Shown here: positions 1 to 64,000 of the stretch, piece by piece | Numbering within the stretch: position 1 is the stretch's first letter | How the letters are laid out: each line of letters starts with the position of its first letter | NCBI GenBank assembly: GCA_040954595.2 | Contig: CM082595.2 | Location: 7,856,317-7,920,316, forward strand | DNA length: 64,000 bases | Source: Balanoglossus misakiensis | Taxonomy: Eukaryota > Animalia > Hemichordata | Reading direction: 5' to 3' | Notes under the pieces: model-generated | Told to the model about the DNA's origin: nothing | The model's input: only the letters and a program-made list of their open reading frames with translations | Databases searched by the model: none | Translations under genes and position numbers: made by a program

Positions 1-2076
1 AAATCAGTGAACATGTGTATTCAGGCCTTAGAGAATTTATATGTGATGTATCAATACATTTCAAAACCATTTTCCTTTTCAGTGAATATTGTTTTCCCCG
101 GGCACTCTTACTCACTGCAAAACATGGGAACAACACACTAAGATAAGTATCTATGGAGACTTTCACATTCTTGTCACACCAAATACACAGGAAACCCTGC
201 GTTAAAAGCGCTAATTGCACATATGTAGGTGACATCAAATTATGTAAAGTGAATTCTGAGTCATTGATATTTATAACAGTTTATGAAATATTGCATTAAA
301 TTGGTCAGAAGGTGAAAAGTGATTCAATGTACCTTCCAATAAATTTGAAAGTAACATCTCTGTCTGGTAATATTCATAAAGTTCGGTAGGGACCTGTGTA
401 GTAATAGGGCTAACTGCACAAATCTGTTTATAGTGCAAACCCTCAATAAACTTACTAATTTATCAATTAGCACGGTGCTCGTCTTAGCAATTAATGACCA
501 GTTTTGTAAAGCGGCATCACGCAATTCTTGTAATGTAACATTGCTAAGAAAATATCACAAAATACGCGAATTTACTGTTTATCGGCCTGAAATTGAAACT
601 AGTCTCTAAAAACGTCTAATACATTGGGAAACAATCCCCTCTATGAACTTTCATCAAGGACGGTACAGGAACTCTTGATTAAAGGCTCCTGGCTTATTCG
701 TCAAGTATGAAACTTTTATTTTTCCTCGATTAAATCAGTGTGATTAATTGAAGCTGACAGAGAAAACATGGAATAATGGCAATTTCTTCCCTTTTTTATT
801 AATATACTGTCACTCAGTGTCACCGTGGTGCCGTGAATGTTATCGACAGGACGGTACGAGTTTAGCAGAAAATTTGACTGCTTCAAAAAAGTCTACATAT
901 TTCTTAACCACTGGTCATCTGTAATTGGGTATAGGGTATGGTTGTAATATAATGCCACAAACCAATCACTTCAATTTGCTCTAAAGCTTACGATTATGCA
1001 TGTATGTTCAATGATCGATAAATCTGTTCAACATTTTGAAGATGCTAACATGGTCAACCATCCATCGTTAATCCGATAGTATTTGACAAATCTGAATATC
1101 ATACATTGACTCTCCTGTGCAGTTAGCCCTATGAGGTAAGATATATTACACTAAGTCTGCATGGTGAAATTTTATCAGACAAATTGTTTTCACATGTGTT
1201 TTACTGTATTCAAAGGAATTCTACCATTTACTAATCAATAAACTCCAAATTGACATATTTAATGTGGGTTCCAATTAGTGCTATACTTCCATAATTACTG
1301 AACTTACTGCACTTTGCTTTACTTTATGATTTCACAGAGAACTAACCTATGTATTACTCTTTAATTGCATTTTCTATAAAATATTAAAGTTTGCCGTTGA
1401 TTAATATCACAAAGTGCGATTATTGTGAATGTGTCTGCATGTCTGTTATGGGTGGTTTGTTTTGAGTTGACATCCTCCAGACTATATTTTCAAAGCAGGT
1501 CAGAATGTCGAAAGCTGTTATTAGCCAGCATAACTATACATGAGAGTCACGCTGTCGTTTTAAGGTGAAGGGAAATTACAGTTCATCCACAAATCCCTTA
1601 AATAAGATAATTCTTTGAATGAACGAAACAGCCAACCGTAACTTAGACAGGGCATGACAGCAACTGAAGATCCTAGTAGGTCGTGGCGACTGCAGTGAGG
1701 TTTGTGCTGGTATGGGAGGACATATTCTCGTCAAGGGGGACACCCACACGGCGCGACGACCCCTTCCCTTTCATGCTCCGAATATGTTGCCCCCCTGATA
1801 TCTGCTGTCTTAAAGTTTTCGTAAGTGACTGTGAGTATGTAGGACTCGAATCTTAAACATATTGCATGGAAAGAAGTGCGTCTTTGTCCTAGCAGATTAC
1901 CAAATGTAATTACAAAAACAATATCAGCCCAAAGCGTCTAGCCTATATACACAGTGCATTTCCTTTAAAAATGACAATCGTTGTGAATTACGAGCAGAAA
2001 CCATTTACCTGCACGTCACACACATACGTACACATGATACATCGATACAGGCGGTATAATCTCCACATTGTTAAGT

Positions 2077-2104
2077 GACAGACAGACAGACAGACAGACA
2101 GACA
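2077..2104. repeat. (GACA)n microsatellite
   Basis: Run of GACA units read directly. Confidence 0.9.
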
Positions 2105-5100
2105 TCGCAAAGAGATAAAATAAGGTAGTTAGATACGAACACTGAAGAAGTAGGGCGGCTGCGTTTTCTAATGAGCGTTAACATACACATAATGTTGCAA
2201 ATGTTGTCTGGTGTTTATCTATATAAGTCTAAAATAGGTGATTTAACCATGTATTTGTCCCACTGATGACATTTAGGGGCTATCGGGAGGCATCATTTAG
2301 GGAACTTAATCACTCTGTTAATCATCATCATCATCGTTCACAGGTACATTCAAGCCGTTTAACGGATCATAGCATTCTAGCATTCATAGGTAACCTATGT
2401 TGGTGCAAACAACTAGGCTGTATAGACATTGCAGCAAAATGTCATACAGGGTAGAGTGAGAAAGGACGCAAGGTTTATATTATTTGCTTGGTGAATGTGT
2501 GGTGTGTCTGACGCTGTATATAATAATTAGAGATTCGACTCGTTGAAGCTATTAGAAGCAATTAGCAAATTAGTATTTAATTCCCTGTACAACTTTTAAT
2601 TTAACGAGGAAATATTTGACGGCAGAGCATACCCGCGACTGTGATATACACTCGCATTGTCGGGCACTAAATATTTTTTATGTACGTGAAAAAGACGATT
2701 TGCACACATGTGAATTTTCCCCCCGTTCTCTGATTATGAAGATATTGATAAATTTGTTTGATTTTACAATCCTGGAGTGAGATAAGGGTCATTGGGTGGA
2801 GGTATACTTCTTCCAAATTCGTTGTGCCGTAGCAAATGACAACATCTGTAGCTCAGTCGTTCGATTATACCACCTAGCATTTACAGATCTTTAAAACAAA
2901 GCTGTGATGTGATATTTGATTGGCTTTAAAAAAATACAATCTGTGGAAATGCATTACTATAGCAAGGAAGTTATGACTTACACAATGTGCAGGTTTGGAA
3001 CTCTCCTAGCGGGTAGGTAATTAGGCGACCAGTTTCTCACCAACGTTAATCCTCTCTTTATGACGCAGTGCTCGGATCGACTGCCTTACATGTTTCAGTT
3101 CCGATGACTCAGTCGTGAAGAACGTAGCCAATCAAATCGCAGTTTGTATGCCCCGGTTATAGCAATGTCATGAGAAACTACAATAGGGCGGAGTTTAATA
3201 CGGAAGGGTTCGCTTGACATGACCGCGGTGAAATTCCAGCTTAGCGTTGCAATAAAGGTAGTGAATTTCCTATTGGAAAGCGTATAGCCTTTCGATAGTG
3301 ACCTATTTTCTATAAATGGCATACTAAGTCTTCGATAACTGATTTCCAATAATTCCGTTATGTATTTCTTCATCTTAAATCTCCATTAGCTGTTACATTA
3401 AACTTTTTTATTTGTGTTCACTGCAGTTCCTTGTTCAAATTCCTGAAACATTATATTCAATAGCCCAGCATTTAGCTTACCAACACGACATATGTTAACG
3501 TCTGACAATAAATATGTGCATATCTATGCTGTAAAGAGTGAGCGGGGAGGGGTGTGTAAAGTTATACACTACCCTGATTGAGAAAGATCCAAAAATAAAA
3601 CGAATGACCCCGCGAAAATGTATCAAACCAATGCTGATATGATCGTTAATGTACTGTACTACCTTACCGTTGGGTTTAATTAGTTCAAAAGCGGTCAGTC
3701 TGTTTGGACATTTCTTTGTATATCTGCAACAGTGTGCAATACCGTTAAGTGGATAAAGTCATTCCTTTCTTTATTTTGATTTCTTCCGACAGAACACGGT
3801 CTAAGTCATTAGCTCTGATATCTTGAAATATAAAACTGACATAATCTTTGAGAAATTGGTGTGATATTTGCTTATTTTTAGAGGCAATGGATAGAAAAAA
3901 ACCAAATCATTAAAAACAGGATATGTAGTCGCCTGCAGCTCATGCATGTATATCTTGCTCCGTTTTTTATGTCGTAGTATACCCGCTCTCGGCGATGGGG
4001 GGGGGGGGGGGGGCTGCTTAAATAAGCGCGTTAAATAATGACTTTTATAAATAAATTAAGAAGTTTAATATTCGGGTTACAAACGCCACTAATTGAAAAA
4101 GCGTATCGTGTGACCTATTTTTGTGGATTTCGGATTTGAAGCCTCAACATTTTAAGTCATAATCGGCAAACAGTTTAGAGTGTGATTATTATGAAGTAGC
4201 TCGGACAAATTATAATTAGGCTACTCCCATATATTCTGGTTTGTCCTCGAATCTCCATATGGCAGTACGGAGTGTCAATACCATTCGCAGCTTGATAACA
4301 CATTTGATTAATATAGAGTTTATTTGCATATTTTGATATGCAGAAATTTAGCGTTATTTAATCGAAATTGAAAAATTAAAATTATTGTGTTATGACTTTT
4401 ATTGCAGAAACACCAGGGACATAGTTTGAACAGCGACCCCTTCGCCATGACGTTTTTTGTCACGGTTAATACATTGCATTATCATGGATGGATCAATCAA
4501 AAAATGGAATGTTCTTAGAAGCGCCATTTAAACGGTATACGCTCACCACCAATTTACATACGCCCATATATGGCTGAAATGGCGTATTTGAGGAACAAAT
4601 GGTGGCGCTCTTTTTTCGCGTGTGCCACCCACTGAAAATCTCTGATTTGCTAGATCTCAATTTGCCATGGTAACTTTAGCTAAATTTGCATAGGCGACCG
4701 TTTACCTTTAATGCTAGTTAGATAAAGGAAGAATATTAATGGCCACCAATACCTTAAATAATAATGTTATATTGTTCTACCGATCTTCTCCTGGGCAGCA
4801 GAAACTGATGATGTCAAATGCACACCCAGGGAAATTGAAGTGTAAATTTTACCAGCGGTATTTTACGGAAAAACAAACGTTACAGATACTAAAAACGGTG
4901 TAACACGATGTAACGAATATCCATGCCACATTCACATAGTGTAAACTGTGAAAGACACTTCGTTAAAATCTCATACACGGCTTGAAATTAATAAAAGTAC
5001 ATTATCTTCATTCCCTTTGATTTGAATGTTCCACATTTCGGCTCAATTGGTCTGGAAACGGGAGAAATCAGAATTCCATAGATATAAAATTGAACACAAG

Positions 5101-5681
5101 TGTGCAGAGCGCGTTTATAACACCCCAGTGATATACCAACCAACACGCGTGATTGACTCCTTTCACTTTGGTTCTGCATTGTTGATTCACTTCATTGATT
5201 TTAATAGAAAACATCGTCAATTCGGTATAATATTTCTGAGATAAAAGTCACTAGTCGATGTGCACTTTCCGAGACACCTATTTAAATATCCATTTGGCGT
5301 CTCCAGTATCGATTAGGACCTCACAAATAGAGCACTCGCAAAATCACAAATTCTAATGTCAATGTTAAACTTGCATGAGGCTTGCAGGAGTCAATGTTTA
5401 ATCGATTTGCAACGACATTGATGTTTAACAGTTAGTACGAGAAAAGGGCACGTATAGTTAACACATTTCACTTCTTACAGCCACTTTGCAAGAAATAAAA
5501 TATTGACAGCATGGACAGAACTGGCGATAAGGTGATCGTTATAACATAATTACCATACCAGCACAAACCTCAAATCACATTACAATCTGTTTGTAATTTT
5601 ACTGGTTGAACGTGCGACCGATATTCAATGCATGTTATTAATACCATATTTGTGTCTAAATTTTACAAGGATCTATAGCGA

Positions 5682-5758
5682 TACATACATACATACATAC
5701 ATACATACATACATACATACATACATACATACATACATACATACATACATACATACAT

Positions 5759-5790
<32 letters not shown>

Positions 5791-6080
5791 TCACACACAC
5801 ACACACACACACACATATACATACATACATACATACATACATACATACATACATACATACATACATACATACATACATACATACATACATACATACATAC
5901 ATACATACATACATACATACATACATACATACATACATACATACATACATACATACATACATACATACATACATACATACATACATACATACATACAAAC
6001 ATACATACATACATACATACATACATACATACATACATACATACATACATACATACATACATACATACATACATACATAC
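5682..6080. repeat. Long (TACA)n microsatellite interrupted by (CA)n
   Basis: About 400 bp of ATAC repeats with a CA tract at ~5775-5815. Explains the YIHT/MYVC ORFs. Confidence 0.97.
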
Positions 6081-7847
6081 ACGTACGAAGTAGCAAAAAC
6101 ATACCAGGCCATGTCTCTCGGCAAAGTCATCTTATGTCTTGTTATACAAATTGTTGGAAATAATGGAAAATACAGGTCTCGACTTAGCACATTATTCATG
6201 ATGTCAAGGTTAAAAAGACTATTGATTAATTGACTTCTAAAAGAATTCTTCACACGCAGAAAAAACGGATGCATTCGTAATATGATCACTTGTGTTAGCT
6301 TACTGCCAGATGCAATTAGTAAAATTGTGGAATTCTATAATGCTTACGGAGCGAATACTTATACCTCCAACATGTGACGATATAAAGGTTTCATACGAAA
6401 ATGAAGGTTCTGATTTTTTGATTGGTTCGCAACATTAAAGGCAGTCATATACAATCCAATTTATGAAGCCTCATGTATACATGAAACTGTGTGGGTTTAC
6501 GATTACTCAGGGGACATATTAAAATATCGACACTTGTGTCAACTGTAACCCAGCAAGACGTACATACGCATTATCCTTTCGCTTGGCAACTTACAGAAGA
6601 AGCATAGTGGCTGCTGAAATAAGATGATTCCCAATTCTGGCTGCCTTAAATAGGTTTTCACTTTGCGCTAGGGGTCACATCACATTATAAAAAGTGCATT
6701 CTGGGTAAAAAGTCGACAACCCACTGTAGTAAGAGATAGAAGAAATGATATGTTTACTGTATTTCATGACTTCCTTTGGTCGAACATGTCTGTCTTTGTA
6801 GTTACCATATTAAACTCATTAAACTTTTTTCACATTTTGTTATTTTTTCTGTGAAAAAGTTTCAGAATGACCTGTCATCACTTTAGCTAATGAACTCCCA
6901 TTTCTTAAACATGGCAAAAATCGGCCATCTTGAAATTGTGTCGACCATATGAGATTTTCATCACTCACTTAGGTAGCTTAAAACCTATTTAAGGTAGGGA
7001 GAATTAATACTACATGGGTCGTCTATGGTAAGAAATGCGTGGACATTATAAAAACAAGAGGGGTTGCACGGTTTTGTATCTATTCTTGCTGTATATTCAT
7101 ATAGATTAAGGATGTATCGTTTATTCAAAGCTATGAATCCGCACTTTCCAAAAACACTTTGGTAAAGCAGGCTTATGTCAAACTAATTTTCCATGTGAAG
7201 TTTGCACACATAAACATACACAGTATTCACAACATATAATGCACATATTTCCGAAAGAGTACGGACCTTGTAAAAATTTCAAAACTTTGCTTATCCCATG
7301 GCGATTATGAGTCAAGGTCAATATATATTAAATACATCTAGAAATCGCCGGAAGTGATTAATATTGTGTCCACTGTAACCCAGCAAGGGCAACTTACAGA
7401 AGGTATTCCTCATACAGCATTGCAAGATATGTCTTATCTGAAATGCCAGATTGTCGAGAAAAGTGAACCTGAAACACAGACACACCTTAATACATTATTT
7501 CTGTTGTCAAATTGAGCTGTGCAGAATTAACCAACTTGTTATTACTTATGAAATCCGGATTGCGGAATTATAGAATCGCCTATCTGTCCGTGCGTCTGGA
7601 GCAATTTCTCAGGGATTCCTGCGCTAATTTACATCAAACTTGGTATGAGGATAGCACCTTATGGGGAGCAGATGTGATCGTCACTTTTGTTGTGCGATGC
7701 AAGTCAATATGGCCGACAGGGAGCCGTCTTACTAGTTTTTAGAGTGAAATTAGTCCGAGTGTGAATCCAAGTGTGACATTTCTGCATGCGAATTCAAATG
7801 TCAGGTCTGTCGTGGACAAACTTTTGGCTTGCTCATTGTCTATTCAA

Positions 7848-8300
7848 GTGACTGTAATATTGTCAATAAACAACTGCACAGTCTTACCTTTCAATAATTC
7901 TCGGAACGACTTCAGAGCTAAAATGGTTGTGATTAGTTCTCTGTAATTTGATGGCATCAGGCTCATTTGTCGGTTCAAAAGTCCTAACACTTCTTAGTCA
8001 TTGCAAGTTCCTCCCAAGCCTGTTTGCTGGCGTCTGTTTCTACCTCCGCCACTATTGCTCGCCCATTCCGTGAGTTCAGTGCATTAAGCCATCATTCTAG
8101 ATCAAGATTGCTTTCTTGGCCTATGGACATTATACCTTCCGTGACGATCTCTCTGCAAGTTGTCGATGCCTGGTCCAATGTAATAATTTCCCAAGCTGAA
8201 TCACATTTAACATTGCTACACACTGTCTGGCTATTCTTGCTTAATTCCTGGCTTTTTAGTATTCTCTTTATGTCGTGTTTCAGCTTCTGTAACGTGTCTG
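7848..8300 (-). pseudogene. DIRS/Ngaro-type retrotransposon RNase H fragment (degraded)
   Basis: Minus-strand translation gives DLE*WLNALNSRNGRAIVAEVETDASKQAW, then after a frameshift SNYRELITTILALKSFRELLKGKTVQLFIDNITV. These match the TDAS / N.REL / DN motifs of the RNase H of tyrosine-recombinase retrotransposons. Confidence 0.75.
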
Positions 8301-8754
8301 GAGGTGCTCATAGAAAAAGTCTAATCCATAGTGCTGGCTATCACGTACGTCACACCAGTCAACATTGCGGTTAACACCACCACCTGTACACGCATGCCCA
8401 AACTTTGGTGTTGGTCTTTTTACTGAATTCGCTTTGTCTATCGACTATATCTGTTCTCGCATACGGTTATTGTCTTCCTCGATGTGGTCAAGACTCGGAT
8501 TTCGTCTTAAGCCAGGTTTATGTCAGACCCATCGGTCATCCTGTTTCATCGTAAGCGCACAGGTCAAAAACAATGTTACAGTGCAACAAGTGTCGCTCTT
8601 AGCTATGTACAAATTCGCCTGAAAATAGTTAATTACACAGTGACAGCATATTTGTAAAGAAGCGCGTTTTAAAGTTAGTTCATTTCAGTACATTTGGTAA
8701 GACATGATTAATTGCACACACAAATAGTTTTCTTTTAAATCACATGGTATATAT

Positions 8755-8845
8755 AGTAGCTGTTGAAACGCAGCTGTTCCGCCGGGGGATATGCTAGTCA
8801 ACATTTCCTCCACCCCTGGCGGAACAGTTGCGTGTCCACAGCTAA
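8755..8845. repeat. Hairpin repeat (family also at 42776-42875)
   Basis: TAGCTGTTGAAACGCAGCTGTTCCGCCGGGG ... CCCCTGGCGGAACAGTTGCGTGTCCACAGCTA forms an imperfect stem. A similar copy lies at 42776-42875. Confidence 0.7.
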
Positions 8846-10828
8846 TAATGGCGTAGATACCAATCACATTGTACAAAAATGGCCGGTTTACCAGTTAAAT
8901 TAGCAATTGTTTTCTTTTAAAAGTTTTGTCTTGGATTAAAAAGCAAAGGAAAACTTCAATAAACTATAAAAATAGTGATAGTGTAAGAAGAGAAAAAGAA
9001 GCAGTAACACTACTGTTAAACGGGTTGCTGAAAAGATTAGTTTTTAGGAAACATTTTAGTTCATTACTATCATTACACGAACGAATAACGCGGGTACGTG
9101 TATCGTGCAGTCGGTCATGGTGGCCCCCAAAAACATTCTCACATACGCTACGATACCTCCATCCGAATGATATGGACTGGAAGGGAGACATTGCTACAGA
9201 TGTGAGTTGATGAGGATGACTGTCGCCGGGGGATGGTAAATGAACGCCGTTTGCACAACCAGGAAATAACGTTATGTCTTACCCTATCGATCGAGACATT
9301 TTACGTCGGCCTAATTACAACTTTATTTAGTGGGACAAGCATATCTTGTACATAACCGATCGAGATTCATGAAAGTTCGCGTCAATTTCTGTTCGCGGGG
9401 TCTTTTTATTGATATCTGGATAATAGAAAATAAGGGTTAGTTTCGTCGATTTTTTACAATCATTGACCAGTATATCGAGTCTTTGCATACGGAGCTCGAT
9501 ATCCAATGGGATGATGATAATAGCGATTAGATATTTAAAAAATAAAAACTATATTTGGACTCCGTATATTTGTTTTTGTTTTTAAATAACGATTGGATTT
9601 TACAAAGAAATTAAAATGTATTTGGAATTTGTCAATTTGTTGTTGGTGGTGTTAATGCTTTTATTGTAAATGTTGTTAGTATATTGTTGTTAGTGTGGTA
9701 TGTCGTTAGGGTCGTAGTTAGGGTTGCGATCGATCGTGGTTAGGGTTCGTGCATTATTATAATAAGCCACATGGAAAAGACTAATGCATAGTGGAATCAT
9801 CAGCATAAAATAGTAATAGCATAAAATAGCAGCCATACGGCAACAACGTCGCCCAAAGAATATGTCTACACAAAACACGACCAGGAACCGAAACCTGGGT
9901 ACACCTACATAAATGACAGGCAGACTGGGCAGAAGTTATAATTTTAGATTGATTACGGTCTGAAATATCTGATTAACACCACGTCACAGTATTGCCAGAG
10001 ACACCAAGGTGCTCTAACAAAATAGTATGATTAACAATATCAAACGCAGGAATGTATAACAAAACTAGAAACACATCATCACATGAATAAAGAGTATATT
10101 ATTATATCATTAGCGACTACATTTTACAAAAGAGAAATCTCAGTAGTCTGACCTGATTTGTCGGCAGACTGTAAAAGTTCATGGAAGAAATATCCATATA
10201 CGAAATGTGTGATTTTTTAAGTCTAGTAGTCTAAACAATACGTACAAGAACTTTTGACAAAAAGGAAGTTCAATAGAAATCGGACGATAGTTCTTCCAAA
10301 ATTACAGTCAAATTTTAAGAGGCATCACAAACGCTAGTTTTAAAGTCATGATATACAGAACCAGACTGAAGTGAAATGTTCAAAATAACATTTGATCAAT
10401 TGTAAAATATCAGTTAGAACACACTGGTCCTTCAGGCTATCGGTGGGGATAGCATCAAGAAAGCAAGTGGATGAGGGCGATACTTGAATCACCTCATCAT
10501 CTTCATCCACACTATTGTACTGAAATGAGTCAAAACAACAGTCAGGACCCGAGGCAAAAAGAGACGATGAGAAGCGATCATTTTCAACGACCATAGATAA
10601 GAGATTGTACACCATTGTTAACAAAAAATCTAAGCAAACCGATCAGCTAACTAGTACGACGGAGTCATTGTGATCTGGCAACGTAAGTGTTCTTGAATAA
10701 TGTTCTAAAAGACGGAAAACAATCCAAAGGCGCCGTTTCTGGCCCTGATACTAATTTCAATTTCCAAGCGTTATTTTCTCCCAGCTGTCATCCCAGTTTT
10801 CCTATCTAGCTTTGATGAAAGAGTTGCT

Positions 10829-11182
10829 TTAAGGGACAAAGTCTCTCTCTCGCTGCCCTTTTCCATTAATTATGTTTGATACAAGACACCGTTTATGTTA
10901 TTTCACGACGTGTAGATATATAGTGAATCAACGTTCAACCACACACAACTTCCATCCCACTTGTAGAAAAACTCGCCAAAGTAAATAATCAATCGCTACC
11001 ATTTATTCATTATGGCGAGATTTTTACTCTCATATCCCACAGACGGGATAGAAAGTGTGTGTTATCGAACGTTGATTCACTATATATCCACATGTAGAAT
11101 AACATAAACGGTGACTTGTATCAAACACAATTAATGGGAAAAGGGCAGCGTGCGATGCGAGAGAGAGACTTCGTCCCTTTAA
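10829..11182. mobile_element. Palindromic MITE with TTAA flanks (Kolobok/piggyBac-type target), copy 1
   Basis: TTAA-GGGACAAAGTCTCTCTCTCGCTGCCCTTTTCCATTAATT... with an inverted right arm ending GAGAGAGACTTCGTCCCT-TTAA. Homologous copies at 51783-52128 and 53231-53570. Confidence 0.85.
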
Positions 11183-11214
11183 TTGGAAAGGTTGCCGACC
11201 TCGAACAGCAAGTA

Positions 11215-11800
11215 TCCATTGAGGGGCATGGTAGCAAAATATGTCACGAATAATGTAGCAAATCGAATTCAGTTTGGCTGAAAATTCCTCAGTCGTATTG
11301 TGGTAGGAAATTGTCAAGGTCAGATGCGAAAAGTTCAGTAGAAAATAATCTTAAATGTCTTGTAGTGATTCCTTTGAAGGATGCCTTGTGTGTAACCTCA
11401 ATGTAAATAGAAAGTGTAGATTTAAATCTCAGTCAGGGGGTTACGATGATAGTGTTTATGGTCTGACCGTTTCATTTGCCTGGGGGTCGATAGATGCCAA
11501 TTTTCTTGGGAGGAAGAAGTGGCGATTCTGATTTTGGATAATAAAAAAACAGCTGGCTGACACTGTAGCAAAGTCAACGAGGATCTGTGAATGACACCAG
11601 TGTCACCACCAACGACCTTTACTAGGAACACTGATAATGTCGTGTCCAGGTGAGTCAGTAATCACAAATGGAACCGTGCAATCGTCATTGAGCTACATGT
11701 ATGTCTCAGCCAATATCAGCATGTCGAGTGTGTGCTCCAGCAAATATTCATTAATGGCACTTGATTTGTTGTTCATTGATTGACAGTTCATAAATGAACA
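11215..11800 (-). pseudogene. L2/CR1-type LINE ORF2 apurinic endonuclease fragment (degraded)
   Basis: Minus-strand translation contains FMNCQSMNNKSSAINEYLLEHTLDMLILAET, IGIYRPP, SDHK, FSTELFASDL and HAP. These are ordered APE-domain and linker motifs, broken by stops and frameshifts. Confidence 0.75.
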
Positions 11801-11952
11801 CTGAATTGACTTTGCCGTATACTAATTTGACTTTGCAGTAAACCCTGTGTTGTTTTAGTATATAGGTCTTCAGTGATATACTGACCAAGTTGGGTGAAAC
11901 ACACTGGCGGATATTTCCGAGCAGCATTCTCCACACAGAACCTATTTTAATC

Positions 11953-12267
11953 TAAGGCCAAAACATTAATATGTGCTGTTCCGATTACGCGGTTTTCAAA
12001 AATTGGGTAGGTAGGTAGGTAAGAAGGGATTTTTATTTTATTTTACTTTTTTTTCATTTCCGTAGTGTAGAAGAATGACGTTATAAATCTTGCGTGATGC
12101 GCGCGATTTCGTCATAGTTGTTGCGTGATTCGCTCTATTTTAATAAATTTTGTATATTTGACATCGTTTTTTTAACTTCCGGGTTTTACGGTCTATAAGG
12201 TTTAGGTCGGTGGGTTAAAATTAGGTTAGGTCGGGTAATCGGAACAGCACATATTGTTTTGGCCTTA
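11953..12267. mobile_element. TA-flanked MITE (TAAGGCCAAAA termini)
   Basis: TAAGGCCAAAACATTAATATGTGCTGTTCCGATTAC ... GTAATCGGAACAGCACATATTGTTTTGGCCTTA. A partial related copy starts at ~56323. Confidence 0.8.
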
Positions 12268-13815
12268 CTCCTGAGTCTGACTATATGGTCTGACGATACA
12301 GTGTCTACCACAGGCAATATTTCAAACCAACTTTTTCGGTGTTACCGATTTCTATACAATACATGTTCTGTTTAGTTTGTATAATATTTCATACCACACA
12401 ATAAGATGTACAGAAAATGCATCAGTTTCAAAGTCGATCCTCAAATAATTGGACCTATGCAAAACACAGTTCTTGTTCTAGGTTACATAAATGAGAATAG
12501 ACGATTCAAGATGGCTGCCCCCGTTGCGGCACGTTTTGCAGACGCCAATGTTGAATGTTATGGCAGATTATGACCTTGAAATGACGTTAACACCATAACA
12601 GTGGGAGCGCTGACAAAGATTTAAGAATATGGTGGCGATTTTAATCATCAATTTGCCAACAAGTTACGGGAAATGCGTAATTTCCCATCTAGTTTTATGC
12701 GGATAAAACACGATGGAAAAAAAGCACATTGTATTGTCGTAGCCAGTCCCTTGACAATAATTCAACAAGTCTGACCAATGAGGAAGCTGAGTGAGAAAGG
12801 TATTTCAAGCATTATGCTCTAGATGTTGCTGGAACTCCACATTTGGTGGATTCGAGTTCAGATGAGATGAATCTGACAAGTGCAGGACTGAAAGAAGATC
12901 AGGTGTGGAGTATTTAAATTTGCCTGTGGCAGAGACGTTATAGAGTATCAGCATGACTCCTCAGCTAGGTTAAAATGAACCACGCTAGTCTCTGTGTAGA
13001 GAATGTCCAAGTAGATGCCTCTAGCATCATGGAAATAAATTCGTATGCTCACCATGGGTAATCTTAACGGGGATGAGATAAGGTGCAACTTAATGAAATA
13101 TCGTAGTTCGACATTTGATAGAGTTTCATCCATTCCGATTTCATCACTGAGGGCGCATACAATGCAGTGGGCCATCTGAAGGACATCCGGTCAACGGTAC
13201 ATCGTACCTGTAGTGGAATGGTGGAGATCGGGTCACATTGTACAACAGTCACACTCGCGCTGTTTCTTCACAATGCACTTTTGATTTTAGCGAAAACGGG
13301 TGACTTGTGGTTGGTGAAACGATTCATATTGGGTAACCAAATTCCCAGAAGACATATGTGCCAAAATCACCCTAGGTGACCCCTCCATTTAAAACAGGCT
13401 CAAACACGGTAGGTATTAGTCCAGCTGATTCCTAAAGAATCTAACCTTTGTTAAACAGCCGTCCGTTTTGGTCCCATCTATAAATAGTCATGAATTTTCC
13501 CTGCAAGTTTATATTTACGCTGATAAACTACGGATTGACCAGAGAGGTTGAAGTATTCAGTCCATTTGTTTGTAAATTTTCAACACTGACACGCATTCCT
13601 TTCTCATAGCCTACCATTTAATAAGATACCATCCTCAATGTGATGTGATATTTTGAATCATTTTCTTTGTCACGGTGTGAGGAAAATTTGCTTGCCACCA
13701 AGAGACACTTTGAATCTTCAAAATATTTTATTGTTATTGTAACATTCAGCTGGACCCAGCTACCCAAACTTGTTATTGGCAGAAATGCAAGCACGAACAT
13801 TTTAGACATATGGTA

Positions 13816-14246
13816 TATTATATTATATAATGCTACTGTCGTCGGCCATTTTGATTAGACGAGAACTCAATCTAGCGATGGTAATATACTGTTTTAGCAC
13901 GGCTGGTAGTGGTAAAACCTGAAAAAGCATGTATCAGAAAAATGTGGGGTTACCAAAAATTAATCAAAACACTGTGGATTTCACTGACATTTTTTTTAAA
14001 CTGCTCTATGAGAATATTTTACACTTTCCCATGCGCGATGCCTGTCTTGTCACTTTTTGCCATCTGCTTCATGTTTAATGCTCGCTCCCGGTCGCTCGTG
14101 TTTAATTAGTCGACACGAGTATGGTACAAGTCGTAACTTTTTCTGACGCTATTCTTTAAGAAACTTACACTGATATGCCAAAAAAATCAATTGTTGATAT
14201 AATAATAACCCACGCCTTCGTCGGTATATACTCGATTTGGGTACAC
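13816..14246. repeat. Hairpin-ended repeat copy split by the giant transposon (left part; right part 39700-39755)
   Basis: Colinear with the reverse complement of 25590-26131 (e.g. AGCGATGGT.A.ATACTGTTTTA, CACTGATATGCCA.A.AAATCAATTGTTGATA, ..TTTGGGTACA). Homology resumes right after the right TSD (ACGGCTCGTGCTAT...GAATTGTACC). Confidence 0.75.
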
Positions 14247-14980
14247 TACGGCAACCGAGAAGGCTCATGAAACAAGAATACTATTTGTGACTTTTTTTTT
14301 ACTTCTTGTTCGTTTTATTTTCTTTAACTTTGTTTTTAACTTTTAATTTCTGTTTAATTTTAACTTTAATTTTAACTTTAACTTTGATTTCCATTTCGAT
14401 TTTGATTTACGAAATAAAAAACGATCTAAATTTTGATTTCGATTTTGATTTCGATTTCGATTTTGATTTACGAAATAAAAAACGATCTAAATTTTGATTT
14501 CGATTTCGATTTCGATTTTGATTTCGATTTCGATTTTGATTTACGAAATAAAAAACGATCTAAATTTTGATTTCGATTTCGATTTCGATTTTGATTTCGA
14601 TTTCGATTTACGAAATAAAAAACGATCTAGATTTTGATTTTGATTTTGATTTCCATTTCGATTTTGATTTACGAAATGAAAAACGATCTGAATTTTGATT
14701 TCGATTTCGATTTTGATTTTGATTTTGATTTTGATTTCGATTTTGATTTCGATTTCGATTTCGATTTTGATTTTGATTTCGATTTCGAGTTCGATTTGGA
14801 TTTCGATTTCGATTTTGATTTCGATTTTGATTTTGATTTCGATTTTGATTTCGATTTCGATTTTGATTTCGATTTTGATTTTGATTTTGATTTTGATTTC
14901 GTTTTTCCAACCTTTGAACTTTGACCTTCGTGATTGTCACATGATACCTGTGGACCAATAAAAAAAGGCTTTATGTAAAT
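14247..14980 (+). repeat. Left terminal inverted repeat
   Basis: Unique 45-bp tip, T-rich block, 5 copies of a GATTTACGAAATAAAAAACGATCT module separated by TTTTGA/TTTCGA hexamers, a long hexamer array, then CAACCTTTGAACT...CTGTGGACCAAT...CTTTATG matching 38969-39045 inverted. Confidence 0.92.
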
Positions 14981-15536
14981 ATCCAGTATTGTTGAATCGG
15001 CTCGGAAATGGGAAGACAAATCCCAGCAGACAAAACTCTGGCGTGGAACGTAGCAGACAAAATACGTAATCCACTTTAAAACTTCAATTTTGGACAGTAG
15101 ACTTAAATATTACCTCAATTAAACTAATCGAAATTTAAATATCCTATATTTAGCTGGAAAAATCACGGCGCGGATGGAAATCGCCGACGAAAAATATACT
15201 CCCTTCGCGACCGTGCGTTACTTCCTGGTTAAACATTGTGTAAAGTGTGAGGCCACTGTCCTTTATCGGCAAAACAATACACATGTACTTTTAAAACCAC
15301 TGATGGTAGAAAAAAGACAGTCTCTGTTAAAAGAAATTTAGAAACATTTATAATCTACGTAAATTGGGATCTAAAAGACATTACATATTTCATTCAATAA
15401 TCAGTTTACTTGCATAAATTATATAAATGTATATGAGTACATGTACATGTACCTGTAAATTAAAATTCAACTTTGATTTTAACTTTTACTTTGATTTTCT
15501 CCGCTCACGGTTGCTTAATTTGTAGAATATGGCAAC

Positions 15537-15880
15537 TAAGGCCAAAAAAAGATCGTTTCTGGTCAGCGCGCGCATCACTTGGAAGTCCCCGCGTCGATCC
15601 CTTTTTTGCCCAACTGAACTTGTGTATAAACGTTAGCGAACTCGAAAAAGTCAGTTCGCCGCAAGATGAAAAGAAAACCTAAAATCATCCGCAGAAAGAG
15701 GAAATTCGTAAAAACGCGTGATGAATAACTGCATTTTCAACACTGATATATTGCAAAGCTGCATAGAAAGTTGACGATTTCACTGACTCTATTAAAAAAA
15801 AAAAATAATAATAATAATAATCGCGTCGCCGCACCATTTTTGAGAAATAGTCATGACCAGAAACATTTTTTTTTGGCCTA
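15537..15880. mobile_element. TAAGGCCAAAA-type MITE nested in the giant element
   Basis: TAAGGCCAAAAAAAGATCGTTTCTGGTCA ... TGACCAGAAACATTTTTTTTGGCCTA inverted ends. Confidence 0.7.
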
Positions 15881-16357
15881 ATAGTCTTAAGGAGGATCAT
15901 AATGACAGTTTTATGTTGCGACTTACAGGTGATTCTCTGACCATACGAATAGAATGATGGGCCATTTACCACATAATTTGGTAAAAACCATAACATGAAA
16001 TATTATTTAGTTTCAAACTAAAATATAAATTAGAAAATGCTCAGAGCCTTTAAACTAGTCTATGATAGTAACATAAAATTCATTGATTAACTCAAACATT
16101 TGCATTCAAATGTTAAATGTAACTGTACGGCTCTAAGGCACGTATAAGCAGTTTGTAGCTTCAAGTGTTATACCGTCCCATTGTCCCTGTCTCTACAAGT
16201 TGACCCCATCCTCGATCGGGATAGCTGAAAATCAGAGGTCAAAGGTCAAATACGATTAAAAGCTGTTTTTGGCATAAATTTGTCTAAATGTCTTTAATAT
16301 TTTGCGTTAAATCATTGCACATTTAGTTACTCTTTCACATGAAATAAAATGTGCAAA

Positions 16358-16445
16358 TCGATTTCGATTTTGATTTCGATTTTGATTTCGATTTCGATTT
16401 TGATTTTGATTTCGATTTCGTTTTTTCAACCTTTGAACTTTAACC
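16358..16445 (+). repeat. Third, internal copy of the TIR hexamer array and its inner junction
   Basis: (TTTCGA/TTTTGA)n followed by GTTTTTTCAACCTTTGAACTTTAACC, as at 14901-14926. Lacks the TACGG tip. Confidence 0.85.
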
Positions 16446-17343
16446 TTTGAACTTTAACCTTTTAACTTTAAGCGTTGGTGTTGTTGATGTGATGCGACGC
16501 GTTTCATCGTGTTTTGGATATTCTTCGCTCAGAAATATCGTATCACGTAAGTTTTTAGTGTTTTAACTTCTCTGATTTCGCATGGCGGGATAAATCAGGT
16601 GAATATAGGGAGGTCGGTACGGTGACCATAGCAAACGATCTTGTCCCGACGGCATGATCACGGGCCCGGCACTTGCTAGCTGCATAACCGTAGCGCGAGG
16701 TTTTGGCTGGGTTTGTGCATGTGGGTGGGTTGGCGTCCAACCCACAAGCCCAGGCAAAACCTCGAGCTACGGTACTGCAGCTACCCTACGAGTACATTTC
16801 GAGATTGTCCAGCTAGCGCCTCACAACTCCGCATCAAAACAGGTACGTTCAAAGAATGTTGACAGAAATGCGGGTCGGTTGAACAAACCAAACAATACCC
16901 TAAAGCTTGTGGCATATTAACTGCCTCGTAATTCATGCAAAATGCCCAAACTAGAAGTCATTTGCAGTGTCCTCAATGACCACTGAGTGACATCGACAGC
17001 AGCTTGAGTGACTTGTCTTTAGCTGAGTCAGGGTGTCGCTACGAGTATGGCCAGTAATTATTAGCTATACGTATCGCCCTATCCAAGTTTCAGTTACAAT
17101 TTAAGTTTTATGTAAGAGTGTTTTGTTTTGGCGCGATTGTGAATGTGACCGCCATAGAGCGCCGTAGAGAGCACCAGATCCGAGCAGTCCCTATGACATG
17201 TGGCAAACCAGGCAAAACCTTGAGTAGCTCTGCCATGCATTTACATTTGTCATTGCTGTTTACCTGGGTCTAAAAATAATTATGGAAAGAATCATTTTTA
17301 ATATTCTTTTTATATCCTGTACAGGTGTTAAGATAGTATCACT

Positions 17344-20300
17344 ATGAAAATTTCTGAGTACATAGAACATTTGGTTATAAGAGGAAAAGATAATAAAACT
17401 ATCCTCAAGTATCTACAGAAAGATCATGGCATTTCCTGGAGGTAATGTATATATCTGCCAATTGTAGTACCAGGGTATTACCTAAAAATCATAAAGAGCA
17501 CTAAAATGGCCACTCATTGCTTTTAACTTTGAAAATGTCTTTTGGGTCCACAAGACATGACATACTACATATACACACATGTATGCATGTTGATTTGTGT
17601 CATACAAACCAATATGGCTGCTGGACGACCATTTTCTTACATTTTTTTCATGTCATTTCTATGTCTGAACTGATTTTATGCAAACTTAGTACAAGGACAA
17701 TGTAAACAGCTAGAAAGCACATGAGATTTACGGACAAGCCTGTAACATGCCCTGAAAAATAACCTCTGCCACAGGGCATGTAAAATTGGTCAGATTTAAG
17801 TGTAGTATGCACAGGCCTGAATCAGACCTTATGGTACAGGGATGTATACAGTAGGGTAATTTCTGACTGTATCCAGTCTTGTGTACACAGGACTGAATCA
17901 CTGGTGTACGTATAGTGTTGTGTTAGTGGGCCTGATTCAGTGTCTGAAAATTCACAAGATTTCGGGGGTGTAATATTTTCAGGAAAATGTGCCAATTTTG
18001 ATGATAGAAGAGTGAACAGTAATATTTGTGTTCACACTAAAAAAACTCAGACCCTGTCACAGGTCTGTGTTCACAGCACTGTATACAGTCCTGTACTATA
18101 TACTGGTATTTTGACAGGCATAAGTTTCAGACCCTGTCATGTTATGATGTGTCCACAGCACTGTATACAGTAATGTTCTCACAGTACTGGATGCAGACCA
18201 GTACAGCAGTCCCTGTATCGGCAGGCTACATGACTCACAACTCCCAAATTGCTTTATTTTACAATTTTTTTTTTCATAGTTTGAGTACATTGAAGAGAAG
18301 ACTGTTAGTATTTGGTATAAAAAGACACCAGAGAGTTAGCCCTGATGATGTTCGAATGGCAGTTAAGGTCAGTAACAGTAATATAAGATGCAGTGATATT
18401 ACATGACATTATGAGGTTAAAGCTCAATATAACTTGTTTGTTGGGTCATATTGCAATGGGCCATGTCACGTGAGTCGAAGACGAGTTTTATGCAGCCAAT
18501 GACCACACAAGTGGTGACATTACCATGCGAACAGGTGATATTGAGCTATAACCTTTTTATCATATTGAAATACCGTATTTTTGGCAATTTTTGGTCGTAA
18601 AATCTATTTTTCTGAAATTGAATAGCAAATTGCTTTGAACTTTGCTTTGCAGGTTCTTATTGCTCCCTGGTGGAAAGTGAAAATACAGTATATATTTGTC
18701 AGAGCATAATGTATAATGTGATGCTTCTTTGTCTCCTCAGGCAGAATTGCAAGGGCCAGGCAGATTACTTGGGATTAAGGCAATGTACAAGCGCATACGT
18801 CAAAAGCATAGAATTTTCGCCACAAGGTAAATGTGATCAAGTTATTTTTTGTGTTTCAATTACCCCTTGAATTTTGAGTATAGTTACTATGGTAAAAATG
18901 TAGTAATTTCACCACAGTTTTCTTTTTAGGTTCAACCCTGACACCTGAAATCAATATATCTTGGGAGACTTATAAATTAGGCTCTGGCTGTCCTTCTCTC
19001 CACAGCCACTACTCAGACATGCATGAACCAATTTCAGTTGGGCTTGGCATAACTCGTACTACAAGGACAATGTAACATATGGTACATAATTGTACATGTC
19101 AATTTGTTTTTGTGACACAATCCAATTTCGCTGACAAGTAGCCATTTTCTGAAAAAAAAATTCATGTCTAGAGCCATTATTTCGAATGGCCAGTCTAATT
19201 GCATCATACAGAGGTTGTGTTTAGGCAAAAAATATGCATAATTGACACCAAAAAAAAAACATTTGACGCAAAAATCTGATGAGTGCATCAATATTGACAC
19301 ATGTAAAGTTGCTACATCGTTTGATTATTGAGGTTGACGCACTGTTGAGCAGGACAAAAATTGCTACTGCGACCTCTGATCATAGCATACATTCATATGT
19401 ATGTCAATATGCTTTGTGAAATTCTCGAATGTGGCCACCAGGTGTCATCCAGACGGCTGCCATTTTCGTTGAGTGTTTGATCTGACATGATCTTATGAGA
19501 TTCATACTTTCTTGAGGAAGTTTGTTGTCATAGCTGTAATAAAAATAAAAATATGAAACATGGGTGTTCAGATCCTGTGTCCACATTGCCTTCGCTGTTT
19601 ACCATCAAGATATTGTAGATACACAGGCGCACGTGTGCTGGATTGGCTAGCTGTTAACAGCCATTGCCAGCGATAGCTGGTATAGTATGTCCGTGGCTGA
19701 GACACAGTGACACTGACAGTCTTCTGAAATGCCAAAAAATGGCTAATCAGTTTCTAATTTGACAAATTGAATTCCGGTGTCATTAGTTAAAATGGCTCAT
19801 GCTTTAAAAAGCCTACTGCTAACACAATAGGTATACCTGTTAGGGTAAATACATAGGAAGGTGTGAATGTTTAAGGTACTTTGACTACAGGCATGGGAGT
19901 AGAAAGGTGGTTAGTTAACATATAATGCACCATGCTGAACATATATGAAAGTGGTGCCAAAGTTGTGCTAAGAAAGTGCTGGCACACTGTCAGCATTTTG
20001 CTATGTTTTACTGTATCCGTGTGGTAGGTAGGGTGTGTATGTATGTATGCATGGAGATAAGTAGGCATATATGTGTTAGTGAAGGCATACATGTTCTTCT
20101 GATTATAAATTCTGAATTTACTTATGCGGAAAAAAATACATGCAATATTATTTACATTGGCATGGCTGATAATTTCCTTGACTCGTCTTTTGGTTAATAG
20201 AGATCAGGTGGAAGCTATCATGGTAGAGCTCTGTTATGATAACATGCTGGAAAGGCGAGGAGGGCGACTTATTTGCCAGCGCCGGAAGTACTATTCAGAG

Positions 20301-23300
20301 GTGTAGTTAAGTATTTAAAAATTTCAGATTTGTAATTTTTAGCTCTCATTTTCCATTATTTAGGGTGACAAGAGCTTATGTGATAAAACAGCGTCTGTCT
20401 GTGTGGCTTTCTTACTGTTTGGCTGGCTGTATGTATGTATGTATGTACCTGTATGTATGTATGTAGCAAGTAACTGCAAAAACTCGAGAACCGTTGATAT
20501 CTTCATATTTGGTGTAGAGATTCATAATGAATGATTAGCAATCAATAACTCAGAAATTGTTGGTTTTGATGAATTCATATTTTATTTATAGTTATTTAAG
20601 GAAAAGCCTATAATACACATTTCTTCATTTTGAATTTATCTATATTTTTAAAAATGTTTGTCCGAAATTTTACTTCTTGTTCTATACCTTTGAAATTTTG
20701 TTTGCAGATTTTTAGGGAAATGCTTTGGAATTCTTCGAATGTTCTCATTTTCATTACTAGATGAGAGACATGTGATACCATCTTAAGCTTTCCTTTCCGA
20801 TATTTTTTGTCCTTTGACCCTTCTAACTCAAAACTTCATCCTTAAAGTGCATGTTATATCAACAGTTCGTGCTTGTTTTTTCAGGGCCCAAATTGGGTTT
20901 GGCATATGGATGGGTATGATAAATTGATGGGCTTCAGAAAGTCTGAATATCCATTTGCTATACATGGGTGTATTGATGGATTCTCTCGGAAAATTATTTG
21001 GCTGAGGGTGTACAGCACAAATAACAACCCACATGTTATTGGAAAATACTACTATGATGCTGTGTCTGAAAATTTATGTAAGTCATTTTATGTTTAGTAA
21101 TTTATGTGTCAGGTTGTAAAGTTCTCTTCGAAAGTCAAAGGCTTAAATTTTTTGTCAAATTTTGTTCAAGGCAACTACAGATTATTCTCTTTTACATTGT
21201 AATTAATATTGAGAATAATAATTGTTCACCGTGCAAAATTCTGAATTAGAGGGCCATATTGTCTTACAGTTGACATTCAAAATGGCTGCCAATGTCTGAG
21301 TTAAACCATATGGAGAAATATTAAATAAACGGTTTTTATGAAAACAAGTTGGTGAACGCAATATGTTCTTCTTTCTTTTCAAAAATACTCACACAATTTA
21401 TTAAAGAATGGAAAGATATCATTATTCTGAAAATCTGTTCCTGAGTTGCGTACTACCTTAAAGCAACATGCAGACCTACCTCATATGATGCGTATGTTTT
21501 TTTCTCATAATAGGCTGTCGGCCTAAGGGATACACCATTAGATCTTGGGGGGGGGGGGGGTGGTCAGAAGTGAATAAAAAAATATGCGAAGAGAAAATCA
21601 CGAAAAAAAAATAAAAATCAGACCCATTAGCCCCCAAAAAATACAGAAACCATAAATGTGACAGAAAATAAATTTGCAAAATGCCACTTAAATCCGGTAT
21701 TTGATATTAAAGTGTGAGATTCTACCATCAAAGTATAATTTTTCGGCGCGACCTTCGGTCACATTCAGTAACTTTTAAACTTTTGATGTTTTTCACGCTA
21801 TTTTTGATCTGTAGAATAACCGCAGTTTCTTATTCTACTCATGTCTTTTTGATGTAGTGTGCCCATCTCGAACTCGTTCGGATCATGGAACTGAAATGGT
21901 GGAACTGGCTGAATCTCAAATGTTCCTTAGAAGAAATCACACAGATGTGTATGCCTTTGACAAAGCTCACAAGTATGGGTCTTCAACTTCTAACCAGGTA
22001 CACATGCCTAAACTGATTTATTTTGTTGCAATATTATCAAATATGGTCCCTGTTGCCAATTTGCCTTCAGTTTTCACTTCGACATGCCTGAGCAACTTTC
22101 ATCAAGATTTTGCACAATGACAATATACATATGCATGGAAGATCATGTTTCTTTATAAGATTCAATATTGCTTCCCGGTAAGCTCCCAAGTACATGCCTA
22201 GCAATAGACACGCTAGAACTGAATATGCTGCAGCTGGAACTTGGTGCAAACATAGTGTATTAAGTGTATACTGAGGCATGTACATGCAGACCAATTTCTT
22301 TCTTCACCACAACTATAGCTATAAGTTCTACACATCTGAATTGATTTTCTAAATCAGAGTGAACCACTGAAACAGAAGAATGGAAACGAAGTTGTAGAAT
22401 GAATAATGTAAATTATTGTATACTCAGTTGTTATTTGTGATGACGTTTGAAAAAAAAGCAGGACGTAGGTTTTTTGCGTAATGTTATTGATAAGTAAATT
22501 GTATATATGCTTTTGTCATTAAATCTATAGTGTATTGAAAGCTGGTGGGCTCAACTAAGAAAATCCAGTACACAGTACTGGAGAGAAGAATTTAAGGTTA
22601 GACAAATATGTGTTTAAAAATATGATGAATATTGGTTTTAAATAAGACCAAAATGATTGGCAGTTTGTTATAAATTTTTCACCTCCATAAAAGTTGGACT
22701 GGCCATCATTGTGTGTTGTCTGTCTGACCATCAGCTTTTTGCTTTTTCTCAGAAGTTTTTCCTGCTGTAAAAATGGATAGCAATATGACTGTAACTTGTG
22801 TAAGGTGGTGCTGTATCCGTCATCTGTGCACATATATACATATGTATGTGTGTGTGTGTGTGTTCAATACAAAAAATAAAGAACTGCTGCACATTTCCTC
22901 TGGGGATTTTGTTCAAATGAGAAGGCGTCATTAGTAAAAAAGAAATTTATTTGATGATTGGTAAACAATTCCTCCAGAATGTGTATAATGAGTGACAGCA
23001 TGAAATTAAGCAGCTCATTTGAAAAGTTTTAAGTTTGGCAAAAAATGTCATTAAAACTGCAGCACCCTGAATCAAACAGAACCATACTGTCTATAAATTG
23101 TCAGATGATGGGCTTTTGTCAATTCACCTTCGATTTTCCTTATTCAGACATTAAAAGACCAATCACTGTATGATTCAAGTAATCCAATAGATAGGTAAGA
23201 TGTAATTTTTCACACAAATCTGCATTTTATGTATTGAACAGTCATATTTATCATTTGCAATACAAAGTTAGGGTATCTCAACATATAAATTTGATGACTT

Positions 23301-24625
23301 GTATGATACACTTCATTCAATTTGTAGGCCTGATTTAAATTTTATAAATATAAAACAACCCTACTAGATAAACATGACAACAGTTGTAAAATGCGCATTC
23401 AGTTTTGGACTGCTGTGACTATTATAAATGCAAGCTCCAGTGTTATAATAGCATGTACATTTACTCTGCTATATGGCATATTATTTTTGAATTTATCTTC
23501 CTGTTCTCATCTTTCATTTTCAGAAAATGCCTCATGTATGTATACATGCCCCTTCTTCAACATGAATTGACAGAATTTGCTGATGAATGGAACTCGCATA
23601 GAATACGTGCACAGAAAAGGCAACAACGACCACATGGTATTCCTGAAGATTTATACAAGTTCCCAGAAGAGTTCGGTAAGTATAATGCTGTTTTGGAGGG
23701 CAAGATTTGTATGGATTTCTGAGATAAATTTCAACTATATCGGTGAATGTTAACTTTAACCTTATTAATTTATGTTTAGGAAATGTTTAATCCCACAGAT
23801 GGCCACTCAAATTGAATGTTTGAATTTAGTGTTCCTACATAATGTTTATGTATGCCATGACTTATGTTGAGATCCAAATTTATTGCTAAGTTGAAAAAAA
23901 AATCTCCATGAATGAAACTTGTTCTAAAGATATTAAAAGTTTGGCAAAGGAAATTTACAACCTGAATCATCTCCAGTTCAACAGAACAGTGGTATTCAAG
24001 ATACAACTCTTAACATTGTTATCTCGACTTTCCTTCATGTTTACTTACCTGTTGCAGTTTTGTGTAAATGGGTTAGTAGTATGAGGGATAACCGTAAATG
24101 TTTTCATTGCAGTTTGAAAGATGATGTTTTACTGATAACTGACAAATAAGTTGATACACATCTGTACTATCATAGTGGATTAGGTACAGTGGTATATGTA
24201 CCACATGACAAGATTCAGGGACATTACTACATCAACAATGTTATAGCATGGCCTTTGTTTCATTTGCTGTGCCACAAAATGTACATAAATAGCTTTGTAT
24301 CATAAAAGTGCCTTTTTTGCCATTCCAAATTTTAATGGCTAGTATCAGTATGTCAACAATGTAAAGTAAACCATGGGATATTCTTAACACTTTTCCTTTA
24401 ACTTACATTAACACAGATGCACAGGAGATGGGGTTTGTTGTGAACAGAAGAGATTTGGCAACATTGGCTGAACGAGGAGGCTATGATGAGCAGCTGCCTC
24501 ATTATCTGTCTCCGTCTTTTGTACAAGATTCAGAAAATGAAGTGTACAGCGTTTTTGATCACATTACTTTGAATAATGCCAAACAGGTGTACATTTACTT
24601 GAGGTACCTGTTTTCCCAACATTGA
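17344..24625 (+). CDS. IS3/integrase-family DDE transposase, 10 coding exons, 392 aa
   Basis: GT-AG exons 17344-17441, 18280-18367, 18741-18826, 20201-20300, 20885-21077, 21858-21997, 22531-22596, 23148-23194, 23524-23675 and 24417-24625 sum to 1179 bp in frame. N-terminal HTH/Clr5-like HGISWSLSTLKRRL; ELQGPGRLLGIKAM; catalytic GPNWVWHMDG(D), IHGCIDGFSRKIIWL, PSRTRSDHGTE(D), NQCIESWW(E); WNSHRIR; PHGIP. Confidence 0.88.
18413..18555. repeat. Hairpin repeat in transposase intron 2
   Basis: AGGTTAAAGCTCAATATAAC...GAGTCGAAGACGAG...GTGATATTGAGCTATAACCT inverted arms, with a loop resembling that of the 25590 family. Confidence 0.5.
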
Positions 24626-24865
24626 TGTCTGTATAAGGTGGGTTCATGCTACCTACATGATTTTAACACAACTGACCAAAAATCAGTGTGTTGTAGTAGT
24701 TGTGTTGGAGCTGAAAAGATGTAGGACAGTGAGAATTTTATCTGTAAATGACAAAAAGACAAACACTGCTGAATGGAGTAAGTCAATATTTAATACAGTT
24801 GTTTAGATGGCAGTGAAGGTTCTTAACTGAGAAAATGGAGTGAAATTGAGCATTCATAGTCTGCA

Positions 24866-27800
24866 TCAAGCGGGATCCTCCGACAACAGCACAGCATCAT
24901 CACCTTCGCTTGAAGACTTAAGTGTAACCTGCAGAATCACAACAACCATCATTAAAATCTATACTCCACAAAATATCACCCAAAACTTGTATTACAGTGT
25001 TGCCTCAGGCCATTTTTTTTGCTGTAAGCCATTCTGGCTAATCTGACTTAGCCAGATGATGTGCTAGCTGGCTCATGTTTTTGTATTTGCTCAGTTTTCT
25101 ATTCACAGATAAGAAAAAAAATATACTGTATATATACATACACACTTCCCCAGCCTATATGATAAGCTTCTATTGTCATGTGTATACAGCAAATGGAAGC
25201 TAAATTAGTTGAACAAAGGCACTTACCTCTGATAACGTATACTTGGCCAAAGATGGCGACATAACTTGTAGAGCTGGATAAAACAAAAAGTAAAATGTTC
25301 TCTGTATTTCCATGGTTCATGTAGACATTTCACCTTTTCATTAAATGTTATGTTATGAAAGGTAACTAGTTACTACATTACTGTTTTTTTTAACTTAAAC
25401 ATGCATACATACATACACTGATCCCACAAGGTCCCACTCGTATAATATGGAGCTAAAACTAACAGAATCATGTTGAAATTGTCAATTATTTTGAGAGGAA
25501 AAAAATATTTGCAAATTAATAATAATATCAATATCACAGAGCCAAGTGCTTTCTAAGGGTTCATTTGTATATTTGAATGAAGTATTTAAGCAATAATCCC
25601 CGCCGCAGGCGGGTATACACGAGATTTTGGTACAATTCGAGACATATAGCACGAGCCGTAAGGCGAGTGCTATATGGTAGCGAATTGTACCAAAATCTCG
25701 TGTATACCCGACTGAGGCGGGGGTTATTGCTATTATATTATATCAACAATTGATTTCTGTGGCATATCAGTGTCGTTTTCATAACGAAACAACGTCAGAA
25801 AGAAAAATTACGATCGTGAACCAACATGGCGACGATTAATGTAAACACGAGCGGCCCGAGATCGAGCATTCAACATGAAGCAGACGACAAAAAGTGACAA
25901 AAGTGAAAAATATTCAGAGCAGAGCAGTTCCAAAATAAAACGTCCGTAAATTCAAGTGTTTTTATGTTATTTATTTGGTTTAATCCCGTGCAACTGTGGT
26001 TTAACCACACATTTTCCCTGCTGCATGCTAGTTCAGGGGCAAGTTTTACCACTGCCAGCAATGGTAAAACAGTATTTCACCATCGCTCTCGTCCAATCAG
26101 AATCGCAGATGGTAGCATGATATAATATAATACAATTTAGGTGTATAATACCTCACCTGGTAATCTTATCATGTCACAGTATCGTGAACATATGTGCCCA
26201 TTGGCGAACGGAACAATTGCTTCTCTGGCGCAATTATCAACGCCAAACACCCTGTTGAATGCAATTTGTAGGTAAAAATTTGCTTTAAAAAATAAAAAAC
26301 AAGCGCCCTAGTGGCCAATAGAGATCCACTGTAATATTGACATAACATCATAGTTATACAGGAAACATTTGTTAAGAATTTTTGCATTAAAACTATCAAA
26401 GTTGACTCAGCTTTTTTATGGTGATTACTGTATAACCCCCCCCCCCAAAAAAAAAAGACACAATATCCTTACAGACCTAATTTTGTCAATTTAAAGGGGA
26501 AATCCGTCGTAGCTGATTTCTACATAATTTGGTAGCTTTGATGTCACTCTTTCAGAAAAAAACATATTCGCCATGTATAGGTCGCGCGATTTTTTACAAA
26601 ATCTAGGGAAAGTTGGCAAAATTTCCAATATGGCGTTTACTGTAATTTGAATCATGGGAAATAGTCAATGTACATTGTAAGTTACTGTAAATAAAAAAAT
26701 GTTAATTTTTTATTTAAAATTGCTTGTACTTACATTGCGTTTTCGTTGTTGTCAAGTAGCGACCAACTTGCTGGAGCTACATCAGTCAGTCGGTAACCAA
26801 CTCCTACATTGTCAAAAATACAAGGTTCAAAGAGTTGGCAGGTATTAAATTCTACATACATTTACTACATAATATGTTGCATGGCCAAATAAATTAATAC
26901 CCCAGCCATTTAAATAAAGAAGGAAATTGAAGTCGTTCATGAATGTCTTTGTGCCAAATTTGGATGGAAAAGCTATTAATAGTTAACACCTAAATAACAA
27001 TTCTGCCCTAAAATGACCTATATATTTGGTTGAGGGATTCTTGGGATATCAACTAAGAACGCATTAATATGAAATGGGCTAATAATTAACATGTCCACCA
27101 AAATTTCATTCTACCGGTATAAGGGTAATATTATAGTATAATTAAACTGTTTGAAAGTTATGTCCAATTTGTTCAAAATCACAGTGTTGCATTTTAGCCA
27201 TACACAGTCACAAGTATTTCAAATGGTATGCTAAACAAAATGAATTATTATGAAAACCCACCTTGAAGGTCTGTGATGAGGAATCTGTTGTCAAATTTGT
27301 TCATCACCCAGTGTGCGAATGTGCTCAATTTTTCTCTTATCTCCATGTCACCACCCAACATGGCACCCATGTTGTTCATATATTTAATATATGGTCCAGG
27401 CAAAAATTCTTCCAAAGTAAAGTACTTCTCTCCTGCTTTAAGCAGGTAACAAGGGATAATGCTAGAAAATACAAGTAAAAAATAAGCAGTTTTAAAAATC
27501 ATTTTGCTTGAATAATGTGAAGAAATAGAAAATTTATGTGAAAGAATTATTACCAATGACTTCCATGTGTGAACATGGAGTATGGATTCCACGAAAACAT
27601 GCGTGAAAGTATTAAAAGTCTGGCAATTTTGTTTTGATACCTCATATGAAGTCAAGTGCATCTTTGAAAATTGGGGGAGGGAAGCAGTACATGTGGGCCT
27701 TCGAAATAACGAACATGGTTTACATTGTTAGGTGCAATGAGTATGAGTGTATAATATGGCATTACAAATGAGCTGATGTGATGCAGTCTCACAAAGTTGT

Positions 27801-30800
27801 TTCAACCTTTTAATTGGACAATTTCTTATAGTCACCTCACTAGTACTGAAATGGGTGCATGAATACTGAAATCCAAAAATTAACCTAATGAGATGAGATG
27901 ATTCAGATTGAATCAGAAATGTGATCTTACTCTGGTGTCTGACCAAATTCTGCTGGAACTGTTCTTGCGAATATTTTACTTAACATATTGCCCAACATCT
28001 GGCCTTGCACTTCCTGAAATGATAACAGAGGCTGTGATTATCATGTCTTCATGATTCATCAAGTATATGAGTAAAGGTGGTCATAACATGTTTATGGCAT
28101 ATTTTCTTTTGCAACCCTCCAGAATTCTACATCAGTCATAACACCAAGGCCAACTTATTATATATTGTGCAGTAACTTATCCTAGTAACAATGGTGCAGC
28201 CAACCACAAACAGATTTTCCCCATTTTAAGAGTGGTAAATTAGTTTGTTGATCAATAGTAGTTGCAATCACAAGTTGTACAATATTCACCAAATACTGAT
28301 AATATCAAAACTGACACAAACAAATGTGATCACTAGACCACTAGTGTGAGATCAAGATGCATAACCACTGAATTTTTCTTGGTAATAGTCTAGGGAACAC
28401 AAATTTACAAAGTACTGCACTTTGAGAGAAATATTAATTGTAATTGTAATTTTTATTAGTATTAATCGTGATGACAAAAGGAATCTAAAATAGCTAGAAG
28501 TTTATATTATAAAACACTTTCAACAGGCACTAATTCATCTCATTTGCATATCACCAGTGAAAAATACCAGTTTTATGTTTTTGCTTGCAACAAAGGTGCA
28601 ATCATAAGTACATTATGCAATAATAATAATAATAATAATGAAAATCATCATTATCATCATGGACTGACCCGTTTCGCTATGATGTACTGCACCTCTTGGA
28701 TAGTTTTTCCAAGTTTCTGATAAAAACCGCTATGTACAGCCTCCACAGCAGAGTCCAGATGTTCCTTCAGCACGTACGTCTTTTTTTCTTGCACACCCAA
28801 GTACGTTGATGTAATAATATAGCATTTGTATGCAGATCTCATCCCACCTACACCAATTCTTTGGTCACATTTTCTGAATACAATTTTGTACTCTTCAGTG
28901 TCCCACTGGCTCTGACCATTTTCGTCATACATGTACACATACAAATTGGCATTTTCACAAGGACCTGTAAACAAGATAAAATATTGGTGATATGCAGTGC
29001 ATCAGAAGGTGTAATCTCATAGGTTACAACTTTTACGCACCTGTTGCATAATATTGCAGATTGGTCTAACACAGAAATATACAGAAATAAACCAATCACA
29101 TTCAATCTTGCGAGACTACTGCAGGTAAGTATCAATTAGATTTTGTGAAAATAATTAAGCTGATCAGACCACATGCTTTAAATCCTTAGATTGTTTGTTC
29201 AATCCTATTAAGTGCGTATCCATGAGCTCTAGCTCACTCATAGACATAGCATGAATAGAGAATAATTGTTGGTAAAACATATCTGCAATCGTTCGAACTT
29301 TTAATATGTGTGAAATTTCAAATAAATCATGCCATTTCTATCCTTTTATCTGCTTTTGCTGGCTGAAGTTTTCAGACACAGACCTGTAAAATGTATGAAT
29401 AAGTTTCGAAAGGGGGCATAAGAGATATGGTAATTCTGACAACAAATGTAAAAAAGGGAGGTGGGCAAGGCTGATGTGTCATATGTGTCTCCCAACAGAT
29501 CAATTTATCCAATAGACATATTTTCTCCAACAATAAATCATGCAATTTATCTAAAGTCTGGTCTTCCTGAACCTACAATAATTTGAATCATGGGAAAAAG
29601 TGCCAAACTTTCCAATTTTTGGCACATGATTAAAGTAGAAACCATGTGTATGGAAAGAAAAAGTATTCTATGACAAACAATGAATCATTGTCAAACAACC
29701 CATTCCTACTACAAAGTGTACGGCTTAATATTGGTACACCTGATATATACAATTTAGAGCATGTCAGAGTAATGGTCCAGGTACCATCATGTGTAGGGTG
29801 TGGACTTACACACAGAAAGACAGATGGGCATTATAGGACAGTCACAGGACTATACCATGTCTGCAGTGACTGAAAATGCTATGAACAGATAATAAAACTT
29901 ATGTAAATTGTCTCTGAGCATATTAAAATTATAGAATATTACAGAATAAATATTCTGATGAGTGAAATAAAATCTAATCACAAATACACTTAAACAAACA
30001 CTAACAAATGTCACACACCCTGCAGGTCAAACACACAGACCAAAATGGTTAGCAAGAACCACGCTTCTTAGATTACAATTTAGTGGAAATAGTATAGAAA
30101 CTTACCAGCTTCAAGGGCTGGTATAGCCTTCCCATGACCAAATCTCATGATGGTTGTTAGACCAACTTTTTGTTAATTAAATTGGGAAAAGAAAAGCAGA
30201 AGCAATGAGTTTTGTTGAAAGTAGGGACTGAATTCACAATGTCAAGAGTGCTAACTGGCATAGTGGTTACCTTTTACATTGAATAACACAAAAAAAGAAC
30301 AAACTAAATTTTTATTTTATGCAGAAATTGAATAAATTCCTAACATAGAACAACCCTCATGTCAAACAGTCAAATTTTTATGCATGTTGAAAACACTTGT
30401 ACTCTTTAAAAAATCTGTCATGAACACATGACAAAAGCTGACAAAATCAGGGCAGATTTTATCATATATGTCTCCAATGGGAGCAGTCAGCAACAGGAAG
30501 ACATTTTCATCAAGTATTTGAATCATGGGAAAAAGTGCCAAACTTGTGCCAAAATGGTGCTTTTCACTTTATTCAAGTGACAGTAGGTGAAATGTCTGGT
30601 TGGTGAAAATGACTTATAGGCTAACCAAACCCATACGAGATATGTACATTACAAAATCAGTCTTGTCAATAATATGCTAATCTCAAACAATAGTTAAGAA
30701 ATGATAGCATTTGGGCACAGTAAATCTATTTCTGTAGCACATGTGCTAAGACATTGAAGGAGTATGCATTCACAAATATACAACAATTCTCAGGTAAACA

Positions 30801-33800
30801 ATCATTTCTCAGTCGACATTTATAAAATACTAGACTATTTTACCAATGTTTCCATTGTATACTTTAAATCCGGCCAGCAGCACACTATCTCAAACACTTA
30901 ACAAATACAATGCAATTGAATTCAATTTATACATTATTACTTTGAATTTCTCTAGTTACACAGGCAGAAGTATTTTACAAAGTTTAAACTTACTTGTGGA
31001 CTTGGGGATACAAGCTTGTTTGACTTCCTGTATTTTGAAAAATAAAAAGGGAATTACATGTTACTGTTGACAGCATGGGGACAATAACATCAATGACACT
31101 ACAGCTCCTATAGCCAGCACAAATTATGCATGAGTTCTCAATACAAATGCACATTGAATGTTGGACACACATATACTGTTTATGTCACTACCAAAGTATT
31201 ATTGATAAATTAGCAAAACTAACTGTTGCTTTTGTTATGCACTTAAATTGCTGATTTAAACACAAGCCCAAACAGACTGACACATCTCAAGATACATGCA
31301 TTCAAAAGACATGACTTAGGGAAAACAAACCTTTGTTGTGATACATAAGAGGCATGTCAGTGATTGTCAAGAACCTGTATACCAACTTTCAAGCTTGACT
31401 GACAGGCTGTTCTGGTGAAGATAATTTGTTTACCAAACAAAATAATGCAGAGGCCAGTATCAATCTATCAAATTTGCCTGAGTAGAACTTAGGAAAAAGA
31501 GACTGTTTGTACCAATCATCTAAAATAGCTTTAACGACATTGCACTCCAGCTTGTATGTAAATAATTTACACACATGACTGACATATGTTGTTCTCATAT
31601 TAGTAAATCCACAACAAGCGTCACTCAACCAGAAAGTCTACTTTTTTAAAGGTATAAGTCATCTGTAGCCACAGATACCACAGAAATGAAACCACAGATA
31701 TCTTATGACAAAAACCTGCAAAAATTGTCCCCAAAATACAATATTGCAGTTTTCATGAGAGTTGTCACACATTTGACTTCGATCATCCCTAGTGACCTGA
31801 ATACTGAATATAAAAGTTGTATAAACAGTGGATTCTGAGAAGAAGTCAATTGTTGACAGTTGGACGGACAGACAATAGACAATCCACCTATCTGTTAGGC
31901 TCCACATCACTGACGACAAAGCTAATAGAAGGCAGTTTACCATTATTTATATTTATGGTCCATTTTCTGTTCAAAATGGGAACCATGCAAAAGATACAGA
32001 CAACACACAATGAAATGATTGTATACAAACCAAAGTATGCTTTTGCATAGTATCTGCACGTGCATGATGTGGTGCTGACAATGTCTTCTTTTTTTCATTC
32101 TTTTGTACAAGTTGTGCCAGCTCTGATAGAGCAGAGGATGCTACAAAAGATTAAATGACATTATGAAATATCAGACATGCTCAATTTATAAATTAAGAGA
32201 CAATGTCATTGTAACAGTACTTGGCTTCAGTAGAAAAATCATATTATTACATAGTTATATCTTTAACTTTTAATTTTCAACACCTGTTGTTCTTGCACAG
32301 TATTAAGTAAAACAACAATGACAACATGTGTGATTGCCAAATGATCTTAATTAATATGCCAGAATCATGATTCCTGACCTCAAACTGAACAACCTGATAT
32401 TTATATACCGTAACGTTCAACTTCCTCACTATGATTAAATAGTCCAGAACAATGGAATATTTGTTTCATTGCTGCCCTATGCACCACCTCAAACAAATGT
32501 TTGTTTGTTTGTTTGTTTTGTTGTTTTTATTGGGGGGTTACTACCACGCCAACGAAAAAACATAACAATTATTGCACAATCACCACATAATATTTATTAT
32601 AGACATTTATTATTTCTTAAGAAAAAGGCCTATTCTGGAGAACTCACCACTGATTCTTGACGACTTGCTGGAAAGTACACTGTATAAATTTGATGAGAAA
32701 AAAAGAAAGTCAACAATATACATAAAAGTCAGTTATGGCCCTGAAAGTGTCACAAGACAAATTTGATATTATAAAAATCTCCTTTGTAATGGGGTTATAC
32801 GATTGCTTGAAACAAAACACATAAAGCCCCTAGGAATATACTTTGCAAACACCTACTTACACATTCATTCACTAATTATTTTCATTGAGTATACTGGTAC
32901 ATACATGTGATATACCAGTAGGGGTACAAGTGGCTTGCTGAAAAATTATTTTACATTTCATTTCAAGCTATGTATGAGTCACAAGTATAATATATCTAGT
33001 CTTATTTCATACCAAAGTGAACAATGATATTTAACTACTGCCTACATAAGAAAAGTGGCCATCAATATATAAAATCTTAGGAACAGCTACAATAATCAGA
33101 CTCCAGTAGCACATGTGTGTAGATGTTAATCGTGTAAATTTATAGTACAGTTGCAAATTCCATCATTAGATCATATTGTTAAATAAAATGATGTGTGTAT
33201 GTACATCTAAGTACATAATCCTTGTACCAAGTTTTAATGAAATCATGATCAGTCAAGGCATGGCTAAGTAATGGCTTTGGAAAGACAGAGGTATAGACGG
33301 GTGGTGCCCAATCCATACGTCTCCATGGACTACGACTGTGGGGACTTACATGTACAAATCAAACTTGGATCACCACTAAGGTCCTGAGTATCAAATGTAT
33401 GAGCACTTAAATTTCTAAAAGAAATCATTTATACATAAAAATGACAAGATTTCAAATTTCAAAGCAATCACACAAGCTGTTTTGACCAAAAAAAGCAAAA
33501 AATAACCCCCAAAAATACAAATTTGAAGATTTTGATCACAATTATATATACCAACTTATATCAAAGCTGCAGATCAGTGGGTTCTGATAAGTGTACACCA
33601 CCAATAAACATGTCTGCCGATTTCAAATGCAGCTGAAGTCAACATTTTCAAGCAGTTAACTCATAGAAGTTCTTCGTGTCAATATTACCTGAAAATACTC
33701 TTTGACTGTTCAACTTCATGTGGTTGAGAATGAGATGGACCAGCGCAACTGTCTTCATCCATGGAAAGCTCCTATATACAAGAAACAAGGATATGCAACT

Positions 33801-36800
33801 TCAAACAATATCAAACATTACTTAAATAACCCAAGCAACCTTCATGGCTAAAGACCGGTTAGAGATATGAACATAATTATGTGGAACAATAAGACTGTCC
33901 GTGGAGACACAATTCATCAGTAAGCTAAAAGATAAATGTGGACATAATTTTAAAAATTCAGCAAAATGATGGAAAGCTGCATTGAACATATGATTTCCAT
34001 ATTTTTCTGACATCCTTTACACAAACATGTCAAAGCAACCAACCTTAGATGTCCTCGAACCAGTATGCTAAATGCAAAAAAAATGCCAATGGTATTGGAG
34101 CCCAGCTGATCAGTATTGTGCCATACTGACTCATATCAAACAAGCACCAGGTCTCCAACTATTATGGTTGCTGACATATGTAAAAGTAGTTGAAAGGTCA
34201 CCCCAAAATTTGGAAGAAAAAAATTTGGTCCAATATTGACACACATCAACTGAAAATCAAGTCTCCGTGTATTATAGATGCCGAGATATGCACGAATCAA
34301 AAAAGCAAAAAAAAAATTATTACCCCCCTGAGAAGAAGAAAAAAACATTGTTGGGGAAATTTTGAAGCCATAAAAGGCTTCTTTTTGCTCCAAAAAGGGA
34401 GAAATGATGTAAAAAAACTGAACAGATCCTCCATGACCCTGAATTGAACTCTGGTGAAAATTGTATCTGTGTGAAGTGGTTTTTGAGTTATCATCCATAC
34501 AAGGATTTTATATCAGCAGTGGCATTATGTCCCCATACCTTTGCAGGAATTTGGGGGCATACCGTAATAAAGCCAATACTGAAATCATGTAATTTATATT
34601 ACTGGGTTTTAGTTTATGACAACTTTTAATCTTTGGAAATATGTGGCTAATGTTTACAAATAATGACTTAATTGTTTTACTCACAGGAAAGTAGAAACAA
34701 AATGAGCTTCTTGTCATAACATGCTGATCCTCTTTGTATTCTGGACCAGTGGTTCCACCCATTACTTTTGCTTTCCTTATATTTGTTGGATTGACTCGAA
34801 TCTTGAAAAATTCAAGACAAGCTACCTTGATGTTCAGTAGCGATAAAGGTCTATTAAAAGGAACCTGGGAAAGTAAGCCACAGCACAGCAATTAGATATA
34901 AATTAAAAATGTGCTACAGTAAGTCATGAGAAATGACACAATTGTAAAACAAATATCTTAATGACACTGACTGATCCTTTTAGCTAACACTGCTAAACAT
35001 ACACAGGTGTTAATTTAATTCTGGTCATCCGTTCCTGACATATCGTGCCAAAAGTCAAACAGTCACACAATACAATAAAATACAATGTTTAAGCAATAAA
35101 ACACCCCCAGCCATGGTATATCACGAGATTTTGACCAGTTCACGACATATACGCACGAGCGATAGCGAGTGCGTATATGGAGTTGAACTGGTCAAAATCG
35201 AGTGGTATACCATGGCTGGGGGTGTTTTATTGCTATTATATTATGCCAGTATATTGAAACTTTGCATAAAACATTTTAAAAAGGCATTTTCTTTAACTAT
35301 GATATATGACTGTGGTATATGGCTAATATATCACGGTCACGTGTCGTGTCTCGACCAATCAAATAGCGTGATTTACACCATCAATATACTGGTATAATAT
35401 AATTACATTTTTATCATAATTTTTAGATGGAATAAAAATATTACTCCTAGGACCCTGAAAATCAAATTGCGAAGAGCAATCAGAATAATGATTTCTGACC
35501 AAAAATTTAAAAAAATTGCCCTCCAAAATATAATATTGGTATTTTCCCCATAATATTACACATCATACTGATTTCTGCGAACAATTTTTTTTTGACATAC
35601 ATACATACATACATAGAGACAACAGATGTAGACTTATCCAATAAAATATCAATGGTACATGTACATACACGAAATGGGAGCTAAAAATGAAATAATCCGT
35701 TGCTTACCAATTGCTTTAAAACATTATCAGCTTTGCGATATCTTCTTCCATCAAATTCAAGTTTCGTTATGGTAAGATTCTGAGGGAAATGTAAGAAGTA
35801 CATAACCGGTTGATAATAATGTATTTTACCAAATGGAGGATATATGATTTTTGCTATGGAAGTCACTTGGTTTGAACACACACTCTGACAACATAACCTA
35901 GCCACTGAAATAAATGGACAAAACCACTCAGCCATGCGTTTCAAACCCAAAACAGTGGCATGGTCACACTGACTGTGTCAGAAGTTACAACTCTGAACGT
36001 GATCCAATGACAGTGTGTCGACAAAGCAAGCACACAAAGACAAAAATACTATACAAACAAACTCGGTAAATAGTACCTTAAAGCTTTTAACGAGCTTTTG
36101 CCTGTATTTATAATTTCTCTGTAATTCTATGATATAGTCCTACTCACTGGCACTGGATCAAACAAATCATTTGCAACGTATATCATTATTGGTTCTAGGA
36201 ATTAAACAAATGAACTAGTAATTTATACAGTTCTGCTGTGATATTTAGTGCATAGTAACTGTAAGTCAAATATCAAGGCTAATGATTTTTTTTTTATTCA
36301 GAGGATCAACAAGAGCAAATTCATAATAACAGGCTCTGCTATGTTGTTTGAGAGCATTTGGCCTAAATTACAAACTTTAAATCTTCTCGAAATTACAAAT
36401 TACTTTTTTGCCACTATAAACCAAAGTCAATATGGTGCCAAGTTTGAACATACTGTACCTGTGGACATCTCTTCCCTTTTGCCGGTTTTCTCATTTCAAT
36501 TTGTTTTTTTCGTATTTTCTCCCACTGTCCTGTAAGTCATAAGTTGCCATGGAAACTAATTAACAATATTTATATCCTACTCAAGTACATTTGCAACTTT
36601 GTATTTCACTGACAAAAAAACTGCTAAATGCAGATCAGTGCGATCATATCACTGTGTCCACGGAAAAGAAGCTTTGTTTATCAAAAACAGCAAAAATTAT
36701 CACAAAATAGCATATTGCAGATTCATCACAAATTGAGCAACCTGAATTTTCTATATTTTATCATCCCTAGGGACCTGCATAACAAGTAAGAAATGTGTGA

Positions 36801-37707
36801 ACAGAGGTATTAAAGAAGAAGTCAATGTAAGAGTTGTAGGACGACAGATGACGATGGACAATCCATGTAAAAGCTAGCCCAAAGTCACTGGCAGCAGAGA
36901 TAATAAATGTCATACCTTCGTAACTGTCTTCACTTTCCATGCCTAAAAAAACAACATACATTATTAAACACCTATTGCTGCAATAACCTACATTTCGTAT
37001 GCTGATCTATCATACAATACAATTGTACATTGCTGTACAGTACACAGAGTCTAAATAAGGCTGACATGTTCAAGTGAGTGCAAAATGTTAGAGGTGAGTG
37101 ATGCCACTCCTATGCTATATGACAGGTCAAACCCATAGGTCAACAAACATAGTTTTATTAAAACGACCTGGTAGGGTGTGTGCAGAGTACCAATCATTTG
37201 AAATTGATTGGTTGCTGCAAAGCAAAAGACGTGGACTTATATGCCATATGGAACATTCCTTTCTCAGTGGGTAAGGTATTTGATTCAAAGAATTGGAATT
37301 AGAAGTGGGTCTAAGTTTCAAGAGTAATGGATATAGCTTAACTCATTGCAGCAGCTTCATCCTACCCTACAATACCTGAGTACACTCACCTCATGGAGAT
37401 TCATGATTACTCTATAGTGATGCTATGTCTCACATATCAAGGTGGTAATACAATACAGTTTAACAGTTTGTACTCTAAATGATCATATTTTTGTTGGTGT
37501 AACTTTTTGTGCACCAAAAGTACATTGAGAAAATATTGTGCAATGGTATGTATACCTCTTAGGACATAAAATATTCAGGCACTGATTTAGAAAACACAAT
37601 CATATGTCAGTTCAAATTTTTACTGCTCAAACACAGTGTTTATGATCAATATGTAATGCAGTTTTATATCATTACTTACCTTTACGCTTTTCTTTCGCTT
37701 TAGGCAT
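24866..37707 (-). CDS. Alpha-kinase (eEF2K/MHCK/TRPM7-kinase family) domain protein, 17 coding exons, 508 aa
   Basis: Minus-strand GT-AG exons 37707-37680, 36942-36916, 36194-36148, 35779-35708, 34864-34685, 33771-33689, 32679-32648, 32140-32031, 31027-30994, 30165-30106, 28964-28669, 28013-27931, 27461-27262, 26803-26734, 26251-26157, 25273-25227 and 24928-24866 sum to 1527 bp in frame. Motifs IGVGGMRSAY, YVLKEH, EVQGQ, TLEEFLPGPYIKYMNNMG, STFAHW, LITDLQGVGYRLTD, FGVDNC, HICSRYC. The kinase-domain exons are secure; the small 5' exons are less so. Confidence 0.85.
25590..26131. mobile_element. Hairpin-ended non-autonomous repeat in a kinase intron
   Basis: 140-bp stem-loop at 25590-25730 (GCAATAATCCCCGCC...CACGAGCCGTAAGGCGAGTG...GGCGGGGTTATTGC) plus a body ending CCAATCAGAATCGC...ATATAATATAATA. 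Confidence 0.75.
35092..35402. mobile_element. Hairpin-ended non-autonomous repeat in a kinase intron
   Basis: Near-perfect stem-loop at 35092-35234 (AGCAATAAAACACCCCCAGCCATGGTATA ... TATACCATGGCTGGGGGTGTTTTATTGCT), body ending CCAATCA...TATAATATAAT. Confidence 0.75.
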
Positions 37708-38325
37708 GATACAGGTCTGTATGGGATGAGGTAATAATTAAAAAAATGTATCAGTATTTGACACTTATGGTTGCTTTAAAGTTTAATATGTGGCTGGTAT
37801 AATCAGAACAGTGCTGTTTACTGACCTTAAGTATTCAATTAACACATGTAATTTTTTACTATAACAGTTAAAGTAAACAAATATTTCAACTTCTACATAA
37901 TTACAATGCAGTACATAAAACATTATAATTTTGTTGTTGTTGTTGTTTTTTTTGTTTGTTTTTTTTTGGGGGGGGGGGGGGGGTAGAAGCAATGACCAAC
38001 TGGTCAATTGGTCAGAAATGAAAAAAAATGTGGAGGTCATAGGCTTTTACATACCGGGTAGGTTGGTGTGTAGTTCCTACCAAATCATATATGTGAGATA
38101 ATGTAACAATGTTCTTTTGCCATTGCTGAACTACAATTGTATTTTGATGAGTACCACTTAAAAGGGGAATTATGGGAACATTGTTTACTTGACCAAACAT
38201 CGCACTCTCCTGTACTGCAGGGACTGTATGTGTTGGTCCCACTATCCCCCCTTGAATTCCAATGTTTATCTGGCATCTGTTTACACAGGCCCAAATACTT
38301 GCCATCTAATGAATATGTACACTAA

Positions 38326-38560
38326 CATCAAATTGCCATATATGCAGTCGAAAATGGAAACGCAAATGCAGTTCGATATTTCAACAAACGTCTAGAAAAG
38401 CTCATCAACGAAAGCACTATTCTTGGCATGGAAAAAAAGGACACTGCGAACGTTATCAGCAGAGAAAATCGCGCACCCACTAGGGCAAAATCTCGACAGG
38501 CAAGTCGAATCATATATAAAACAATTCCGACTAAGGCCAAAAGTCGTGTGATTAGCTTCG
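38326..38560 (+). pseudogene. Fragment of a pogo-like transposase N-terminal HTH (Brinker-DBD-like)
   Basis: Translation HQIAIYAVENGNANAVRYFNKRLEKLINESTILGMEKK...YKTIPTKAKSR resembles the YAxENGNxxAxRxF...ESTV motif of pogo-type transposases. Preceded by an in-frame stop; no DDE region follows. Confidence 0.55.
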
Positions 38561-38968
38561 CGTCCACAGGACGTTCTATACGTAACGGACGCGGACGCGC
38601 ATTTCATTTTCAGTATCACACAGTCTTGGAGCAAGACTACCATTGCAGCTGCAGGACAATCCACATTTACACGGCTACTACGCTACGTACTACTGTAGTA
38701 CTACATACTATTACTATACTAGGATGCGCCAAGTTGCGAGCAAGTTCATATCAGTCGCCGTCGGGACAAAATCTACAGACAAAGCCTTCCATAACGATGG
38801 TTTAAAATGACGGTAGGTGGGATGTTTTACCCCCGGTCAAGAGCAATCAATGAGAGATAATAAAACAGTAAAACCTTACGCGTACGATATTTCTGAGCGA
38901 AAACTCTCACGATGAACACGGTATCGAGTACGATGACAGCATATGCATATCCATGCAGCAGCGATGGC

Positions 38969-39699
38969 TATTTGCATAAAGACTTTTTTGATTGGTCCAC
39001 AGATATCACGTGATAGCTACAACGGTCAGAGTTCAAAGGTTGAAAAATCGAAATCGAAATCAAAATCAAAATCGAAATCGAAATCAAAATCGAAATCAAA
39101 ATCAAAATCAAAATCGAAATCGAAATCAAAATCGAAATCGAAATCAAAATTCAGATCGTTTTTCATTTCGTAAATCAAAATCGAAATCAAAATCAAAATC
39201 AAAATCAAAATCAAAATCGAAATTCAGATCGTTTTTCATTTCGTAAATCAAAATCGAAATCGAAATCAAAATTCAGATCGTTTTTCATTTCGTAAATCAA
39301 AATCAAAATCGAAATCAAAATCAAAATCGAAATCAAAATCAAAATTTAGATCGTTTTTCATTTCGTAAATCGAAATCGAAATCAAAATTTAGATCGTTTT
39401 TTATTTCGTAAATCAAAATCGAAATGGAAATCAAAATCAAAATCTAGATCGTTTTTCATTTCGTAAATGGAAATCAAAATCAAAATTTAGATCGTTTTTT
39501 ATTTCGTAAATCAAAATCGAAATGGAAATCAAAGTTAAAGTTAAAATTAAATTTAAAATTAAACAGAAATAAAAAGTTAAAAACAAAGTTAAAGAAAAAT
39601 TCAAGCTAAGATTTTAAGTATAAACTCAAAAACGAACAAGAAGTAAAAAAAAAAGTCACAAATAGTATTCTTGTTTCATGAGCCTTCTCGGTTGCCGTA
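38969..39699 (-). repeat. Right terminal inverted repeat
   Basis: Reverse complement of 14247-14980, with 7 AGATCGTTTT modules and an extra ~30 bp near 39600-39630. Confidence 0.92.
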
Positions 39700-42600
39700 G
39701 TACACCTCGCTCGTCTAACGGCTCGTGCTATTTATCGTGAATTGTACCCAAATTGTACCCCCCTTTCGAATATGCCAGTAAGCTATATCGTTGCATTGTT
39801 ACGTTATGTAGCCATTACTCAAACATGCTTGAATTGATTCCATTTCAACATAAAGGACTATTCAAATATGCTGCACATTTACAGACATTTTAAATAATTG
39901 CATTCACATCGAGTATGAGTGCAGTGTACTATATATGATGTACGTACACGTATGCTCTACACGATCTCTAACTTTCAATAGAAACATTTTCAGAGCCAAA
40001 TGTCTTACATGTTATTTCCTTCTTCGATATTTTCTTTCACTGTTGCCCATATTGATAAATCAATACTATGCCGATTTGCCGATGGCGATGACTTGTTTGA
40101 TCTATAATGATATCGCATTTAATTCTGCAAATGTTGTTATTTAAAAATGATATCTATCTTTCTGAAATTTAAATAAACAAAGTAGTATGTAAAATATTAA
40201 CATTTGCGTATTTGTTAGGATACCTACACATAATCAAAATCGTGACATGAAAAATGACGATCATTCTATAGTTAGTGTATTAATTGAAACTACAATAAAC
40301 GAACTAACCATTGTAAATTTATCACAGGAATATATGGTTATGGCAAAATAACCTGATGCATGTAAAACAGACAAATAACCTTACATTTAAACTAATTGGC
40401 CATAAGTTCAAAACGTCATGATATTGACACAATAACTTTATACACATCGGGAATACATACTTGATTCGTCATTATGAGATTCATGCACAATCGTTTTGAG
40501 ATACGATACACGTGCAACTATGACGTCACTTTACATTAGGGTAACTTAGAGATCAATGTGATCTATTTTTTTATAATTTACATTACATGTATGTGTGTAT
40601 ACCTTCTGTAAACAAAGGTGCCGCAAAGCGCTTCAAGAATCCAATGCTAAGTTTAGGTAGCTTGTACATGCATGTGCTACGGTGTTAGCAAAACATTTTA
40701 CCATGGAGCGTCATTCTTCATTTGAATGAAAGCAATTTTCAGCCTTTGGTAAACACACAAACGCGCACTGAACTTGCAAAATATCTAAGAGGAAACTGCT
40801 CATTGCCTGCTGCCTTTCTGCAGATTATTGTCTACACTACTTGAAAGGCCAACATTAGCATCACGAGTCATGAAGTATAGCAACAGCGGATTTGATGGTT
40901 TGTGGTGTAAATATTCGGAAGGTGGTTTTCATGCCGCTATAACACGCGTGTATTCTAATTCAATTCCATGACCATGCGAAGTCGAAATTAATAGCATCGA
41001 GCCGTACGTGCATAAAAGGTCAGATTCTCGTGATACGAATTGTGCAGATAAATGGTGAATCTATCGATGCATTACCAACTTAATCAAGATAATACACGTA
41101 CCTACATGAGCACAACGGTGTAATTCTTTTGTTGGACAAACGTGTTTGGCAGCAGTGGCGTCTATCCTAAACGACGCCATAAGGTATTTTACTTTGGAAT
41201 GTCTTATTTTTCCAACACGTAACATTAAACGCTTCTGACTTAAAGCATTTCGTGGGATTACCCCACCTCATCATACGACATGAGTGTTAAAAGCGAATGT
41301 CTTAAACATAACGAAATACAAAACCTTACGATATACATATCAGCACGAGATTGTTTTGAAATACAATACAATGTTGACATTACCTCCATACACTGTAGCA
41401 GGTATGTACACAGTAAAGGTTAGCTACGACGTTCATCAATATCGCGAGACATCTGCCAATGACGTTAACTCTTCATTGCGGCGCTGAATATCCCCGAAGT
41501 GAAGGAGAAGCTAAATTCTCTCTGATATCACGTCCGTTTCATCAGTTATGGATTTGGAATCGCAGCATGTCTCCTCTGGTTCGGCTTCACTGATCGTGTC
41601 TCTCGGCTCCCCGATGAAATAACACAATTTCACCCAGTAACTCTCGACTACATACGGTGGCACTCTCAATTCGGCCGAGTTGCCATAACGACATGGCTTT
41701 AAAATACCCGGATGGTCTTTTTCTGTTTTTCTTATGACGCTTTTACGTCCAACAGCATAGGCCCTGGGGAATTGTAATGGTATGTTTACGGAATAGAACT
41801 GTGTCAGCTGAGCGATTGGTATCGTCGGTATCGACTTGATGTCCATTATATGATGTATAACAGACTGTTACTAAATATTGTCACAAAACATAAAATATGA
41901 AATAATATAGTGATGTCTATGGTCGTCCAACGCTGCCGCTGATAAAATACTGGTTATTTGTTGTTGTAAGTGAAATATTGAAAAAAAATATACGAACTAA
42001 ATTAAAATGATTAAACTTAAAACACAAAAAGGAATAAAAAAAAAACTAAGTGAAAGCATATTACATTTCAAACATAAAAATATAATAAAATTGAAAAATA
42101 ATTTAAAACAAAATCAAATCAAATCAAATTAAATTTAAATTTTAAAAACTTGAAATAAAAATTACACTTGAAAAAAAAACTTTCTTTCGGGCCTATCCCA
42201 TATACCATAATGCAGTGCGACATGCAGTTGCCTTGTGCGTGCGAGCCGGCGTCGTACTTCCATGTAAATAGATCTTGCCTGTATATGGGGGCTAGGATGA
42301 ACCGGCAACGGACACGTGGCGGTAAAACTTTCATCGACATTTTGGATTTCATCCCCTAGATCGACGAATCCCACACCACGCGGCAGGACAACTGGTAGGC
42401 GTACGGTTAGGTAAAATGGGTAGTGGGGCCCCGGAGGGCGGGCAGGTCCTACTTGGCTATCATCGATTTAGAGGTCCTCGTGAACTGAATCACCGTCCCA
42501 GCACCACTGTGATCTCGTGTAGGCTGCAATATGGTACCTGGAAAGTTGGGCGAGGACAAACTGAATGGAGTGTAGCCAGCTTTAGGGAGATGCTGGGCAC

Positions 42601-43149
42601 TGGCGCCTGCAGTTAGATAAATGCGTACTGTAGCATCATGTCAACGATGCATGCATTCTGATGCAGTGAAGAAAACACTGTTGACAAATATGGTTTGCAA
42701 ACGTTTCAGTTACCGACTGTGGTCCCTAACCTGAAATTAACGATTGGGGTTTTGATCCAGTTCTCCCCATGTTAACTAGCTGTGGAAACACAGCTGTTCG
42801 GCCGGCGGAAAGGATTTATTTGGAGAATTAGCATATCCCCTCCCTCTGGCGGAACAGCTGCGTTTGCACAGCTATCCCCATGTGTGTTTGGGAAGAGAGA
42901 ACGAGAGCTGCGCCCGGAGCATAACGCATTCAAAACTAATTTCGGAATTCCACAGTCCCAAAATAACACCTTCCTCGTTTGAAACATTCAACATTGGCGA
43001 AGGAAAAGGAATTAAACGTTTATAAATATGACAATCGATTTTGTGTTTGTAACCCTATAATTTGTGCCACGCATTTGCAAAAGTGTGTGATCAGTGTAAA
43101 TTTCAGTGGATTTTTTTGGGGGAAAAACAAATCTGTGAAAAATACCAAT

Positions 43150-45146
43150 TTCAAAATAGATTGGAAATTCTTTGTCCTCTGGTGATAAAATAAACGTCAT
43201 TTGTAGCAAAAAGAAATGACTGTACTGCATACAGCAATAGTAAATTTTGCAACACTTTACCACAGAAGTCAAAATACTGTCAACACCATATTTCTTTGAT
43301 GCCAGTGACACTTTATCTCAAAAATTGTAACAACGTCACAATTTAGTAGACAAAGAGGCGCCTCCCATCCCAATTGCGCAGTTGAAGTAGTGCGTGTTGA
43401 GAGAGAGTGAACAGAAAGGGGTGGAAGATTCGAGCACGGACGACGAGAGTTGTTTAACTTGTCGAATGCTGCTCTACGAAGCTCGTAGTTACCTTCTGAC
43501 CGGGACATTTGCGCTTAAACGGACTGGGTTCCTTCCGATGGGTTCTTGCCGATTGCCGCACGCCGGCGGGTATGAAAGTGTAAGACGTCGATCCACCGGC
43601 CGACAGCACCGCTCCCAACATGACCAGCTCCACGCCACTATGAGCTGCACCGCGGTCGGATATCCCACCCCGGCTGCCGGACAGCATATGAAGGTGTCTG
43701 AGGCCTTTTCTAGTCAAAGTGTACACGTTTAAAACTTTGGGGTTTTCGGAATGGAAATAGCGGAACAAGAACACGGATTTGTACTTATCATGAACGCCAA
43801 ACAAACACGTTGAAAAAGCCAGATCTGAAAAAAATCCGCTGGGCGCGATGACGCGCCGACGTTATTTTTGCAAACAATGTAACCTGTCACGCTGAGTTCT
43901 TATTTTTTGCTGCCACAAACAAGTTCATGCGTAGGTCGAGAAAGTTCTTAAGCGGCCGGGTGATCGCTGCAAGGTTAGCGGCGGCCTCGCACGCCCGAAT
44001 TTGCCACAAAACTATCAGTCCACACAGCGATGCGGTTCAAACTCTTCCGTTGTATTTCATTTCAACAACACAAATTCAGAATACAACACGGCAGTTTTGG
44101 TACGTCGTCTCTATATCCTACACTGCTAATTCTCATCTCAATCGTCTCTCTTCGCAATACGTCGATTCTCTAAAAGAAAGTTCAACAGACGGGATACACT
44201 GCAACCCGCAGAACTAGCAATTCACGTCTCTGCTTCAAAGGAATATACCGACCTGAAGTGGGGGGAACCCAGTCCGTTCAAGCGTAAATGTCCCGGTCAG
44301 AAGGTAACTACTAGCTCTGCGTACAGGTCTGTGTGTTCCTGGCGTTACACGGCCTCCACCACTCGCGTTTGATTCATTTTTGTGTGTTTACATGTTGAGA
44401 TCGTCATATTAAATATAAGGCTTACAGCGAGTTTATCTCCATGGGTAAACCAAACAGTTTTAGAAAGCGAGCGGTTCGGACGTTAGGACAAGTTATCGCA
44501 TCATATTTGGAGTCGGTTTGGGGGCAGAAGTAGACAGGGACAGGATTTGGTTCGATAAAATCGAATTTCGGCCGAAAAAGCTGCGGTCCGGATCCGGACC
44601 GCAGAAGCACCGGTTTTTTCTATGGCGCCTTGCAGAGCTGTGGTGGAGGCCGTGTAACGCCGGGAACACACAGACCTGTACGCAGAGCTAGGTAACTACG
44701 AGCTTCGTAGAGCAGCATTCGACACGCTAAACAACTCTCGTCGTTTGCAACACGCCATTTTATTCCATGTCCACGTTATGTCGGACAAACGATTTCTGAC
44801 GGTTCGACAGACGGTGGGTATTGACACGTCTGCTTGCGAAAATTCCGCCAATTTTTGTTGAATTTCTTCGTATGAAATCGAAGGAGTTTGTCGTTTTTAA
44901 TACTCGATATATTGCTCTTCATCATTACGAAGTTTCCTTGGTTGTCAGTGCAAAACATCCTCATACAAGGTTCAGAGTAGACTACAGACAATCTCACAGT
45001 GGGATTACGAACGTTTGAAACGGTAACTTTGTTGCAAAATAAACAAAGTGCGGTATTCAGTTTCATGAACTTAGACGTTTTATCTTATCGTGGGAGACAT
45101 TTATTTTATCACCAGAGGACAAAGAATATCCAAGCTATTTTGAAAT
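43150..45146. mobile_element. Foldback-like element with long inverted arms
   Basis: 43150-43198 is inverted at 45096-45146. 43438-43533 is inverted at 44263-44743 once the nested insertion is removed. Confidence 0.65.
44312..44690. mobile_element. Non-autonomous TIR element with TAG...CTA termini and 9-bp TSD (AcademH-like)
   Basis: TSD GGTAACTAC at 44303-44311 and 44691-44699. 51-bp TIRs with one mismatch. The uninterrupted target is visible in the opposite foldback arm (~43480-43505). Confidence 0.85.
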
Positions 45147-46931
45147 TACACCAATAAATGAAAAAAAAAAATCAGCTGAACATTTTCTTAAAACAAGAAA
45201 GTTCAGCCAATTCTTTAGAGAAAATGTATGAACATTTCCAAGAAATTACTGTTTTGTGTGCTGGTGAACTTGAACGACAAATTATTATACAGTTGCTACA
45301 AGGTGATGTCTGTTGAATAACATTAATTAATAGGAAATTCTGAAATTTATCAGAAATTCCGAAATTAGTTTGGAACGTGCTATATACATTACCATGCTTG
45401 GTCATTTTGATAAAATATGGCCAACATTTTTGCATGTTCACGCATATTTTTGATTAAGGAATTCAAATGTTACACTAGTCCATTTGTCCGAAGGCAGAAA
45501 CAACGAAATGTATGGTAAAATGCAAATTACATTAATTTGGCAGGATCAAGCACTGGAACAATAAAGTGTATGGATAACTTAGCATAAACGAACACAGAAT
45601 AAAAAAATTCGAGTTTTTTTTTTTGGTTTGAACGAGAACTGCACTCACGAACGGCCTACCGGCTTCTCCGTCACGTTTTCATCAAGAGAATACCCCCCTT
45701 TCCACAGACAAATGGCATGACGTGATACAGCTGGACTTGCAAAATATGCGAACGAACGCGGAAGTGACTGATGGCGCAATCTACAACTGCACGGCCCGGC
45801 CCAGCGCGCGCGGCAGGCGATCGCACGACTCCGTTGCTAACCAGGACAGACGCGCTCGTATACAATGTATGTTAGGAAGGGTATGCAATCGCTCTCATGG
45901 AGTCTGGCGACGTGCGTTACCAAAAAGGGGGACAGGGGGGACACTTTGTTCTACGGAGCAGAGTGCCAATAGTCAATAATTTTCATTTTTGCTTAGAATG
46001 TGTCTTGAAAAGTGTTGGATTAATCATGAATAAAAAAAAGGAAAACGTGAAAATTACAACAAATCCGTATACAAAACCATTGCGAATCCGGTGACCGGAA
46101 GTGCCGTGTTCGATCGCCGGGTTTTATATCATGTGTATGAAACTATGCGTGAGCTCAGCTTAGCTCCTCAAAGTCATGGTGGACGTTGTTTATGTGCATC
46201 ACTGTACTGTTAAATATGATAGCATTTTTATTCATGAAAACAGCATGTCCTACGTATACCTTGTAGAGCGAAATTTGCGACATCGCCCAAACGCCATTTT
46301 ACGTCGGTAACGCACGTCCCCAGGACAAGTGACACTTTTCGATCAATAATTTCTTGAATGTTCGACCGACTTTTGAAAAATGAAACGCCAGATATTAGGT
46401 TTCTATCTTATCTAAAACGCATACTCTAATTTGGTAGCGATTCTCTTCGTAATAGTTGCCAAATGGCGGTGGGCTGAAGATGCGTTTCATACCCTGTATT
46501 TTTGTACCTCACGTATACACAGGGTAGATCAGTCGCGGGCGCGCACGCATGCGTACACATCGCCTTTACTGTTCAAGACGAGATCGCACATAATATACGG
46601 TGCCTAGTGTAAGAGGTACGCGTACGGGGTGGTTTTGCACATAAAGTTAACACTGATGACCCAGCTTTATTGCAGTTCTCGTCCACACCAAACAAACCCA
46701 CGAAATATTTTATTCTTTGTTCGTTGAGGACGTCGCGTTTATGGCTACATTTCATGCAATCAACTGGTCTGACGTGCTACATAATGTTGTGCCGTCACAG
46801 TGGGTACACAACAGTTGTCATTGACGGGAAAAGTTACTTTGTGAAATATTTATGAAAACATTTGTAAAAGATAATGAATTTTTCACATTCACTCGCGGAC
46901 AGCGCGATGACGCCCCTGCAGTGCACATAGA

Positions 46932-46943
46932 CGGAAGTGACGT
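46932..46943 (+). promoter_or_regulatory. ETS-CRE composite motif CGGAAGTGACGT in a CpG-rich patch
   Basis: Exact motif present, with further CGGAAGTG cores near 45759 and 46096. No associated gene identified. Confidence 0.35.
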
Positions 46944-48110
46944 AGGGGCCTAGAGTGCTGGGAAAAGTCTGCAGGGTAAACCGGTTCACAAATTGTGTAG
47001 ATGTGTACGACAAACTTTCCGTAACTGGAAATGGTGAATTTTACACAAACAACGTGGAAATTATTTGTAACATTATCAGTATGAAATACCAGTAGTGAAA
47101 TCACTTCTGACTCAAGTAGCAGTGGACTGACCAGGCCAGATTGAGGTCTCTACGATACTTCAGCCTATTAGTAACAGGAGGCTTAATCATTCCATTCAAT
47201 TATTGGAACCTTCTCCAATATACATATTAGGTTAGTGCTACACACTTACGTCTACTTCACATAGGCATGCACAGGTTACATTTTAAGAATAGACCCACCC
47301 AAAGTGTGTCAGTAGTTATCTATGTCTCACCTGAAAATCCAACATTTTTCCCTATACATTACTATGTATAAATACTAAATTGTCAAGACCCACATAAAAA
47401 ATCAAGAAAAGGGAGCTTGTGTTCTGTTTTTTTCAGGTTAATACAGAAAAAATTATCTCTATTCTGGGATATCTTCATATAAAATATATTCAAATAGGAA
47501 GTCATCAAAAAAATTACATGAAAAAAGATGGGTGCCCCATAGGTTAAACACAGGGAAAAACATGTGTCATAGGTTAAACAATTTAAAAGTATGAAAACAT
47601 AGGCTTTCAGGCATAACATTTTCAGAAATTGTTAAAGACATGACACAAGACTATATAAAAAAATTGAAGTTGTTTCCCGCTCATTAATGCCATAAACTAC
47701 AGGGTCAAAATAGGTCAATTTATACATCTCCTATACACAAACACACACATATTCATATATCAACATATCTAGCTCTATGGTCAAATTATGTAATTTATGA
47801 TAAACACACATCATGTATTAGTGTAACATACAATAATTCACAATGACAACTTACCTTATTGCTGTTCTGCCTTTCCCCTTCTTTCTTGGTTTTCAACTTC
47901 TCTCAGGTTTTCATTGTGTGTTTATTTCTCTTCGTAGCTGATATTTTGTGTGATTCAACTGCTCTACCAAAGGCGCTTGCGTAAAATATATAGCAAGCAT
48001 TCCTCGGATACAGAAATTAGACACACAATGTTTTATTCTCTTTGTGTCTTTCTTTCTTTTAAGCTGGAAAATAATAATGATCATGTTTGTGCATGCCTGT
48101 GTAATGCCAG

Positions 48111-48143
<33 letters not shown>

Positions 48144-48225
48144 TTAACTTGTTCAAACTTGTTTAACTTGTTTGTGAATGTATGTATGTTTTGTCTGCAA
48201 TTTATTTTTACTCTGTCTTCATCTT

Positions 48226-49915
48226 CTATTTTCTGTAGAAACACCTTACACGATCCACTATCTGTTTAATGCTAAAACCATGCAGTTTCTTCTTGGCCTA
48301 CTCGTCCCAATCTAACATTTGGCGGACATGAGCAGCTGTTATCCTCCCTGCAGAAATCTGCTTCTTAAATTTGTAGAAAATCAGCGACACCTGTACTGGT
48401 GTAAAGGCTCTTCTTCCACTGAATACGTAAGATGTGGCAGTTGATTCCGGTTCGTCTTCTGTTCCTGCTTCTCCCTCTTCCACTTCACTGGTCCAGCTGG
48501 GCGGATCTGTAGTACTTTTGGCTTCATTGGATTTGGCTTCAGAAGATTTTGCTGTCAGTCCCTCTCTTAAGCCTCTGGTCTCCTCCAGCACATTTAATGT
48601 TTCCTCGACTGCATTCGATATTCTGTACATCTCGGGCTTGTTTTTCAGTACCATTGTCACCATGCTTTTTCTGCATATGGTCGTTGTCAGTCGTTTCTTT
48701 GATACTCCACTTGTCTGCCATGAAGTGTTCAGAAACCTGGCGAAAGAAGAATTCGTGTGTACTGTTCCATCGTACAGTGAGAATAGTGGCCTGGTTGGAG
48801 AGTCTCCGCCTGGTGTTCTCGGGAAGACGTCTCTTACCATTATGGTGGTCAATCGGTATAACTGCTTTCAATTGTGAAGTCCAGTCTTGCCGCTCCATGT
48901 GAGTTTGATGTTTTGTGCTGTGGTACAAGTACCACATGTTCGTTTTTTGTTTCAACTGCTTTCTTAAAATCTAGCACAGTTACATCCATCAATGCACCAG
49001 ACCTTTGTGCGGAGTCACATGACAGACACACCAGAATATATCCATTTATAATTCTAAACTGATCTTCTGAAATGGTCTCAGTTTTTCTTTCAGAGGCCAC
49101 TATCGTGTAAGTGTCCTGACCCATGTTTGAATTTTCATATGCCTTAAACTCCTCTGGAGTTACCAGCTCATACAGGACTTTGGTCTGAAATGCCGCGGTT
49201 CTCTGGTGCACCTCTCGTCTGTAGCTCCTTGTCCATTTTAATACCAGTGTGTTCATTTTAGCAGCAGCACTATTTGTCAGGAGCGGTGGCGTACGGCACT
49301 GGCAGAAATTGTAAAACATCCCAAAAGAAAATGAATATCTTCGGACGGTGCTAGCTTGAAGCTTCCCTTCCCTAAACTGCCGTTCAACAAAGCCCAAAAC
49401 CTTTTTTTTAATGCCCATGGCCTCAACAGACCCCAAATCGGCAAGGAGACGCCCCACTTGCTCCCTGTTCTGTTCGGCTGACCTCTTCGTTCTCCTCCCA
49501 CCATCGGCAGTCATCAGGTGTTCTTGAAAGGAGTCTAAGATGTTTCCCCCATCATCCGAATCGTCATCGCTGTCTGCTGGTCGAATGATCCTGCGGAATC
49601 TTCTTCTGGGTGTGGTAGTTTCAGGAGAGTCATCGCTGTCCGAAGTTGGTAATACCCTGCGATTTCTTTTTCGGGACTGGCCATGACATCTTCATCCGAT
49701 GACTCTCGGATAACTGGTATGATATTAACAACAGGTTCTGGTATTTGTGGGGGAGATGGCGGCCTTCGGGATTGTACTAGAACACGTCTCCTGCTGGTGG
49801 CCGCCTGTCTATCCGGGCTGTCTGGAGACTGTTCCCTTCGCTGTCGTCTTTCACGAAGTGACTTTCTCGTCTTGCTTCTAGGGCGATGATGCACTGATAC
49901 ATCCCTAGTCAGCAT
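48226..49915 (-). pseudogene. Intronless tyrosine recombinase (phage-integrase fold) pseudogene
   Basis: Three consecutive ORFs in different frames contain ASTVRRY...F (core-binding region), AQRSGAL (Arg), HKT (Lys) and TTTICRKS (second Arg box). Frameshifts near 49520 and 48850, premature TAG at 48298-48300. The His...Tyr box appears deleted. Confidence 0.75.
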
Positions 49916-49974
49916 CTCGAGCCTGTTTGTTTTTCTGAATTTTATTGTATACTAGGAGATAAAGCACAATACAG

Positions 49975-50097
49975 GACATATATGCACGAGCCGCAGGTTA
50001 GTACATAGGTGGGGTAAATGTTCTTATATCGAGTGGCTATTGGGATACCCAGCCTCGGCGAAAGGAGGGGGGGGGGGGTTATTGCTATTATTATATC
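49975..50097. repeat. Degenerate hairpin end of the 25590/35092 repeat family
   Basis: GACATATATGCACGAGCCGCAGG...GGGGTTATTGCTATTA matches the family loop and arm. Confidence 0.55.
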
Positions 50098-51782
50098 CAA
50101 TCTATTTTATTACTTTTTTAAACATTAAACATAAGAATGAGACGCACTTAAAGGCTTCTAGAGAGTGCTGTTTGGTCGTAACAGTGCTTAAATGAAATGG
50201 ACCCAGAACAAGCATTTTAACACTCTCCAGAAATATCCACACAATCAAAACACGGAAAGAATTGCGATAAGTTTCATATCACATCATGTCAAACCAATAT
50301 TACTTGAAGTGACAGAAAATATATCCTTATATCTGTGGCTTGGGCATTATCATCAGAGACCATCATTCCTCGTGCACGCTAAAAACCATCATGATATTAC
50401 CCTCGCTAACATGTGTTATTTAAATGATACACGGCCCAATTTTCGAGAAGTCTATCGTGTTGAAAGACAGAACTCATCCTGAGCACGAAAGTTCATATAG
50501 TGCAATTTGCACATAGTTATATATGGCTTGTGTTTGTTATCTGTATACAGAAAACGGATAAACATTTCAATTCAGTAAATAATGGGGTTGCATAGTATTG
50601 TTCTTCACATAAGCTTGGTGTTTTGTCAAGTAATTATCGGAATCTGGTGCTTAATAATCTAACGCCCCCGTCATGGGATGCATTCCATTTCATAATTGAT
50701 CAGTAGAACGTCATTTACAGCTCGCACAATGTTTCAGTATTGCCAAGCAAACTCGGGTGTCATTAGTTTGGAAATTAGTAGATATAGCAATCGGATGTTA
50801 GTTACTTTAGTTAGTAATACGTGTATTGTTGCCTTTTTCTGATCGGAAGTAATGTTGTTTTCAAAAATTGACAAGAGCGTCGCCGAAATGCTCATACTGA
50901 AAAAAAATCGAAATGTTATTACTACACATGGAGTGTTCCACCATCACCGACGAGAGAACCGGAGCTTACTGATTTACCAGCCTGTAATTTCCCAATGGCA
51001 TCACTCACGTCACTTAGAGAAGCAATGGCATTACTTTTTGAGACTGCAACTGTCTAGGGCAACAGGAATTTTCGGTCATCATTCGTGTTCACAAACTAGA
51101 TTACCCAATAATGGTTGCGCTACACTTAAGCTATATTTTCCATGCCAGTACAAACACTCACATTATTTGGGCGGACGAACGCATCCCCTTTACTGACCTT
51201 TAATATCAAATATTGTGTGTGGTTTATGTGAATAACATCTGCTTCCATTACATCGACACGACCATAACGCGTACTTAAAACGATCACGATTATGGCATTT
51301 AGATTCATTCAATGAGCCCTGTCTAGGTTTATTTTGAGGCACAGCATAATCTAAATAAATAATTGAGAAATAAATTATTTTTTTTCAAGTGGTCATACCA
51401 TTCAACTATTTCATACCTTGTGCATGTTCGGTACAAAGGATAGTTTGAGTGGCAGTAAAATATAAAATAAAATATAGCATTTTCGTAGAAATTATAAATA
51501 ATTCCAACATGATTGGAACTTGAAATGAATATTTTAAAAATATAATGCTTGTGTAGGAAGTTATGCCAGCAAGAAACCTGTCTGAAACAGCTGTGTATAC
51601 GTCAAGCTGCTTGAGCTTAAGCTAAACCACTTTACAGTTATTTCTGGTTAAGCGTCAGTAATGTAAGTGCGGTTACCTGAAGAAAGCATATCCATATCCT
51701 AGTAAAGTACTCAGGGAAAAGTGGCCAGACAAATTCATACTACACAAACCTTCATGGACTTAAGGTAATGGTCTACTCAAAC

Positions 51783-52128
51783 TTAAAGGGGACAAAGTCT
51801 CTCTCTAGCTGCCCTTTTTCATTAATTATGTTTGATACAAGACACTGTTTATGTTATTCTACATGTGGATACATATAGTAAATCAACGTTAGACCACACA
51901 GAACTTCCATCCTGTTTGTTGGATATGAGAGTAAAAATCTCGCCCAAAAATATAAATGGTAAACACCGATTATTCATTTTTGTGAGTTTTTTCACTCTCG
52001 TGTCTACAAGTGGGTGGAAGTTGTGTGTGGTTGAACGTTGATTCACTATATATCCACATGTACATCAACTTATATCAAACAAAATTAATGCAAACGGGGC
52101 AGCGAGAGAGAGAGACCGTGTCCCTTAA
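51783..52128. mobile_element. Palindromic TTAA-flanked MITE, copy 2
   Basis: Homologous to 10829-11182, with TTAA at both ends. Confidence 0.85.
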
Positions 52129-52340
52129 AAATATACCCGTTTTACGTTAAGTTAAATATTGTATTTATTGTTTTTTAAATCGAAAACAAGAGAAAAAAGT
52201 GTGTTCCCATCCTACTTTATGAGTTAAGTCAAATTTTGAGTCAGCACCTCTTGCATCCTCATATTATATAGTTTTCCTATGGTAAAAAATCTCTGTATCA
52301 AACAATTTAGTACAGTAACATAGTGTTTTATTTATATCAT

Positions 52341-52608
52341 TTAAGGATGTACGTTCAGTAAAAGCATTTTTCACCAATGGTTTGTCTATGGGCAAATTTT
52401 TTGACGCAATTTATCTCCAAATAGAGCGCGGTGACCCCTATATTTTATTTGACCAATGAATTTATATTTGTTGGATTGAGCTATGTGTAAAATTTCGTGA
52501 AAATGACAATAGTAGAAGTTTGTTTTCTAGCAATTTTCAATGTAATCCTATGGGAAAAAGACCGGGCGCGCACTGTTTCCGGTTTATGTTCTGCGCGTAC
52601 ATCCTTAA
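52341..52608. mobile_element. TTAA-flanked non-autonomous element (Kolobok-like), GGATGTACG TIR
   Basis: TTAA-GGATGTACG ... CGTACATCC-TTAA. The right half is homologous to 63689-63899. Confidence 0.75.
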
Positions 52609-53230
52609 TATATTACTTATATTTTGATACCTTTGTGAACATTTTAAGGAAATATTGTAACAGTGTTGTATCAAAATTCTACATGTAAGGATATGGAAAC
52701 CAGGCATTGCATCTAGGTGGTCCACTTCTGTAATACGATGGTGATCACTATACGTAGATAGACAACAGCTTAACCATATCAATTACTTAAGTAAACGAAT
52801 CCCCAGGCAATAAAGAACCTGTCAGAAATGAGGTAATTTTTTCTCATTAAAGAAAGTTTGCAATGACATGTCGGATAAGTAATTGTGATCAGAATTCCAA
52901 TCAGCGATAACCATAGTAACATCAATTGAACAAAAATTTTCGTTCAATCAACATAATGTTTACCGTAATCAACACGGGATTTGTCATAATTACTCACACA
53001 CGTTTGAAGGATTCCTACCATAGGCATTACCGTCAAACCCATTTAACGTTTAAATCACATATATTCCATTATTGATCGCCCCATTATACGAAGACAAGGT
53101 ACACATAATGAGCGATGCACTTTCCAGACTCTTCTGGGCAATTGCTTTAATTAAATCATTGGATACTACTAGATTTCAGTATTGTCATACATCAAGACAT
53201 GTTTTTGGGCAATATGTAGCGACTTTAACC

Positions 53231-53570
53231 TTAAAGGGATAAAGTCTCTCTCATTGCCCTTTTTTCATTAATTATGCTTGATAGAGGACACCGTTTACAT
53301 TATTCTACATGTAAGATATAGTGTATCAGCATTCAATCACACACAACGTCCATCCTGTTTGTTTGATATGAGAGGAAAACTCTCGCCAAAATGAATAAAC
53401 GGTAAACACCAAATGTTCATTTTGCCGAGTTTTTCACTCTCGTGTCTACGTGCGGGATGGAAGATGTGAGTAGTTGAACGTTGATTCACTATATATCCAC
53501 ATGTTGAATAACATAAACAGTGTCTTGTATCAATCACAATTAATGTAAAAAGGGCAGCGTGAGAGAGATT
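53231..53570. mobile_element. Palindromic TTAA-flanked MITE, copy 3 (right end truncated)
   Basis: Homologous to 10829-11182 and 51783-52128. Confidence 0.8.
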
Positions 53571-54823
53571 TGTAACACGATTGCCTGTTTTTGGTCTTGA
53601 TTGCCCTGCTTTGTCTGTGTATTTTCTCTGCACTGTCGCTCTATCTCCTGTTTAGCGACTCACACAAGCTTATATCACGACACTGTTGAAAACACTGTCT
53701 TGAGTTTCCCTAATTTTTCCAGAGTACAAAAATATTTCCAAGGGAAGAAGGCAGTATAACTAGGATGACTTTCTAAAAAAAAACTTACGGCGCCATGTAA
53801 TGGGCGGCCTTTGCGATGAATTCCATCATTAGCAGAAAATGTCTCAGCTTAAATCATCAAAACGGGAATGACGTGTGGTGAATCCATTGGACACAATCTT
53901 TAAAAAGTCAGATGATTAAGGTGCCTTCTGGGCATTTTGAAACCCTTATATTTTTTTTTCCTTTAACTGAGGATATACAGTAATGCACTAAAGACAGGAG
54001 AGAACTGCTGGTACTAGTTCTAGTGAAAGTAGAGCATTAAACTGAATATGTACAGTAATATATCAAAGATAAATTCATGGCTTAGCCTACAAAACATTCT
54101 TTATGTTCATGCTGGCGATAATACAGTCAATGTTAAAAATAATATTACTCAATAGTTTCTCACATATATGAATTTGATCATAGTTTTCAATTTTAAATCG
54201 ACTTGGTTGCTTAGAATCTCGACACAATTTAAACGTAAGGGAGGCTATAGGCAATGAGTTTATTTGCCTAGACGACGGTCGCGTTTTCCTATTCCAACAG
54301 TGAGGTTCCAGTATCCACTAAATGTCATGCGGTTTTGGACTTATGTACACATAAAAACGATGTACACAAATGGTCGGGTTCATGGTTATATGCCCGAGTT
54401 TGAATCAGGCAGGACATTTGTGAGTAAAAGCTACAACATAATAATGTCAATCTTTACTAACTTGCCACTAAGCATTTTCTAAATCTCAATCACGTTCACG
54501 ACAAAGGTGTGATCGATAGTTAGTGCTTCAGCTGTAAACAAAATTTGGTTTGTGAAAGATAGAAAAATGTTTCCGACAACTGTTATATAAATGTTAAGGT
54601 TTTTATTTTTTTTCCACGTCGGATAACTTCATCTAGAGAATTGTGTGCTGTGACGTTAGTCACGAGGCATCGACCGACAGCACGGGCATCATGGGAAAAA
54701 AGCTGATTCTGTTTTCATGTGCAAAGCCACCTGCGGCGACCACGTTGACGCATCTTTCGTGCACCTGAAATGTGGAGGCGCGATGCCTTGTCTCTGTACG
54801 TGATGCAGACATGAACCTTAATA

Positions 54824-55630
54824 TACATGGGTCAATCTGATTTAAATCCGATATAGTGTTGGGCCCCGTTATTACCTGTGCTGATTAATGGCTATTCGGA
54901 AGGGATGCCCCTCCCCTCCTTCGGCGACGCCCACACTACATCTGAACGTGATAGGAGTTCCCGTTTGAACCTCGTGCTTTCTCAAGCCAATCAGAGCGGT
55001 CGTTTGAGAAGAAAATTGGAGGGGGGGGGAACGAATTTGAACATTGGAAGCACATGTCGTGCGCGTGGCCATTCCCAAAGAATGGGGGAAGCCGCTCTGT
55101 GATTGGCCGAATGGATCCACTCGGTAAAACCGAGAACGGAACAGCTGATTTTGTTATAATTCGGTCGAACATTCGAGTAATTGTTATTAAAATCTTTCCC
55201 TCGTTCCTAGAAAGTGAATGCAATCATTGGGGACGTACGTTACCGAATGGGGGTGGGGCACATTTTTGATGTGGAACCACGGTGACCGTAGAGTGCCATC
55301 ATAATAATTGTAATTTTTGTTTACATTGTATCTTGAGACTGAAGTGTCAGATCAGTCTCGAATAAGAAACCGAACAGGCAGAATAAAGAAAATTAGCCAA
55401 ACATCATTTACATCGGAAGCGGAATCGATAATGCACGTCCCCAGGACGAGGGAGAGATTTCAATCAAAAATTATTCGAATGTTCGACCGAATTATGAAAA
55501 ATGAGCGGCTAAGCATTTGTTTTCTCTGTCTTCCAAGACGTAAAACTCTGACTTAGTGGAGTAATTCTCTTTGTGTATGCGTGCCAACTTAAATAGCGGT
55601 GGGTTGAAAATGCGTTTCACACCTATGTAT
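54824..55630. mobile_element. Non-autonomous repeat with internal inverted arms; related segment at 46310-46499
   Basis: ATACATGGGT...ACCTATGTAT ends. 55156-55235 is inverted at 55430-55497. 55430-55630 is colinear with 46310-46499. Confidence 0.55.
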
Positions 55631-56840
55631 CAATCTGATTAAAATCAGATGCATCGTCACTCAACTATTTTTGACAAAAGCATGCGGCAAAAGAATGTGA
55701 CACCCCTAAATGTTTCGGAAAAAATGACCCCCCTTTTCGATTTCAAAATTTCAGTTCCCCCACCCCACTGGATTTCGCACCCCCCCCCCTCCCAGGCCGT
55801 AAAAACTGAACGGTCCCTAACACAGTAAATATCCCCGAAAGAAATGTTATAGTAATTTTTCTCATAATAATGGATAAACAATGGCGAAAGCCTATAGGAC
55901 CAAATGGCTTTTTACTCTCGAAAGAGTGTCAACGTAACAAGGTTTCATCAAAGCGATAAAGGGAATTCCGACCTAAACGCTAACATGTTGAAATTTGGAC
56001 AGCCTATTAAGGGGGTGGTTTATAACCGACAGGCAACTGTTGTAATCTATCCGGCATAAACTGCTCGTCATCTTTAGGGAGCACCATAACAGATTTGATG
56101 AAGTCGGCAAACTTCCCTGGTTGAGAACGTAGAAGTGGACAACAACAGCAGATGGCCACTCGAACGTGTGGCTCTATGATAGTCTATTCCCACTGCTGGC
56201 TGCGCTATTTACGGCAGGCAACATCTTTGACTGGCGGACAAGCCCAGTTGTTCTCATCAGCTTCTGTGCCGGGATTTCCAACACGCGGAATTAAAGCGCG
56301 GAAGTTGGGTACTAGTATTATAGTAAGGCGAAAGAAAAATAATATGTGCTGTTCCGACTACATGGTTTTCAAAAATAGGGTAGGTAGGTATGGAAATGTT
56401 TTTATTTTGCAATTTTTATATCTGTGGCCGCCGTAGTGTAGAAGAATGACGTCATAGTTTTTGCACGATTCTCTCAATTTTTATAAATTTTGTACATTTG
56501 TATATTGTTTTTTTTTAAACTTCCGGTTTAGGAAGCTCTAAAAAGTCAAAACTGCACAGTTGATGGCAAATACCATTTTGGGTATATGTTTACTTTACGG
56601 TGAAATAAATATCAATATACTAACCTTTAACGTGAAAAGAATTTCCCTACCCATGGATTCGGGTCAAATTTGCCCATATAACGATATAAGGCTTCATAGA
56701 AAAAGTCCGATGGTAAACAAGATGTTGGAATGAACCGCCCATACTACACGGAAACTGTCACAATCACAAAACCAATCACGTCGCACTATTTATGTTTATC
56801 GACGCCATCCCTTGGACGCGGGAAAAAAGGTTTTGAAATG

Positions 56841-56942
56841 GTAATAGCCACCGATACCCGAATCGCTTGCGTCTGAGTAAACAATAGCCGTAGCGGAGAA
56901 CTTTGGTTTACTTCGGAAACCGTTCAATGCATCCAAATTTTG
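56841..56942 (-). pseudogene. Short DIRS/Ngaro-type RNase H fragment
   Basis: QNLDALNGFRSKPKFSATAIVYSDASDSGIGGY matches the SDAS..G.GG start of the RNase H domain. Confidence 0.6.
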
Positions 56943-57544
56943 TGCCAAAACTGAAGTTCCCGCGCGTGAGGGTCCGTCAAGTGCAAACACTGCGACCACG
57001 AACGCCGACACTCAACTTACGCGTACATTTGCCTATTGAATAAACGGGTAACTTGACCCAAATTTCACATATTGTTTTCCACAGTAAAATACTTCAAATA
57101 TATTCCCTATTCTTTAAAATCTTCACCATTATGCCATATTTCTTGCATATGCATAAGTTTGTCATCTCTTGGCGACACATACCACGATAGCCGCGTACAG
57201 TTTGTATGGAGGCTGATTAAATCGGTGCGGCACCATTTTAATACATAGCGTGTTCAAATTACAACATGCAGTCACGATCGGGTATCGGTAAGGTGTTCAT
57301 GTATACCTATCAGTATGCTTATTTAAATGGACCAATTTAAGTTGGAATGTGAGGGCGCTACTTTACATATCAAACTCTTTCTTTGGGAAGAGCGTTAGCC
57401 TGACTCGCTCTGAGAATGAAAGCCTGACGCTGATATTGTTACAATTCGTCGCTAGAGGGCGTTTACGTTGCAGACACCGCCCGGTTTGCCATAATACAAA
57501 CCACGTCATGTCTCTCGAAGTGTTTAGGAGTAAACGTACAGTTT

Positions 57545-58209
57545 TAAGGGACCGTTCAGTTTTTTACGACTGGAGGGTTCGGCTGGGGGGACCTGCAAAA
57601 TCCAGGGAGGGGGGTCACTTAAATGTTGATTTCCAAAAGGGGGTCATCTTTTTTTAAAACGTTTAGGGGGGGTCACATACTTTTGCAGCCCAACTTTTGC
57701 TTTTGAGTCCACAAAAATGCAGTTTCGAACCCTTAATTTTACAAAATTTTCTAATGTGGAAGGGGGACACCCACACCCTTCATTCTTCGCCATATCTAGT
57801 GTACCAGGGCAAAGTACTTGCCGCCACACCCCCTACCGATGCTAACTGTGAGTGGCAAAAGTACAATTTGTCCTCCCCAACGTAGAGTTAGTTTGCTTTC
57901 GAGTTCATTAAAATGCAACTTTTGAGCTCCTTATTTTACAAAATTTTCTTATGTGGGAGGGGGACACCCACCCTCTTCACTTTTCTTTTTTTTAACCAAT
58001 TCTACCAACTATTGTACAGTATTGACTTGTCACCTCAATTATAAATAAGAAGTTTAAAATAGGGGGGGGGCTCATAACATTTTTTGCCTGTCAAAAGGGG
58101 AGGGGGTCATCATTTTTGGTCCTGGGTGAAAAGGGGGGGGGGTGTCTGATTATGAAAACCGATGACACAAACTTCCCGCTCCCCGTCGTAAAAACTGACC
58201 GGTCCCTAA
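57545..58209. mobile_element. MITE with AGGGACCGTTCAGTTTT TIRs
   Basis: TAAGGGACCGTTCAGTTTTTTACG ... CGTAAAAACTGACCGGTCCCTAA. A lone right end of the same family lies at ~55700-55820. Confidence 0.75.
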
Positions 58210-59320
58210 GTATAGGCTTGAAAATTCCTCAAATATTTTACCTGCTGCGATCTGTTAATCAGATTGAGGGACTAGCAGTATATTTTTCCAAGCTTTGTAC
58301 ATTGTGCGCACAATTTCTCTGGTAGTCGAATAAATGGCGAAAAAATAGTGTTGTATTTTATATACTGAATTCATAGTTAAACATATTTCAATTCATGACA
58401 ATGAAAAAGAGCTAAGTCTAGAACATTTGCCCTTGCGAAACGTCCGCATTTCGACGCTGCGACCATGACGCGTGCTTCAGTAGACTGGTAACCATGACGA
58501 TAACAACTTTACCCAATATCCAATTTTTATCCCATTGTTAAGAGCGAATATCCTGAATTTGCCTTGTGCAAAATATGAGGGAAAATTACCACTGAATGGT
58601 CCAGTATAGCGTCGTCGAAGGTAGAGTATTTGGGAAAGCGACCAAGAGGACGATTGGGTCCGCTGTTCATGCTGCTGTTGATAATGAACAGGTTTGGCGG
58701 ATAGCGTGCATCATACATCGAATATTACAGAAATGGCTGTGTTTGTTCATTTTTTTTAAATCCTATTGAACTTCATTCAATGTATGCGCATCGATTTAAT
58801 TCCAACCTCGTACCAGAGACCCAGGGCCTCTGACAAACGTATATTTTTCCGCCGAAGGAACGAAGTGTTCCATTTCCCGTCTTGGTGTATTAAATGGCTT
58901 TTTATTCTGAGAGATGGTGAAGTGGCGCCAACGTGCCTCGTTGAGCTTTAAAATAGAAATCAGACGAAAAGTGTAAAACCTGCGTCGTTGGAAGCGAGCA
59001 AAGCAAAATATTTCCGTATTGCCATACGTTTGGATTCAAATCGCGTCGGGACTATTTTGAAATGCTGTGTGCGCTGTTCCAAATGCATAGGGCAAACGCC
59101 CATTTCCATTGTCCTCAAATCAATGCCAACGGGATTTAAAATGTTTCGAAATCTGAAAATATTTTGCTTCGCTCACTTACAAGAACACACCTTTTTGTTT
59201 CTTTATTTTTTCATTCTGTCAAAGGGCACTTTAGGTGGCTGCGACAACCGAATTAAGAACAGCTACTGACAAAATGCGTTGTTCAGAAAATGTACAATAT
59301 AAAAATAGACATTATAAATT

Positions 59321-60657
59321 TTTAGGTCCCATTTGTATAGGTATATACCAGTGGGACCTTATGGGATTGGTTGCGTCTGTATGTATGGATGGATGTATGG
59401 ATGGATGGATGGATGTATGTCTGTATGTCCGTCCACATCAAAAACTTGAAAACCGCTGCGCGTAAACCTCGATATTTGGTGTGTAGATGCATGCTGGGCT
59501 GTAGATGGGAGTTTGTTCAAACAAAGTTGTCATTGCCAAAATTATGCAATTTAGCTGGGAAAAACCTAAATTTGGTCAAAACTCAGAAACTCGACAACCT
59601 CTGGTCATATTGATTTGAAAATGGTATGCATGTACCTTATGTCAACCTCACACAGTTCTCTATGTTTTGAGCTAATAGTGTGAATTTTCTATTTTCTATG
59701 CATTTTTTTGTCTTTTTCCACATTTTTGGTAAACAAACTTCTTTTCTGGAATTGATCAGCCGACTTCTTTGAAATGTAGTATGGAGCTTCATATATGTGA
59801 TCTGAGTTACCAAAGTTTTGTTAAAATTGCCGCAAAATTTTCATATTTATAATTTTGGAGCAAGTTTTGCCTTTTTGATCATTTTTTTTCTGTAAAACCG
59901 ATTGTAAGATTGCTTTGACATTTGGTAGGCATTTTCCTTGGGATATCCCAAGTAAGATTTGCATGTATGTTTTTTTCAAATCAACTTGAAGAATTCAATA
60001 GCATATTTCTGGGGTGATTTTTGCCATTCTTGGTCAAAACTCTTTCTCAGAACCCTCTACCCCCAGTGCTATGAAATTTGATTTGAAGGTTTGAGGGTGT
60101 GTTCTCATGATGATTTACAAAACCTATGATAGAAGTGTCAATGTTTTATGGGGGCAATATCTTGTATTTTGGGGGCATATTTTCAAATTTCGATAAAAAT
60201 TAAATTTCTCAGAAAGTGTATGGCTGATTACTTAAACATTTGAGTTGTAAGTTAATGGGATTGGCTTCTTTTGAATTATAATGGCATGAAATCATAGGTA
60301 ATTCTGAACTTTTATATTTAGTACGATATTCTGTCTTATATCACAAAACATTTCATTTCAAAAAGAGCAATTACCAGTAATATTTTTGTAATAAAAGAAG
60401 CACCCCTACTGATATTTGTATACACAGCAAATTCCTGCATGATTACAGAACTGGCTATTTTTATAGAGATCAGCTGTTCTATTTAGTGTATGTGCATTGC
60501 AATGCCATTGGCAGCTTATGGGTCAGTCAGTGTTTGCCTGTTGAGCTGTCTATGTGTGTGTCAGTCTGTCTTTCTGTCTGTATTTGAACTCCGGCGTAGA
60601 CTTTTTTCTCGTGTAATCTGTAAATGGGACCACCGTGTCCTTGACGCGATTTTTTTA
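59321..60657 (+). mobile_element. Helentron-associated (HINE/DINE-1-like) non-autonomous element
   Basis: 5' TTTAGGTCCCA...TGGGACCT inverted pair, a (GTAT/GGAT)n microsatellite, then 3' TGGGACC followed by a short hairpin CGTGTC-CTT-GACGCG and a T tract. Confidence 0.6.
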
Positions 60658-62099
60658 TTAAACGGATCGCCTGGTCTGTCTTACTATATGCCAGCCATCT
60701 ACTGCTTAATGCAGATGTAAATATTTTTATATCGTGTTGGGATATAAATATTTTAAACTGTTAGTATTGCTTCGGCAGTCACCTGAGTTCTCAGAGCTTT
60801 GTGTGAAATTGGAAAATTTCAACAGGATTGGTGAGTACCCGTGACTATTACTGTAGGTTTCTCCTGCTAGTTTTAGTAATTCTCTAAATCTTTTTCATGA
60901 CTGTGTATATTTGGGGGATTGAATATAACAAAATGCGGTCTAATTTATATTTTTAAGACTGAATATTGTTTTATTTTATTTTATTTTCGTAATTATCTTT
61001 ACCTCAATTATACTTTTAACTTGCAAGCCACCCCCATATTACTTTACTATAGTCAGTATCAAGACGCATTTTCAAATGCTGATCGCATAATCCTTTTCTA
61101 CCTTCTGCTCAATATATCTCTCCTTTAGGCCGCATTCAGGGTTAAAGTGTATAAAACAATCTGTGACACGCTTTTACTTCAATTAGACACCGTTTACAAC
61201 GGGCACACCGGGGTGCTATGTCAGTACTTGACTGTCTTTACCGTCTCTGTCCGCTAAGCAAAAAAGGTTCAGAGGTGTGCACCAGACATGGTGCATGGCT
61301 GGTGCATGTCTGACCAACGGGTCACATGCATCGATATGAACACAGACCTGTGGCATTCTGATGGATCGGACCTGGTGCTGCGGACTGGCGGGTCAGACCT
61401 GTGGCAGGTCTGTCAGGAAAGACCTGGTGCAGATCTGACAGGTCAGGTCTGGTGCATGGCTTGCATGTCAGACAAGCACCGTACATGCCCGGGGCCAGAG
61501 CTGCATCAGACCTGTGACAGACCCGTTACAGTCAAATCCTGCCACAGGTGTGTCAATCATTAGCTGTGTAGATGTCCGTTTCTTGACCGTCCGGTGTCCG
61601 TTGATGAACTTCGTTCGTCATATAACTTCACGCAACTTGAACAAATGTCCAACAGGATTGCACAATTTTTTGATATTATGAATAAATATACCCAGTGAAA
61701 CGTTTACTGGTATTGTCGTATATTCTTTGGTTTACATTCCACTCGGTATGAAAGTGTTTGCAAACGTAAATAGATCTAACATTATAACTGTGGGAATCTG
61801 AAGAAATATATGTTCGATCCTTTTTCATTCTAGGACGAATTGTGCTTGAACTTCTGGTCACCAATGTTTACGCTAAAGAAACGAACTGCACACTATCCCA
61901 GCATACGATGGTTTCCTATATAATTCGTTTGTCACAAATGAGGTGGAGTGTTTTGACGAGCTGATGAAGTTGCCTTCCTTAATCGAAAACAAATCCCCCT
62001 GGAAGAGCGTCCAAAGCTACTGTGATACTGGTCCATACGTTGGGCCAACAAATACCTTCAGGGTGATGGTTGTGGATGTGAACCATATAGACAGGATTG

Positions 62100-62525
62100 A
62101 TCTGGTCTGTATTCGCCTGTATTTGCGTATCGTTTGTCTGTATTTGCGCTTCTTTGTCTGTATTTGCCTGTATTTGCGTATGTTTGTCTGTATTTGCCTG
62201 TATTTGCGTATCTTTGGTCTGTATTTGCGTATCTTTGGTCTGTATTTGCGTATCTATGGTCTGTATTCGCCTGTATTTGCGTATCTTTGGTCTGTATTGG
62301 CCCGTATTAAGGTATCTTTGGTCTGCATTAGCCTGTATTTGCGTATCTTTGGTCTGTATTTGCCTATCTTTGGTCTGTATTTGCCCGTATTAACGTATCT
62401 TTGGTCTGCATTAGCCTGTATTTGCCCGTCTTTGGTCTGTATTTGCCCGTATTAACGTATCTTTGGTCTGCATTAGCCTGTATTTGCGTGTCTTTGGTCT
62501 GTATTTGCCTGTAATTGCGTATCTT
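62100..62525. repeat. Tandem minisatellite (TCTGTATTTGCGTATCTTTGG-like 20-30 bp units)
   Basis: Repeated CTGTATTTGC cores. Explains the LYLRIFG/VCICV ORFs. Confidence 0.9.
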
Positions 62526-63688
62526 TGAATGTAGAACGCGCTTCAATATTTTTCGGTGGAAGTTTGCGTACTCGCTCAACGCTACAACCAGAACGGATGC
62601 GGATGCTGAGAAAGTGCATGCATCCTTATAACCAAAAACAAAATTAACTTATCAAAGTCAGTTCAATTCAGATGTACATCATGTCCTACTTCCAAAACGC
62701 CCATTTCGAAGCGTGTTCTATCCTACAGGTAGATATCCCCAAAGTGATTGTTGGTGTTGTTTGTATCACTTCAATCTCTGCCTTATGCCTGCCTGGACCC
62801 TTGTCTGATTCTTGCTTCCTTCCTGCCTACTAGCCCCGTTCGTCCCTCTGTCTATCTGACGTATTATTTGCCACTATTTTATTTTAAAATTTCCAGTGAA
62901 GAACATAGAAATCTCTCTAATTTCAGGGAGATTTCATAAATGACGTAGATGATGAATGGGAAGACGAGTGTTCGGAGTGCAGGTATGACTATTATGAGGA
63001 TGACATTCTTAAAATTGCATATGAAACAAACACCGTAAGTAAAAAATTCCTAATTTTTGTCGTTATTTATTACTACATGTATATGTGACTTTTAACAACC
63101 ATTTGGCAGAGCAATGCAATCAACATACATGTACATACACACAAACATACTGTTTATTTCTTTATGTTCTTCATAATCATAGACGTGTCCGACCCGTCTT
63201 GTCGCTGGATTTCACTGGGGGCATCCTGAAGGCACCACTGTGACATATTCAAGCCCTGTTGAATACTGCTATGCCCGTAATGTTGGCGATAAACACTACG
63301 AGTACTGCAAGCCATATCATCTTGACAGTCGCATGATGTCTTCTGTCGTAATGCAACGCGTACTATATTCCTGGTAAACGCGCTTGAGTGTGAAGACATA
63401 GTCTTTAACAGGATATCGAAAATTTACCGCTTTATTTGCGTATCTACTTCTGTAGGACTTCATTGAATTTGCTTCTATTCTCCTCCCGATTTACAGACGT
63501 TGTTCCTTTCTATTGCGCAGTCTCAATAAAGTACGTTATGATTTACTGGCAGAAAAGTATCATGTTTATCAAGTCTCCAACATAACGTAAAGTCGATCTG
63601 TTTTTACCAAACATATTGACTTAAAGGGAACAGTATTACTATGTTGTTAAGAAGAATGCACGGATATTGATCACATTCAAGTGTCATC

Positions 63689-63899
63689 TTAAGGATTATA
63701 CTTTTGTCAAATTGAAAGAATTTTCATTTCTTTTAATTTTTGATTTTTGGATTATCCTGTGTTTGTATGATGAAAATTCGTGATAAAATATAGGGGCCAC
63801 CTCGCTGGTTTGTTTTCTAACAATTAACAATGTAATCCTATGGGGAAAAAGACGAGTGCGCGCAGTTTTCCGGTTTATGTTCTGCGCATACATCCTTAA
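63689..63899. mobile_element. TTAA-flanked element, same family as 52341-52608
   Basis: TTAAGGAT ... TACATCCTTAA, sharing AATGTAATCCTATGGG...TTTCCGGTTTATGTTCTGCGC. Confidence 0.7.
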
Positions 63900-64000
63900 A
63901 TTAAATTAAATCAGTATAAAGTCGAGTAGAACTTTTGACCTTCCTATGTAATATTTCCACATTTCTCCTGTTTTGTTTTTATTTCAAGTGCGTTTGTACC

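Follow-up and report, generated by a model that had tools for sequence, protein, structure and literature searches.

An IS3EU/GingerRoot transposon of 25 kb with a convergent alpha-kinase gene that is likely its own accessory enzyme

Does an alpha-kinase gene enclosed within a large DNA transposon belong to that element and, if so, what would its product act on? Within the window (the whole stretch of 64,000 nucleotides that was analysed), a cut-and-paste DNA transposon spans positions 14247-39699 (25,453 bp), in a copy that is intact and looks recent. Each of its arms would lead into one gene that points inwards: the left arm into a DDE transposase gene, the right arm into that of an alpha-kinase. 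We favour, with moderate confidence, the reading that this is an intact IS3EU/GingerRoot transposon and that the kinase is likely an accessory enzyme which the element inherits as its own and which is predicted to control transposition through phosphorylation. The ends, the insertion site and associated repeats are as follows:

14241..14246, strand not applicable, left target-site duplication (TSD), GTACAC
14247..14985, + strand, left terminal inverted repeat (TIR), with TACGG tip and arrays of hexamer and 43-49-nt subrepeats
16358..16447, + strand, partial second copy of the inner TIR end (blastn, 93% over 90 nt), directly upstream of the transposase leader
25585..26132, within a kinase intron, nested hairpin (MITE-like) repeat of the same family as the interrupted host repeat
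38965..39699, - strand, right TIR, ending in CCGTA
39700..39705, strand not applicable, right TSD, GTACAC

The perfect 6-bp duplication, already reported in a preliminary description of this DNA, encloses termini that begin with TACGG at 14247 and finish with CCGTA, the last base of which is 39699, in agreement with the TAYGG..CCRTA pattern. The two TIRs consist chiefly of the hexamer and the 43-49-nt subrepeats and align over 739/735 nt (left/right) at 80% identity, as expected from the ~730 bp given earlier; the identity of their tips, first put at 45 bp, reaches 54 nt (45 nt plus 9 T), past which there are one extra T and then a 28-nt indel between the TIRs. When the flanks were joined in silico, a further copy of a host repeat could be aligned to them right through the point of joining (173-nt query, 73%, E 5e-27), so the insertion is not a product of chance; removal of the element restores the host repeat that it interrupts at 14246/39700. 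Rfam gave no matches across 14000-40000.

The left-hand gene has the following structure:

17344..24625, + strand, IS3EU DDE transposase, 392 aa, 10 exons, catalytic D133/D197/E238
17344-17441, 18280-18367, 18741-18826, 20201-20300, 20885-21077, + strand, transposase exons 1-5
21858-21997, 22531-22596, 23148-23194, 23524-23675, 24417-24625, + strand, transposase exons 6-10

The open 392-aa spliced frame proposed previously was reproduced exactly, with GT-AG boundaries at 10 of 10 exons and no internal stop. Two exons score above the cut-off of Pfam PF24764 (rva_4), and the protein is 43% identical to the homologue P0008 over 310 aa. D133, D197 and E238 occupy columns that are invariant or almost so among homologues, the first Asp lying within 100-300 residues of the N-terminus. 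This PF24764 DDE transposase, the TAYGG..CCRTA ends, the 6-bp TSD and TIRs longer than 30 bp bear out the initial assignment of the element to IS3EU. By inspection, the HHCC motif is absent from the transposase model; the transposase profile had no match among PDB sequences, and the viral contigs searched with its alignment contained no relative. In a quick tree of 62 rows (24 of 24 loci with a HECT gene, described below, 12 of 56 other loci, 25 of 120 proteins and the window transposase), whose members are unnamed or database homologues without Repbase IS3EU references, the window transposase forms a long branch of uncertain position.

The right-hand gene was modelled as follows:

24866..37707, - strand, alpha-kinase gene, 537-aa model, 18 exons, convergent to the transposase
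37707-37680, 36942-36916, 36529-36459, 36139-36077, 35779-35708, 34864-34685, 33771-33689, 32679-32648, 32140-32031, - strand, kinase exons 1-9
31027-30994, 30165-30106, 28964-28669, 28013-27931, 27461-27262, 26803-26734, 26251-26157, 25273-25227, 24928-24866, - strand, kinase exons 10-18
26157..28964, - strand, catalytic-domain exons, with K320, E353, E398, D444, Q446, D454
34685..35779, - strand, conserved N-terminal kinase domain, aa 64-147, two exons, aligned to P0122, predicted to be ubiquitin-like

Its product is a predicted Ser/Thr alpha-kinase in which the catalytic Lys, Glu and Asp and the Zn-binding His and Cys residues are present. The exon at 27262-27461 (- strand) matches PF02816 with E 2.7e-12 (47.6 bits versus a curated cut-off of 21.3). 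The catalytic residues and the predicted Zn ligands (H430, H489, C491 and C495) are common to the PF02816 alpha-kinases TRPM7 and eEF2K, and we take their roles to be those of their TRPM7 counterparts. Among solved structures, the TRPM7 kinase domain 1ia9 comes nearest (E 3e-16 for the Saccoglossus protein P0122). Unlike TRPM7 and eEF2K, the element kinase has no recognised channel or calmodulin-binding region and carries the predicted ubiquitin-like N-terminal domain; where they have a glycine-rich loop in the C-lobe, it has instead a G-x-D-N motif, which it shares with the Saccoglossus proteins found here. Identity to P0122 is 37% over 430 columns, with the N-terminal and catalytic domains both kept; Saccoglossus has a further paralogue, which shares 62-64% identity with P0122.

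Residues 65-164 and ~222-518 of the model are backed by the homologues P0122, P0123 and P0125, whereas residues 1-63, 175-222 and 518-537 have no such backing; exons 1-4, 8, 9 and 18 are without homologue support, and the N-terminal exons are uncertain. Alternative models that skip unsupported exons are also open and encode 462-528 aa (507 aa in one case), so the length is not fixed: the open spliced kinase frame described earlier stands, but its length of 508 aa gives way to 537 aa in the main model. A full HMMER scan with the kinase retrieved 24 proteins; a word-based search returned no match for the kinase exon and P0122 alone for P0122, and the viral contigs searched with the kinase alignments contained no relative. 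As leads only, alpha-kinases of 250-310 aa, most commonly from Basidiomycota, Cnidaria and Chordata, make up the three best-ranked Atlas feature clusters for the kinase domain, with the TRPM-domain cluster in 23rd place. Structural models weakly suggest that the N-terminal domain is ubiquitin-like: an Atlas model of P0122 1-95 gives TM 0.55-0.59 to USP7-UBL, RA and Crinkler-N domains, all below the naming bar. A single-sequence AlphaFold model of P0122 (no alignment) failed, at pLDDT 30.

Each gene is preceded by a putative leader:

16485..16693, + strand, putative promoter or untranslated first exon of the transposase gene, carrying a GTAAG donor and mirroring the kinase leader
38719..38941, - strand, putative promoter or untranslated first exon of the kinase gene, mirroring the transposase leader

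Aligned with each other (16485-16693 on the + strand, 38941-38719 on the - strand), the leaders score 109 versus a maximum of 60 in 300 shuffles, which upholds the earlier view that a kinase leader next to the TIR mirrors that of the transposase; the leader of the kinase is its own and derives from the element's arm, and the transposase leader call also rests on donor and acceptor context. The stop codons of the two genes are 240 bp apart (24625 on the + strand, 24866 on the - strand), and 17 of the 26 coding introns of the element belong to the kinase. Both genes may be transcribed convergently from the mirrored leaders, much as in maize MuDR (mudrA/mudrB), which, as described in PMC3440606, likewise has a convergent spliced gene pair with promoters in or beside the TIRs. 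MuDR differs in that its transposase belongs to an unrelated superfamily and that mudrB, of unknown function according to the same text, is not a kinase.

With IS3EU/GingerRoot, recorded in fish, cnidarians, a beetle, an acorn worm and fungi, the element shares TA..TA termini, a 6-bp TSD and an integrase-like DDE transposase (PMC10045372; PMC6839031), but GingerRoot has TIRs of 100-150 bp and a size of 3.9-12.9 kb, compared with ~739 bp and 25.5 kb here (PMC6839031; PMC10045372). The word 'kinase' is absent from the main text of both papers. An ancestral IS3EU of two proteins is described in the accessible part of PMC10853768; no link between IS3EU and a kinase was found in that part or in the corresponding parts of PMC3520738 and PMC5753468. 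Among the matches listed for literature on alpha-kinase and transposase there was no on-topic title, and Repbase and the Kojima 2019 review may cover animal IS3EU kinases. The novelty once suggested for the pairing does not survive, as it is already in print for fungi, rust fungi included: according to section 4.1 of Kojima 2025 (PMC12730594), all TET-bearing fungal IS3EU families carry a transposase and an alpha-kinase in opposite orientation. That fungal IS3EU carry this same convergent pair makes the kinase a probable inherited component of the element. The fungal families (such as IS3EU-7_PSt, IS3EU-3_PCor and IS3EU-6_PSt) share with it the 6-bp TSD, the TAYGG..CCRTA ends and the opposed transposase and alpha-kinase, but hold between the two genes a TET/JBP gene that is absent here, and measure 8.3-12.9 kb in 15 rows of Table S1. 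The element is distinguished from them also by its coding introns, its long, subrepeat-rich TIRs and, probably, an invertebrate animal as host.

A different partner was found among 80 related metagenome loci, which were ranked by likeness to another transposase and are intronless and mostly short. None of the 80 contains an alpha-kinase or provides a second animal locus pairing this kinase with a transposase, whereas in 24 a HECT ligase gene lies downstream of the transposase on the opposite strand. Where at least 3 kb of flank is present, HECT is convergent in 14 of 16 loci; in none of the 80 does it occur in another orientation. The HECT profile was seeded by 14 ORFs from the HECT-bearing loci; independently, Pfam recognised HECT in 22 of 51 ORFs picked by hand from the loci, with 15 of the hits above the cut-off. 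In two loci, L043 and L055, the transposase and HECT genes lie together inside a complete element that has TACGG..CCGTA ends and a 6-bp TSD. We found no IS3EU-HECT link in the literature. Since the kinase occurs in 0 and HECT in 24 of these loci, the kinase is not universal, and a core role for it in the entire IS3EU superfamily is not supported; the proposal that it is a core component holds, probably, for this element as an inherited part. For the N-terminal domain of the HECT partner, the predicted structure is a ubiquitin-like fold (pLDDT 83; best Z 9.1, rmsd 3.2 A, 87 aligned), and both partner types appear to begin with such a domain, the HECT model being firm and the kinase model weak; the two show no sequence similarity (hhalign probability <1%), and sequence comparison detected no shared origin.

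The established role of a DDE transposase is to bind the TIRs, cut the element out and insert it again with a 6-bp stagger. We infer that IS3EU keeps a second-gene slot for a protein-modifying enzyme, which would be filled by an alpha-kinase here and in rust fungi and by a HECT ligase in many other relatives. In the most speculative step, put forward tentatively, the N-terminal ubiquitin-like domain would serve to dock the kinase, either on the transposase or on the transpososome, and the activity or stability of the transposase would be set by phosphorylation.

Alternatively, an inherited IS3EU kinase might act on host proteins of chromatin silencing, translation or stress/immune signalling and thereby shield the element, which we consider rather unlikely. 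Known substrates of host alpha-kinases include eEF2, myosin and innate-immune adaptors, the partner slot holds differing enzymes, and a Crinkler effector header is among the Atlas structural neighbours of the N-terminal domain, below the naming bar. In fungi the elements additionally carry TET/JBP, presumed to offset silencing by methylation, and Kojima 2025 proposed such a shielding role for transposon TET/JBP genes (PMC12730594). On the other hand, the mirrored leaders suggest co-expression with the transposase, though they are compatible with both readings, and no host-targeting module of the histone mimic or PHD finger type was noticed in the 537-aa model (Pfam, single exons only).

It is improbable that a host kinase was captured by one element lineage as neutral cargo, even though no related locus contains the kinase, GingerRoot elements are reported to carry acquired gene fragments (PMC6839031) and 17 introns give the gene a host-like appearance. 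The kinase frame has stayed open across 13 kb, the transposase is just as intron-rich, the two leaders are homologous, the fungal pair has the same orientation (PMC12730594), and the element kinase is without the channel, Sel1, Ig and vWA domains of host-type Atlas clusters. An assembly artefact, or two unrelated repeats nested by chance around a host kinase, is barely credible: sequencing-run contig support spans 17617-25615 and not the right half, but one contig of run X1, which may be the window's own source, matches that interval with 0 differences and so connects the end of the transposase gene to the final exons of the kinase gene. The perfect TSD and the restored empty site also speak against an artefact. 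The contigs further include diverged left-arm copies and a joint 17644->22002, and none holds a second full insertion. Contig depth is 31 in the core (0 differences), 48-55 in the flanks (~1-2% differences) and 215-290 in the left arm in X1; as a weak hint, these depths, which are not copy numbers, would be compatible with an insertion on one haplotype together with several relatives of the left arm.

If the kinase is the transposon's own regulator of transposition, as we favour, the locus bears on a superfamily that is widespread and barely studied, its structure and function being largely unexplored (PMC11934779). A kinase encoded by a transposon is unusual, and the fungal pairing is covered in two sentences of PMC12730594. 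The intact, recent-looking copy is usable for a first test of whether a transposon's own kinase controls its transposase or disarms the host. A broader proposal, which we hold to be possible though unlikely, is that IS3EU of fungi and animals share a swappable effector slot, in which a ubiquitin-like header with an alpha-kinase or HECT domain is expressed from a mirror of the transposase promoter, the header docks on the cognate transposase, and the element's own kinase switches transposition. In invertebrate annotations, some gene models of stand-alone alpha-kinases and HECT ligases may belong to transposons and, if the swappable-slot reading is true, many stand-alone 'TRPM7-like' and 'vwkA-like' kinases of invertebrates would be transposon genes.

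Both copies of the predicted target-site duplication (TSD), GTACAC, were confirmed, each abutting one terminus of the element:

14241–14246: left TSD GTACAC, directly outside the TACGG end
39700–39705: right TSD GTACAC, directly outside the CCGTA end

The preliminary description gave tips identical for 45 bp and terminal inverted repeats (TIRs) of ~730 bp; we found 54 nt of identity between the left and right tips and an alignment of the arms over ~739 nt (80%), mostly hexamer and 43–49-nt subrepeats. When the flanks are joined with a single TSD copy, they match another copy of the hairpin repeat, at 25823–25624, across the junction (73%, E 5e-27); the element has therefore genuinely inserted into a repeat of the host. 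The feature is real and intact, and its perfect TSD, identical tips and pair of open frames suggest that it inserted recently. The left TIR is separated from a second, partial TIR copy by about 1.4 kb (14986–16357), a stretch that has no equivalent in the right arm. MITE-like hairpin repeats are nested in the kinase introns (25585–26132 and 35088–35244), the first belonging to the family of the repeat that the element itself interrupted.

The 392-aa spliced transposase was borne out as an open frame, free of stops, over ten GT-AG exons (17344–24625), with the catalytic triad D133, D197 and E238. Four transposase exons were scanned, and two matched PF24764 above the cut-off. A one-exon query matched 147 of 154 candidate proteins; those with a name belong to cnidarians, molluscs, a sea cucumber and a fish. 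The alignment with the homologue P0008 is unbroken (43% over 310 aa). Three EukProt gene models with the Em prefix (P0031, P0038, P0040) combine the PF24764 transposase with a protein-kinase domain of the conventional type (PF07714/PF00069); these combinations are possibly annotation fusions.

The stop codon of the convergent kinase gene lies 240 bp from that of the transposase, and its exon 27262–27461 matches the alpha-kinase family PF02816. A full HMMER scan returned 24 proteins; three of the ten looked up were named, all from Saccoglossus kowalevskii. These homologues (P0122, P0123, P0125) are annotated as TRPM7-like or vwkA-like, represent two paralogues (62–64% identity), and in two cases lie on 13-kb contigs; the start of P0123 coincides exactly with an exon boundary in the window. 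A model guided by P0122 is open over 18 exons and 537 aa, with 37% identity over 430 columns that span the N-terminal domain (aa 65–164) and the catalytic domain, and homologue support reaches ~aa 518 through P0123 and P0125. Because exons 1–4, 8 and 9 are without such support, alternative open models range from 462 to 537 aa. The open spliced frame proposed earlier stands, and the 508 aa given for it are one length among these alternatives. The predicted catalytic and zinc-ligand residues are present, their roles being those we assume from TRPM7, and among solved structures the TRPM7 kinase comes closest. The first kinase intron contains a short frame (38326–38460, + strand) without a match in Pfam; it looks like the beginning, with its helix-turn-helix, of a pogo-type transposase.

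The proposed mirroring of the two leaders also held: 16485–16693 (+) and 38941–38719 (−) are homologous, scoring 109 against 300 shuffles (mean 33, maximum 60). Each leader has a GTAAG donor, and an acceptor lies just 5′ of each start codon, which makes a non-coding first exon probable for both genes. The left leader follows the second partial copy of the TIR inner end (16358–16447). This predicted arrangement of leaders and arms is that of maize MuDR (PMC3440606).

Contigs of sequencing run X1 match 17617–25615 letter for letter, and contigs also contain diverged left-arm copies. A joint of 17644 to 22002, found in two runs of one sample, would fit an internally deleted relative without 17645–22001. 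The window itself may derive from these runs. Another contig joint, 15286/15881, points to left-arm variants missing 594 bp. The contigs of the matching runs showed no second full insertion.

The pairing of transposase and alpha-kinase, of which the preliminary description knew no published account, is already mentioned in print for fungi. According to PMC12730594, in all TET+ IS3EU families the transposase and alpha-kinase genes have opposite orientations and a TET/JBP gene lies between them. PMC10045372 defines the IS3EU termini and TSD, PMC10853768 describes ancestral IS3EU as a two-protein element, and PMC3520738 reports multi-gene derivatives of IS3EU (Intons), along with a suggestion that host proteins, once acquired, regulate transposition. 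The word "kinase" is absent from the main text of PMC6839031 and PMC11934779. Our literature search, with Repbase and the Kojima 2019 review outside its reach, found no paper on a kinase of animal IS3EU elements, nor on a HECT gene in IS3EU.

A transposase-alignment search, covering half of the metagenome collection, gave 436 related stretches, and the analysis continued with the best 80. These 80 loci have no introns; their ranking followed similarity to the transposase homologue P0032, and they therefore sample other subgroups. Neither tblastn, phmmer nor a 21-sequence profile detected an alpha-kinase among them, and in 24 of the 80 a gene for a HECT ligase lies downstream of the transposase, on the other strand, with no case of any other orientation:

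HECT-bearing loci, convergent: L008, L009, L013–L015, L019, L020, L028, L034, L039, L042–L044, L049, L051, L055, L056, L062, L065, L071, L072, L075, L076, L079
L043:55–5166: complete compact IS3EU element, TSD AAAAAG, TACGG tips
L055:3215–12608: complete compact IS3EU element, TSD GATTGT, TACGG tips

Within these 80, 16 loci have a flank of at least 3 kb, and HECT is present in 14 of them (15 of 16 such families once near-copies are collapsed). The HECT profile was seeded by fourteen ORFs from these same loci; as an independent check, Pfam recognised HECT in 22 of 51 locus ORFs picked by hand. Zinc-ribbon, ubiquitin-like and UBX-like parts often precede HECT. Of five loci examined, two hold a complete element, tipped by TACGG and flanked by 6-bp TSDs, and the L043 transposase is open and intronless. 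HECT went undetected in two long-flank loci; one of these, L040, has a full LINE endonuclease/reverse-transcriptase ORF downstream of the transposase (2967–6776, − strand). At their N-terminus the HECT partners have a domain that is confidently modelled as a ubiquitin-like fold. Its counterpart in the Saccoglossus kinase resembles ubiquitin-like domains only weakly, and no sequence relationship between the two was detectable. In a quick tree the window transposase forms a long branch, of unsure placement, outside two HECT-containing groups.

Elsewhere in the window, several overlapping frames of 138–280 aa (48301–49951, − strand) had no Pfam match and are possibly another mobile element.

Cut-and-paste transposition is established for DDE enzymes, and the transposase probably moves this element in that way; the ends and the TSD are present in the sequence. 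The second gene would probably be driven from the opposite arm by the mirrored leader. A host-directed, counter-silencing role for the kinase seems unlikely, and its neutral capture distinctly improbable. We lean slightly towards an inherited second-gene slot with a kinase that regulates transposition; that last step, a regulator directed at transposition, is by itself tentative. The element is a member of IS3EU, large, rich in introns and probably from an animal, with a pairing known from the fungal elements, and across IS3EU the second-gene slot would hold a protein-modifying enzyme: a kinase here and, from print, in rust fungi, and a HECT ligase in many relatives (24 loci among the best 80 of 436).

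What the first reader, a model, noticed from the sequence alone, without database searches (positions are those of the whole stretch)
24866..37707. Transposon-borne alpha-kinase keeps catalytic and zinc residues, with a variant Gly-rich loop and an unknown N-terminal domain
Seen in the spliced model: P-loop GVGGMR, Lys in YVLKE, Glu in EVQ, the KYMNN loop, catalytic DLQG and LTD, and zinc ligands in FAHW and HICSRYC. The usual LTDP is LTDV and the GxGxxG-type loop reads GVDNCAR. The N-terminal ~220 aa hold a folded-looking block (VPFNRPLSLLNIKVACLEFF...GGTTGPEY) followed by a Ser-rich linker. It shows none of the SEL1, WD40, channel or Ig domains of characterised alpha-kinases. Seventeen phase-compatible exons over 12.8 kb suggest selection. 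Activity and substrate are inference only.
Basis: partly seen in the sequence, partly recalled or inferred. Interest (0 to 1): 0.8.

Follow-up and report, generated by a model that had tools for sequence, protein, structure and literature searches.

The report
Animal transposon's ubiquitin-fold alpha-kinase partner
An intact 25-kb IS3EU-type jumping gene carries, facing its transposase, a predicted 17-exon gene for an alpha-type protein kinase whose front end is predicted to fold like ubiquitin; distant relatives keep the same pairing, so the kinase is likely a working part of the transposon, though its target is untested.

Summary
Observation confirmed; 'unknown domain' and 'odd variant' are largely explained. 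The 17-exon model (516 aa, all GT-AG, no stop) lies tail-to-tail with an intact 10-exon DDE transposase in a 25,453-bp element with TACGG..CCGTA ends and a 6-bp target duplication: an IS3EU transposon. One exon alone passes Pfam Alpha_kinase; catalytic and zinc residues map onto TRPM7. LTDV and FGxDNxxR are shared with acorn-worm (Saccoglossus) kinases, so they mark a subfamily, not decay. The N-terminal block is a conserved ~85-aa domain predicted (on the Saccoglossus homolog, pLDDT 90) to be a ubiquitin-like beta-grasp. In metagenome loci the same kinase sits tail-to-tail with the transposase in 20 of 20 loci with 3 kb of flank, co-diverges with it (rho 0.84) and is under purifying selection. 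Co-folding a relative's pair gave weak support only (0.35, controls 0.00). The IS3EU plus alpha-kinase pairing is in print for fungi, and this scan noted it before in fungi and one invertebrate; the animal ubiquitin-fold architecture was not found in print. No RNA tested the splicing.

The parts
14247..39699 (.). Whole IS3EU-type DNA transposon, 25,453 bp, termini TACGG..CCGTA
14241..14246 (.). Left target-site duplication GTACAC
39700..39705 (.). Right target-site duplication GTACAC
14247..14985 (+). Left terminal inverted repeat (outer 45 bp identical to the right arm; inner part holds a hexamer array)
38965..39699 (-). Right terminal inverted repeat (about 80% identical to the left over 785 columns)
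17344..24625 (+). Predicted transposase gene, 10 coding exons (17344-17441, 18280-18367, 18741-18826, 20201-20300, 20885-21077, 21858-21997, 22531-22596, 23148-23194, 23524-23675, 24417-24625), 392 aa, no stop; D133, D197, E238 likely DDE triad
   Evidence: exons 5 and 9 each pass Pfam rva_4 PF24764; intron after the STSNQ motif shared with 7 related loci shown; motif positions
24866..37707 (-). Predicted alpha-kinase gene, 17 coding exons, 516 aa, converging on the transposase (stops 240 bp apart)
36459..37707 (-). Exons 1-3 (37707-37680, 36942-36916, 36529-36459): residues 1-42, 33% Lys+Arg; exon 3 matches the W-x-K basic helix that opens family members; possible nuclear-import or DNA-contact segment (inferred)
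34685..35779 (-). Exons 4-5 (35779-35708, 34864-34685): residues 43-126, conserved domain predicted to be a ubiquitin-like beta-grasp
30994..33771 (-). Exons 6-9 (33771-33689, 32679-32648, 32140-32031, 31027-30994): residues 127-212, Ser-rich (20% Ser) poorly conserved linker; exon choice least certain
30106..30165 (-). Exon 10: conserved segment just before the kinase core (family motif of the type S-L-S-V-x-D-M-x-K-L-G); lies where TRPM7 has its dimer-exchange segment, homology not shown
26157..28964 (-). Exons 11-15 (28964-28669, 28013-27931, 27461-27262, 26803-26734, 26251-26157): alpha-kinase core with K299, E332, E376, K385, H409, D423, Q425, T432, D433, N455, H468, C470, C474
24866..25273 (-). 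Exons 16-17 (25273-25227, 24928-24866): acidic Ser-rich tail
16360..16676 (+). Internal copy of the right-end inner region (hexamer array plus about 250 bp) upstream of the transposase; matches 38748-39109 upstream of the kinase; likely shared promoter and non-coding first exon (inferred)
   Evidence: local score 88 against shuffle maximum 37 of 200
25585..25741 (.). Palindromic miniature element in kinase intron 15, related to the element's own target site
35088..35244 (.). Second palindromic miniature element, in kinase intron 4

Best explanation
This is the second gene of an intact IS3EU DNA transposon, predicted to encode a basic helix, a ubiquitin-like domain, a Ser-rich linker and a likely active TRPM7-type alpha-kinase, which most likely works as the transposase's partner: it would bind the transposase or its DNA complex and phosphorylate it to license or time transposition. 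Shown: element anatomy, open frames, residue conservation, constant tail-to-tail linkage, co-divergence, purifying selection in relatives. Predicted: the beta-grasp fold. Inferred: expression from twin promoters inside each end, nuclear location, catalytic activity, contact with the transposase and the substrate.
For: Element ends, TSD and opposite gene orientation match the printed IS3EU description. 20 of 20 related loci with at least 3 kb downstream, 31 of 35 with 2 kb and 36 of 47 with 1 kb hold an rva_4-type transposase on the opposite strand; 0 of 21 with at least 1 kb upstream hold one there. L047 is a complete 4,777-bp element with the same two genes, TATGG..CCATA ends and a 6-bp TSD. 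Kinase and transposase identities track each other over 16 distinct pairs (Spearman 0.84, Mantel p 0.0002), which shows joint inheritance. dN/dS for L006/L011: N-terminal domain 0.02, kinase 0.07, linker 0.24, transposase 0.10 (dS near saturation, rough). Lys, hinge Glu, second Lys, catalytic Asp, Gln, second Asp, loop Asn and first Zn His are invariant in 18 of 18 other members, the three C-terminal Zn ligands in 17 of 18; they map to TRPM7 K1646, E1718, K1727, D1765, Q1767, D1775, N1795, H1751 (alignments; roles from PMC2831825, PMC5318989). Both genes are preceded by homologous upstream DNA, and in L047 both start just inside the TIR. Co-folding the transposase of L061 with the kinase of L060 (same family, 99.7% identical DNA) scored 0.35 against a best control of 0.00; runs share at least 37% of contacts, partner pLDDT at least 61; this is a weak pass (at 0.60 or under: 5 of 78 solved complexes and all 4 passing mismatches of 180).
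Against: No experiment and no transcript. Joint inheritance fits any role that benefits the element, including action on host proteins. The co-fold pass is of the kind that is more often wrong than right unless likely beforehand, was run on a relative only about 25% identical to this kinase, and gave no interface. The 18 compact-type relatives all lack the helix-C Glu and the Thr before the second Asp, the latter needed for TRPM7 activity (PMC5318989), so catalysis may differ across the family. Some IS3EU/GingerRoot papers do not mention a kinase, so the kinase may not be needed by all members.
Confidence: 0.45

Rival explanations
1. The kinase is a counter-silencing effector: it acts on host chromatin or silencing proteins (histones, piRNA or methylation machinery), with the ubiquitin-like domain docking on a host factor, and does not touch the transposase.
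For: Same linkage and selection evidence. Fungal IS3EU also carry TET/JBP genes proposed to counter methylation silencing (PMC12730594, passages). TRPM7 kinase phosphorylates histones in vitro (PMC5318989, passage). Beta-grasp domains are common host-protein docking modules (general knowledge).
Against: The weak co-fold pass with the transposase (0.35 against 0.00) leans the other way. No host partner was tested.
Confidence: 0.33
2. The protein helps transposition as a scaffold or nucleotide-sensing partner, and phosphotransfer is weak or dispensable.
For: The GxA/GxxG loop has lost its last Gly in the whole family and its third position is Asp here; Pro of TDP is Val; compact-type relatives lack the helix-C Glu and the Thr. 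The N-terminal domain shows the lowest dN/dS.
Against: All phosphotransfer residues are invariant across 22 sequences only 20-30% identical to the window's kinase where covered; this copy keeps both the Glu and the Thr.
Confidence: 0.14
3. The kinase is a passively captured host gene or neutral cargo that this copy has not yet lost.
For: It has 16 introns like a host gene, whereas compact relatives have an intronless kinase. GingerRoot elements carry captured gene fragments (PMC6839031, passage).
Against: Fixed position and orientation in 20 of 20 informative loci, co-divergence with the transposase, low dN/dS; the transposase has also gained introns here (9 against about 3 in compact relatives); the 4 loci with 2 kb flank and no transposase all have broken kinase frames.
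Confidence: 0.08

Closest known systems
IS3EU (IS3EU/GingerRoot) DNA transposons, especially fungal families with transposase plus alpha-kinase (Kojima 2025, PMC12730594; Kojima and Bao 2023, PMC10045372)
   Same: TAYGG..CCRTA ends, 6-bp TSD, long TIRs, DDE transposase, alpha-kinase in opposite orientation.
   Different: Animal-type host, 25 kb with 25 introns, no TET/JBP gene seen between the two genes, kinase led by a basic helix and a predicted ubiquitin-like domain that the paper does not describe.
Saccoglossus kowalevskii LOC102800630, XP_077870366.1, XP_077863452.1 (labelled uncharacterized, TRPM7-like, vwkA-like)
   Same: 37-49% identity, same N-terminal domain (P0002), same LTDV and FGxDNxxR signatures, model ends that fall at this gene's exon junctions; one clade with support 0.98.
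   Different: Partial models; their genomic context could not be read, so that they lie in IS3EU elements is inferred.
TRPM7 alpha-kinase domain (PDB 1IA9)
   Same: Nearest solved structure by sequence (E 3e-16 for P0002, 9e-35 for the family profile); same catalytic and zinc residues; Ser-rich region before the core.
   Different: No channel; TDP is TDV; GPANLG is GVDNCA; similarity to the dimer-exchange segment not shown; ubiquitin-like domain instead.
Ubiquitin-like beta-grasp domains (FERM F1, PB1, RA, CIDE-N, USP7 UBL, ubiquitin)
   Same: Predicted fold; nearly all of the 50 best VIA rows are such domains, Z 5.8-7.0, rmsd 2.4-4.0, 65-74 aligned.
   Different: 0-17% identity, no Pfam or PDB sequence match, no subfamily stands out, no terminal di-Gly.

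Membership tests
IS3EU transposon | TA..TA termini (TAYGG..CCRTA) | tested here: met
   TACGG..CCGTA; definition
IS3EU transposon | 6-bp target-site duplication | tested here: met
   GTACAC both sides
IS3EU transposon | Terminal inverted repeats longer than 30 bp | tested here: met
   about 740 bp, outer 45 bp identical
IS3EU transposon | IS3/IS481-related DDE transposase | tested here: met
   Pfam rva_4 above cut-off for two exons, weak rve hit; intact model
IS3EU transposon | Second gene (alpha-kinase) in opposite orientation | tested here: met
   printed for fungi
IS3EU transposon | Transposase groups with curated Repbase IS3EU/GingerRoot proteins in a tree | not tested
   curated sequences were not fetched
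IS3EU transposon | Multiple copies or recent mobility in the host genome | not testable with these tools
   no genome held
Alpha-kinase (PF02816) | Pfam score above the curated cut-off | tested here: met
   exon 13 alone 47.6 bits against 21.3
Alpha-kinase (PF02816) | ATP-binding Lys, catalytic Asp-x-Gln, second Asp, loop Asn | tested here: met
   K299, D423, Q425, D433, N455, mapped on 1IA9
Alpha-kinase (PF02816) | His-His-Cys-Cys zinc site | tested here: met
   H409, H468, C470, C474
Alpha-kinase (PF02816) | C-terminal GxA/GxxG motif | tested here: inconclusive
   first Gly and the Asn kept, third position Asp, last Gly replaced by Ala; last Gly also absent in all other family members; motif described in PMC2831825
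Alpha-kinase (PF02816) | Protein kinase activity | not testable with these tools
   needs an assay
TRPM6/7 channel-kinase | Fused TRP channel domain | tested here: not met
   516-aa model and full-length relatives of 406-470 aa show only PF02816 above cut-off
TRPM6/7 channel-kinase | Dimer-exchange segment before the core | tested here: inconclusive
   a conserved segment sits there but HMMER alignments to 1IA9 start at its residue 50-51
Ubiquitin-like beta-grasp domain | beta-beta-alpha-beta-beta topology superposing on ubiquitin-fold chains | tested here: met
   model of the Saccoglossus homolog (39 of 84 window residues identical), pLDDT 90, pTM 0.80; VIA Z up to 7.0; Foldseek best E 0.015, ubiquitin; Atlas neighbours USP7 UBL, RA, Crinkler, under its bar
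Ubiquitin-like beta-grasp domain | Assignment to a named subfamily (PB1, RA, CIDE-N, UBL) | tested here: inconclusive
   top rows tied within 1 Z unit; no sequence match
Conjugatable ubiquitin-like modifier | C-terminal di-Gly after the last strand | tested here: not met
   absent in the window and in the 23-row alignment

The most novel reading that the evidence does not exclude
Animal IS3EU elements are two-component transposons whose second protein, a ubiquitin-fold alpha-kinase made from a twin promoter at the other end, docks on the transposase and switches it by phosphorylation: a eukaryotic transposon that encodes its own kinase switch, with the acorn-worm subfamily's TDV and GxDNxxR loop tuned to its own transposase.
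Probability: 0.35. Interest if true: 0.8.

Novelty: new variant of a known kind. Interest (0 to 1): 0.47.

Why it matters
IS3EU is widespread and barely studied, and nobody in the papers searched says what its second protein does. This locus and its relatives define that protein in animals (basic helix, ubiquitin-like domain, alpha-kinase), show it is inherited and selected with the transposase, and give a small two-gene system (4.8-kb compact relatives, intact frames) in which kinase control of transposition or counter-silencing can be tested directly. It also means many invertebrate genes labelled 'TRPM7-like' or 'myosin heavy chain kinase-like' are probably transposon genes.

Tried and rejected
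No genome is held for this window, so copy number and dN/dS among its own copies could not be measured. No RNA holder was listed for 27250-37200; this is no evidence on expression. Word-index protein search with exon 13 found nothing; the HMMER search did. Single-sequence fold of P0002 failed (pLDDT 30) and was not used. The N-terminal profile found no PDB sequence (best E 0.49) and no Pfam family; the Atlas feature search gave no usable hit for either query. Exon 11 and exon 5 alone hit no Pfam family. No relative was found in prokaryote genomes, viral contigs or plasmids. Homology of exon 10 to the TRPM7 exchange segment was not shown. The head-to-head arrangement in L060 was considered as a circular intermediate and rejected: it is a join of two parts of the L061 sequence that cuts off the transposase start and holds no element ends, most likely an assembly chimera; L060 and L044 were left out of the co-divergence test, L061 out of the tree. 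The L060/L061 dN/dS value (0.68) comes from a frameshifted ORF and was discarded. Two tree scripts failed on a pattern error; one search is the tree used (FastTree, 24 sequences, 258 columns). No Rfam match in the window. Earlier-findings look-ups by place, by sequence and by narrower words returned nothing. The Kojima 2019 review and Repbase could not be read.
Full report
Observation. Splice signals give 17 exons, 1551 nt, 516 aa, no internal stop and GT-AG at all 16 introns. Exon 13 alone passes Pfam Alpha_kinase (47.6 bits, cut-off 21.3, E 2.7e-12) and its best PDB sequence match is the TRPM7 kinase 1IA9. The closest proteins among 1.84 billion representatives (24 hits) are three Saccoglossus kowalevskii models; P0002 aligns over residues 44-443 at 37%. 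P0002 begins at the start of exon 4 and ends at the end of exon 14, and P0003 begins at the start of exon 12, which fits shared intron positions. By identity to these proteins exons 4, 5 and 10-15 are well supported, 3 and 16 weakly, and 1, 2, 6-9 and 17 not. Phase compatibility alone says little: 15-exon open chains could be built in 6 of 7 control stretches, though with scores of 44-70 against 98 for the model, and a chain scoring 130 exists on the real strand. No transcript could be laid on the gene.

The element. The gene lies in a 25,453-bp element, 14247-39699, with TACGG..CCGTA ends, a 6-bp duplication GTACAC and inverted repeats of about 740 bp whose outer 45 bp are identical. On the plus strand a 10-exon, 392-aa transposase model has no stop; two of its exons pass Pfam rva_4. 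The two genes converge, stops 240 bp apart. These are the printed features of IS3EU: TA..TA ends and 6-bp TSD (PMC10045372, passages), and TAYGG..CCRTA ends with transposase and alpha-kinase in opposite orientations in fungal TET+ families (PMC12730594, passages and section 4.1). IS3EU families were first recorded from zebrafish, Hydra, beetle, acorn worm and a fungus (PMC11934779, passage) and are said to encode two proteins (PMC8232023, PMC10853768, passages). The host of this window is unknown; its nearest named relatives are from an acorn worm. About 300 bp upstream of the transposase (16360-16676) is homologous to the DNA upstream of the kinase inside the right end (score 88 against a maximum of 37 in 200 shuffles), with what looks like a splice donor in both; in the compact relative L047 both genes start just inside the TIR. 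Twin promoters are inferred. The element sits in the middle of a palindromic miniature element whose relatives also lie in kinase introns 4 and 15.

The kinase. Using the 1IA9 alignments and residue roles from PMC2831825 and PMC5318989 (passages), K299, E376, K385, H409, D423, Q425, T432, D433 and N455 correspond to TRPM7 K1646, E1718, K1727, H1751, D1765, Q1767, T1774, D1775 and N1795; H468, C470 and C474 complete the zinc site. In a 22-sequence set the Lys, hinge Glu, second Lys, both Asp, Gln, loop Asn and first His are invariant in the 18 non-acorn-worm members. The Val after LTD is shared by 3 of 3 Saccoglossus proteins, and G-x-D-N-x-x-R by the 2 of 3 that reach it; 17 of 18 others have Pro and all 18 have G-N. 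The last Gly of TRPM7's GxAxxG is replaced in every member. So the variant is a subfamily signature (clade support 0.98) in the loop that contacts peptide substrate, and more likely changes specificity than kills the enzyme (inference). This copy is in fact closer to TRPM7 than the 18 others, which lack the helix-C Glu and the Thr. One Saccoglossus model (P0003) has lost both zinc Cys and may be decayed.

The N-terminal block. Residues 43-126 align with a domain present in full-length relatives from sea anemone (Actinostola) and unnamed assemblies and in 21 distinct locus sequences. It has no Pfam or PDB sequence match. AlphaFold2 on the Saccoglossus stretch with a 23-row alignment gave pLDDT 90, pTM 0.80. 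Nearly all of the 50 best VIA-align rows are ubiquitin-fold domains (FERM F1, PB1, RA, CIDE-N, USP7 UBL, ubiquitin), Z 5.8-7.0, none at 8 or more; Foldseek ranks ubiquitin first at E 0.015; the Atlas's independent model has USP7-UBL, RA and Crinkler neighbours, under its bar. The fold call is good, the subfamily is open, and a shared fold shows no function. Before it lies a Lys/Arg-rich segment, after it an 86-residue linker with 20% Ser.

Is the kinase part of the machine? A scan of metagenome contigs gave 99 relatives among 291 candidates; the best 80 were kept. A transposase like the window's lies downstream on the opposite strand in 20 of 20 loci with at least 3 kb of flank, 31 of 35 with 2 kb and 36 of 47 with 1 kb, and upstream in 0 of 21 with at least 1 kb. 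The loci are redundant: 23 had enough of both genes, 15 distinct at 90%, 16 with the window. The 4 misses at 2 kb all have broken kinase frames. L047 is a complete 4,777-bp element with TATGG..CCATA ends and a 6-bp TSD. Pairwise identities of kinase and transposase correlate (rho 0.84, Mantel p 0.0002), showing joint descent, not binding. The one informative intact pair, L006/L011, has dN/dS 0.02 for the N-terminal domain, 0.07 for the kinase, 0.24 for the linker and 0.10 for the transposase, with dS near saturation. Compact relatives have intronless kinases and about three transposase introns, one at the same place as here; this lineage is far more intron-rich in both genes. That these loci are animal host DNA is inferred from the named relatives; none was found in prokaryotes, viruses or plasmids.

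Mechanism. I put 0.45 on the kinase acting as the transposase's partner and modifier, 0.33 on action against host silencing, 0.14 on a mainly non-catalytic role and 0.08 on neutral cargo. Co-folding a relative's transposase (L061) and kinase (L060) scored 0.35 against a best control of 0.00, with at least 37% contact agreement and partner pLDDT at least 61; such a pass was reached at 0.60 or under by 5 of 78 solved complexes and by all 4 passing mismatches of 180, so it shifts the odds only a little, gave no interface, and was not run on this window's proteins. The kinase-to-transposase step, activity and nuclear location are inferred.

Novelty. The pairing of IS3EU and an alpha-kinase is in print as two sentences on fungi (PMC12730594; its Table S1 has no 'kinase'; its other supplementary data were not seen). 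Searches for alpha-kinase with transposon and transposase (2 papers), with transposon (32 papers, 29 listed), with ubiquitin-like domain and transpos- (0), IS3EU (62 papers, 40 listed) and GingerRoot (13) showed no description of the animal kinase or its ubiquitin-like domain; only listings were seen for most, and the GingerRoot paper has no 'kinase'. Repbase and the Kojima 2019 review, the likeliest places, could not be read. Earlier notes of this scan report the pairing in fungi and one invertebrate. Verdict: real, a new variant of a known kind; interest 0.47, up to 0.8 if the kinase proves to switch its own transposase.

Noticed in passing
window 48298-49951, minus strand: Three overlapping open frames; 48849-49691 has motifs that recall a tyrosine recombinase (recalled resemblance; no Pfam hit at E 0.01). 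Probably a decayed Crypton- or DIRS-like element.
   Followed up: partly
window 13816-14246 and 39706-39800; 25585-26132; 35088-35244: The element inserted at the centre of a palindromic miniature element; related copies lie in two kinase introns, and 13816-14245 matches 25686-26132 inverted at 69%. Possible target preference or long co-residence.
   Followed up: partly
window 14986-16360: 1.4 kb between the left TIR and the internal promoter-like copy; holds two short echoes of the terminal motif (15528, 16126) and no clear exon chain. May be a relic of end duplication or a lost third gene.
   Followed up: partly
window 10828-11182, 51779-52129, 53227-53573: Three copies of a roughly 350-bp palindromic repeat family, 73-80% identical.
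   Followed up: no
window 5660-6130 and 62103-62533: Simple and tandem repeat arrays (TACA-type microsatellite; 21-bp-unit-like array) giving spurious long ORFs.
   Followed up: no
L061 1608-2828 and L080 740-1954: Intronless transposases next to the kinase, unlike most relatives; either an intronless subfamily or contigs of spliced, overlapping convergent transcripts.
   Followed up: partly
L047 9643-14419: TIR of about 330 bp contains an inner copy of the terminal motif and runs up to the start of both genes.
   Followed up: partly
P0036-P0045 and loci: All 18 compact-type kinases lack the helix-C Glu and the Thr before the second Asp yet keep the other catalytic residues: a natural test of which alpha-kinase residues are needed.
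   Followed up: partly
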